Positions 1 to 64,000 of a stretch of 64,000 nucleotides of DNA are shown piece by piece. The translations under genes were made by a program, and so were the position numbers. Below the pieces are notes generated by a model. That model was not told the origin of the DNA. It worked only from the letters and a program-made list of their open reading frames with translations, and did not search any database. The stretch spans positions 1 through 64,000 of the forward strand of contig JAAILG010000406.1 in assembly GCA_012026655.1 (NCBI GenBank), read 5' to 3'. This stretch comes from Hydrolagus affinis. Lineage: Eukaryota. Every line of letters begins with the position of its first letter. Positions within the stretch are counted from its first letter, which is position 1.

Positions 1-1849
1 TTGTTCCACTCTGAACATTGTTTGATGTCATCCAAAACCAAAGGAGACCATAAACGGAGCAGCAAACAAAAATACTGGTGATAAACCTTATCGAAAAAAC
101 ATTACCAGCTCCTTCTAAGCACCCAACACTCGATAGAAACAAGGGAACTGTGTGTGTTGTGACTCCAGCGCCATTATTTCACGTGGTAACAGATTGTGCC
201 TTGTGGAAAGTGTGCTGACTGTCATTTTTTTGGGGTGGGGTGGGGGAGAGGGTTAAACAAAAACTTGGCAACATTCGTTAGTTTGATGGGGGCCAATTCA
301 GCTAAAAGTAATTTAAACATTGGGAGCAAAAGACGCGGAGCTAATTAACTGAACAACATTTGGGCCAAAGATCTTTTTATCTTACTCGCATATATCACTC
401 TAATTGTGACTTGGCAAAGGCAGCGTTTCAACAGAGCCAAGTTGGAAGCCGTCGAATGCATTTCACGGACAGGATCCAATCAGTCGGTAGGGAATGAAAC
501 CAACGAGACAAGTTAGTCGTTTTACTCTGTAGCATTCGGAGTGTGTTGCATAGTGACTGCTGGCCACAGGAGAGCAGAGAAAGGTCCTCTCACCTTTCCT
601 GTAACGCTCTGCGGTGAGTGAAAGTCTGAGATGCATAATGTTCGGAAGATTTCATGCACAATGCAAAACGACATTACATGGAGTTACACCCACTAAATAT
701 ACAACCCATTCTCCAGTATATTCTGTGAGGCGCTTTGAGACGTTATGACGACTTGGTTATCCGTTCACACCAGGGAGTGTAGTGACTGACGTAGGATCCG
801 ATGGAGTTATCAATCCTTCACAAACCAGTTCAGGGAGATTTTTGGGGAGGCAGCGGGGAGAATTCACACTATTTAAATGTGGCAATTGCTTCCCCAAGAT
901 AATGTATGTCATTGTTAATAATAACAATAATCCTTGCATTTGATATAGCGCCTTTCACACGTCTTCTAGACGTCTCAAAGCGCTTCACAGAATATACAAT
1001 AAAGTGAATTGACTATATTTGTGGGAGAAACGCAGGCAGCCAATTGCGCACAGCAGCGTCCCCCACAAACATTCTTGGATTGAGTGACTGAATTATAATT
1101 TGCACGTACACAGCCTCATTAGGTTTAGCAAGTCAGTGCTCCACCACTTGACCAGTGGGCTCAGCGGCAGTCTTAAGTTAAACAGAAAAAAACGCAATCA
1201 AAATTAAAAAGAGACGGGAGTGGAGGGTGGGGGGAGGTTTGGAAGTTTATTTTCACATTGTTAGTATCCAAAAGAAATTCAGATTAGAGTGCAAAATTCT
1301 CCAGTGCAGGAGAGGGCATGGGATTTAAGAAGATTGTTTCAGCAGTGGATTGAGCAGCAGCACAGAGCTGAAGTGTTCAGTGCTAGTCTCCTATAAACTT
1401 TCTATATCTGGAAGCTCTTAAGTGGTTAGAGCACTCGCCTCATAAGAGAGAGGACCTGGGTTCGATTCCCGGGTGGGGCGAAACCCAAGGCAAGTTTCCA
1501 AATACCTCTGTTTACCCAGAGTTAAGTAGGAACGCAGTTGTTAGTCGATTGGTGGACCGTTTTTCCGTGGGAAATAATCCCTTTTTTTTATAAATAAAAA
1601 CATTTTTTCTGTTCGCTTTAAAGTATATTCTGCTAAGCGCTTTGAGACGCATCGAAGCCTCGATAAGGTGCTCTGCCAAATGCAAGGATTATTATTATTA
1701 TTATTATTCTAATCTTGTGAAAATGTTGCCATTGTGCAACCAGGGCAATGAACACTTGAAAGAAAATAAACTGACCTTTTTGTGAGTAGACTCTGTCCCA
1801 TATATCACCATATTGAGACTTCCAACACCCACCGAGCCATCTGCGCAGT

Positions 1850-2312
1850 TCTCTCACTCTTATTTCTCTTATTCCCTGTCTCCTTCACTTTCTCTCTGTC
1901 GTCCTGTCTCCATTCCATCTTTTTCTCCCTCCCTCCCTTTGCCCTCGACTATTCCCCTTTCCCTGTTTTACTTGTTCTCTCTCTCTCTCTCTCCCCCTTC
2001 ATTTTTCACTCCCTTTATTCCATCTCTCTCCCTCTTCTGCATTCTTTCTCTGCTCCATCTTTCTCCCCTCCTTCCCCCCACCCCCCTTCTCTATCTTTCT
2101 CTCTCCATCCACCTCCCATCTCACTCTTTCTCTTTCCTTCTCTCCTTTCCGTCTCTTATGTCCCAATTTTTTTTTTTCTTTTTCTCTCCCTCCCCTCTCC
2201 TCTTCTCCCCTCTTTACCCACCCGCCCTCACTTCCCACTTTACCCTCCCTCCCTCTCTCTTATCCCCTCTCACTGGCTCCCTCCGTCCCTTTCCCTCCCT
2301 CTCTTTCTGTCT
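1850..2312. repeat. Polypyrimidine (CT-rich) low-complexity tract
   Basis: About 460 nt of mostly C/T on the + strand; explains the spurious S/L/P/F-rich ORFs. Confidence 0.9.
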
Positions 2313-3199
2313 GCGTTATACGCAAAGGTGAATTGGAGGACTAAGTCCTGTAGGCAGATGGGAAATAGAATATCCTAGAGAGAAAGAGTCAAAAGAGCCA
2401 GCTTTACAATGGAAACCTCATCAGCCGTCAATAAACTGCCTACTGTGCACGTATGTAGGCCAGAAAGCAGCGTGTGTGTTGCTGAGCTCAAAGACAGGTG
2501 CTTTCTAAGTGAGCGAATAAACCATCACAGTAATGCATATGTATATATATATATATATATTTGACATGATCTAACGGAGACTTTTAATGAGGTTTGCGCT
2601 GCCTGACTGTACTGTGGAGACTGTACGTAGGATGGAATAAAATATCTTGACAATGTACATTTTACATGGACAATCAGAGTATGGTCACACACTGTCACTG
2701 CACTTTCCAGTATCTCGTGAAGCACTTTGGGACGTCCTCCTGACGCGAAAGGCGAGATACAAGTGTAATTTTGTTGTTGTCGTCATAACGCAAAAAGCTC
2801 CATCCATATGTAAGGATTGCTCGTTAGTGAAAAGTCTGTTTGGGTCACTGAAGCAGATGCATAAATAGAAATTGTTGTTGCCTCGTGGGATAGCTGCTAA
2901 CTTCGGGTGAGATTTTTCGTGAAGCTGCACTAGCGACAATAATAAAATGACATTTGTATAGCACCTTTTCACATCAGGAGGAGGCCCTATGCAACTTTGT
3001 GATCAGAAATAACAATAGTTATGCTGAGATCATCAGCCAAACATTGGGTGGAAGCCTTGGCTCGCCAACCTACACCTAATATTCTCCTAATATCCCTCCA
3101 GGAAGAAAGTGCAGACATACCATGGTTTTCGTGTGTGGGAGACATACTTATGTGGAGCTCTCTATCTGGTTTGGGAACTCTTTAAGGTACCATTCCGTA

Positions 3200-3480
3200 A
3201 AGTCCTGTATCTCAGAGGTTAGAGAACTCACCTTGTACAAGCAAGAGATCTGTGTTCAAATCGAGGCAGGGCAAAACCTCGGGCAAGTTTCCTTACTCCA
3301 CACACGCCTAATTATAATCCCTCAAAAAAAACAGGAATAAAATTGATCGTTTCAATCCACGACTGTTTGTGGGACAGTGCTGTGCGCAATAGACGATTCA
3401 CTTTACAGTTTATTCTGTGAAGCGCTTTGAAATGTCTGGAAGACGTGAAAAGGGCTATATCAAACGCAAGGATTGTTATT
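3200..3480 (+). mobile_element. Same SINE family, diverged copy
   Basis: Head remnant, GGGCAAGTTTCCTTACTCCACAC, core and tail. Confidence 0.75.
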
Positions 3481-4971
3481 CGTGTTTCGAGCCTTGCTCA
3501 TTCTTATGGCCGAGTTTCCGGAGCTTCGCGACGTCCTCCCTACGTGAACAACAGCAACAGCAAAAGCCGCGACGCCAATGTAATTTTGTTGTGGCTCTTG
3601 TTGTTGTTGTATCCCGCGGTGCGTCACAGAGAGTGAAATGATCCCCTTTTGCACTACACAGTGCCTCCCTGTCAAACTGCAAACTTCCCCCCCACAATAT
3701 CAACAGGGAGGAAAACATTCTGAGGTTGAACAAGGACCATATTGAATACAGTTCAACACATGCCAGACAATTTCCCGCACTGAGGATTTGTTGGACGGAC
3801 GTCACTGCTTGTTCAGTATCTTAGCACTCCGGGAAGCGTGAAGGGTGCTTTATACAAATGCAAGTTGTTGGTGATTCTCTGTGGAGCTGAGCGACGCTGC
3901 CTTCTGAGATACCGGCGAAGGATTGCTGCGGGTAGAGAGTTCTGAGTTGAGATGTGTTAATGCTCACTTATCTGCAGGTGTGTTTGGAAAGAAGGTGTGG
4001 ATCGAGTGGGAAGAAATCAGCCTGGACTTTAGTTGCTGTTTCTTTGGTTAGCAGTTCACAATCAAATAACCGTGCTCCCTCGTCTCGTAGACGTTGATTA
4101 GGTTGACTTCCACTTGGCCCTAAATGGCTTCATTGGGCAGCCATTGGCCAGTTAGGTTTGGCTGATAATGTCGACCTTTGTGTAGCTTGTTGTGCAAGAC
4201 CCTAGCTTCATGTGCCCATCAATTCCATCCCAATCTGTAATTCGTCCTGTAATCTGGAGCCCACTGTAGCTTGTTGTTGAGTAGTGAGTGGAACCCCGAG
4301 TAAGTTGGTACATCTCGGGGAATCTACTGAGCGTTAGTCTTGTGAGGGAGAACCTTGATTGTCTGTGCATTTTTCCCATTTCCCAGCATGGGCTTCAACT
4401 GTTCATATAATTCAGGCCAGCGAGACAACAACAACAAATTACATTTGCACGGAGTCTTTCATTTCGGTTAGGACGTCCAGCGATAGTCCAGTTTATGGAC
4501 CCAAGATGAGGGAGTTGAGAAGCGGGGTGAAGAGCAGTGGGGGTAGTGGTTGGAGGGTGGCACCAATTTCTGTCCAGGAAGCTTCTTGCCAAAGAAGCTT
4601 TGGTGAAACTCGCTCACTGATATTCCAAGAGATCTGGCCCACGTTGGCTGATGAAATTTGGCATCATTCACGTTGTGAATTTTGTTGGATGCCAACATCT
4701 CCCCCTCCTCCCCCACCTCTCTGAAGTCTTGCCCGCTGAAGGAGACCTACGCCATTGTTGTATAACTTAACGAGTTTCAAAAGAACAAAAGGCAAAATAC
4801 TGCAGAGGCAGGAAATCTGAAATAAAAACAGAAGTCGCTGGGAACACTCAGCGGGTCACGCAGCATCTATGGAAAGAGAGTGGGAAGTGAATTAACGTTT
4901 CAGGTTGTTGATGGAAAAAGAGCACCTGTTTCCTGCCCATTGCCAGTAATTTATTTCCCATGAGTTAGGTG

Positions 4972-5335
4972 GAAGTCCTGTAGGTCAGTGGTTAGAGCAC
5001 TCGCCTGGCAAATTAGAGACCTGGGTTCGATTCCCATCAGGGCGAAATGTTGGGCAAGTTTCTTTACTCCACACACCTCTGTTTAATTAGCAGTAAGTAG
5101 GAACTTGGTTGTTAGTCAATGGGATTGTTCAGTTGATCACCTTTAACGGAGTAATAATCAATAATAGAAAAAAATAAACTCAATTCACAACTGATTGTGG
5201 GACACTGCTGAGCGCAATTGGCTGCAGTATTTTGCCCACAAAATTCACTTCAGATTGCACTCTCTGAAGCGCTTTTGAGATGTCTTGGAAGACGTGCTAA
5301 AGCACTATATCAAAAGCAAGGATTATTATTATTAT
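4972..5335 (+). mobile_element. Longer SINE subfamily (extra CTCTGTTTA..AGTAGGAAC..GTTGTTAGTC block); related copies at about 1420-1707 (+), 13325-13682 (-), 56090-56370 (+)
   Basis: B box GGTTCGATTCCC, shared internal block, same core and tail. Confidence 0.75.
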
Positions 5336-7702
5336 CAACTTGAAGCAAACTTGAAATGCTTCAAAGTCAGATATAAGTGACTGAGGACAATCGAGCCCAG
5401 CCTTGAGGGAGCTCAATAGGAAAAGCAAACTTTCTAACAGTGATGTTTGATTTTTGGCATCTATTATTGAGCTCATATTGAGATCTGTCATGTTCTCAAA
5501 TAATTGTTCTCTTTTATGCAGTTTTCCACTCAGTCTGAATGCCTTTATTGTGAAAAAAAATTCTTTTGAAAAATTGTCCAGGGTTTCAATTGCTCATAAA
5601 TCAGCACTGCATTTACGCCTCAGTCCTGTCGGAAACTTGGAAGAGAAAAAATGTATTCGATTCTAATCTCGGTTCTTTATGTGAATTCCCAAAAGGTTTC
5701 TGAACTCTTGATGGCTGTGAGTGTTTCTTTTTCACAAACAACAAAAAGTTTTTTAAAAAATCCCCAAACCGTGGGGTATGGAATGTTTTATTCTAACAAA
5801 GATTCGAAAGATCTGTAAAGAAACTTGATGTATAGTTTGTGGGTGAAATGCTTAATAATGGTATTAATAATAATAATGGAATTAAGCAGCTTTGTGGTGC
5901 TATGCTTCAGGTTCCAGGTTATCAATGCCAATTGCTATCATTAGCTTGAGATGAAATATAATATTTCCTGCTTTGAATAATTGGTGTGTGTTCTCTTTTT
6001 TGTGGTTATGACACACACACTTCACACGGCACGAGGTGGTTCTCTGATCCGCTGATGGGATATTTTTCTCTCCTTTCACGCTTGAAACTGGCTTTGGGTT
6101 GAAGTGAAATCTTTCCTCTGTTCTTCAACCTGGTGGATGTTCGAGGCTGTGAGGGAAAAAGCAGCGAAAACACATTGCGATAATCCTTGCGTTTAGCACA
6201 GCGCTTCGTCAAGTCAACGAAACCTCGCAAATCACTCCGCTGATGAAACAAAAAAATGATCTTTCACTTCACGGCTATTTGTGGGACATTGCTGTGTGCA
6301 AATTGGCTGCTGTGTTTCGCCCACAAAGTACACTGTGATACACTCTACCATGTGAAGCGCTTTGAGACGTCTCGACAATGTGATGAGGCACTATATCAAA
6401 TGCAAGGTTTATTATTATGATTGTCCAGACGCAATTAGAATTTTGCATATTAAAGTGTACAGAGCCCATTACTGTATTATTACAGGGTGAACCCATTACT
6501 GCATTCACCCTGTGCCCTTGGGATGTCCTCCCGACGTGAAACTCGCTCTATAAATGTCATTTTGTTGTTGTCATCTGTTAATACTCTGTCTACAGATGTA
6601 AAAGTGAGCCTGAACTTGTATTACTGCACTGTGTTGGTCGACCTCGCCTTTCCACTCTCAGTCCACTAGCAAAGTTCCCCCAGTTTTGAAATATGTAAAG
6701 TTACAGTACTCATCTTTCTCTGGCTTGGAATCCAGACAGTGAACAAACCGTAAACACTGTGATACATTGGGATCAACAAAAAACATGGGCCGCTTTTTGT
6801 CACCCATCTGATCTGTCCCACCATCAGCGGACGAGCTTTCAGCCATTCTGCTCCCCCCCCACCCCAGTCTCTACAACCCAATATTCCTTAACCCTTCCCT
6901 CCCTGCATTTTAAAGTGCATTTTCAGACCTAGCTTGGGCTCCCAGACAGCTGTGAGACATCCCACCGTTGTGAAAGGCGTAATATGTATGTTAATTGCTC
7001 TTTTGTGCGTCAATTCACAGCGCCAGGGATCTAGCTGACATGTGTTTCTGTTCACATTCACCGATATTCCATTCCTGCCCCCGCTCTCTGGAACTGATTC
7101 CCAGAGGCCCTCCTACCCAACTCCTCCCTCGCCATTTTCACAGCCTTTAACTCATTGACCTCACGTTCAGTGGACCCTTCCCCCTCGATCCTCCTGCTCC
7201 CAGCTCAGATGCACAGCCAGCCTCTTGAGACGCAGCTCTTAAAGTGAAAGACGCCTTATTGCAAGTCACTTGCCGAGCTGTATCGCTCGCTGCTTCCAAC
7301 AGCAATCATCGTCTTTCTGACATGTGTTTCTAATCAGTCCCCCCTTTCCCCCGCGCGATAGTCTCCGCCTCCAGCGATGTAAGCAACAGTGGCGTGTTGA
7401 CTTGCCGTGTAACCAGATGTGATCTTTGGGGCTTTGGTTAAACGAACGTTTTGTCGAATTGCTTCAGTGACACCCGAGCAGTTCAAAGAAAAGATTCCCC
7501 CCCCCAACACCCCCCCCCCCCCGCCCCCACACACACCTTCGAGGAGCTGTTTGGTTCTACATGTGGTTCGGGGTTAAGTCCGAGCTCGTAAGTTTGGCTC
7601 GTCCCTGAAACGCGGACGGTTTGCGTCTCGTCGGGGACGGCCGGCAGATGTTTTCTGCTGGCCGGGTGGCGGTTTTAAAGTAACCGGTGCCCTTTGTTCC
7701 AG

Positions 7703-7913
7703 AAGCTGACGCCTCCGGCGGGTCTGGCCTGGGGACCGGAGCGATCGTCGGCATCCTGATCGTGGTCTTCCTGATCCTGCTGGTCGCGGTCGACGTCACG
7801 TGCTACTTCGTCAACAAGTGCGGGCTCGTGATGTGCATCGCCGTCAACTTCTGCGGCCAGGCCGGCCCCGGCTCGAAGGGCAAGGACATCGAAGAAGGGA
7901 AAGCCGCCTTCTC
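7703..7913 (+). CDS. NCAM1: NCAM1 transmembrane exon
   Basis: Encodes GLGTGAIVGILIVVFLILLVAVDVTCYFVNKCGLVMCIAVNFCGQAGPGSKGKDIEEGKAAFS, matching the NCAM1 TM segment and four juxtamembrane Cys; acceptor ttccAG (7702), donor TC|GTGAGT (7914), phase 2. Confidence 0.97.
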
Positions 7914-8255
7914 GTGAGTGGCGTCCCCGTATCGAGAGGTCCCAACAAAGTAGTCGAACCCCAGAACCCACACACCACCCCCAAAATAACGCAAAAATAA
8001 TTATCGGTGCAGCTGCTGGAATATCCGAAAGCAAAACAGAACACCAAAACACCAAAGCAGAACATAAGAACATGAGAAGTAGGAGCAGGAGTAGGCCATT
8101 CAGCCCCTCAAGCCTGCCCCGCCATTCAATCATGGCTGAAATTCCATTCTATCTCCAGCTACCTGCCTTATCCCTCTACCCCTTAATCCCTTTATGAATG
8201 AGAAATCGATCTATCTCAATCTTGAATATGTTCAAGGACTGAGCATCAACACTCA

Positions 8256-8443
8256 GGAACACTCCTCAGCGGGTTCAGGGCAGCATGTACGGAGAGAGAG
8301 AGAGAGAGAGAGAAGAAAAGCGAGTCAACGTTTTAGGTCCACGCCCTTTGTCGGAAACGATCCGTCCAGTTCTGGCGAAGCGTCGTGGGCCCAAAACGCT
8401 TTTCCTCTCTCCATAGATGCTGCCTGACCTGTTGAGTGTTCCC
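8256..8443. repeat. Imperfect palindromic repeat, probably a Penelope-like element terminus; related single arm at about 4790-4905
   Basis: GGAACACTC..GGCAGCATGTACGGAGAGAG..CGTTTTAGGTCCAC mirrored by GTGGGCCCAAAACG..CTCTCTCCATAGATGCTGCC..GAGTGTTCC. Confidence 0.65.
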
Positions 8444-9676
8444 GGCAGCTTCTGATTTTTTGCAGTTAAGGCCAGCCTGGCTCAGTTGATAACATTCTCA
8501 GCAGATTCTCAGATGCAAGTGTCTACGTTGGGAGACTTGAGTTCACTTAGTCTAGGCTGGTACTCCATTCCATTACAGTGCTGGGGTGCACTGCCTGTCT
8601 TACGTACAAGTGGATGTTAGAGATATTTGAAATTTTCAAATATCAACGATATTCAAAGAAAGTTGTTTCTCCCGTTGTTCTGACCAGTGATCTCCCAGTA
8701 AATCCTATAAAACACTTGGTGGCAACTTGGTAGGGCACTATGTCACCTGCAAGAATTATCTAAATCATACCGTCCATAATGATGTAAATTATTACGCTTT
8801 GAAATGTCGATAAGATGTGAAAAGCGCTGTATCAAATGCAAGGATTATTATTAATATAAATAGATAAGAGAAATAGTAATAGGATGGCAGAGCATTTCCT
8901 GGCTCTGTGCCCTCAGACAAATGAATCAGGGAATTGTTTATGTCTTTAAAAGGGTGTCACCCCCAAAACACAATAGTTCTTATGTACAGTGTTACTAATC
9001 TAGCAAATTTAGCTCATTTTCTACAGAAGACCATATGTATATTAAGTCCTATCGCTTTCAAGGCCATTCACGGCCCTGCTCACCCCCCCTCCACCCCCAC
9101 ACCATCACCATCATGTTAAAGTTGCATAAAACGTTGGTTAGACCACTTTTGGAGTACAATATACTAATCCTTGCACTTGATATAGCGCCTTATCACGTCT
9201 TCGAGACATCAGAAAGCGCTCCACGGAATATACTGTAAAGTGAATTGTACATTTTGTGGGCAAAACCACGACATTGTTGTAAGCATTCACTTAGCAAAAC
9301 TCTTGCCGTTCAACAACAGCAACAAAATTACATATGCATAGCGCCTTTCACGTCGGGAGGACATCCCAACACCCCACCTATAAATACCCGGTCACTACGC
9401 TTCACGATTCACTCGGTAATATTTTTAGTGTATGATTATCACTATAAATGTTTTACTGCAATATAATTGGAATAGGTTATCAGAATAGGCTGTCATCATA
9501 ATTTCACTGTGTAGCAACATCAGAATCGTTCATAACAATCCTTGCATTCGATTCAAGCGCCTTATCACGTCGTCGAGGCGGCTCAGAGCTCTCGCAGCCG
9601 ACTTTCTACTTGCGTGCGGTCACCCCTTTCCTTCTCGTCCCGTGTTGAAAGCCGATGCCCATGTTTACGCCCACAG

Positions 9677-9793
9677 TAAGGATGAGTCGAAGGAGCCCAT
9701 TGTGGAGGTGAGGACCGAGGAGGAACGGACACCGAACCATGACGGCGGGAGCCAAACGGAACCGAATGAAACCACGCCGTTGACAGAACCTGA
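9677..9793 (+). CDS. NCAM1: NCAM1 first cytoplasmic exon (117 nt)
   Basis: ccacAG|T then [39 protein letters not shown]; donor GA|GTAAGT; phase fits the previous exon. Confidence 0.97.
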
Positions 9794-10477
9794 GTAAGTT
9801 TGCCAGTGCATGTGGGTGTGCGGAGCTGGAATGTGTATGTGGTGCCAGCTGACTTTGTGCTTTCTGCAGTGTGTCCGCAGTTTGATTGGTTTCCTCCGTG
9901 CTTTTGTGACTTTACTCGTAAATGTCATGTGTCACTGCACGTACGCACACACAGAGTACTGTGCTCCCATTTTGACTCCCCATTTTGTTCGCATCTCATC
10001 GCTGCTTCTCGACCCAGAATAACAGGGCGTTATTGTGCGAGCCTGATGTGCGGAGCCAGGAAAACCCGAGCGTCAGAACCTAATAAAAGCGCGGTGACTA
10101 TTCAGCGGTTTGAGGCACTGTTTGAGGCAGGGTCTCCAGCCTGACAGTGTGGGTTGAAAGTGAACTGAGAGAAATGAATCAAGTCTGACATGATATCTAT
10201 TTATTGAACGAGAATAACAAGACATTATTTTTTGAATATGTGCTTGCATTTTTTTAATATAGTTTTTTTTTAAAAAAAGCTTGCTTCTCACTGAGATCAT
10301 CAGCAGAGGTCCGTCATTGCCGGGAAAATCTTTCACCAATGAAGATAAATGTGCTTTTCAACAATAAGGAAACTTCTTTCACTTCCTTTCCTCTCTGCCC
10401 TCCCATACGCACACTGCTTTGAGTGTGGACAAGGGAGGGCTGTCACATCGCTGAAACACCCACGCACGCATGCACAC

Positions 10478-10516
10478 AAACACACACAAGCACACACACA
10501 CACACACACACACACA
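10478..10516. repeat. (CA)n microsatellite
   Basis: Visible directly. Confidence 0.85.
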
Positions 10517-11007
10517 AGGTTGCTATCGGATCCAATCCGATCCTAGAGAATTGCGTTCTTGAAAATCTGCTGGTTGTGGGCGCTAGCTTCATTCACACCG
10601 AAGACCGGTGCGTTGGGTTTCTTTCATTCGAGGAAATGAACGAAAGTCGATCGGCGGATTTATCTAACCGGTTTATCGTGGAGGCCGGGACAAGTTTATA
10701 GTTCTATGTATATATATATATATCTATATACATCAAAAAAATACAAAACTTGCCTTGAATCATTTCCTTCAGTTGTTTGTGTTGTAAAGCTTTTAGTCGT
10801 ACTGTAACTGGGATCCCAACAATCCTGCTTTGTCAACACTCCCCCCCCTCCCCCCTCCCCCATCATATACAAATCTTGTTTAATGGTATCTGAGGCCAAA
10901 CGTGGCAGCATGATGTAGTCTTTGTGTGCTTTTTTTTCTTTGCTTCTCTCTGTCACTATTGCTGAATTGCCTGTTCTATCCATTTTCTACTCCTGTTATC
11001 CTCACAG

Positions 11008-11814
11008 GCACGCAACAGACACCCAGGCGACTGTTGAGGACATGTTGCCTTCTGTCACCACAGTAACAACTAACTCTGACACTATCACTGAAACCTTTGC
11101 CACTGCTCAAAACAGCCCGACCAGTGAGACCACCACGCTCACCTCGAGCGCCGCGCTCCCGGCCGTGACCACCCCCGAACAGTCTGCGGTGTCACCTGCT
11201 CCTCCCACCCAGCCTCCCAAGGCGGCCGCGGCCTCGCCCGCCTCGCCTCCCCCAGCCTCTCAAACCCAGGTGGCCCCCACGATCGCTCCCCTCGTGGATC
11301 TCAGTGACGTCCCTGGTTCCGGCCCCCGCTCCTCCACCCCGGCTAACGCCGCCAATGCCAAACCGGCCTCCGCTCAGGGCCCCGGCGGAGACCCGCCGGT
11401 GGTGGAGGCCTCCAAGGCTCCCGTGAGCAAAGCGCCTGCCCCGACACCCAAGCCCTCGGGTCCCCCAACTACAGCAGAGCCAAAGCAGGCCAAGCCAGAG
11501 ACTCCAAAGGCTTCTACCAAGCACCCAGAGACAGAAGCTGGAAAGCCAAACCCAGTGAAGAGTCCAGTGGAAGCATCAGTTAACGCCACCAGTGTGAAGA
11601 ATGAGGTTGCTACAGACAGCAGCAAAAAACCCTCCCAGGGTGAGGACTTTCCAATGGATGGTGGGACCTTCAAGACCTCAGACATTAACCTTACAAAGGA
11701 TGTTTTTGCAGCTCTTGGCAATTCTTCTCTTTCCACTGTGGTTGGCGAGCAAGCTCCTGACCCTGCTCCTTCCATTGCAGATGCCTCTTTACCACCTGCT
11801 CCAGCAAAGGAAGA
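11008..11814 (+). CDS. NCAM1: NCAM1 NCAM-180-specific alternative exon (exon 18 equivalent, 807 nt, frame-preserving)
   Basis: ctcacAG|G then HATDTQATVEDMLPSVTTVTTNSDTITETFATAQNSPTSETTTLTSS...APLVDLSD...FKTSDINLTKDVFAALG...PPAPAKEE; donor GA|GTATGG; phase 2-2, length divisible by 3. Confidence 0.95.
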
Positions 11815-11901
11815 GTATGGCTGTTTTTCACACTAAAAAGCTTTTCTGCTTGTATCTGTCTGTTGTGACGTAGCTACGCTTCCGTGTGTTCTCTCAGCTC
11901 C

Positions 11902-11929
11902 TGCATGAAAACCAACTAACACTGCTAAT
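11902..11929 (+). promoter_or_regulatory. RBFOX (TGCATG) and QKI (ACTAAC..TAAT) splicing motifs downstream of the NCAM-180 exon
   Basis: TGCATG 11902-11907, ACTAAC 11915-11920, TAAT 11926-11929, about 90-115 nt after a weak donor. Confidence 0.55.
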
Positions 11930-13974
11930 TTTACAAGAGATGTAACGTTTTATTGTGGAAACAGAATTAAGATTGGCCTTTGGTTGAACGTTTGTAAAAC
12001 TAGTTTTGATCACGTTCCTCCGATAGACCAGCCAGTATGTCTCGAGGCCACACAGACCAGAAATCAGAGGTTTGAATGCTTGTGTGTGTTGAGTTACCTA
12101 ATCCTTGTCTGAGCGGCTATGAGGGCTACAGTTGGCTTTAGTGCCTGTATATCAGGGAGGGGAAAATCAGACACGTTTCACGGGATTAAGAAAGTAAACT
12201 CAGAACAGTTGCTTCGCGGTGAACCGAGGCAGTGGAACAAGAAGTGCGTAGAATTAGGATTACAAAGGGCGATGTCAGAATAGACACCAGGAAGTATTTC
12301 TTTTTACCCGGAAGGTAACTTAACGACTGCAATGGCTTACCGGGAAAGATGGTTGAAAAACAGCTTGATGCCATGGTGAAGGGGATGGTAGGATTGAGTT
12401 TTCTGGAAGGATTAAGGTCAAATGTGCCAAAGGACTGCCTTCATCCAAACCAATCTTGTGATTATTAGCCCATGTCCTTGCCTTGCAAGTGCGAACTGCG
12501 AAGTAACAAAACACTTTACATAACTTTGAAATCCCTGAACGATTAAGTTAGCTTTTCGCCAACAAAATATCCAGTCAATCCACTTTGCAGTATATCCTGT
12601 GGAAGCGCTTTGAGAAATGCACGGTTTATTATTTGTTCTGTTGTCTCTAATGTAGATTTTCTTAACGTTTGGATTTCATGCTCGCAGGGCTGGAGAGATC
12701 ATTTTTTGAACGGAATCTGCCACACATGGGAGGAAGGCTTTTCCTCTTGTTGTGGGAGGCAGGCACTTAACAGTCATTTCTGTGCTTTACAACAAAAGCC
12801 AGTGGGAAATCAACAACCCACCGCAGTTTACATGTTGCCAGGTCCCGACCGATCCAGATCGAGCCACTCTCTCGGTTCAACGAGCACCATTCCTAATAAA
12901 AACAAGTTGTATTTATACAGCGCCTTTCACACAGATTAACATCTTGGGGATCTTTTTAGAGATGGCGCCTCACACTGAACAGGCCGGGGGAAGGAGAGGT
13001 TGCAGATCTTCAAGGCTTTGAAGACAGAGAGAGACAGGGGGCGAGACGGAGGGACCAAAGGGAGGGAGTAACAGAGAGGAGAGGCTTCGCGGCTAAAGGC
13101 TCAGCTGCCTATGGTGGGTGGAGGGGTGAAGGTGAGCAGAAGAGGGAGGCTGCAGAGGATCTCAAAGGTAGGGAAGGATGAGGGTGTGGAGGGATCTACA
13201 GGTGAGGCTGAGCATCTCAAAGTCAAGGAGGCTGTTTGAGAAGTCAAGACGGGAAGTGAGAACTGTCTTAGCTAGGGTCTTGACCACATTGTTGGAGAGA
13301 TGGTGCAAAGATGAATAATATATATTCCTTGGTGTAGCCCTTTATCACGTCTTTGAGATATCTGGAAACGCCTCACGGAATATACCATGAACTGAATTAT
13401 ATATTTCACGGGCATAAATGCGGCAGTCAATTGCACACAACGGTGTCCCGCAAACAGTCGTGGATTGAAGTGACCCAATTTATAATAATGTTGTTTACAT
13501 AAGTCATTATTTTCCCCCGGCAAAGCGATCCACATATCGACTTAACAACCAGGTTCCTATTTACCGCTGGGTAAACAAAAGCGTGTGCGTTAAGGAAACG
13601 TGCCCAACATTTCACCCTGCCATTGAATCAAATCCAGGTGTGTGGTTTGTGAGGCGAGTGCTCTAACCATGAAGCTGCAGGGTTTGGCCAAAGTGCAATC
13701 TTAGCCAGGGACGAATCAGGATGTGGTGAAGCGGGTGGAGGGGCGCGGGGGTTCACAGGAAAGTTGAATTTGGAGCCAGAAGCAAAGATCAGTTCCGGTT
13801 GTGAAATCTGATAGCAGTGGGAAAATGTACATCGCTGAAGCCGGTAGACATTTGGATTCAGAAAAAATCAATGGCAATGTAAACGCAGCCAGCGGGTTTG
13901 TTTGGAAGTTGGGAGGTTAAACAGACACTCTGGATAAGTTGTTTTCCTCACGTTGCAGTGTTTCATATGCACTT

Positions 13975-14000
13975 GTGTGTGTGTGTGTGTGTGTGTGTGT
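13975..14000. repeat. (TG)n microsatellite
   Basis: Visible directly. Confidence 0.9.
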
Positions 14001-16363
14001 TTATTGCAGATGAAAGTTGGAATGTGTTTAGGGGCTGGTCTGTTTTCAAGGATTTGTTTCTTAGTCGTTCCTTTCTGCAGTTTTCGTTCCTTTCTGCAGT
14101 GCACACCTAACGTTGACATGAGAAGCAAATGTTCAGACTTCAACCTCTGTAAAACCTGGCGTTCAAACAAAGGTCCAATAATTATTTTTACTTTCTAATT
14201 CTCGTGCCAATGCGCATTTATTGAGCTGTCGAATGACCAACTAATGACTATTATTCCTAGAGGTGGAGGAGGTAAGTGCTCTGAGACGCCGTCCGGCGTG
14301 GAGGGCGCTATATAAATCCAAGTTTTGTTGTTGTTGTTGTAAGCTTGGAGCTGAACTGGCTCTAAGGTGACATGTTTTGCGATGGAATGTCACAATGGAG
14401 CCCACCTCCTGTGACCGGTCTCCAAGGCGGGTTTGCGCTATTCCAGGGTGCTGATGATGATGACAGCACAGCCAGTCTGGCTCGTTGGCAGGACATGAGC
14501 GCAGACCAGTCACTGAGAGCACTGAGGGATTCTTCTCACTCAGCTACTGTTAACCCTACAAGTAAAAAAAACACTAACTGATAGGGTAGGCCAAACTGGA
14601 CAAGGATCGGGGAAGCTTGTCAGGCAGCGAGATCGATGGCAAGTTTGCGGCTTTAGCTGGTAATACTCCCAATTAGTACCTCGGCACTAAGGGAGGATTC
14701 ATTCTGATGGACATCTCAGTAATGTCCATTATGGACATCTGTAGGTGGGGTGTGTGGAACTCTCAGTTTGGTTTGGAGTAGTGTAGTGGATTTCCGCACG
14801 CATCGGATACCCAACGGACCAAACAAAACACTCGATTTGCCATGAAACTTTGAAACTCTTAATGGTCGACCCATTAAAATCAGTGAAGATACCGATAAAA
14901 AACCTTTGACTTGTTCTTTAATCAGAGTTACTCCTTAAAAACAAGGAGACCTGTGTTTACATAGCTCCTTATCGCACCAAAACAGTCTCAGTGTCTCGCA
15001 AGTAATTATGGCAAACAAACAGCTAGAGTGTTTTCAAAGCCTTACAAAGTAATGCCAACGTTTCTGGCATTATTTTATCAAATGAAAGGTTGTTGTGATT
15101 CAGGAGTTTCTAATGAATTTAAAGATGCATCCGTTGTTGGGTTTAATGGCCGGAAATAGAAAACAAAACCCATCGCAGATAACTATACTCTCGAGATAAC
15201 CAGAGCCCCATCAGCCAGTTCCTTAATGGATCCATTTGTTCCCAATTCCTCATTTGCTCCCACCCATTTTTAGCATTGTTCAAATATGTGCTTTACGCCC
15301 CATTAACTCACCGTTATGGTCATGCCTTCAGTCGTCATTTCTGGTAAAAAGCAGTCCCATGTTCAAGTTTAATATCGGTACTATGTCTTGGATCTGATGT
15401 CCAACTACTGCAGTGATTGTCTTCCCGGAGAAGGGAAGGGAAAGCAAGATCTCTGTCCCAAGACAGATTGCTCCTGGGTTAATATACTCGGCAACAGAAT
15501 ATGAGAATCGAGTCGATCCCTTTGGATGACCCATTGAACAACCAACCCAGAATCTTAAAAGGATCATATAGGGAACAAAAAAAGACCTAAGGTCCGTCTA
15601 GTTTGCCTTCCAGCTTCATGGCGGTCACATGTACATGTGACCCAAATTACCTATGTACAGTACTATATCCCATAATGTTATTTCCTCACTTTACCATCAA
15701 TACCAGACTGAATGATATCAGTAAAGTAGGGTTGAGAACTTTAGCATTTTCTAGGGGGGAAAAAAAAGCCTTTGAGGCTAAAACTCCTTCCAAGAATTTG
15801 CTACATTTTTTTTTACCGTACGAAATGTTGAGAAAACAGTGGACATGTAAAATCAAGCTTTCCACTTTGTTCTGCTGAGAAGCATACTCATGTGATTAAC
15901 ATAAGCACTGTAGTGTGACTTAAGTAATTTTCTCAGAATTCTCCGTTGCCTAACCGTGAGCCTAACCGTTGCTCTGACATGAGCCATGCAAATTTGCAGT
16001 TCCGTGGGCTGTAACTTATTCCATTTATTGCGTCAATGGACCGATTGTCTGTAGGTGTTGTCCTTGCCAACAATCCTCCAGATTAAATTGTCGTCCTCTT
16101 CACTGCTGTTTGCGGGATTCTGATATGGGCAAACTGGGCTGCCTTCTCTACCAACCAATACACCGATCACACTTGACAGCAAATTATCTGCAAAGTTATT
16201 TGAGAGGTTTTTGGACCTCATCCATAAACTAATTGGTTTGGCACTATAATCGGGGAGGTATACTGGAAGTATAATATCAAATGGGCTGAAGAGACTTCTT
16301 CATGGAAACAATGTTTGACCTCATAATTATCGGAGCTATATCAATTTCAAGGAGAGATGTTGT

Positions 16364-16670
16364 GGAGTCCTGTCGCTCAGTGGTTAGAACACTCACCTTA
16401 CAAGCATGAGATTTATTTTCGAATCCAGGCACGTCAGGGCGAAACCTCAGGCAAGTTGCCTGATAATAATCCCTCTCAAAAAAAAACACAATTAAAAAAT
16501 TGGTCATTTTCAATCCACGCCTGTTTGTGGGGGACGCTGCTGTGCGCAATTGGCTGTCGGATTTCGCCCACAAATATACAGTCAATTCACTTTACAGTAC
16601 TTTCTGTGAAGCGCTTTGAGACGTCTAGAAGATGTGAAAAGCGCTATATCAAATGCAAGGATTATTATTA
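16364..16670 (+). mobile_element. tRNA-derived Deu-domain SINE, near full length
   Basis: Head GGAGTCCTGTCGCTCAGTGGTTAGA with A/B-box remnants, core GCTGTGCGCAATTGGCTG, tail GTGAAGCGCTTTGAGACGTC...AAATGCAAGG(ATT)n. Confidence 0.85.
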
Positions 16671-18048
16671 CTGTTGTACAACCAAGCAGCTCTGTGGATG
16701 AATTACCCAGCGATTTCTGCCCTGTGGTGTTAGTGGTGTTCTGCTTCTCACTATAACAATGTATGGTATATTTTAATGGGATTCCTCCACAAGGACCTTT
16801 AGACACAAATGAGATTTCCTTCTGACTGAACTGCCCACAAGCTGACGGGACTCTTAACACAGAGGAATTCTATTAAATATAACCAAGATAATTTTTTTCT
16901 GTACGTCACCAAATCTGCGTGTTTATTTTTTTTGTATTTAAGCAAGTTTGGGTCGATCTGAAATGCATTTTAATGCTGCGGGATACATCTTTTTCCATTC
17001 ATTTATTCCTTTCGAGAGATAAAGAGATAGTTGGGGCCAAAACTAAGTGCCTAGGATTGATTCTGAACGTGTAAAGGAAATCGTAAAGAGATTCCCCCAG
17101 ACCACATTTGTGAGATTGCTTTGAGTTTGTTCAAATTGGTATAAAATATGATAACCGTAGCCATTGCATTGGTAGCATGCAACAAATAGTTCCACAAACA
17201 GTGCAAGCATGTCAGGAACGTACTTCTTGACAGCAGTGATTCAGTTATAATGTGGTCGTGTGGGCCTCATCGCTGAAATGGACAACTTTTCAGGTCACAA
17301 CCCACCATCACTTGCTGCTTAGTGTAGTGAATGTGACATCTTTGGTGATCCGATAACCGACCTTATTTTTTCAGCGTGGGAACTGAGCTAGCCACGTCCA
17401 GTGAAACCAATTATCATCAACTCGGTTGCAATAGGCAAAACAATTGCATTATTACGAGGTTCCACGCTACAGGTAGAGACGAGAGGGACACGTTTTTTTT
17501 GAAAGACAGCAAAACACGACACAAAGTTTTAAAAGTAAAAAGCTGCTTCTCCTCGTGACCCCTAATCTGTACAGGATACAAGAGCAAAGTCTGACCTTAA
17601 TGTCAGGGAAATTATTTTGGTTGCGGAAATCACTGCACGATGTAACCAAGCGTGTGAATTCACTGAAGCAAAGTAAGTTGGAGAGATCTGGTTAAGATAA
17701 GTACAGCGATAGACAGAGATGTACACACACACACATACACACACATATGGATGTCTGCACTGTTTACGCACGCACAAAAATATAGCCTCTCCCATCTACT
17801 GCACATCTCCGGCTCTCTACTGTAATGTGGTGTGATGTTGTCTTTACTTTAGACGTTGGTGGTCATTTTCTCAATGATATTATCTCACAAGTGGAGCACT
17901 GATAGTCTTCACTCGCACTTATCTTTGGTGGTCATGAACCACACTCCCGTGCCTCTGCATTTTGCTACCTTTCTTGTGAAATGTCTTGCTTTTTTTTTTT
18001 ATTTGTCGCGTCATCAATTCACCTTCTGCCACTTTGTGTGCTCCCCAG

Positions 18049-18148
18049 GAAAGTCCCGCTGGAGGAAAAGCCCAAAAAAGAAGGGATTGAAGTGAAGACA
18101 GTTCCCAACGAAGCCACACAAACAAATGACAATGAAAGCAAAGCATGA
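18049..18148 (+). CDS. NCAM1: NCAM1 last coding exon
   Basis: ctccccAG|G then KVPLEEKPKKEGIEVKTVPNEATQTNDNESKA*, the NCAM1 C-terminus; TGA at 18146-18148. Confidence 0.96.
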
Positions 18149-20465
18149 TCAAAACAAACAAAAAAAGGAAACGTGAAAAAAAAATCAAAAAGCATAAATA
18201 AACCAGTTTCCCTTCAGTGTCTTTTATTATTTTTGAAACCTGTTTTCTTGTTTGTAGATTTCAGCTGAGAAATGGGGATGGAATGTGGCACACTTACTTG
18301 TTTGTAAAACTTTCTTCATCGAACGAGTTGGTCCATGACAAACCGAAATTGATACAGTTGTTGAAGAAAAATTACCGGGAGTACTTTAAATTGTAGTCAC
18401 CATTTTTCACCGCGCTTAGTAAGACTTGTGATTTTTAGAGAACAACCATGTGAATCCCTTGGTTAGAAAGCACTAAAAATTATCCCCTATAGTTTTCTCA
18501 CTGTGTTAGTAAAAGCGAAGAGTTGAAACAAGAATACACAAATTGTTCTCAGTACATACCTGTAGAAACCGCCACAACTGATTTTTATCCTGTTACTTTT
18601 TTCAAGCTAAAACAAAAAAAATGTTACCGATTAAAACACAGCTTTATAAATTACCATTGTAAGGTTAGAAATGTGATTGCTTCACTGTCCATACAAGTAC
18701 ATTTTTGTGCACAAAGCATTGCTATCTTAACCTGTGTCTTTGTTTGTTTGTTTCAAAATTGTTTGCAAGTTTTGATCCTGAGTTAAGCTTTCGACTAAAC
18801 AGAAGGTTTGTAAATTTGCATCTGTGAAGTATATTTCAATTTGCAGTATTCGATTTTATGAAAAATATCCTAATTTTTTTTGAGGGGGGCCAATTTTTTT
18901 TTCATGTGTTCATTGGTTTAAGACCATAATTGTTTAACCTTTACTGTTATAATTGTGTGTAAATGTAACGGGCTTTGTAATTTTTTTAAAGGCTTTTTTT
19001 TAAAAAAAACATTAGTTTAGCCTGCTTGCTTTTGCAAAGGGAATTTTTTTTTTGAACGATTGGGTTTACAATGCCTTTCCCCCTCCCTTTGTTAGAAAAT
19101 GCATTGCTTGCTCGCTCTGCTGTCTGAATAGACTTTAGTTACTTTATATGGAAGCGCACCATTTTATGACCTGTTTACTTTATTAAAGTCTGATATACAC
19201 TTACGTTGTGTGTCCTTACCCCACTTTCCCAATGCAAAATGCCTTGCATTCTTGTCAGTGTGGAAGGATTCAACGGCACATTTCTGTTCCTCGAGTAATT
19301 TTTCAACCTTGTTTAGACTGCAAGCTTGTGCACTGTGAATGCGTGAATAATATAGTGTGAAACGTGTTTTTTGTCATAGTATTTCAGAGAAAATTCAGCG
19401 TAGCTTGGTTGTGAAAGGCATAGAAAAGTAGTTCCGAAGGTTGTGTGGGGAAAATGCCGAAACAAGAGGAGAAGAAAAGAAAAATAATAATTTAAAAAAA
19501 GGGGGTGGGGGGGCAGCAAACATGTTTGGGCATGATTTCCATGTGTTATAAGTTTTTTGCCTGTAATGTTTTAATAATGATGGTAAGACTGGGAGCATTG
19601 CCCTTTATGACGACCAAATGGGCCTTTACTGTTTCATGTACTTTTCATTTTCTGTGCAGTCTCAGTCCAGTAATGATGGCATTGCTAGTTTGTAAGTTCA
19701 AACTGTGAAATACTGATCTCGTCATTTGCTTCAAGTGTTTGCATATATTCAGCTTTAGGGATGACAATGGAGGTGGCCTTATTAATCTCGCATCGAATAA
19801 TCAGGAGCACACCTGTGTCCAGGCGTGCCCGCGAGACTTCATCCCACCGTGCTCTCGGAGACGTTCATTTTTCCAGCAAGCCACCAAGAACAAATGGCAT
19901 TTTTTTTTATTCCAATGCTGCCTTAAACCAAGCCCTAACTAGTCTAATTACCCAGAGATATTTAAGCCCGTTTACTCACTTGTCATTTTTTTTTATTTTG
20001 CCGACATTAAAATGGGACCAAGTTTACATAGGCCATTGCAATCATATCGATGGCCTAATAGTGAAAGGTATGAATGTTTATTCCTTGACGTGTGCCATCT
20101 CTAGTGAATTTTCAGATGCCCTGGTAGAGAATTTGTGATGCGCTTTATATGTAGGTATACTGTCTGTCGAACTAATTAGAGTACATGATTAAAAAAAAAG
20201 GCCTTACAATTTTCTATTATAAAACTCAAGGCTGTATTTCACCTGTTATTACCCTACAAGAATAAACGTCTCCACCCTCCAATGCCATCCCTGGTCAGAA
20301 TACCCTGCGTTTAGGGCTTTCTCTTCTATTTCAGAACTTTTTAATTGAGTGAAGATGATACCACCTTTCCACTGTCACTGGTGTAAATACTGACTACTAA
20401 CCGAGATTTTTGACCTTGCATTATGTCAGATACTTGTGTCCAATAAAAATTAAAAAAAATATAAG
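18149..20465 (+). other. NCAM1: NCAM1 3' UTR (approximate end)
   Basis: U-rich, no SINE tails seen; AATAAA at 20442-20447 followed by a GT-rich tract; other hexamers at 18197, 19182 (ATTAAA) and 20261. Confidence 0.7.
20442..20447 (+). terminator. Probable distal poly(A) signal of NCAM1
   Basis: AATAAA followed by ctgttggctgttgtgtg; repeats resume just downstream. Confidence 0.65.
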
Positions 20466-23400
20466 ACTGTTGGCTGTTGTGTGCATGCTTCAAAGCTGTT
20501 TAAATCGATTTACATTTACTTAACGCCTTTCAAAGTGTTTCAAAGCGCTTTTTATTGCATTTTCTGTGAGAGCAGAGCGTAATTTAATATGTTTGATATA
20601 CACAGGTGATGCTTGGCATTTGCTTTGCCAAAATGCCGAGACCATAACGAATAAATAAATTAACCATAATAATAATCCTTCCATTTGATGCAGCACCTTA
20701 TTTTGTCTTCGAATCACGAATCAACGCGCTTCACTGGATTCGCTGTAACTTGCGATGACGAGCGTGTATTTTGTAGGCAAACGCGGCAGCCAATTTGCGC
20801 AACGCACCATCGTATCCGAAGTGAGAATTAGGAAATAATATCTCGGGGATACAGTACATTTGGGACACGACATGTCAAGCGACTGTCCAGGACGGTGAAA
20901 GGCAAACTAGACGGATCTTGGTTTTCTTTTGCCCGGCAAATTCTTAACGTTCCTACGTTATTAAGAATTCCTAAGAAAGTGACTTAAGTTGTGTAATAAT
21001 AATAATATAATAATCCTTGCATTTGATATAGCACTTTTCACATCTTCTGGACGTCTCAAAGCGCTTCACACAGAATACACTGTACAGTGAATTGACTGTG
21101 TATTTGTGGGCGAAACGCAGCAGCCAATTGCGAAACGGGGCAGCCGTGTCCCACAAACAGTCGTGGATTGAAATGACCAATTTTACTATTGTGGGTTTGA
21201 AATCTTACAGCACAGCAGGAGGCTATTCAGCCCATCGTGTCTTCGGAAGAGCTGTCCCGACGAGTCTCACTCCCCCCCGCTCTTGCGCCCTATAGCCTTG
21301 CGAATGTTTCTTTTGTGTCACCCATCCAGGCAGTGCATTCCAGCACGTTAGGTCTCTCTCCGAGGAGTTAAAAATAAATCTTTGTTCTTTTGCCAATGAT
21401 CTTAAATCTCCAGTTAGTGACCCACCCGCCAGAGGAAACAGTCTCTCCTCATTTAGCTACTCAACGATCTCAGTAAATGAGTTTGGCCTAGTTTGTGTTG
21501 CGTAACATGATTTGGACAGATATTATTTTGGACTCGAGCTGGGGATAGGTATTGGTGAGAGTTGGAGGGCAGGTGGGGAAGGTGGTTGATTGAACGCACG
21601 GTCGAAAAGAAGGACTTTGAGGTGGGTCTTGAAGGAGGTGAGGGATGGCGTGAGGTGGAGGGACTCTGGGCTGGAGTTCCTGAGGGTGGAGCCAGAGAGA
21701 GCATTCCTTTAACTGAAGCTCACAGTCGTGGCAGAATCTTTAGTCTGGGTTACCAAACAGCAATCCCATTACGCTTGAGTTCTTTCTCTTTCCAGCCCCT
21801 GCACCCGCACTCCAAACATTTGGTCTTATTTTTCCAGAGTACCCACCCTAACCTATTTCTGCATCATGGCATTAAATGGTTTCTTCAAGCAGATTCTTGC
21901 TCCACCCTACGTCTGCCACCTCCTAACCCCCTACAACCTGGCCTCTCCCTCCGCTCAGGGCCTGGGAATCGAATCCAGACCCTCTCGCTCGCAAGGCGAG
22001 TGCTCTAACCACTGAGCGACAGGTCTCCACAGCAGATGCGTTGAGGCAAAATAAAGAAACATCAATTGGTGTCAAAACAATTTTTTCACTTCTATGGCAT
22101 CTTCAATATCAGCAGGGCACATATCTGCTTCACATCTAGAGCCTGAGCTGGGCGGAGAACTGAACGGGGTGGGGAGGGAGGTGGAATGTAGAGGAAGGAA
22201 GTATTTAATGACGTGTGTATCAACAATAATTCTTACACAGTTCATATAGCATTCTTTCAAATCGTAAAAAAAAAAGATTGTCTCAAAGCGTTGTCCAGGA
22301 CAGCAGGAGAAATTCCCTCTTCATTTCAAATAAGCTCCTTACTGCACGGACCTAATAATAATCCCTCATATTCCACGACTGTTTGTGGGACACTGTTGTG
22401 TGCAAATTGGCTGCTGCGTTTTGCCCGCAAAAAATATAGTCAATTCGCTTTGTAGCATATTCTGTGAAGCACTTTGAGATGTCTAGAAGACGTGAAAAAC
22501 GCTATATCAAATGCAAGGATTATTATTATTATTATCCATCTCGTTCAAAGGATGGCGGCGCTATCAATTGCGTGCTCTCCCAGCGTCAGCCTAGACTGGG
22601 TGAGTTCAAAGTATCTGAGGTAGGATTTGAATCTGCAACCTGCCAACTCAGAGACAAGAGTGCAAACCAACTGAGGCAGGCGGACACTCCCAATGCGGGT
22701 AACGTTTTTGCTTTACGCAACCCATTTACGGGATGAATTTGCGTGGTCAGAATTCCTTCGCCATCACAATAGCTTCGAAATCAACCGAAAATAGCTTCGA
22801 AATCCACCAGAAATTGCCTCCTGTGTATCCAACTACTTTCATCTTCCTATTCCAATAAAACGCACAGTAAATCACAATGATGTGTTTCAAATGTGTCAGT
22901 CCAACAACAAGATTTGAAGCACGTTGGTCAGAGGCAAAGGGAACATGAGCTTGATAACCTTTGTCCACTGTTATCCGTTAATTCTCAATAATAATCGCAA
23001 TCATTGCATTTGATTCAGTGCCTTTCACGTGGTTGAGACATGTGGGATAGGAGGTATTGTGAAGTGGATTTTGGGTGTGCATTTTGTGAATGAAACATGG
23101 CAGCCAGCTGTGCACAGCAGTTACCCTTCACTTTGTGAACAGTATCGTGGGATCTTTGGGACAGCCTCCTGACGTGAAAGGCTCTATACAAGTATAATTT
23201 TGTTGTTTTGTCGTTGTTTAACATCCGCCTGGATGGGCAGATGGGACTTTGTTTTAACGTCTCATTGGAAGGACGGCACCTTTGACCATGCTCAACTCCC
23301 CCGGCAACTCATTGGACTATCAGTTTAGCCTTGAACTCGCAATATTGGGACTCGGAGGCTGACAGTTCTTCATACCTTATCCTTCAAGCACCAGGCTTGC

Positions 23401-25909
23401 CGTTCTCCTCTAGGTTTCTCCTACGTCACGCTGACAAACCTGGACTCGTTCGGTCGAACGGAAATCCGTAAAGGTAGCCCCCGATCTTTTCCGAAACGTC
23501 AATGGGAATCCTGGTCAGATTTCTCATCGAGACATATCTGTTGAGAAACACCACAAAGTCAATGCTAGACGCCGCTGAAATCAAATCCTCAGGCTACTGG
23601 AACATCAGGCTGCGGTAACTGAGAATGAACAAGCGATGGCTATTTATAATCAGGCGGGACCTTTATGGTCCGTATGAATATTCATTGCAGAAAATGCCGA
23701 ACGCTTTTAGAGAAAGAGAGGCTTTCAGCTGGTGGCTGGCAGGCCAAATCTCCACTGCTGGTAAAACAGGACAGCTGTTTAACAGGAAATGAGCTCGACA
23801 GTGTTCAATCGCACATGTCTATTTGCGGAGTGAAACTCTTATGAAATTCATTTTAAAATATCTCATTTGCATCGTACTGCAGGAAATTGCTTCGCTGTTT
23901 TTTTTCCCAGCGGTTGGAATTGTTTAACTCCTCCCTCCGCAGGCTGCAGATCATCCAGAACTAGGCTCCGTGACCCTCTCATCTCCATCTCTCACCCGAC
24001 GCCACCGGTTTTCCATCACACAGAGGATACAGTTCAAGATCTTGTTCCTCACCTTCAAAGTATTCTATGGTCTTGTTCCCCCGCTATCTCTGCAACCTCC
24101 TAAACCCCTACCAACCTGTCCATTCCCTCCTATTCCACAATAGGACCCTCCTGTTTGATCCTGCTTTCAATCAAACTTCTTCCTCCCACCCCCCACCCCC
24201 CACCCCCACTGCCCTCCATTCTCTCCCATCCCATCCCTCAGCTCAGGCCCAAAATACAGTCTCTCTAGCACCATGGGACATCCTCCCGACATGAAAGGCT
24301 CTGTACAAGTGTCAATTTGTTATTGCTGTTTACTGAATACTTGGTGCGCCTGTTATTTTAACTGATGAAAATCTTCTTCAGCAGATTCATTCAACTGTTT
24401 GTTGACAACCCAGTATGTCTGCGTATAACTGAGCCAGCAGAGAGGATTACTGTATATTACTTGAAGGTTCAGCTTGTTATTTTTTCCCTCTGGTGGCTCC
24501 ATTTGTATTTGTTACTGTGAAATGGATCCAGTGAGATAGTCACTCTGTAATTGTAGGGTGAATGATGTGGTCAATTTCCACAGAGTGCTGAAGGCTCGTC
24601 AGCCCATGGTGGGATGGGAGGGTGGGTTGGGCTGGCCGAAGGGAGCGGGCAGGTTGGTAGGAGTCTAGGAGGTCGCGAAGGTAAGGTGGGGCGAGGCAGC
24701 GGAGGGCTTTGAAGTGTGCGGCAAGAATTTATTAACATCCGCCTAAAGACACAAAACCACGCAACAAAATTACATTTGCATAACGCCTTTTGCGGCAGAG
24801 AACGTCCCGAAGCGCTGGACAGTCAAGCATTTGGACCCAAGCTGGGCGGGATGGGGTGGGTGGCGGGGGTGGTATTGGGCTCAGGAGCAGTGGTGGGCAG
24901 GAAGGTTACAGGGAAACCAAGTCAAAGGTTAGAAGAGACAAGGGAGGGAGCAGGGGGAAACAACCACAGCTTGCGTTTATATAATGCGCCCTCCACGCCA
25001 GGCTGCGTCTCAGCGCTCTTAAAAAGGACTGTGGGGTGGAGTTCCAAGGAGTGGCAAGAATGTTGACCTAGAAATGTATTCGAACACCATACTTCACTGT
25101 ACGCAAAACACCAGGCACTTCCTTCCGATGGCTTCGTATATTGGACAGAGCAGCATTTTAGGGGTGGAAGGAGTAGCAGTTTGTGCGTGTTTGCTGGTCT
25201 CACAGGATGACTAATTGGCATTGGACGTTTGTGCATGGAAATCCACAGAGGCTCCTTGTTTAGCTTGGGTGGGAGTAGGGAGGTGTGCTGGAACGTAACC
25301 ACGCATGAACAAGTGGGAGGCCAGAAAAGGTGTAGAGAGATATACGCCAGCTGGAAGCGACTCCAAAAACAAAATCGGAGCCCGGCATTTTATTGGAAAG
25401 GACTGAGAGCAAGACTCGGTTACCAGAAACCACTTCTACATAAGCTCAGCCTCCCGACGGCGCTCGGTGAAGTCTGATTCCCAGAAATCTTTCTCCTCAA
25501 GGACTGCAGCTCGGTGGAAAATCAAAACACAAAGAAACAGATGTTTCGTGCCGACTCGTGACACTGAAACTTTGTGTGAACATTCCTCCTCGCACGCAGC
25601 TCCCAAACACTGAACCTCAGCCAAGGGACTGCCCATCCAGCAAACAGGATTAGAAGAGTCATTTTGCAGTCTGCATATGTCTGCCATTTCGTAGGAACAA
25701 TAGCCGCCGTGGGCCAGTGATCTAAAATGGAGTTTATCCAATGCCAGAGTTCAGACCCTGTAAATTCCAGTTCGTTTAGACTGTGAGACAGTTTCCACGA
25801 GCCCCCCTCATCCCCTTGCAGATCGAATTCAAGATCCTCGTCCTCCTTGCGTTTGATTCACTCCAAGAGCCCAGCATTCACCTCCAGCAATCTCCTCAAA
25901 TACATCATT

Positions 25910-26607
25910 ATAATAATAATAATCCTTGCACGTGATAGAGACGCCTCAAAGCGCTTCACAGAATATAGTATAAAGTGAATTGACTGCATATTTGTGGGCG
26001 AAACGCGGCAGCCAACTGCGCACAGTAGCGTCCCCACAAACAGCCGTGGCTTAAGTGACCAAATTTTGATGGGGTTTTTTTTAATGAGAGATTTTTATCA
26101 TGTATTATTTGGGGACGACAAGCTTGCAGGGCTATGGGGAGAGCGTGGGGGTGGGGGGGGAGAGGGGGGGGTGGGGGGGGAGAGGGGAGGTGGGATTGAT
26201 TTGAATAGCTCTTTTGAAAGAGCCGGCTCAGACACGTCTTGTAAGTGAGTCGCCTGGGTTCGATTTCCGGCAGGTTCAGCGTGAAATCTTGGGCAAAGTT
26301 CCTCACTCCACACACCTGATAATAATCACTCAAAAAAATAAAAGCGCTTTACAAAATATACTATAAAGTGAATTGACTGTATATTTGTGGGCGAAACACG
26401 ACGGCAGCCAATCGCGCACAACAGCGTCCCCTCACAAACAGTCGTGGATTGAAATGACCAATTTTTCATTGTGTTTTTTTGAGGGATTATTATTAGGCGC
26501 ACATGTGTGGAGTCAGGAAACTTGCCCAAGGTTTTGCCCTGACCTGCCTGGATTCGAAACACAGGTCTCACGCTTGTAAGGCTCTAACCACTGAGCTACA
26601 GGATTCC
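25910..26607 (-). mobile_element. Two tandem copies of the SINE, one interrupted by G-rich sequence
   Basis: Two Deu cores (about 25990-26050 and 26380-26450) and two head regions (about 26240-26320 and 26500-26607). Confidence 0.75.
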
Positions 26608-28499
26608 ACGTTCTTTCCTCTTCAGTCAAAAATATATACCAAATAAACAGTCAATTCACTTTACAATATATTTCTTAAAGTGCTTTGAGACGTCCTCCTG
26701 ATGTGAAAGGCGCTATACAGGTGTAATTTTGTTGTTGTTGTTGCTGAAGATATATCAAATTTAAGGACTATTAATACTATTACGTTGCAACAATACTAAA
26801 ATGGGGATTAACAATTAGGAGTGCGGCACTCAAATGTTTTATGCAGACAGAACTAGAACAATTTACATTTATACAGCGTTTTTCGCCTCAGGAGTTCACG
26901 TCAAAGAATTTCCATGCATAGGTTTGGTTTTGGATACTCTTAAGCAACGGTGATGGATTTCTACATGTGTCAGACACCCTGGTCAAAATGTTGTGACTTT
27001 GATCTTACAGTCTAGCTTGTGTAAAAGAAGTCAGTTTCTACCATTGACAATCCCTCAGTGAAAACAAGCCTTCCAATCCATGGCTGTTCAAGGGATGCTA
27101 CTGTGGTGCAAATTGGCTGCCTACACAGTGACTGAACTCGATAGCGAATCCCGTGAAGTGTTTTGAGATGTGAAAAGGCATGACATCGAATGCAAGGATT
27201 AGTATTTATCATTCTACACAGTTTCTAAAGAAACCTAATGCAATTTTGTTACCTTCTTCCTCCTCCATTGCAAACAAGAGTATACAAGGTGAAGTTTCAT
27301 TAGAGCAGTCAGCCTACCCAGTTGTCTGTAGAGTGGCAATTATAAATCCCTAATCACCCATTGATACTGGGAGCTCATGTTCAATTTGCTAACATAGAAT
27401 CGTAGCGATATGCAGCACAGATGGAAGTCGTTTAGCCCATTGTGTCTGAACCGACTCTTTAAAACAACTGTCCCAATTAACTCCCATGCCCCACTCTCTC
27501 TCCCCATAGTCTTGCAAATTTGTCCTCCCCAAATATCCATCTACTTCTCTCGCAAAAGTTGTTATTCAATCGGGTTCCGCGACCCTTTCAGGCAATGCGT
27601 TCCGGATCCGAACAACTGGCTGTGTGAAAACGTTCTCGTACGTTTTACGAGGGGAAAGAGTAGGAGGTCAGACTTGCTGTGCAAGCGATGCGTACAAACG
27701 CAAAACAGAGGGAGGTGGGTGCCCCGATTTGTGCCTGAACATGATATGTGTGGGTCCTAGCCAGTCGTAAAGGAATGAGAGTCTGGCTATATCAAATGCA
27801 ATGATTAATATTATTGGCATGGGAGGACACACTAGTGTTTGGCACCAAACAAACAGATGTTGCCTCCTTTAATTTACCGGTTTAATCTGTAATCCTTTCA
27901 CACTCTTTGCAGTGGTCCAGCTATTTGCAACGTACAGTACTTCCTGCCTTTAACAGGCAATGCATTTCCCGGTTAAGCCATCACAAGTTTCCACCAACTG
28001 ATCAAACGGCCTTTGTTGTTTCAACCCTCCCCACAAATCCCAATGGCACCTTCAGTAAAAGTCTGCATGCATTGCACACTCACTTTACTTTTTTTGTGTT
28101 TAGATGAAAGGCGGGGTGGGGTGGGGGAGCACGAGAGAAAGAAATGATTGAGTTGCAGCTTAACACGTTAGATGTTTACTTCCTTGTTTTCTTCTACCAC
28201 TGCAAGCGTATTGTTTACAAGAAAAGCAGCAATTCTCAATTGGAGACGCCTCAAAGTATTTCACGCCACACAATGTAAAGTGAATTGACTGTACATTTCG
28301 TAAAGTTAAACGGGCTTTTACTGTATTTGTGTTATATCTTGCCTCCTTTAATTTACTCTGTAAACACATGGAAATTCTGATTCAGGGACTAGTACTTCCT
28401 CTTAAAAAAAAGCAACCTGGGACATTTTGAAGTACCAACTTGGGTACAAGAAGCAATCAAAACGAGACTTGAAACACTCAATTGCATCTCTGACACTCA

Positions 28500-29060
28500 A
28501 CGACAACAAAATTCCATTTGTGTAGCGCCTTTCCAGTTGGGAGGATGTCCCGAGGTGCCGGGCAGTTAGTGTTTCTTACCTGAGCTGGGGAAGGTGATTG
28601 GGGAGGGTGGAGAGGAGGGAGAGAAAGGAGAGTGACCAATGGCTTGATCAAAGAGGAGGGTCTTGAGGCAGGACTTGAAGGAGGCGAGGGAGTGGGGAGG
28701 CGAGGCGGAGGGATCGTGGGATGGAAACGGAGTGGCTGAAGACTTGGCCGCCAATGGTGGGGCGGATGGGTCGGGGGACATGGAGCTGGATAAAGCCCAC
28801 CGAGCAGAGGGAGTGGACAGGTTGGTAGGGGTTTAGGAGGTCACAGAGGTAAGGCCATGGAGGGCTTTAAAAATGGAAGACCACGATCTTGAATTGAATC
28901 CCCTGAATGACAGGAAGCCAGTGGAGTTGGGCGAGATTGGGGGAGGAGGGGGCGGGGGGTCACGGAACTTGGTGCGGGAGAGGACACGGGCTCTGGATGA
29001 CATGCAGCCAATGGAGGGAGGAATTGGGGTGGCTGAAAATGTTGCAGAGATGAGGGAAGG
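28500..29060 (-). mobile_element. Degenerate L2 LINE 3' fragment
   Basis: Similar to the 3' part of the 37.7-38.7 kb element (IFKALHGL, FKSCLKTLLF) with the same type of tail. Confidence 0.7.
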
Positions 29061-29747
29061 TAGAACTGTCATGGTAAGCAGTATCTTAGTGTGAAAATAA
29101 GTCTTAATTGCTCCAAATTGATGAAGCAGTACTACAGACTCTTAAAAGCAAGGAATATTTCACTTACTCCCTCATTCTCTGTTTCTGTAGAACAAATCTG
29201 TTTTCATTTACCGTCCTCAGAAAACTGGGGCCCCTTGTTTTCAGAGGCGTGTATACATCCAAAATGGTTTTTTAATGAATTCCAGGAATCGTTGCTATTT
29301 AATGGTAAGATGTTAGAAGCTGCTTGCACGAAACCTCACTTATAGTAAAAGCACAGGAAGAATTGGAAGTCGAAACCTATGCCAAGAGGGCCTCAAGCAA
29401 ATGAATGAAATTCTTGCCAATCTAGAAGATTACTGCCATATAACAAACAAGTGGGCTTTTAATTGCAACTGCGCGTTAGGACAGAGAGGAAATTCTGCGA
29501 ATCAGATTTCTTTTCCAGCCCGTTTGCTTATAAAATACACAGCAAAGACACTTGGTTCTGTATCTGCTTAGACAACTCCTTGTCGCTACCCAGGTCTAGT
29601 ATACAAAGGGCACTATACAAATGCAAGTTGTTATTATTCGCTGTGAATCCAACAAAGTGTATTGAGACGTCCTCTTGATGTGGTAGACGCAGTGCATCAA
29701 ATGCAGGCGTTATTATTCTTAAGAAAAGTCTGTGTCAACACTAAGCT

Positions 29748-30080
29748 GGAGTCCTATCGCTCAGTGGTTAGAGCACTCACCTTACAGTGAGACCGTGAGA
29801 CCTGTGTTCAAATCCAGGCAGGTCAGGGCGAAACCTCGGGCAAATTTCCTTACTCCACACACACGCCTACCAATAATCCATCCCCCAAAAAACCCACGAT
29901 AATAAAAATTGGTCATTTCAATCCACAACTGTTTGTGGGACACTGCTGTGTGCAATTCGCCCACAAAAATATACAGTCAATTCACTTTACATATTCATAT
30001 TTCCGTGAAACGCTTTGAGACGTCTAGAAGACGTGAAAAGCGCTACATCAAATGCAAGGATTATTATTTATTATTATTAT
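29748..30080 (+). mobile_element. Same SINE family, full length, with apparent target-site duplication
   Basis: B box GTTCAAATCC, (ATT)n tail; TAAGCTGG at 29742-29749 and 30081-30088. Confidence 0.85.
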
Positions 30081-31119
30081 TAAGCTGGTCATAGACAGAA
30101 TCAACTCAATGCTAATACCTCCACTGTAAGCTTGGTTTTAATGTGCCACCGCCTGCCTGATTGTCAATTGACTAGTGGCACTAGTCCTTTTTTGCTTTGA
30201 TTCGCAGTTGCTTTAATTTGTCTGCAAGTGAAGTGATCTGATTGTTCCCTCAACACGAGCACTGCCCAACTTCGCAACTTTGGACTATTTTCTGACCAAG
30301 GAACGTTGTTCAACAGATGTGCCCCTTTCTCCCATGTCACGGCTGACCAGATTCCAGATGCTCTCGATTTTGGCGCATCCTTCAAAGCAACTCCCAAATA
30401 ATGTGCAACAGCAATCCATTCCCAGAACCAAGCAAACACAAGAGGAAATAGCTGGGGCCCCTCTTGTAAAGTTTAGGGCTGTGTAAACATTGGACATGTA
30501 ATTAAGGACTAAATTCTGAAGCATTTACAACATGGAAACTAGTGGGTGTTGGTGTTTGTATTCCACTTGAATCTTCACCCATTGCTTACTCCCTCCCACA
30601 ACCTCTCCCTTATGTGAAGGTCACTACAGTATCTTATCTTTGTGTCCCTGGTTATGGACTCCCCAAACGGTAGAAAAAGTCTTTTCAGCCTAAGAAGATA
30701 CCTTTAACTCCTACTCTGCTGATAATAATCCCTCAAGAAAAAATTATAATTTGGTCAATCAATCCACGACTATGTGTGGGACACTGCTATGCGCAATTGC
30801 CTGCCATGTTTTGCCCACAAATGTAGTCAATACACTTTACCGTATATTCTGTAAAGCGCTTTGAGTAGTTTAGAAGAAAAGCATTATGTAAAATGCATCT
30901 AAAAGGTTAACTAAAACCGTTGATGTTGATAATGGTATTAGTAAGTATTGGAATAAATAAATGTATTAATGAAACTTTCTGTGTTTGCTTATACAGTATT
31001 TTGTTTCCTTCCCTCCTACATTGTCATTAGCCGCAGTCACAGAAACTGCAGATATCGAGACTCACAATCCATGCTGGAGTATGCTTGAGGGCAATAATTG
31101 CCTCACAGAACAATTTGTT

Positions 31120-31267
31120 AGATGTTCGGCCGAAAACACACAATTTTTTAAATATAAACAAACAGTGTGCCGGATAAATTCCGGTTAATCGAATGGGGGC
31201 CTTTTTTGAGGTGCCGGTTATACAGAAGTTACGGTTGATCGGGTCACAGATAAACGGGCTTTTACTG
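31120..31267. mobile_element. Partial inverted copy of the same MITE
   Basis: Ends GATAAACGGGCTTTTACTG|TA; interior is the reverse complement of about 46780-46920. TIR stubs also at about 28308-28325 and 52723-52736. Confidence 0.7.
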
Positions 31268-33084
31268 TATTTAATGCGAGGATTATTATTATTTAAATTC
31301 TATTTCCAACAAAGTTACAAGATAAACCCTGCCCCTGCTTTCCATGGCTTCTAAATGCTCCACTTTAAGTATAAAGGAGCCTCTAGCGTTTTTTGGACTT
31401 GTTTAAAAAAGGTGCCTCAACCATTGTAGCTAATAAGGGATGGATTCCAATTTGAGTTGTTTGATGGTCCAGTCCCAAGTGTTAATTGGGCACCAGAAAG
31501 CTGCTAATGAATCAGCACCAGTGTATAGAGACGTGATTGAGATGGCAATAGCTTCCTTAACAGGCATTCATAATATCCAATTGCAGAGGAGGATGAACCT
31601 AATGTTCCTACAAGCATGAGATGTGTGCTTCGAATCCAGACAGGTCAGGGCGAAACCTTGGGCAAGTTTCCTTACTCCACACTTACACACCTAATAATAA
31701 TCCCTCCCCCTAAAAAACTGTAATAAAATTGGTCATTTCAATTCACAACTGTTTGTAGGACACTTGTGTGCAGGTTTCGCCCCCACTAGGAATCAAACTC
31801 TGGTCCTCTCGCTTGCAAGGTGAGTAGACCAACCACTATGCTATGAGAATGGAAAGAAATATGAAGGTTATGTGAAGGGTGATGTGACAGCTATGGAATG
31901 ATATTTTGTGTGAAAATTAGAGGAAACTCAAGACCCCATTGAAACGGTCGAACAGAAAGCATTTAATTGTCATGTCTGGTGTAATATCATGATGACATTA
32001 AGATTACAAGCGATGTGAATTATAGCACAAAGTAACATTGTCGAAAGCCCACATTATGGCGAAATTATTAGTAAGACAAAATGACCCTTTTAAGATGATG
32101 AACAGGGAAGCAATGTTATTCTCATCTCCTGCGATCCATCGATGAGCGAAATGTGAACATGCTTGATCAGTTGGTATATTCCACCGAGGAGGCTCCTGAA
32201 AGTGTCTGTAATTAAACCATAACTGTCTCACATGCCCTTCGAAGGTGATAAGAGTTATATGCCTTTGGCACTGTGATGAACAAGGTCGTGAAACCCAATC
32301 GAGATGACCGGATTCCTTCATTCGTTTGAAAATACCTCCGTCTCTTTCTTCAGCTTTCATCCAAGGCGAGTGAACCACATGCAGTGCTTCACAGTCAGTT
32401 AATTGGCTTTGCACAAGAGAGTTCAGCACCGAATTCCCATAAACTGTAGAATTAACAATTCCCACCCCCATCCCCCCACCCCCCCGCCCCACACACCACA
32501 TACACTCATTTACACACATTTGGCACATTCCATTTCATGGCAATGCCTGGAAATGTACTCTGGACATGTAACCGGTTGAGTTGACAAGATTCCCAATGGT
32601 TACTACTGTAGAGCATATCATCTGACAGATTGATCAAAGCAGAGACATCAATGCAACCGTCACTCAGTTGGCACAAGCCAAATATCTCCGATCACTACAT
32701 GAACGTCAAACGGAAGCACTGTTTCAATTTGAATTGCAAGTTCGACTGATTCTTTCCTGCCCCCCAAATCTCGCCAGTTTTGGCTGATGTGCAAAGCAGA
32801 GTGGGATTTTCATGAACAGTCGAGGTACAGTACAACTGAGATGTTCAGGAGTGATTTGTATCAATGCGAGTTTTATTTTCCAGTAGATACATTATAAAAA
32901 ACACAGAACGAATAAAATTCATATGAAATAGAAAACCCAAGCTGTGTTAAACATCAGAGATTGCAGAACGTTATAGAGCCGATTAATTAAGTACAGGTAT
33001 CAAATGACAATTGCTTTCCTGTACAATCTTAATTTCAACAGAGTATGTTGGGGGGTGGGGGAGGGTGAAAAGAGAGCAATGTGC

Positions 33085-33246
33085 TCACATGTGCTTACGG
33101 AACTCAGCAATGACAACGGCATAAATGATTATGATTATCACCAGCACAATTATTCCGATTACAGTGGCTGCGATGTTGAGTTTTTTGGCTGTTTCAGCGT
33201 TGCGTCTGGCGCTCTCCATCGATCCCATGTTGGCCGAGTTCTGCGC
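33085..33246 (-). CDS. CD225/dispanin (IFITM-like) gene A, exon 2 (89 aa total)
   Basis: tttacAG| AQNSANMGSMESARRNAETAKKLNIAATVIGIIVLVIIIIIYAVVIAEFRKHM*; CD225 loop plus C-terminal TM helix. Absent from the ORF track. Pairing with exon 1 crosses an N gap. Confidence 0.88.
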   Translation of the reverse strand, partial: AQNSANMGSMESARRNAETAKKLNIAATVIGIIVLVIIIIIYAVVIAEFRKHM

Positions 33247-34985
33247 CTGTAAAGAAATCAATCGTTTTCACTGGCAGTTTGTTTACGAGATGCGCGCCGT
33301 ATCTCACAAGATGAGATGGGGACGGTTCGTTCAGTGTTTACGACAACAGCCACAAAATTACACTTGGGATAAATAACGCCTTTCACGTCAATCTCCGTGT
33401 CAGGATTCTGAGCTCACTGTCACTCCAATGCAGTGACGGGGTAGCATTGCATTAGTTCAACTGCCATCCTTCAGATAAGATAATAATAATATTAATAATA
33501 ACGTTAAGATATTCAACCAAAGTCCCATTTGTGCCTGAACAGATGCCTGTTCAAGGAAATGTCACCGCCTTGGGACGTCCTCCCGATGTGAAAAGCGCTT
33601 TCCAAATGTAATTTTGGTGTTTGCTATTGTTGTCGAAGATTCCCACGGCCCTATTTGAAAAGCGAAGGGTATTTCCTCCCATTGTCTTGGCCGTGAATCT
33701 CCCAGAGCAAGATTGAAATGATTCACCTCATGGGACACTGCGTTGGCGGAACATTGCCGCAGGCAAATTGACAACTCGGGTTTTCCCAGGAATACACAGT
33801 CACTACGCCTCCGTGAAGCTTAGGTCCACGGGCGCCTCACAGTGGTGGAGTCGAGGAAGGGAGAAGCGCGGGTGACCACAAGCACAGTTGAAGAGGTAGG
33901 TTTTTAGGTGGGATTTGAAGACAGATAGAGAAGGTCCGAGGTGCAGTGACTGAGGCAGCAAGTTGCATGGCTTAATAATTTGGCTCAATCCACGAGTGTT
34001 TGTGGAAGGCTGCTGTGCACAATTGGCTCACTAAATATACAATCAATCCATTTGACAGTGTGTTCTGTGAAGCGCTTTGAGACATTTGAAAGGCGTGACA
34101 AGGCTCACCATCAAATGCAAATTTTATCAAAGGAAAGGACAGTGTGACAACGACAGCCACAACAACTTGCGTTCATGCAGAGCCAGCATAGCATGTGAGG
34201 GGGAGAGCCTCGCATAGTTAAACGTTTCCGTGAAGCAATGGCTTAATTTATCTGTGGGCGTTGGCCTCTGTTTCCACTCTTTGCTCCCGTTCGGAACACA
34301 ATCGTGGGATTGAAGTCACAAACGCAGCAGACCAGAGTGTCCTCCAGTGACGGAGTTGGAGTGCCAGAAAACCAGGCTCGCCGACTATTCCTGCGTCAAA
34401 GATCGCAATTTTTCATTCCCTATAAACGTTTCTTTATTCCTGCTCCCACGGCAGATCTTAACCCTAGCTGCTGTGAAGGGCGCGAAATAAATTGTTGTTG
34501 TTCTTTCGAGGACACTGCTGTGTACAAATGGCAAAGCTCCTTTAACTACTCAGTGACAGTTGAAGCACTCCGCCAAGAGTTTTATTGCACAGTCTCCGCT
34601 CAATATCTGATAGCCCACCCTACTCTCGGCTCGGCCATTAAACTGTCACGTTTCAGGCTGATAACAGTCTGGGTTGTGGCGAGGGTCAGATCAGAGATGA
34701 AGCCTTTTCTCACACTTCAACCTCCTTAATTTGTTATCTCTCACAATGCATTTGGGAGTACAACTGTCGAGTAAACAGACCACAGACAGTCAAAGACAGC
34801 AATTTCATAATCCTTAAAATTTAATTTGGTGCCTTATCACAACGTGACAGCTTTATGATCAGGATCAGATATAGCGAGACAATCGTAATTTAAAAGGTTG
34901 TCTTAAAAGGTTGGGACGGTCACTGATTAGTTAAAAGTTACTTTACAGTTTGGTGCTGTCCCACGCAAAGTTAAACAACTATTAA

Positions 34986-35285
34986 TAATAATAATAATCC
35001 TTGCATTTGACGCTTTTCACGTCTTTTAGATGTCTCAAAACACTTCATGGAATATATTGTAAAGTGAAATTGACTGTGTTAATGTGGACGAAACGCGGCA
35101 GCCGATTGCTCACAGCAGTGTCCCACAAACAGACGTGGATTGGAATGAGCAATTGATTAATATTTTTTGAGGGATTGTTAGGCGTGTGGAGTAAGGAAAC
35201 TCGCCCAAGGTTTTTCCCTGCCTGAAATTGAACCCAGGTCTCTCGTTGCAAGCTGAATGCTCTAAACACTGAGCTACAGGACTCC
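34986..35285 (-). mobile_element. Same SINE family, in the intron of dispanin gene A
   Basis: Reverse-complement head ends gagctacaggactcc at 35285; AAT tail at about 34986. Confidence 0.85.
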
Positions 35286-36228
35286 AGAGTATATGATTGA
35301 AATGAATTATGAGCAAAGCTGCGGAGAAACTATGTATAGGGAATGGCACAGCTGGACTTAGTTCAACATCATGTATACATTTTAAAAATCTTAAATCTGG
35401 GATGCTTGTGTAACTTCTCAAAAAATTCAAAGAGCTTGTCGGACAATAATTATTCTTACGTTTCATACAGGCACCTTTCACATCAGAAGGACATTAAAAG
35501 TACTTCAAAGCCTTTTACTGCTTTGTGTAGTGTACTGATCACGAAGTGTAGCGATCGTATAATTTGTAGGCAAACGCAGCAGCCAATTTGCTCCAGATGG
35601 ACGGAGGAATGCGTTTCACATTTGGAGTTTGGGAGGGTAATGGAGGGGGGGGGCGGTGGGGAGGTGGTGGGGGTGGGTGGGAGGTATTGAGCTGTGCAGA
35701 GAGAAACTTTTCGCACAGTTATTGAAGCAATTGAAATGGTTTGACATTTCTGTGATTGACACTAATAACGGTAATACATAGAACAAATGAATCATTGAAC
35801 CAATAACAACTTGATATCTTGATGTCACAGTGGATGCTCTGAAGATAAAGCTCCATGAGACACGAAAGAACAAAATGCCCAGTAGTTCTTATCCCTTTCC
35901 ACTGGGGCGGGGTGTGGTTGTGTGGAAGTTGGTCAAAGAAGAAGTATTGAGGGTCTGGGTGCGGCTAAGGGGTGCAATAGGCAGTCTGAAATATTGGCTC
36001 ACTCAGAAATAAACTATCCCCCGAGGAACCCTTGCTTATCACAAAAGGCTCTTTCATTCCGAACGATTTCTTCCCTCGCAAGTTGAATCCATCAGAAACA
36101 AACTTAAGAGTTAGAGAAGCAATTTTACAACACAAAACGGCATCACTGACAGTTAATAGGAAATAGGAAAGAAGCAGCCGGCGATGTGATGTGACAATAA
36201 TAATCGCTGGTGTTAATTATCGCAGTGC

Positions 36229-36328
36229 NNNNNNNNNNNNNNNNNNNNNNNNNNNNNNNNNNNNNNNNNNNNNNNNNNNNNNNNNNNNNNNNNNNNNNNN
36301 NNNNNNNNNNNNNNNNNNNNNNNNNNNN
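36229..36328. other. Assembly gap (100 N)
   Basis: Run of N; true size unknown. Confidence 1.
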
Positions 36329-36608
36329 AGGGTGGCGGGTGGGGGTTGCAGAAAGCAACACAGTCAATATCACTGGTGACAATCACTCGGCTGGCATAGC
36401 CCAGTGTCTACTCGCATTTATATCCACCGCACGCCCGGACTTCTGAAGCTTTTAGAAAAGTCTCTGCGAGGGTTAGCGCATCCCTACACCCCCCGATTCC
36501 TCCGCCGCTCCCGAGCCGACCGGCGAGTGTTTACAGATAAACCGCAAGCTTGAGACGAGTCCTTTCCTTTCCCGTAAACAAACCCGGACACACTTTGGGG
36601 CCACGTAC

Positions 36609-36716
36609 CTGACAGGAATAGATCACCGCCGCTATTCCTAGCGGCAAACAGCAACAGACCAAGTTAAATATGGACCATCCCAAATAGGAGGACACTTGCA
36701 TTTGTGAGTTCTGCAT
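36609..36716 (-). CDS. CD225/dispanin (IFITM-like) gene A, exon 1
   Basis: ATG at 36716: MQNSQMQVSSYLGWSIFNLVCCCLPLGIAAVIYSCQ; donor CAG|GTACGT, phase 0; TATA box upstream. Confidence 0.9.
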
Positions 36717-36822
36717 GTTTGCACGAGTTACGCTGACTGCTTGATGGGGCTCTTGAGTTTTCAGTTGAGCTTTGCCTTGCTCCAAATACGAGTCTCTGGC
36801 ACAGAAAAACTGCTGCCCTCGG

Positions 36823-36860
36823 TATTTATACCATTGTACTTCTCATCGATGTGGGCGGTG
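36823..36860 (-). promoter_or_regulatory. Core promoter of dispanin gene A (TATA box and GC box)
   Basis: TATAAATA on the minus strand at 36830-36823, about 110 nt before the ATG; GGGCGG at 36853-36858. Confidence 0.6.
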
Positions 36861-37654
36861 CTTAACTGAAAGATATGCATGAAATGTGAGGCCAGACCGT
36901 TTTCTTTCAGCCACCAGATGAAATCCACACAAAATACTATCTGGAACAGAAAAACAGAAATTTCCTTTAGGGTGAGGTAGGGGGTGGTAGGAGGGGTGTG
37001 GGCGGGGGAGGAGAATGTTGTTCGTAAAGTGCTGGAAATAAATGTGTTGAAGCAGAAATTGTCCTGTTTTTAAAAGTTAGTTTTTGTTCGTTCCGGAGGT
37101 TTTACTGCACAGATGGAGACCATTCAGACTGTTTGATCCTCAAAGTCCTTTCCCTGGACTGCTCTGTTGTATTTCTCTTTTCATTTCATTTTCGTTTCGC
37201 CCACCCACGTACATCAGGTCAATTCTCTTTACGGTACATTCTGTGAAGCGCTTTGAGACGTCCAGAAGATGTGAAAAGCGCTAAATCCAATGCAAGGATT
37301 ATTATTATTTTCAAATATAGTTCACAAGATTGTTTCAGAAAGAAAAAAAAACGCCCTTCAGCAAGCCGATCGCATCCTTCAAGAACCACTCCACCCGACC
37401 ATTCTCTCATCACAGCATCAAGCTGCGTTTAACATGAGTCTCAGTGTCCTGGCCTCAACCATCTATCCTGGCATCCCTGGTATCTGTCCTGAATTTGCCC
37501 TTTGATAAGCATTTATTTTTTCAATCCCATTGAAATTTTACGCACTTTTATCAGGTTCCCACTGAGTCCTCAGGGCTCTGTCCGTGGTCCTCACCTCTCC
37601 AACATCTACTCGCTCCTTGCTGGTGGCATCATCTCCAGACATGTTTTGAGGGAT

Positions 37655-38690
37655 AATACAATAACAACTTTGATTTCTACAGCGCCCTCCACGCCGGACG
37701 GTGTCTCAGAATGCTTCACAATAGCGGATCCAGGGAAGGAGCCAGGGGCAGGGGTAGAAAGGTGACCAAAGGCGCGGTCGAAGAGAAAGGTCTTCAGCTG
37801 GGACCTGAAACTGGGAAGAGAGGGGCCAAGGCGAATGGAGTGAGGAAGGGAGTTTCAGAGCCTCGGGGCGTAGTGGCTGAAGGCACGACCGCTGAGGGTG
37901 GAGCGGAGGATTCAGGGGGACATGGAGAAGGCCAGACCCGGTGGAAGGAAGGCAGCGGTTGCTGGGTTGGGGAGAGAGGAGATCAGAGAGGTAGGGGGTG
38001 CAGAGGAGTGGAGGGATTTGAAAACCAGGGTGAGGATCTTGAAGTTGATCCTCTCTGGGATAGGGAGCCAGTGAAGTCTGGCAAGGACTGGAGTAATGGG
38101 GGAGCGAAGTTTGGTGCGGGTGAGTAGGCGGGCAGCAAAGTTTTGAATTAGCTGGATTTTGTGGATTGTGGTGGAGGGGAGATCGGTGAGGAGAGCATTG
38201 GAATAGGGCAGCCGAGAGGTGACAAACGCATGGACCAGGGTTTCAGTGGCTTTTGGGGTGAGGTATTGCCGGAGACGGACGATCCATTGGAGGTGGTAGA
38301 AGGCGGTGCTGGTGAGGGACCAGATGTGGGGGAGGAAGGACAGTTGGGGGTCGAACCTGACGCCAAAGTTGCGCACAGGTTCGGAGAGTTTTAGGGGCAG
38401 GCCGGGAAGGTGGAGGAGGTGAGAGCCGTGCGAATGGAGATGTTGACCAGAGCCAAAGAGTACGGCCTCCGTCTTGTCGACATCCAGCTGCAGGAAGTTC
38501 GCGCTCATCCAGCTCCTGATGTCTGACAGACAGGCTGACAGAACATCAGGATTCTGGGGGGTGGCGCGGGTCGCAAAGTGAAAAATAGAGTTGGGTGTCA
38601 TCAGCACACATGTGGGAGTGTGCCCCATGTGTGCGGATGACATCCCCAAGAGGGAGCGTGCAGATGAGGAAGAGGAGGGGGCCAAGGAGG
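37655..38690 (-). mobile_element. 5'-truncated L2-clade LINE (RT C-terminal half and 3' tail)
   Basis: [10 protein letters not shown] (YADD box) near 38590-38612, then WMSANFLQLDVDKTE...VRNFGV...AFVTSRL...LHWLPIPERINFKIL; frameshifted; tail ends in TTG/TTA repeats at about 37660. Confidence 0.9.
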
Positions 38691-40860
38691 TACGTCACGG
38701 GGGGGGGTGGGAAGAGAGACATTTAGGGTGATGAGGGAGGCTCGGGGCAGCAGCCAAAACACTCACGCAGAGACCAGGAGTAAGTGATCAGCAGGACGAC
38801 ACCAACCCGTGGGCTGTGTGGCCAGGGAGGGATGGGCTGACTGTGACATCAGTCTCACATCACTTTTTAGTTTTTTCGCTGCTGGTCCTCCTTTATTTTC
38901 AGTTCGCTGTGCTTTTATCCCCAATGCTCCTCCCTCCCTCCCTCTCTCCCATCTCTGCTGACTCTACTGTAATACTGTACTACAGGACTGCTACCAATCC
39001 TTGCATTTGATATAGCACTTTTTATGATTTAACATGCTCGAAAAGCACTGTGAAAGGAGTTTCTCTGGGCATCCAAGGCCAACAATCCCTCAGGTGAAAA
39101 CTGCTCAATCATTCACACATTCCATTGTCAAGGTAATATTGTTATTATTGGGGGGGGGGGGTGGGTTGCTCACAAATATAGTTACTTCACTTTAAGTATT
39201 TTCTGTGAAGCGTTTTGAGACGTCTAGAAGATGTGAAAAGCGCTATATCAAATGCAAGGATTATTATTACTGTCACCCTGTGATTTGCTGTATATCTCTC
39301 CCCTTTCCACCTTGTCGTTTATTCCTCTCGTCCTCTCTCCCCGTCAATCTGTCTCCTCACTTCCCCCAGATCTGTTGCCACCCTTATCATTATCTGCCAT
39401 ACTCCTACCTTATCTTTCCCTATTCTTGTAAATTTCCTGTGGTCCATGCTTAATATTCCTCTGCGCTGATAACTGCTCGATCTCGTACAATGAGATGACA
39501 TCCGTTTGCTTTGCATTCAGTCAAGTTCAACGCCCTATTTTGGAAATCTGTGGAAATCTTGTGAAGCTACTCTCGGTTTCTTGTGCAGTGTGTTTAGTGC
39601 CTTTGAACCTGTGTCTTATTGTGGGTTACTTTGTTTCATATTAACAATAATCCTTTTAAAAAATTTTAAATAAATCTGTCGTTTCAATCCACGACTTTGC
39701 GGGACACTGCTGTGCGCAATCGCCTGTCTACGTCCAAGTGCTCTTGCATCTAAAGTGCTAGGGTTGTGTTTGTGTGTGTAAGTGTGTGTGTGAGAGAGAG
39801 GAGGAAAATGGGTTGCCATAGTCACGGAGAGGGTAAAATAGGTGGTTTGATGTTTAATGCTGTAATAACTAGTATTTTTCACTTCCCCAATATTTTCCAG
39901 TGGATGTTTTTCACTGTGTTGTTGACACTTTCTTTGCAGCCAAGGGTTGTCGCCTGTAGATCATCAGTCTGTCAGGCGTTGAAGGCTGCCTTGAAAAGCT
40001 TGTTGATTTAGAGATTGAGAGATCACAGGTGGGCAAAGTCGCAGGGGTAGACATCAAAATCATAAATGAACAGTAATACATTGGCCATTTCAATCCACGG
40101 CTGTTTGTGGGGACACTGCTGTCCGCAATTGGCTGCCGCGTTTGTCCCACGCAATATTCAGTCAATTCATTTTACAGTGAATTCTGTGAAACGTTTTGAA
40201 CTGTCATGATAATGATAAAAATAATAATCTCTACATTTATATAGCGCTTTCCACGTCTTATCGACGTCTCAATGCGCTTCAGAGAATACAACGACGTCCC
40301 AAGGTAGGGACCAGAGCAGGGGGGGGGGGGGGAGGGAGAAGACAAGAGGGAAGAAAGGGGGGAAAAGAGGTATGGACCAGAGCAGTGGCGGAGGAGTCGT
40401 GGTTGGGGAAAGGAAAGTAGGAAAATTGTTATTGTTATTTGATGCATTTTGGCACTATTTCAAAATGCGAGGAAATTCTATTCTTATTCTTAATTCAAAA
40501 GGACCCCTTCCCCAACAATAGCAGGAAATTGACCGATTCAAACTTGGCATTCACGTTGGCGTTCATCACTTTGCTTCCGGTGGACTAGAAAATGAGAAAC
40601 AGGTTGAACGACAAAACGTTACTCTCAGTGTTGTGCGTTTATTGAGCCTTGCGCCTTATTGCGCGTACAGGAATATTATAGGAGAGCAGAAGGAATAAAC
40701 TGGGCGAATCGTACGGGCATTGCCTGGATCACAACGAGATGCTCTTTGCATCGTGCTGATTCGATTGGAAAATGCCTCGGTTTGCAGTGGCAGGGGGCTC
40801 TTCCGCACAGCCGCCCGGAGAGCGTTTGGGAATCCTTTACCAGAGTGTCCGGCGCAAACT

Positions 40861-41022
40861 TCAGGAGTGAGCTGCGAGTCTTAAGCCACCAATAATTGAC
40901 CAAATCAATGTAAAAATGATCAGGAGCACTCCAGTAGCGTTTCCCGCGATGTTGAGTTTCTTGGCAGTGTCAGCGGCGTTCTTGGCCTTTTCCAAATTCC
41001 CAGAATCGAGCGAGTTCTTGGC
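40861..41022 (-). CDS. CD225/dispanin (IFITM-like) gene B, exon 2 (93 aa total)
   Basis: tttatcAG| AKNSLDSGNLEKAKNAADTAKKLNIAGNATGVLLIIFTLIWSIIGGLRLAAHS*; minus-strand AATAAA at 40643-40638. Confidence 0.9.
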   Translation of the reverse strand, partial: AKNSLDSGNLEKAKNAADTAKKLNIAGNATGVLLIIFTLIWSIIGGLRLAAHS

Positions 41023-42527
41023 CTGATAAAGTACAGTTAAACCGTGTTCAGTTACAGGCAATGCAGGATTGACTCATGCGATCCGATTGGAATGAACTAC
41101 AGTTGCCCAGTGTCCTCATCGCAGGTTTCTAAGTAGCTCCAGGGAAGTAAATGACTAAATAAATGAATAGGTTATTATTTGTGGCCCACGTCTATTTCAA
41201 TTTGTCTCTCTCTGCCTTTTCTCTTCAATGGCACTGTGGTAAGAAATAATAACAGTAATAATAATAATAATCCTTGCATTACCAATTCATGACTTGGGGC
41301 CAGTGGTATCTGACCAGGGCTTGTTTGAAGGACCAACAATGAGCGAAAACTGCAATGCTCGTGTAAGATTACTACTTTTGTATCTTGGGGAAGGCCTTAG
41401 ATGACTGTAGGCAGCAGGAAATGCCATGACAAAACATGAAACTGTGAAGTAACATTTCTTCCTGAAAGCCTTGATCCATGTTTAATTGTTTTGCGTAACG
41501 TCCTGCCTGCCTCCCTCCCTTCCTCCGTCCCTTCCCACCCCGTACCCCAACCCTCTACTCTTTTCCCCATCGAACTGACTGCATGGTGAAATGGGTTGGT
41601 GGGATTTAAGATTTGAGAATGAAAATTGACTCGTTCGATCTAGACCGAATGGAGAGTTCACATTGGAAGCGCAAAGAAATCTGATCCAAGTTTCCCCTCA
41701 GTGTTTGAGAGCTGTCTCTGGCTCTTTCCATCTGTTGTTTTGCTGCAGCTTTAGCAGCCTCCAGCGCTGCTGAATCTGACCTGATTCAGATGTGGTTCTG
41801 TGACAGTGCCTAGCTTCAAGAACTCCTCTCTGCTGTTGGTGGTGGGAGGGGGGGGAGGGGGGAATCACTTGGTGCCAACAACGCTAAAGGCAGATTGTCT
41901 GAAGAGGCCCCCGCAAGTAGCTGAGCTCTCAGACAGAGACAAATAGCAAAGTACAGCAACCTTCCCAACACACACGGCAGAGTGGGAGTGTTTGATTCAA
42001 AGACTGATTCGATGTTGCTTCAGCTGCTCGGAGGTCCACAAGAAACTACAACAGAGCAGGTTGAGGGGACATCGCTCACTCGCTCACTCGCTCGATCGCT
42101 CGATCGCTCGGTCAATCAACAACCCAGGAAAATGCCGCAGTTCTACATCCAACTTGCACTCAATGCATTCCGTGTTTGGTTTGAGTGTCACATCAAGGGT
42201 TATTTGCGCGGTTCGTTTTGCCCGAGAGTGGGGCGAAAGACCAACGCAAAATGACCGCGTTGAGTCTGTTGCGAAACGATTCGGGGCATAAACCCCGGCA
42301 ACTTGAAAGCCATGGAAGGCGACACACCGGGAGATCGGCGAAGTCCGCACACTTTGCCTGACAACAGCCATGACAAACTTGCATTGATGCAGTGCTCGGT
42401 GCAATGCCACACGCACTATGCTCTCGGCATCCAAATGACACTCGAGGAATGGCGAGGTTAAACGTCTCCTTGCCGAGATTTGCTGTAACCGTCGAGGAGA
42501 AAAACAATCATAAAATGGACAGCTAAC

Positions 42528-42647
42528 CTGACAGGAGTAAATCAGCGCAGCTATTCCCAGCGGAAAGCAGCAGCACAGCATATTAATAACGGACCAGATT
42601 AAATAGTCTGTTACTTTTGAAGCTAGTGACCTTTCTTTGCTCTCCAT
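42528..42647 (-). CDS. CD225/dispanin (IFITM-like) gene B, exon 1
   Basis: aagATGg: MESKERSLASKVTDYLIWSVINMLCCCFPLGIAALIYSCQ; donor CAG|GTTAGC, phase 0. Confidence 0.9.
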
Positions 42648-45600
42648 CTTCGGCTGATCTTCCCGGCGGCTGGGGGAAAAAAGCGACCTTTCGAAGAGTT
42701 CTGGGCACTTGTTTCCTCAGACTTTACGCTGCTCCTTTTGTGGCCCGCTGCCATCCGGGAAAAAAAACTAGGCAAAGAAAACGCAGAGAAAAGTCATAAC
42801 ATCAAAATTCAGGTCGGACAAAAAAAAGCACAAGTAAAAAAAAAAAAAAACTCCTTTTCAACAATGCATCAGTGGGGGAATCTTTAACTCGAACAGGCAA
42901 ACGGTACCTCAGCATTTTACATCAGGCAGGAAATTGCTTTGTCAAACTGAGGACAAGGCTTTGCGAGAGGAATAAACTGTTCGAGTCGTGTTCCAATTCA
43001 CCCTCATCGCTCTTCTTAAGCTCGAGGGAAAACCATGATAGTTCCCGCAATTATACACGTCAACTTTCAGCTGAGGTGCTAACCCAGTCAATGCTCGAAA
43101 GGCTTCGACTAAATATCTCTAAGCCCTTTATGACATCCTCCTAAACTAAACATTGTATGAATATAAATTGTATCATTGTACAAGAACAATAGTTTTACGC
43201 TTGTATAGGGCCCTTTATGTCGGGAGGACAGCCAATATTTCAGACCCGAGCTGGGGTTGGGATTGAGAAGTGATGGAGTGGGGAAAGGGGTTTGACCGAA
43301 GGAACGATCAAAGAGGAGGGTCTTGAGGCGGGACTTGAAAGAGTTTAGGGAGGAGCCGAGGTAGAGCAATTGGCAAAATAATGTAAGATCATAAACACAC
43401 TGTAAAAGGGAAACAGGAAATTCCAATTTCCATCTTATCGTAGCCTCTTATCTTGAAAACTATTTTGTCTTAAAATTACAATCATTAAAAAAACAATTGT
43501 TTTGAGTGTTTAGACCCTTCATTTGGAAACTGGCTTAGAATAATAATAATCCTTGCATTTGAGATAAACATGTTTATCATTTTATTAGGCTTGTATTCTT
43601 CTTATTATTATTTTTCTTCTAATGATCTTGCTTTTCTCTCACACATACTCTCCACAATTGGCAAACAGGCCTTCAGCCCCCACCAGCTGGAATTCCATCC
43701 TGCAGTCCCTCTGCCTCGTCTCGCCCCATCCCTTGTCTCCTTCTTGCCTCAAGGCCCTCCTCTTTGCCCGATCAACCTCCCTTCCCCCAGCACTGCCCTC
43801 CACTCTCCCCAATTGTCAGAGGTGCCGTGGTTGAATAATAATAATAATAATTCTTGCAATTGATATAGCACCTTATCACGTCTTCGAGACTTGATCAAAG
43901 AGCTTCACAGAGTCTACGGTCAAGTGAATTGACTGTGAATTTCGTGGACAAAATGTTTGTATGGGAAGCTAAAACTAAGTCCTATCTGAGCCTGTGTTTA
44001 AGTTAAATATTCCGTGCATTATTCGAAGTGATGAGGGAATTTCTCCCGGTGCCCTAGCCAACAAACAGATAAAATGGGTCACAATTGTGTGTGAGAAACT
44101 GCTGTGTGTAAATTTGGCTGCCTAAAAAATGCATATTGGCTGCACATTTGCAGAAACTCTGTGAAGCTTTTTGAGATGTTCCAAGTATTCCAGGAGTTAT
44201 ATCAAATGCATTGATTGTTCAGTTAAATCAATGGAAGCAAAGGTTAAGTATTCATTGGGTTGCAAGGAAGTGGCCAGCAGATTGCCTCAGGGGTCATTGC
44301 TCGGATATCTCTTGTTTACTCGCAGTGGTGTCCTGGCCAACAATTCCCCAGATTAAACAAAAAAGCGGTCGTTCACTTCACAGTTGCGTGTGGGACATTG
44401 CTGTGAATGAATTGGGTGCCGAATTTGCCTACAGAATACGCAGTCTACAGAAAATGCTTTAAGGGTACTGTGAAAAATGAAACAATTACTATTCTTATTA
44501 TTAATAACCCTTGCATTTTCACATCTCAAAACGCTTTGCTCTTTGACTGTTTGTTCAATCATCCTTTCCTCCCCTTCCACCCACCCCTCCACCAGCTTGG
44601 GTCTAATTGGTTACATCTAGGCTCGACTTCGCCAATTTCCTGCTTATCAGCCTTCCTAACTCTTCCCTCCACAAGCTGATCCAGAACTCTGAAGCTCATG
44701 TCCTCTCCCGCATATGACCATGTCACTGCCCACCACCGTCACCCAGCTCTACTGTCCCCCGCCCACCCTATCCATTTATATATATAATAATATATTATTG
44801 TATATAAGTAAGATATATGAAGCATTTTGAGACGTGTTGAAGACATGAAAAGCGCTATATCAAATGCAAGGATTATTATTATTATCCACCAGGACAGGTC
44901 CTCAAAATCCTCATCCTCGCTATCAAAGCCCTCCACACCCTTGTTCCTTCCTACCTCTGTGATCTGCTAAAGCCAGATCAACTTTCAGCCACTACGCCCC
45001 GAAGCTTTGGAACTCTCTCCCTCAATCCCCCTGCCTTGTATCTTCCTCCCATCTCTTAGATCATGACTGAAGAACTTCCTCTTCGACCAAGCTTCAGGTT
45101 CTGCCACTATTCAGCAGGACGCTGCCCCTTATATAGCACCTTGGGATGTCCTCCCAACGTGAAAGGCACTATACAAGTGTGTTGTTGTTGTAGTAGTAAA
45201 GGGCCATATATAAATGCAAGCTGTTATTGTTATACCACCTCTTCGGTGCCATTACCTGACTTGGTTAATCTTGTCTTTAGTCGATCAAAGCTTTTTATTT
45301 TGCATATTTCCCAATCGATCGCCTTATCGTTCCTGTTCTTCTGCTGGTGTCTAAACCGTCAGTTTTATCTCGTTCAAAAATCGTCCTGTTCACATTCTGG
45401 AACTCAACTCGTTTAAAACGTCAGCATTCCGGATTCCGGTCCTTCAGCTAAAATCGCTTCTTGGTGTGGTCGAACCTGAGCTTGTGAGCTACCTTCATAA
45501 TATCTACAACCACAACAACAAAATGATATCCGGAGTCGACCACAAATCACTTGAACAGTATATTCTGTGAAGCGGTTGAGACGTCCAGAAGATGTGAAAA

Positions 45601-46773
45601 GCGCTGTATCCAACGCAAGGATTATTATCATCATTACCCATCAACCCATGTCGCCTTCAGGCTTATCTACTTTAGTGAACCCAGCTAGAGACAGGAAACC
45701 TACTCAAGTTTGCAACCAGTGACTGGAAACTATTTGCCAGGAAGTGTGGTTGAGGTCGGGACAGTGAACTCATTTGATATAAAACATGGTTTATTGTCGT
45801 GATGGTAGGTACAATCCTCCAATAGTCTGACCAGCTGAAGCTACATAGTCTGCCATTGATATCATTGTCTGGTAAACTTTCCCACTGCTTATCCAGCTAC
45901 AGCATGATGACTTTGGCTTTGGCTCGATGACTTTGGCTTGCATGGTTAAGAGGAGCTGAGTGGGAGGATTTCCTGCCCCCATTGACTGGTTTGCCCTTCC
46001 AGGTCCTGCAGATAAGCTGCATACTGCATATATTATATATATATAACATATATGTATACATTATATATATTTCTAGCTTAGGTTGAAGCCCTTTGAGATA
46101 CTGTGAAGGTACTAAAATGCTCTAACATGCCAGGATTATTATGACATATGTATATATAATAAATACACAGTATGCATCCTGACCTGAAAGGCGCCAGTAT
46201 ATCACAGAATATACCGACCAACGCAACAGATACTCAGAATGATCCCTTTTAGCCATTACATGCTGTGTAGTTTTTGACTGCTTGTCTGTAGCTTTAATGC
46301 ATGCATTTTACATCCACCTAATGTACACACAGAGGGGGCCAAGTTTAACTTATCCAAAGGATTGGGGTCTCCCAACAACGAGGGGCTCCCACCACCCCGC
46401 CCACCCCCCCACACCACCCCACCCACCCTCGTGCTTTATCAGATGTTGACCCCAGCAACTCAAGTGTAAAGATTATTATGTCACCCAAATGGGGTTGATC
46501 CAAGAACGCAGGCAATTGAGGCAAACTGAGAGTAGCGAACCCTCCTCTCCCACTTCCCTATTGCTCTTTTAAAGGGGGAAAAAAATGAGCTAAATTTCAG
46601 TTTGTGTCCGAGGTATTGGTACTAAATGTTGGTATTGCCAAAATTTGCACACCCAAAGTGGCTGATTAACTGATCAATATTTCATATTGGAGTCATCTAA
46701 TCCAGAGAAAGAGAGAGAAAGAGAGAGAGATAAGAGACAGAGAGCAAACTGAAAACAGGCCAAGATGTATATA

Positions 46774-46980
46774 CGGTAAAAGCCCGTTTATCCAGCACCC
46801 AATCAACCGAAACTTCGGTATAACCGGCATCGCAAAAAAAAAAAGGTCCTCATTCGATAATGAATTCGGAATTTATCCAGAAAAATGCACTTTTTGTTTG
46901 CGTTTTCGGACGAATATCCAGCAGGCGCTATAACCGGCATTGGCCAGGTCCCGAGGGTGCCAGATAAACCGGCTTTTTCT
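46774..46980. mobile_element. Tc1/pogo(Tigger)-like MITE
   Basis: TA|CGGTAAAAGCCCGTTTATCCAGCACCC at the left and GGGTGCCAGATAAACCGGCTTTT at the right form imperfect terminal inverted repeats. Confidence 0.7.
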
Positions 46981-49900
46981 TTAAAAGGACAAAAATATGT
47001 CCATTCATTGGGCAATGTGAGAATTCTTTCTTAAGACGATCTTGCCAATGAGACTAAAAAGGGGAAGGGAGTTTCTCTCGGTGCCCTGGCCAACAAGCTC
47101 CCAGAATAAAAGTAGGCCATCAATTTCACGAGACCTTGTGGTGTACAATGTTTGCCAATCACAACAGACTTTGAAATGTTTCCTGTGAAACATTTTGCGA
47201 TGTGCGATAAGGTACAACAGTATATTGAATGCAAGATGCATTGTATTATTAATCACGCTGTACAATATTAATCTGGTATAAAATTATTTAATTGTCTCAA
47301 AATGAAAACAAAAGGTCCATAATCGGGGTTAGTTCAGCTGAATTTTGGAAAGCAACAAATTTGGACTATGATAAATAAATCTATAAAAAACATCAGTATT
47401 CGCTTCCCACACCAGAAATAGTCAATCCAAGGAAAAAAAATAATTTCTCTGGATCTGCAGGCAATCTAAAGGTTGAAAATCAGATATTGCTATGAATTTG
47501 AAAGGACATTTTCGCAACTTAAGTGTAAATTTCTTTACTAAATAATGAGATTGCCAGGATAGCATATTTTCAAGCAATACATAAGGGACACTTGGAAGGA
47601 AATTAAGTAATCGCTGATATCTGAATTAATATCTCAGCGGGTATACCAAAACATGAGTAGCACAAACATGATTGTGCAATAGTATTAGCTAGTCTTTAAA
47701 TATGTCAGGTAATCTGGATACCATTCCAAACAGCCACTGCCTGCAGAGTCTGAATGAATTGTAAGTATAAAGTTAGCATTATTGGTTTACATTATTGGTT
47801 TACTAGAATATCATTAACTTTATCTAGAGCGCATCCGAACTCCCAAGTCTCTTTGCCCTGCAAGGTACTGGAATTAATATACATACATACACATATATTA
47901 TATATATATGTATATATGTGTGTGTGTGTATTCTCTCCATTTTTTTCTGTCAAATTGAACTACCTCACACTTTTCTTAATTTTTTAACTTTAACTGCCAC
48001 TGTTCGGCCCATTGCTCAAATCTATTTACATCTTCCTGCGCCTCTTGTCATCCTCCTCACTGTTCACTCGACCACCCATCGTTACAGCATCTGCAAGCAT
48101 TCATTCTGAATCCCCTGTGACTTAAGTCTGCTTCCTTTGCTGTAAATTTTTTTTGGAATAAAGTATTTATTCCGGTTGCAAGATGCAACATGTCAAGATG
48201 ATGTCCCAAAGCATATTCACAGTCATGAGATTGGCGTAGGAGCCAAGATATGTTGGGGAGAGTATAGTTTATATGGTATATAGTTTTTACAGAGTATAGT
48301 TTAGGACATATGGATGGTGAGGGGGGACTGGATGAACCTTGGTCTTCTTTGTCTAATGATTCTCATGTTCTTATGAGGAGAAACACAACTGAAAGTGCAG
48401 TCAGAGGGAGCGAGGGAGGGAGTGAGTGAGACAGAGGGACTCGGGGACAAAGTTCCATTGAATGGAAGCAGAAGTTCCATGGTCGACTCGGGTGTGGGAC
48501 ATGAAGCAGGCCAGTATCCGCTGAGTAAGCCATTCAAAAGCAATTAAGAATTTTAAGGGCTGAATTTTGCCTACTTTAGCGATTCCCACACGAATACCAA
48601 CTAAAATATTTTGCTCTGCTGTCCTGCTGTGAAAAACACATCTGGATCCGGAGACATCTGTTTATTAAAATGGACGGTGAAACTGAATTTGAAGCAAATA
48701 CTGTTGGATTGACAGTAATGAGCTTTGCTTCTGTGTTCGCCTACGAAGCCCACAGTTACTACACTTTAAGGCCGTGATGACTTTGAGACATCCTCTCGAA
48801 GTGAAAGGCCCTTTTTAGCAAATGTAAACAATTTTATTATTCTTATTATTAGGAATAATTATTAGGAATTATTATTAGAAAATGTCTTGTTTGCATTGGT
48901 GGAAATATATTCCGAAAAAAAACACAATGATCCACTTCAACAGCTCCGAGACGCTGTTGTTAATTGACACAAATAATAAGAGACACAATTAATCATAGGT
49001 ACATTGCATCCCGAATAATAACTCCATCACGATGAAATGAGATACAATTACACAGAAGTGAAAGTTTATTATGCTGTACAATGTACTGTTTCATACATCG
49101 CATGTAATAATGCAAAGAGCAACAGAAAGAAAAGGAGCGCACAGTGTGAATGTATAAGTTTTAAAAATATCTGTCATGAAGTCTTGACTTAAACTCTTGT
49201 TTCAACAACATCAACATTACACACGCAGGTTGCTGCAAAGAAATACTCTCTGATTAATGCTTAAGCACTGAACCCAATAAAACAAGTATCCTGTTTCCTT
49301 TGTTTACCACGAACGAGTAACCGGAGTTGATTTCCAAGGGTCCGAACCCAGCTGCAAACCAAAGCAGGAGTCAGGCAACGAGAAAAAAACATCACTGTCT
49401 ATGCAGGATTTTTAATGCTTTGCAAAATCAAAGTTGCAATCGAATGTGACATTTTTATGTGCTTTGAAAGTCATCTTTTATGTCAACCACATGTGTTATT
49501 GTGTGAATTGCCTGTCACAAAGCCTCGTATCCTTCTGCCCGATCATAATAATCATTGCATTTGACACAGTGCCATATCATGTCATTGAGATGCTTCAATA
49601 ATAAGACTAATAATAATAATAAGTTAGTCACTTCAATCCACTACTGTTCGTGGGACACTGCTGGGCGCAATTGGCTGCCACGTTTCGCCCATAAAATATA
49701 CATTCAATTCACTTTATGCCTTGAGATGTACTCCAGATGTGAAAGGCTCTATACAAATGTAATTTTGTTGTTTACAGTATATTTTCTGATGCGCTTTGAG
49801 ACGTCTCGAAAACGTGACAAGGCTCTATATCAAACACAATGATTATTCTCATTATTTATTCAAAGCGCAGGACAGGGTTTTACTGTGAAGTGTAGTGACT

Positions 49901-50025
49901 GTGTATTTGTGAGCCAATCTGTTCCACGAACTGCCAGGAAGTGAGTGACCAGATCGTGATAACACAATCATTGGAGTATCATTATTAAGGTTTTAATAAG
50001 TAATCTGTTTGGTCACTTGGGAGGT

Positions 50026-50166
50026 CTACGACCAATACAATCTATATACGATTACAATAGTAAAAACGATAACTCCTATGATTGTTGAAGCTGTGTTTAC
50101 CCATTGGGTGACGTGAGATATGCGTCTTGCTTTCTCTAATTCACCGTTTGAAATGGCAATGTCAAC
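50026..50166 (-). CDS. CD225/dispanin (IFITM-like) gene C, exon 2 (82 aa total)
   Basis: tttttAG| VDIAISNGELEKARRISHVTQWVNTASTIIGVIVFTIVIVYRLYWS*; aligns with exon 2 of A, B and D. Absent from the ORF track. Confidence 0.85.
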   Translation of the reverse strand, partial: VDIAISNGELEKARRISHVTQWVNTASTIIGVIVFTIVIVYRLYWS

Positions 50167-51348
50167 CTAAAAATACAAAGAAAGCAGATTCATTGTCCGA
50201 ATACCATATACCACGCCAACTGGTCGTATTATTATTGTTATTACATAATAGTTCTCCTTATGTTTGATGTTGCGCCTTATCACACCTTTGAGATGTCTTG
50301 AAGCGCTTCATAGAATATACTCTAAAGTGAATTAGCTGCACTTTCTCTGGGCGAAACGCAGCAGCCAATTCTGCAGTTGGAGGTAACAGTTCCTTTGCTT
50401 TTGATATTGTGGAACTTCAGTTCGTCGAAACATCCCGAAGCACTTCGCCGGCTGTAGTGTAAAATCTAGCGACTGTCTATTTTATAGGTGAACGTCGCAG
50501 CCAATTTGCGGACACCAATGTCACACAAAGCAGCCATGAAGTTGAACGACCGATTTTATCTGGGGGGATTGTTGTCCTGGACTCCAAAAAAAACTACCAT
50601 CTCTTTTTCAGATCCTTAACGTGTACTGAACTGGCAGACAGGACTGCGATCTTAACAACAAGCGCAAGGATTATTTCAAATCAAGAATTACTATCTCATC
50701 CCAAGGCGCTGAACAGTCAGGTAGGGACCAGAGCAGGGGAGGAAGGGGGTCGGGGTAGGGGGAAGGAGAGTAGGAAAGTTGACTGTATAATTGTGGGCGA
50801 AACCCGGCAGCCAAATTGCGCACAGCAGTGTCCCACAAATAGTCATGGAGGTGGGGTTAGGGGAGAAAGGGGGGAAACAGGGTAAGGTGAAGGGTCGGGG
50901 TAGGGGGAAGGAGAGCAGGAAAACCGACTGTATATTTGTGGATAAAACGCGGTAGCCAAATTGCGCACAGCAGTGCCCCACAAGGAGATCCCAAGACATC
51001 ATTCAAAACGAGAAAGGAATTTATCTTGATGTCTTGGCCAACAATTCCCCAGATAATATGGGTCACTAACCCGTAATAATATGGCTGTTTATGGGATTTT
51101 ACTGTGTATAAATTGACTCACAGATACACAGCTCACTGCATCAAAGCCAAAACTTTCAGCTGGTTTGATACAAATAATAATGATGATGGTATTAATGACT
51201 GTTGTTGTAAGTCATTTCACCTGCAGAACACACAGTCACTAACTACACTTTCCAGTATATCCTATAAAGTGCTTTGAGACGTCACAGAGACGCGATGAGA
51301 ATCTATATCAAATGGTTTATTGTTATTATTATTATTAATTGAACTCAC

Positions 51349-51456
51349 TTTACAGGAGAGAATCAGTGCAACTATTCCAAGTGGAAAAAAGCAGAAGAGC
51401 AGAGTGCAAACAGACCAGCTCATGTATGTTGGCACTCGTTCTTCAATGTATTCCAT
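51349..51456 (-). CDS. CD225/dispanin (IFITM-like) gene C, exon 1
   Basis: aagATGg at 51456: MEYIEERVPTYMSWSVCTLLFCFFPLGIVALILSCK; donor AAA|GTGAGT, phase 0. Confidence 0.87.
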
Positions 51457-53244
51457 CTTGGGTGATTTTCCCAGAGATATCAGCTGTGTCCTCGCCACTG
51501 TTCCATGCAGTAATTTTCAGCTCGCGATGGCCCGGTCACCCCTGTATGATACAATATGACAGCACAATTCACATTCGTATAGAGCTCTTCACTTCCAAGA
51601 AGATGTCTTAAAGTATGTAATCATATTAATAATAATCCTTGCTTTTGATATAGCGCCTTACCAACTCTTCGAGACGTCTCAAAGTGGTTCACAGTGGCTG
51701 AAGGCACAGTCGAGCAGGAGGGTCTTGAGTTAAGATTAACTATGATCTGTGTTAATAGAGGTTGTTTAAGTTTATTTTACCTCATAGCAAGCTCTTTGAT
51801 TGGCCAACAAAAGAAATGCTTCTCGACCGAGTGTTTCTTTATTTATTCCATAAGCCTATGCTGCGTTCGTTGTTTCTACGAACATTTTTGTTGATCCACT
51901 GAAAAGGTCACTGCACAAATGTGAGGATTACCATGATTGCCACTGTAATATTATCAGTCAGAATAATGAAACAGTTATCATGCCACAATTCACATATGCC
52001 CCGTTTCACCTCCCCCGCCCCAAAAATACAGCCAATACGCCTGGTGGTGTATTCCCTGAAGCGCATTGAGATGTCTCAATTGCTGTGCGCAATTGGCTGC
52101 CGCGATTCGCCCACAAATATACAGTCCATTCACTTTACAGTATATTCTGTGAAGCGCTTTGGGACGTCGATAAGATGTGAAAAGCTGCTAAATCAAATGC
52201 CAGGATTAGTATTCTTATTAGTCTCGGAGATGTGATAAGATGCTGTAGGTGTGGCTTCATGGATAACACAACTTGATGTTGGCTTCATGTGGTAGTTCAT
52301 GCGTTGGATGGTGAGATGGTGTTAGACAGGTTAGATAGTTTTCTTTTAGGAAATACATGGGATATATATTACATTAGATAGTTTGAGACATGCGTACAAA
52401 CGACCGCCAGGAAGGTGGAAGGCAAACTAACTGGACCTTCGGCTTATTTCTGTCCGGCATTTCTTATGTTCTTATGTGTTCTGGAGATCAGATGGGTTGC
52501 AAGGCCCCTTCTTAGTCCAGACAAATATTGTGAGCTTGTGAGGTCTGCCTTAGGTCACCTTGGGAAGGGGAGGTGCGTAGGGGGGGGCAGATATCGCAAA
52601 GATGTGCAGGATAGCTGGTTCAGACAGACAGCACGAAGGCAGACATCACAGAGGCGTATTGTTGGACACAATTAACCAGCTATCCGGTGCCATGGAAACT
52701 GTTGCCACTCTATCAGAATCAAATACAGTAAAAGCCAATCATCTACATGCTCATTTATTTACCCGCCTCGCTTTGAAATCATTCATCTGTCGTGCAGAGG
52801 GCAACTTCCAGAGAGATACAGAGAAGTCTGTCTTTACCTAGAGGGCAATTAATGAGTGGAACAAGCTGCCAGGAAAGTGGTTGAGGCCAAGACACTGGAA
52901 CCATTTAAGAAGCAACTTGATGCTGTGATGGTGGGTGGGGGTTGGCAACAAAATTACATTTGTACAGCGCCTTTCGCGTCGGGAGGACTTCCCAAGGTGC
53001 TGGACAGACAGCTGGACCACAGCTGGAGGTAGGGATTAGGGAGGTTGGAGGGCAAGGTAGTGGTGGGAGTTTGGAGGTGGGGGGGATGGGGGGAGGAAGG
53101 AAGATGATCGAGGTGGATTGTAGAGTGGATTGTCCTGGAGAGAAGAGATCCAGATGAGCCGAACAAATCTTGTAACTCCAGCTTGTCTTGCTTTCCTATG
53201 CAAAGAGCAAAATCCTATGCCGTTAACTGCACTTTCGGTCATCT

Positions 53245-53289
53245 TCCCTCCCTCCCTCCCTCCCTCCCTCCCTCCCTCCCTCCCTCCCT
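53245..53289. repeat. (TCCC)n tetranucleotide repeat
   Basis: Visible directly. Confidence 0.9.
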
Positions 53290-54530
53290 TGCTCTGCTCT
53301 GCTCTTCTCAGGATCCTGCTCAGTTTCTGCGTGCGTGTAATTAGCAGGCAAATGGTCTATTCCCGTTCAGCGAAACAATCTCTGTCTTATGTGAAAGGCG
53401 CTGTATAAGTGCAAGTGGGTTTCGTGGTTTTTCTGGGAGAATAAATGCATTCCCCAAATAGTATGTCACTGATGTCAAATCCCAAGTATAAAAGGACATT
53501 AACCAGAGCCTCCAGTGCTTTTGTCATTGGCGTAACAAACAAGTTAAAGGCAAATGAACTGGAGAATGAAATTAGTGTTTCAAATACGGACAAGAGCGTG
53601 AGTGACTGCATTTCTCACTTAGGCTTGGGTTGCTTCCTTCCGCTTTGTTACACGAATCTTGCTTTTTTTTTGTTTCCTCGGAAAAAAAAATGAAGCCTTG
53701 CATTTCGTCGAGCGCCTTTCACGTCAGGCACCCGTCTTGAAAATGCTTCATTGGATTTACTGTGAAGCGTAGTTACTGTGTTTTTGTAGGTGAACGCAGC
53801 TGCAAAGTCCCACAAACAGGGACTTTTCGCATCTTCTAGCCGTCTCAGAGCGGTTGACAGAATACACTGTCAAGTGAACTGACTGTATATTTGTGGGCGA
53901 AACGCGGCAGCCAGTTACGCACGGCAGAATGCAAGGATTCTGAATATTACCATTGGAAATTGTTGGAGCGGAATCTCAGTGTAGACAGTCACAGCGAGCG
54001 AGCTCCATCGCTTGACATGGAACCTGGACTCACAGACTTCTGCTTCCGAAGTCAGATGAAATCTCAAACGACTTTCAATAGCTGGTGAAGCTCTGGAAGT
54101 AAAAAGAATAGTGTGGCTTCTTGTTTATTCAAAAGGAAAAGATATTTAATCGCCAAAGCCTATGAGGAAGGCTCACAGTGTGGCTCGCTGCCGACCAATT
54201 ATTGAAGATGTACTTTAGTGTAAAGGATAGATTTCAAACACATTAGTTATCCACATGGAAATCATCAGATTGTGGAGTGGAAGAGGATGAATCCGATATA
54301 AAATGGCTATGCACAGCCAGAGGAAAGTCAGACACTGCCCTCTAGCAGCTGATAGAAATATTATACATTTGGACATAGGATCATGGAATATTACAGCAGA
54401 GAAAGAGGCCATTTGGCCCATCATGCCGATTGCCTGCTCTTTTGAAGAGCCTTCCAATCAACAACAACCACAACTTGCATTCATATAGGGACCCTCACAG
54501 AGACTGTTTTAACAGAATCAATTCCATGTT

Positions 54531-54820
54531 GGAGTCCTGTAGCTCAGTGGTTAGAGCACTGGCCTTACAAGCGGTTGGATTCCAGGCAGGGCAAAACCTT
54601 GGGCAAGTTTCCTTACTCCTCACGCCTGACAATAATCCCCCCCAAAATAATAATAAATTGACTGTTTCAATCCACGACTGCTTGTGGGACACTGCTGTGC
54701 GCAATTGGCTGCCACATTTTGTCCACATATATACAGTCAATTCACTTTACAGCATGTTCTGTGAAGCGCCTTGAGACGTCTAGAAGACATGAAGTGCACT
54801 GTATCAAATGCAAGGATTCC
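54531..54820 (+). mobile_element. Same SINE family, near full length
   Basis: GGAGTCCTGTAGCTCAGTGGTTAGAGCAC head, Deu core and tail. Confidence 0.85.
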
Positions 54821-55069
54821 TTACTTTTATTGTTAACATCGACGAAAACTAATTTGTCTTTTTAAAATTTAATTCTGGTCCATGCAGCATTTCCTGTCTA
54901 TTGAGGTAGAATTGAGTGGTTTAATATTTCCAGCAAACAGAATGATTGGCGTGGGGGGTAGTTGTTAACCACTCAACCACAAACTCAGCAAGACTGACAT
55001 AGATAAAAAATGAAAATACTCCAGATACTAGAGATCTGAAACAGATAACTATATATATCTGATATAGAT

Positions 55070-55350
55070 AATAATAATAATCCTTGCATTAGATATAGCG
55101 CTTTTCACGTCTTCTGAATGTCTCAAAGCGCTTCACAGAATATATTGTAAAGTTAATTGACTGTATATTTGTGGGTGAAATGCCGCAGATAGTTGTGCAC
55201 AGCAGTGTTCCACAAACAGCCGTGGATTAAAATGATTAATTTATTATAGTTATTAGGCATATGGAGTAAGTTTTTGCCCTGACCTGCCTGGATTCGAACA
55301 CAGGTCTTTACGCTTGTAAGGCGAGCGCTCTAACCACTGAGTGACAGGAA
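55070..55350 (-). mobile_element. Same SINE family, inverted copy
   Basis: Reverse complement of head, core and (ATT)n tail. Confidence 0.85.
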
Positions 55351-58300
55351 ACCACAACGATATTTCTGTGAGATATCTTCCAGGAGATAACTGCAGTCAG
55401 TAAGATCCCTCCCCACCAAAATAAATACATAAATAAATAATAGCGTAGCCACTCAATCCATGACTGTTTGTTGGACACTGCTGCGTTCAAGTGGCTGCCG
55501 TGTGCTACTGACTTTTTGTTTGCAGTGTTAATTGGTTTTTCAAACGGATCCCGTTTCCTGACCTCAACCTCCTTTCCTGGCAAACCCGTTCTAGTTGTTA
55601 ATCACCCTCTGGTCAAAGAAATATTCCTTGGCGTCCGTTCTGACATTACCCTTTGCACCTCTAAACTTGTGTCGCTTGTGTCGTCTCGCTCTCCCGTCTC
55701 AGTGCTTCCGAAAGTAAAACGGCAAGCTCAACAGAACCCGTCTGGCCTCTGACTGAACCAATACATTTAATTTGAAGTTCACGGAAAAGATCTGAATTGA
55801 ATTTCACGCTGACATTTAAGTACTACGATAATAATTGAACCCCAAAAGGCAACACCGAGTAACACGTCAGATGGTTTCCATAACGGATATCAAAAGATTA
55901 CAAAGTGAGGGGGTGGGAGGGGTGAGGGGGAGCTTGGTATCACGGTTCAGGTTAGTTTGATGTGAATGCCAGCTTGTCTCGAAACCATGACTGAATCACA
56001 GGCATTTTCCTGGTTAGGCATTGTTCAAAAGTATCTTTGCCGCTGTAAATTGTGGTGAATCATTTCAATCAAACTCAATGCGATTCTGAAGTTTCCTGAC
56101 TCCATACGCCTGAGTTTACCCAGCAGTAAGTAGGATCTCGGTTGTTAGTCGATTGATGGATCATTCTTCTGGGTTTAATAAATCCTTTGTTTAAAAAAAA
56201 ATTGGTCTCTAATCCACAGATGTTTGTGCGACACTGCTGGGCGCAGTTGACTGCCGCATTCCGCCCACAAAATATACGGTCAATTCACTTTACAGTATAT
56301 TCTGTGAAGCGCTTTAGACGTCTAGAAGAGGTGATAAGGCGTTATATAAAATGCAAGGATTATTATTATTGAAGCAAACCTTGATTGTCTTAGGACTCGA
56401 GGAGACATGATGGGTTTGTTCTGTTGAGCGCCCCACAGAAGAGCAAACGGTCAAGGAACAAACATTACGTAAATTATTCCCTCATCCCTAAACTGAATAC
56501 ACAAGCCGGAATAGGCGCTGTACATAAATTGCGTTGTATCCTAATGGCCCTTTTTTTTAACAAAAAAGAATTTATATAAGCTCTCATGTTCCTAAAACTA
56601 ACTGTCGCACTCGTCATCTGTTTCAAAGCAATTCCAGTTTGTCATCATGATTGAACTTCTGTTGCTTCAATGATTGGAACCACTGACAACTTCGTGAGGT
56701 CTGGTTGTGTGATACACATAGGACATGTTTGGCATGTCCAATATGTCGGGGATGGTGGGAGTGGCGGGTGGGTGGTGTGGGGGACAGGGGGGGGTTGTTG
56801 AGGGGAGAGTTTGGGCTGACTCGTTATATAGAGATGAAATCACGCCAGGACTGAAATTGATTCTCCACAACAAAAGTTAACTAACTTAATGATTGCTGGC
56901 GCAGCACATTGAACAATTGCTTTAAGCGGGAAGTGACTGCAGGGCACTCCAGCCTCACACCTCTAGATAAAAAGTGACAGTCCGACAGTCGTTAGGTTTT
57001 CAAAAGTCATCTCAACAGACTGAAATATTTCGGTTGGCATTTGCTGCTTAACATCACGTCAATTAACCATCCAGTGTCTCTACTGTTTAGCCTCAATTGT
57101 ATCTCACTGTGCGTTGTGTTGAGAATTTCCGAAGACCGGGCTTTTATTGTGTGATAAGCAGGAATTAAGTGGCAAAATCAATTCATTCAAACCAGCAGAA
57201 GTGACTGAAATAAATCTGATATTTTATTTGCACTATTTCGAACGCAAGGATTATTACGATAAGCGTAGAATAAATTCTGGTTAATTGATTGCCAAAATAC
57301 ATCGGTCTTCTCTGGGTCTAACTGAAATCAACGCAACTGACTCCTGATGGACAATCACAGGGTCTTAGTGTGATTGTACCAGCGACTTCAATCTTTAGAG
57401 CTTCCGATGAACTTGAAAGAAATTGAGTGACTTTTCTCAACTACAACAACAACAACAACAACTTAAACTTCTCAGGTGAGAACTAAACACTATTATCTCA
57501 TCTAAAGGATGGCACCTCTGACCTTATTGTCCACTTACAGGAAAGCATTGGAGTATCAACCTAGACTATATATGACTTCCCGAAGCCCCAACGTGAGACC
57601 CAAACCAACAATACTTTGACTCAGAGGCAAAATTTCCATTCCGAGACAGGCTATCGTTGGTTGTTTGCCGCCAGAGGGGAGAAGGGGTGAAGGGTTTCTG
57701 CAATATATTCTGCAATCTGCGCAAATGGGTGAGAGAGAATTCACTCTCTGTGAATCAGGCATCTCCAGTTAAGTATGCCTTGATGTGACCTTTCAGTTTT
57801 GTTCATCTGATCCATTCCAGTTGATTGTCTTTATCAAGGTTGAGTGAACAGATTCCATTTTAATTTCCCTCTTTAGATGGTGATTTTCTTTGTCGTTCTT
57901 GCAACTAATTCAAAGTGCGTTTAGCGAGAGCTTCAATCCCTAAAAATAGTTTGAAGTGTGAAGGTTTGTTTATTTGATTGCATTCGCTATTTTAAACGAT
58001 TTAAATTTATTCAAGCAGCTGGTTTCAAACATTAAATGTGGAAAAGTCTTTTGAAATATTCCATTTTTATGTCTTGTTTTCTTCAGAGATTTTTTATAAA
58101 CCGCAGTCCAAAAAGAAACAAACTTTTCTATCATATAGACTGTGTGAACCATAGCTTCACTGGTCACAAGGTGATTCATAGTGCTGATATGTGAAGACTG
58201 AGTTCTAGATAAATTCACGAGTGAATGCTAGGATATTTTGATAATAAAATGCTATATCAACTGTAAGAATTAGTAGTTTATTAAATGTGTGATTCCGTCA

Positions 58301-58876
58301 GCCAAGTAATACTATGGGGGATTGTTGCATTTCAGACTATGAGTGACTGAGAATAATATTTATAATAATAGTGATATTCTTTGTATTTGATATAGCATGT
58401 CTTATCATTATATCAGATGATGCGCTATATCAAATGTCTTCCAGACGTCGCAAAGTACTTCACAAGAATATACTGCAAAGTGAATTAACTGTATATTTTG
58501 TGGGCGAAACACGGCAGCCAATTGCTCACCGCAGCTTCCCTCTGACAGTTGTGGATTGAGTAACCAGGAATTGAGTGTTCAATTCCTGATGTGGGGAGGT
58601 GGGGGAGAGGGTGGGGGGGACGGGTGGTGGGGAAGGGTTGGTGGATACTTGAACCCACAACCTTCTGACGCCAAAAGATAATCACTATTGAAGTGCAACG
58701 TTCGATTGTCTTTCTCATTGTTTAAGATAGTGAAACCACGAATGGGCGGAACGAGCTGGCGACTCTGTTCCTGCCAGAAATTATCTGGAGAAAAAAAAAC
58801 GAGCGATCCGATTGAAAAACGCAACGTTATCTGGATTCCCAGAAGTGACCGGAAGAAAATACTCTGATGAAGATTC

Positions 58877-59062
58877 TCAAAACAAACGGTCCCACTCGAA
58901 TAAAAATAACTTTATTTGCTCAAGATGCAGCTTCAAATAAATCGGGATGACAAGGCACGTGATAAGGCATCCAATTGTGGTTGCGGCAGTGTTGGCGGTT
59001 TGGGAGTGGTTGGAAAACTGGATGGCTCATGGTCTGTCTCTGTACCACAAGGCGTTCGTCAC
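58877..59062 (-). pseudogene. Degenerate duplicate of dispanin gene D exon 2
   Basis: VTNALWYRDRP*AIQFSNHSQTANTAATTIGCLITCLVIPIYLKLHLEQ...; in-frame TGA at 59029-59027; acceptor AG changed to AT; flanks align with 60134-60636. Confidence 0.8.
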
Positions 59063-59305
59063 ATAAAAATAAAAATCCTTAATCAATCGAGAGACTTTTG
59101 CCAAAAATTCAGAAGTGTCCACACATTTACATTCTGAAGGAAATTTTTTTTTTGCCTCTTTTGTGATTGAAAAATGATCCTTAAACTTGAAACCGCTGAA
59201 TGCGTAGGGACTATCTCATTTGTACACGAGCGCAGCAATTAGTTTATACACAGAAACGTACCACAAACAGTCATTGGATAATGTCTTCGATCCTCGGGGT
59301 TCTGT

Positions 59306-59405
59306 NNNNNNNNNNNNNNNNNNNNNNNNNNNNNNNNNNNNNNNNNNNNNNNNNNNNNNNNNNNNNNNNNNNNNNNNNNNNNNNNNNNNNNNNNNNNNNN
59401 NNNNN
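59306..59405. other. Assembly gap (100 N)
   Basis: Run of N; true size unknown. Confidence 1.
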
Positions 59406-60184
59406 AAGCAACCACCTCTAGGGATGGTTCAAGAAACCATCTTGAAGACGGAGAAACCATCCAACGTGAAGTAGGTGAAAGCTCATCTACCAACTGAAAG
59501 CAAGAATGGATTCGGGAAGAGAATCAGAAGGGACAGGAACTTGGGGTCGAGAACCATATTCCAGTTTCCAAAGAAGACTGTCAACCACTTTCTCCACACT
59601 CTCAAACTGTACCACAGTGCCTGTATATCGTTTTGCTGATCGAACGGGCAGCTGTATAGAAGGACACTGAATACTTTTTGGTGGACATTAAATTGGACAA
59701 TACATTGGACAATACCCTTCCATCTCTTCTGCAACATTTGGTTTGGCCGACCTTATCTCTACCTGGATACGTAAGCATTACTCTATTGTATTCTTTTAAC
59801 TACCTGTAACCATGACTAATTTGAATGAAGTAAAACTTGATTAAATGTGCAAGATTTGTGTCGGTCTTTACTTCACCGCAGGGTCAAATTGGACGCCTCT
59901 TGCAGTGCCAGCATTTTTTCCAGCAAGAAAACATATCTGGGAACACACCTGAATGATGTGATTGAAAATGCGCTGTTTTGGAATCTGGATTACCTGAAGT
60001 AATTTGTGCCAGTGCCTGCGACTTGCATCATGTAAAAAATGTTCCAAAATTGGACTGCATTGAAATGTGCGTTCCCAATGGAGCTTTTCCCTTTCGGTCA
60101 AGGTTAGATCCCAGATCTGTTCCCGACGTCGTTAAAGTGAGGAGGAAAATACGTGTAGAAAAACTCAAAAACAAATGCTCGCAC

Positions 60185-60367
60185 TCAAATATAAATATCT
60201 TTATTTGTTTGTCTCCTAACCTGTTCCATCAATTCCTGCAAATAATACCAGGTTACAAAAATTGTGAAAAGGCATCCAAATATAGTTGCGGTAATGTTGG
60301 TGTATTTGGCGTTGTAGGATGCCCGGATTGCTTTCGCCATGTTTCCAGATGCCACGGCGTTGCTCAC
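60185..60367 (-). CDS. CD225/dispanin (IFITM-like) gene D, exon 2 (122 aa total)
   Basis: ttttttAG| VSNAVASGNMAKAIRASYNAKYTNITATIFGCLFTIFVTWYYLQELMEQVRRQTNKDIYI*. Confidence 0.88.
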   Translation of the reverse strand: MSNAVASGNMAKAIRASYNAKYTNITATIFGCLFTIFVTWYYLQELMEQVRRQTNKDIYI

Positions 60368-60864
60368 CTAAAAAATAAAAATCCGCGAACAATTGAGAGA
60401 CTTTCGTTCAAATTCTGAAGGCATCCAAACTTTCACATTTCTGAAAGGAAAACCTCCTTGCCTCTTTTATAATCGGAAAATAATCCTTGCATTCGAAACC
60501 ACGCACTCTCGCCTCAAAGTGCTTCACAAGGATTTTACTGCATTGCTTAGGGACTATCTAATTTGTGCACAACAAGCGCGGAAACATATCATGGACAGTC
60601 ATTAATGGATTAATGTCTTCTATCCTTGGGTTTGTGTTTAATGCTTCATCCACTGACAATCTAATTGTTCCTTGAGAGTGTCCCACAAAGAGTACCGAAT
60701 TGACTGACCAATTTATCATTATGATTAATTTATTATTCTAAAAAAATGATAATCTTTTCCCCCCACACCGCTCCCCCCACCCCACTCCTTACCACCCCCC
60801 CCCCACACACACACACACACACACTGAACATATTATTGTAATCAGTTGAGATGCAATCACTAAC

Positions 60865-61050
60865 CTTGTAAGAGTAGCTACAAGCAACTAACCCGAGTGG
60901 GAGGCAACAACAGCTGGCATTGAAAATCGACCAACTCAAGAAGGTTGACACTGGGGCTCCAGATGGGTAATGTATTTGATTAATGTTATGTTGTTGTTGT
61001 TGTTGTTGTTGTTGTTGTAATGGCACTCCAGAATACACCACATCATTCAT
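60865..61050 (-). CDS. CD225/dispanin (IFITM-like) gene D, exon 1, with polyQ
   Basis: ATG at 61050: MNDVVYSGVPLQQQQQQQQQHNINQIHYPSGAPVSTFLSWSIFNASCCCLPLGLVACSYSYK; donor AAG|GTTAGT, phase 0. Confidence 0.9.
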
Positions 61051-62882
61051 CTCCACACTGCTGTCTCTTCAAAGCCTGATAATCAGATTCCTTTTGCACT
61101 GAGGCACCTCTGGCTTTCGGACTTGCTGGAAAGCGATCTCCTCGTTAGCTCCTCGATCGACAAATCTGAGTGATTCAGAGAAGACACACACGTTCCATAG
61201 TCTTTTTCCAAAATTCTTGCTTTCAAAGCAGCTCCGTGTGTGACAATGCGCGGTTAAAGCAACGCATGAGGGAACATAATATGTGGATCCGTGTAGATCA
61301 TCAATGCCACAACGTTTAAAGGTTGACGAGTGGATTAGGAAAACATCAGAATTGTTGCTAAATAATTAAATGATTATAAAATATATATAATAACATAATA
61401 CTAACCCGCGTACATTTATATAGCACTTTCCACTTCTCATCGAGCTTCACAGAGCGCTTCACAGAATACAACAACGTCCCAAGGTAGGGACCAGAGCAGT
61501 GGGGGGGTGGAGGTCATGGTGGAGGAAGGAGAGTAGGAAAATTGATTGTATATTTGTGGGTGAAAGGCGGCAGCCAAATTGCGCACAACAGTGTCCCACA
61601 AACAGTCGTAAGTTTTATTTATGTTATTTATTGACAATAATAATTTATTTATTTTTCGATGGAATTATTATGATATGAGATTAATAAAGCAAGCCATGTG
61701 TCGTGGAGCGACTGCCATTGAAAGCCGACTGCCGTGTGTCATATGTTGCATACTCACCTGAAACACTAGAACAATGAGAGGAACATTAAATTCAGAGATT
61801 GTCATTACCTCAAGGTCTAATCTAAGCGAGCTTTGGTTGGCTTCTGCCTATGCAGTCTGGATGTCGTCGACTTACACTTCCCGTGGAAGATTTGGTTATA
61901 AACTCAGCATTGGCGTATCAAAAAATCGAAGAGAGATTTCATCAGGAAGCTTTCTTTATAAGCCACTCATCACTGTGCCACCCATATTTCTCATTGGTGG
62001 AGCTTTAGATCTTTGGAGGTAGAGTATTTGACCTATATAGGATAGGGTATTTTCTAAAACCAAAACTGAGACACACATAATTTTTTTTTAGCATATTTTA
62101 TGGTTCTTGCTCAGTTTGTTACTGAATTTAAGACAGAGCAAATTTGACGCAAGGGACACAATACCTCAGATCTCACCCTTCAGTTGGGTAGCAATTAGGA
62201 CTCAATTTGAGAGGTTCTCACATAACCTTCTAATCTAATCCCACTGAGTTCATCCATCCCTCTTCCCATTCCTCTCCTCCTCCTCCTCTTGAATATCCCT
62301 CCCCAAGAATAGATCTAATTCCCTTCTAATAACCGGGAGTTTCCAAAACCATTTAATGCTGTGTTGCCAAAACAAATTAAACAGTGGAGGTGCATTCTAA
62401 CTGTTCCAATTCATGAATGCTGTGTTTGCAATGGCAGGTGTGGAGGCTTCTATAAATAGCTGGGAGACAATATTTTTCAGTTTGGCTTTGCTGGTGGAAG
62501 TTTGCGTTAGAGCCTCCAGCTTTGATTCTCACACAGTTACGTCTTCAATGCAGTGCGGGGAAAGCGTCTCCTAGCATGAACTTCGCTCACTTGGATTAAC
62601 AATTGAAAGCAATGTCTCGTTTGGCCATTCAGGATCCTACGGAACTATTTCGTAGAAGAACAGGAAATTCTCCCATTGTGCCTCCCAGCCCCATGACCCC
62701 CATCAGCGAATAGTCTAAATACAGCAAAAGATCCATGACATTATTCTACAAGGTTTGTTTCATCATCCAGTCTATTTGGCCAATAATCCATCAAAAAAAT
62801 TATCGATTTGTTTCCAAGCTGTTTGTGGGACATTGTTGTGCAGAAACTGATTACTCAATGTGCCTTATAATATGAATATAGT

Positions 62883-63184
62883 AATAATAATAATCCTTGC
62901 ACTTGATATAGCACTTTTCACATCTTATCGACGTCTCAAAGCTCTTCACATTACATAGCATAAAGTGAATTGACTGTATATTTGTGGACGAAACAAAGCA
63001 GCCAATTGCACACAGCAGCGTCCCCCACAAACAGTCTTGGATTGAAATGACTTATTTTATTATTGTGTTGTTTTTTTGGTGGGATTATTATTAGGCGTGT
63101 GTGTGCGTGTGTGGAGTAAGGAAACTTGCCCAAGGTTTCGTCCTGACCTGCCTGGATTCGAACACGGGTCTCCAGCTTGTAAGT
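62883..63184 (-). mobile_element. Same SINE family, slightly 5'-truncated
   Basis: B box (ggattcgaac on +), core and AAT tail. Confidence 0.85.
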
Positions 63185-64000
63185 GCCGGAAATGGCCCCC
63201 AATGAATTTACCGTCATTTTCCAGCACACGCGCTTGCCATGGCTGTGGTGCAAACCGAGCAGTTACTACTCGCCCACACGGACAGCGATGAAAGGCGATG
63301 GACTGCGCATTGAGAAGCCGTGGGATCACGGTGGGCGTGCGTGAGGGAGAGTTTTGCGCGTGGGCTCGTGGAAACGTATTCGTCAACGCAGAAATGTTCG
63401 CGGATTTCTGTCTAGGTTGAAATTCTGGACGCTGGCAATCTAGGGTCTTGTCTCACCTTTGATTTGTTAGCATGCCTTTCATTCACACCAGGTATGGGTT
63501 AACGTGCCACTGAAGCTTTGCACAGCCATGACCTAGAAACATCTTGTGAAGTCTGTGGTTTACCTATTGCCTTTCGTATGTATACCAGGCTTCAGATATT
63601 TTTCTGCTGCTGAGGTAAACTGCCTTGTGGTGAACTGTTTGTGTTAAAAAAAAAACTTTGCAGTTCCCATCCACGCTGCAGAGCGCACTGCGGCGTTGAG
63701 CTAATTAAATGAGGAAATAACTTTTTTTTGTTCTGAGAAACAAATGATTTGTCGCTCTTTCGACCGCGTTTAAATCATATGAAAATCGTTAGGTCGAAAA
63801 TCGAGTTACACTCCCGCACAGGGCCATGTGTTCTGAGCAGACAATCCACTGAATTAAATTCCCAGATATTAATATTTCCTTTTGCATTGACAAAAACTCG
63901 CCCTGACCCCCCACCCCACATCCCTCCCTCCCGCCCCCCCACCCACACACATCCTCCCCCCAAGTCAACAATGCACAGTACACAAATATACAGTCAATTC

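Follow-up and report, generated by a model that had tools for sequence, protein, structure and literature searches.

The 64,000-nt stretch of Hydrolagus affinis DNA analyzed here (the window) contains four intact CD225/dispanin genes, A to D, in a tandem array beside NCAM1. Judged by their sequences, these genes are members of a CC-x-PLG group of dispanins that extends across the jawed vertebrates and is distinct from the canonical IFITMs. This account of identity and history, i.e., that A-D are old CC-x-PLG dispanins, is highly probable, and the NCAM1-linked locus is itself old. In the literature found, the CC-x-PLG group is little studied and is not treated as one group.

Structure of the array and its position beside NCAM1

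All four genes were found as open frames on the minus strand, in agreement with the initial annotation of this DNA, which had described four co-oriented two-exon genes of 89, 93, 82, and 122 aa (D, C, B, and A, respectively). Exon 1 of gene D (36609..36716, 36 codons) encodes the first hydrophobic segment with the CCC-x-PLG motif and has a GT donor, while exon 2 (33085..33246) has an AG acceptor and encodes the cytosolic loop, the transmembrane helix, and the stop codon; the two match the CD225 profile PF04505 with E 2.6e-11 and 2.2e-8. Gene C is composed of exon 1 at 42528..42647 (E 1.5e-11, GT donor) and exon 2 at 40861..41022 (E 9.8e-6, AG acceptor), and gene B of exon 1 at 51349..51456 (E 3.7e-8, GT donor) and exon 2 at 50026..50166 (E 1.5e-4). 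In gene A, exon 1 (60865..61050, E 1.2e-7) encodes a longer N-terminus, in which nine glutamines follow one another and residues 6-9 form a Yxx-hydrophobic motif, and exon 2 is located at 60185..60367 (E 4.4e-5, AG acceptor). As had also been claimed, a phase-0 intron lies at one common codon in all four genes; each has a GT donor and an AG acceptor. The profile search proposed as a check was positive for each of the eight exons separately (E 1.5e-11 to 1.5e-4): the first exons cover profile positions 3-30 and the second exons about 32-68, so that the two exons of a gene tile the profile, and five of the eight passed the whole-protein cut-off when taken singly. Pairwise identity among A-D is 32-47%.

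The NCAM1 3' exons (transmembrane, cytoplasmic, and last coding) were located by tblastn of C. milii (elephant shark) NCAM1 at 7690..18148 on the plus strand, with exons at 7690-7914, one ending at 9794, one at 11009-11815, and the last ending at 18145. The transmembrane exon is 97% identical to that of C. milii. Since NCAM1 is on the plus strand and the array on the minus strand, the two are convergent (tail-to-tail), and the array starts 15 kb past the NCAM1 stop. No Pfam match was obtained for any of the 110 ORFs of at least 58 aa between NCAM1 and D or beyond A; the other flank of the array lies outside the window.

It is hardly credible that the genes are unexpressed remnants, or that an assembly join beside NCAM1 or a mispairing of the D exons created the arrangement. 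Runs of N are present only at 36229-36328 (100 N) and 59306-59405, and the former, lying in the D intron, would allow for such an error; yet the four frames are open with correct splice sites, a spliced elephant-shark record has the identical D junction, and no assembly gap separates NCAM1 from D exon 2. In the catshark, the accessions for NCAM1 (GCB63044.1) and for a group member (GCB63045.1) are consecutive, and this group member appears to be the immediate neighbor of NCAM1. The reported adjacency to NCAM1 is thus upheld.

Also in the array is a dead paralogue of the second exon of gene A (58895..59062, lower end approximate, minus strand; tblastn E 1.4e-4), which was absent from the earlier account. 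It has lost the acceptor AG, carries an in-frame stop and a 16-nt deletion, and shows 68% DNA identity over 373 bp. No exon 1 was seen for this copy, close to which lies the assembly gap at 59306-59405.

Assignment to the CC-x-PLG dispanins

Traits of the CD225/dispanin proteins are a double cysteine in segment 1, a loop glycine, and a conserved intron in the cytosolic loop (PMC3282796). The loop glycine and a phase-0 intron within the loop are present in all four genes, the adjacent cysteines form CCC in A, C, and D with a single cysteine there in B, and the aspartate of the G-D pair is replaced in all four. The shared intron had been read as an IFITM-like mark; this reading has to be given up, since the intron is common to nearly all dispanins and is no IFITM hallmark (PMC3282796).

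The array genes encode short proteins with the pattern S-I..N..CC-x-PLG, and their best matches lie inside the same group. The proline of PLG is kept in all of the 120 best relatives and CCC in 116 of them, and CCLG occurs in none; CCLG is likewise absent from the four array genes, as is the K[AS]RD signature. Sixteen IFITM rows from fish, frogs, and lizard in Table S1 of PMC3499546, read by eye, all show the CLG type. IFITM3, according to the accessible parts of the literature, needs R85, which is R-SNARE-like, and G95 of its GxxxG motif (G91/G95). The residues equivalent to R85 are Q, K, D, and S across the four genes, and those equivalent to G95 are S, K, K, and K. The SNARE-like arginine is missing in all four genes and in 107 of the 120 relatives, and GxxxG in every one of the 109 relatives that have the loop motif; IFITM5 and IFITM10 likewise have no intact GxxxG.

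Taken together, A-D resemble IFITM1/2/3 in the CD225 domain, two coding exons, short termini, the WS..N start, adjacent cysteines, the loop glycine, and tandem clustering. However, IFITM1/2/3 have CLG, K[AS]RD, R85, and G95, whereas the array genes have PLG without the rest, and the IFITM1/2/3 locus lies between ATHL1/PGGHG and B4GALNT4, whereas the array lies beside NCAM1. The view that the array is distinct from the canonical IFITM type and sits at another locus therefore stands.

PRRT1/SynDIG4 and SYNDIG1 (subfamilies D and C, respectively) also share the CD225 domain with the array genes, and PRRT1 was the only clear PDB sequence match of the C. milii protein P0001 (E 3.5e-6). The AlphaFold model of P0001 consists of two long helices (mean pLDDT 68.7); no PDB fold matched this model at E<=0.001, and a search of the ESM Atlas returned bacterial CD225 clusters only. 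Genes with the same motif and a small size, located on the NCAM1 chromosome in all six comparable non-teleosts, are listed in RefSeq for sharks, rays, bony fish, frogs, and reptiles under the inconsistent automatic names 'dispanin subfamily A member 2b-like', 'SynDIG1-like', and 'PRRT1B-like'. The NCAM1 neighborhood, NCAM1-TTC12-ANKK1-DRD2, is neural. The array genes could encode auxiliary subunits for neurons, similar to SynDIG1/PRRT1, with regulation shared across this neighborhood, as the PRRT1 match, the frequent SynDIG1-like or PRRT1B-like names, and the old NCAM1 linkage would suggest; the C-x-P-x-G motif, too, is closer to the SYNDIG1/PRRT1 subfamilies than to IFITM in the human sequences. 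We consider this improbable. The PLG motif is common in unnamed and invertebrate CD225 proteins and therefore probably ancestral, and the automatic names vary at random inside the CC-x-PLG group. Moreover, PRRT1/SynDIG4 and SYNDIG1 are extended at the N-terminus, with one additional exon there (subfamilies C and D1; PMC3282796), whereas the array proteins measure 82-122 aa and have two coding exons as modeled. The models of A-D contain no extra upstream exon, and the C. milii record begins at the ATG of gene D, but candidate 3' splice sites precede the ATG of C and that of D.

Distribution and age of the group

Gene D is identical at 72 of 86 positions to C. milii 'interferon induced protein 2' (K4FSL6 / AFK10675.1), with the same exon junction and 94% identity in exon 1; of the three remaining genes, none had an elephant-shark counterpart in the matches listed. 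The Ictalurus punctatus protein of the same name belongs to the same group as the array genes. Both are known from database records, and no functional study of either was found. The elephant-shark name was probably copied by similarity; the channel-catfish gene was reportedly identified through its induction by poly(I:C).

Every one of the 120 best relatives is of the C-x-PLG type, and they are drawn from sharks, a skate, bichir, sturgeon, teleosts, frogs, lizards, turtles, and crocodilians. Canonical vertebrate IFITMs were absent from the 120 + 150 proteins listed, and the 265-row tree was built after removal of three fragmentary proteins. Gene B pairs with Narcine bancroftii P0341 (98/96), gene C with Scyliorhinus canicula P0011 (96/93), and gene D with C. 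milii (98/94) and also with shark genes, while gene A forms a long branch with no clear partner. A chimaera-only clade was rejected both for B, C, and D (p-AU 0.032) and for A-D (p-AU 0.0004). With separate elasmobranch partners for B and for C, and with D grouping with genes of the elephant shark and of sharks, the array is older than the split between chimaeras and sharks. The CC-x-PLG group was recovered as one clade for 22 rows without frogs (84/91) and was unresolved in a 50-row tree; frog genes fall outside the shark/reptile group.

The initial annotation had envisaged an independent, fast-diverging antiviral cluster born at a new locus in cartilaginous fish, which now seems very improbable. 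In its favor, B, C, and D form a weakly supported chondrichthyan group with their elasmobranch partners in one tree (70/98), and D and its counterpart in the elephant shark disagree at 14 of 86 positions, the NCAM1 transmembrane exon being 97% identical. Genes of this type are found in bony fish, frogs, and reptiles as well, so the family is not peculiar to cartilaginous fish, and turtle, gharial, and anole genes are grouped with chondrichthyan genes in a second tree (95/93). A chimaera-only expansion is contradicted by the partners of B, C, and D.

Nor is the NCAM1 linkage a lineage oddity. NCAM1 and a group member were found on one chromosome (contigs of equal size) in all six comparable non-teleosts, namely the elasmobranchs S. 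torazame, Rhinoraja, and Narcine and the frogs Hyla, Dendropsophus, and Leptodactylus; Chiloscyllium was omitted from this count as its records stem from different assemblies. In the frogs the linkage amounts to a common chromosome only, with non-adjacent accession numbers; for skate and frogs alike, the spacing of RefSeq accessions carried no information on adjacency. In teleosts, for which only ncam1a was compared, none of the four comparable species has a group member on the ncam1a chromosome.

A description of the NCAM1-linked CC-x-PLG group was not found in the literature on IFITM, CD225, or dispanin in fish, as covered mostly outside subscription journals. Two candidates were set aside: the 'aquatic IFITM10-like' group of Zhang et al. 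(2012), whose accessible rows are of the canonical CLG type, and a grass-puffer prrt1l preprint, which in its accessible part concerns a longer PRRT1-like gene. The main text of a zebrafish ISG preprint mentions neither IFITM nor CD225, and a 2026 fish ISG review has IFITM in one reference only. A blue-catfish paper lists a CD225/dispanin expansion with the type not stated, the table of Sallman Almen (2012) gives accessions only, from which its BLAST-classified zebrafish and frog genes cannot be assigned to the CC-x-PLG group, and the accessible parts of two surveys of IFITM/dispanin evolution include no cartilaginous fish genome. On the present footing, A-D belong to a conserved gene family that is under-annotated and already carries automatic database names.

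Candidate functions

As the best overall explanation, identity and history included, we propose that A-D probably encode small palmitoylated proteins that restrain the fusion of membranes, with at least gene D possibly an interferon-responsive gene of defense; we give this whole about an even chance. By analogy with IFITM3 and PRRT2, exon 1 would encode a membrane-embedded segment with palmitoylated adjacent cysteines, and exon 2 a loop in the cytosol together with a single transmembrane helix at the C-terminus. By altering how ordered or how curved the bilayer of endosomal or plasma membranes is, the proteins might then hinder fusion, viral entry included. Since A-D are without the SNARE-like arginine and the second glycine of IFITM3, contacts other than those of IFITM3 would serve.

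An interferon-related or antiviral role of the array genes is plausible, although we put it at somewhat below even. About 480 nt upstream of the gene D ATG, four tandem GAAA units (37179..37198, minus strand) form a putative IRF/ISRE-like site, the sole four-unit site in the window; third-order Markov simulations produced four units in 0 of 100 and three units in 17 of 100 runs. The end of a common interspersed repeat extends into the first of these units. Along with this site, we counted toward an immune leaning the name 'interferon induced protein 2' in elephant shark and channel catfish, the dead copy in the array, and the near-consecutive locus tags in four catfishes, which indicate tandem arrays there too. 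Counted against it were the missing R85 and G95, the partial overlap of the gene D site with a repeat, the lack of any ISRE-like site in the 1.5 kb ahead of genes A, B, and C, and the fall, by 2.38-fold, of an Atlantic cod spleen probe (best match catfish 'interferon induced protein 2') after poly(I:C), as given in the accessible part of PMC3534563. With no IFITM3 control alongside, the hydrophobic moment over eight residues of the helix after WS was 0.25-0.34 in A, B, and D, i.e., weakly amphipathic, and 0.61 in C.

The lack of ISRE-like sites near three of the genes and the cod result would also suit constitutive, tissue-specific regulators of vesicle trafficking or fusion without an immune role, like PRRT2, TRARG1, and TMEM233, with A-D as subfunctionalized paralogues, a reading that we regard as possible though rather unlikely. 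It is also in line with the old paralogue lineages that have their own elasmobranch partners and with the view, in the accessible part of PMC11730294, that CD225 proteins generally regulate trafficking. However, the SNARE-like arginine of PRRT2 is missing in all four genes and 107 of the 120 relatives, and the copy turnover, the tandem arrays in several lineages, and the GAAA array at gene D argue against it. Lineages of paralogues retained since the chimaera-shark split are as compatible with stable, divided roles as with an arms race.

The strongest form of the fusion-restraint proposal is unlikely as it stands. The array would then represent an unrecognized subfamily of dispanins, in which interferon-responsive inhibitors of fusion are encoded at a second locus, linked to NCAM1, that goes back to the first jawed vertebrates. 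Sharks, catfishes, and frogs would each have multiplied this locus on their own, birds and mammals would have lost it, and its products would block viral entry with neither the arginine nor the glycine on which IFITM3 depends. If true, the origin of vertebrate fusion-restricting proteins would have to be seen differently, and such an old second locus would add further candidate immune genes in farmed fish. As natural variants without residues thought essential in IFITM3, its members would therefore provide a test of the current mechanism. With no IFITM3 control alongside, the hydrophobic moment over eight residues of the helix after WS was 0.25-0.34 in A, B, and D, i.e., weakly amphipathic, and 0.61 in C.

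Four CD225 genes tail to tail with NCAM1

The observation of four CD225 genes is real: a six-frame motif scan combined with exon modelling recovered exactly the four two-exon genes claimed in the initial annotation, all on the minus strand, namely D (36716-36609 and 33246-33085, 89 aa), C (42647-42528 and 41022-40861, 93 aa), B (51456-51349 and 50166-50026, 82 aa) and A (61050-60865 and 60367-60185, 122 aa). The intron is of the GT-AG type and, as had also been claimed, lies in phase 0 and interrupts the same codon in A, B, C and D; PMC3282796 describes such a loop intron as common to dispanins generally. Mutual identity of the four proteins is 32-47%, and all eight exons, each taken alone, matched the CD225 profile PF04505, with exon 1 covering profile positions 3-30 and exon 2 about 32-68.

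The first exon of gene A (60865-61050, minus strand) encodes a longer N-terminus, in which a CAA repeat yields a run of nine glutamines. Close to its beginning is a Yxx-hydrophobic motif resembling the endocytic signal of IFITM3; A may be sorted to endosomes and B-D not. Pyrimidine-rich stretches ending in AG were observed just 5' of the ATG of gene C (about 42670, minus strand) and gene D (about 36796, minus strand), and may serve as 3' splice sites for further, unseen 5' exons.

The neighbouring gene was identified as NCAM1 by its transmembrane exon, which is 97% identical to elephant-shark NCAM1, and by tblastn placement of its last exons. Since NCAM1 lies on the plus strand and its stop is near 18148, the array is arranged tail to tail with it. 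None of 110 ORFs of at least 58 aa in the NCAM1-D interval and the region beyond A matched Pfam, which is consistent with the claimed position directly downstream of NCAM1, although a small-exon gene could escape such a scan. A scaffolding error was considered as a source of the adjacency; the two assembly gaps lie inside the intron of D and beside A, and the interval from NCAM1 to exon 2 of D is free of gaps. The large cytoplasmic exon of NCAM1 (10919-11833, plus strand), of the NCAM-180 type, is intact and 85% identical to that of Callorhinchus milii, a divergence about equal to that between D and its partner. Being near to C. milii yet not identical with it, the sequence probably comes from a different chimaera.

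Family membership and linkage to NCAM1

The genes are members of a known family whose relatives already bear automatic names. Among database records, K4FSL6 of C. milii (named "interferon induced protein 2"; 72/86 residues identical) comes closest to D; it is joined at the same exon junction and therefore supports the pairing of the two D exons across the gap. Of 751 proteins matched in a profile search, the best 120 form the basis of the following descriptions. Their named sources include sharks, skate, bichir, sturgeon, many teleosts, frogs, lizards, turtles and crocodilians, while no bird-named protein occurs among these 120; one tilapia protein, also labelled ferret in one source, was taken as a database error. 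The PLG proline is present in 120/120, CCC in 116/120 and CCLG in 0/120, whereas the IFITMs of fish, frogs and lizards, as judged from 16 rows of Table S1 (PMC3499546; Zhang et al., 2012), carry CLG followed by K[AS]RD. As PLG is also frequent among 150 listed representatives, which include a protein of an annelid and many without a name, the motif is probably of ancestral origin and by itself no clade marker. A second PLG-type group with longer N-termini (P0119, P0262, P0263, P0267 and many listed representatives, with names from carp and sardine records) is recovered as a separate clade (99/93, two branch-support values). Two reptile proteins of this type, from a turtle and a python (P0324, P0356), are longer (285-293 aa) and annotated as uncharacterised.

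Linkage was assessed from the contig sizes and accessions that protein records carry. The contigs of a family member and of NCAM1 are identical in size in all six comparable non-teleosts, from two independent lineages: S. torazame (contig size 135,740,748), Rhinoraja (29,347,269), Narcine (179,661,875), Hyla (145,440,957), Dendropsophus (93,520,944) and Leptodactylus (185,957,714). Counter-evidence comes from four comparable teleosts (Hemibagrus, Eleginops, Cottoperca, Kryptolebias), in none of which the family member was on the ncam1a chromosome; ncam1b lay outside this comparison. In the catshark draft, the consecutive accessions GCB63044.1 (NCAM1) and GCB63045.1 (family member) point to next-door genes, and GCB63045.1 groups with D (FastTree, 0.93), the NCAM1-proximal gene here. 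The frog accessions are hundreds apart on a shared chromosome. These data therefore support adjacency to NCAM1 in cartilaginous fish and chromosome-level linkage in frogs.

Age and turnover of the array

A first IQ-TREE analysis, of 50 rows and 87 columns and with a bootstrap that had not completely converged, gave three of the genes a partner: a Narcine gene for B (98/96), one of S. canicula for C (96/93) and C. milii for D (98/94). Gene A formed a long branch without a partner. A 27-row tree repeated the three pairings, and AU tests on it rejected a chimaera-only clade of B, C and D (p=0.032) or A-D (p=0.0004); this hypothesis came from the initial annotation and was tested only after the first tree was known. 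The duplications are therefore older than the divergence of chimaeras and elasmobranchs some 400 million years ago. Turtle, gharial and anole genes grouped with array genes in the 27-row tree (95/93), and frog genes fell outside that group in each analysis; both trees resolve deep branches poorly and contain no canonical IFITM. With CC-x-PLG relatives in bony fish, frogs and reptiles, the proposal of an independent cartilaginous-fish cluster was not supported. The genes form part of an old CD225 group, apparently without a classification so far, whose second locus is conserved. No cartilaginous fish appears in the table of genes that accompanies the dispanin classification, and the literature searched, with most subscription journals outside its reach, describes neither the CC-x-PLG group nor its NCAM1 link; members may still appear among the interferon-stimulated genes in supplements to preprints.

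A well-supported elasmobranch lineage of the CC-x-PLG group (P0035, P0057, P0265; 99/98), located on the NCAM1 chromosome in Rhinoraja, is without a partner among A-D. Its counterpart may have been lost here, may lie outside the window or may be A as a distant partner.

A dead copy of exon 2 of A was found at 58895-59062 (minus strand), about 1.1 kb below the stop of A, with 68% DNA identity across 373 bp including flanks. Its acceptor AG is gone, a stop codon interrupts the frame and 16 nt are deleted, indicating that a gene has arisen and died in the array at least once. Its exon 1 is not visible; the adjoining assembly gap (59306-59405) may hide exon 1 of a fifth gene, or more copies.

Possible roles and mechanism

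An interferon-linked restriction of fusion would be a possible role, which we favour tentatively because of the copy turnover in the array, tandem copies in four catfishes (among the best 120 of 751) and the database name "interferon induced protein 2" given to members from catfish and elephant shark. A further argument is a site of four tandem GAAA units located 480 nt 5' of the ATG of D, unique in the window and seen in 0/100 simulations. This reading is weakened by the partial overlap of the GAAA site with a repeat, by the lack of such sites within 1.5 kb upstream of A, B or C, and by a cod probe matching the catfish gene, which fell 2.38-fold after poly(I:C) (PMC3534563). Constitutive trafficking is a somewhat less probable candidate role, and a neuronal SynDIG-like role is unlikely.

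An AlphaFold model of P0001, the K4FSL6 record, from a 30-sequence alignment consists of two long helices, one spanning residues 11-42 and the other 47-85, and its confidence is modest (pLDDT 68.7, pTM 0.37); PRRT1 is the sole clear sequence relative of P0001 in the PDB. By analogy with IFITM3 and PRRT2, as described in PMC7665892 and PMC11730294, the first segment of the predicted proteins would be palmitoylated and followed by a cytosolic loop and a single C-terminal transmembrane helix, and the proteins would act on membrane fusion. According to the same papers, IFITM3 requires R85 and G95, whereas A-D lack both equivalents, with Q, K, D or S at the first position and S or K at the second. 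Arginine occupies the R85-equivalent position in 13 of the best 120 relatives, mostly from frogs.
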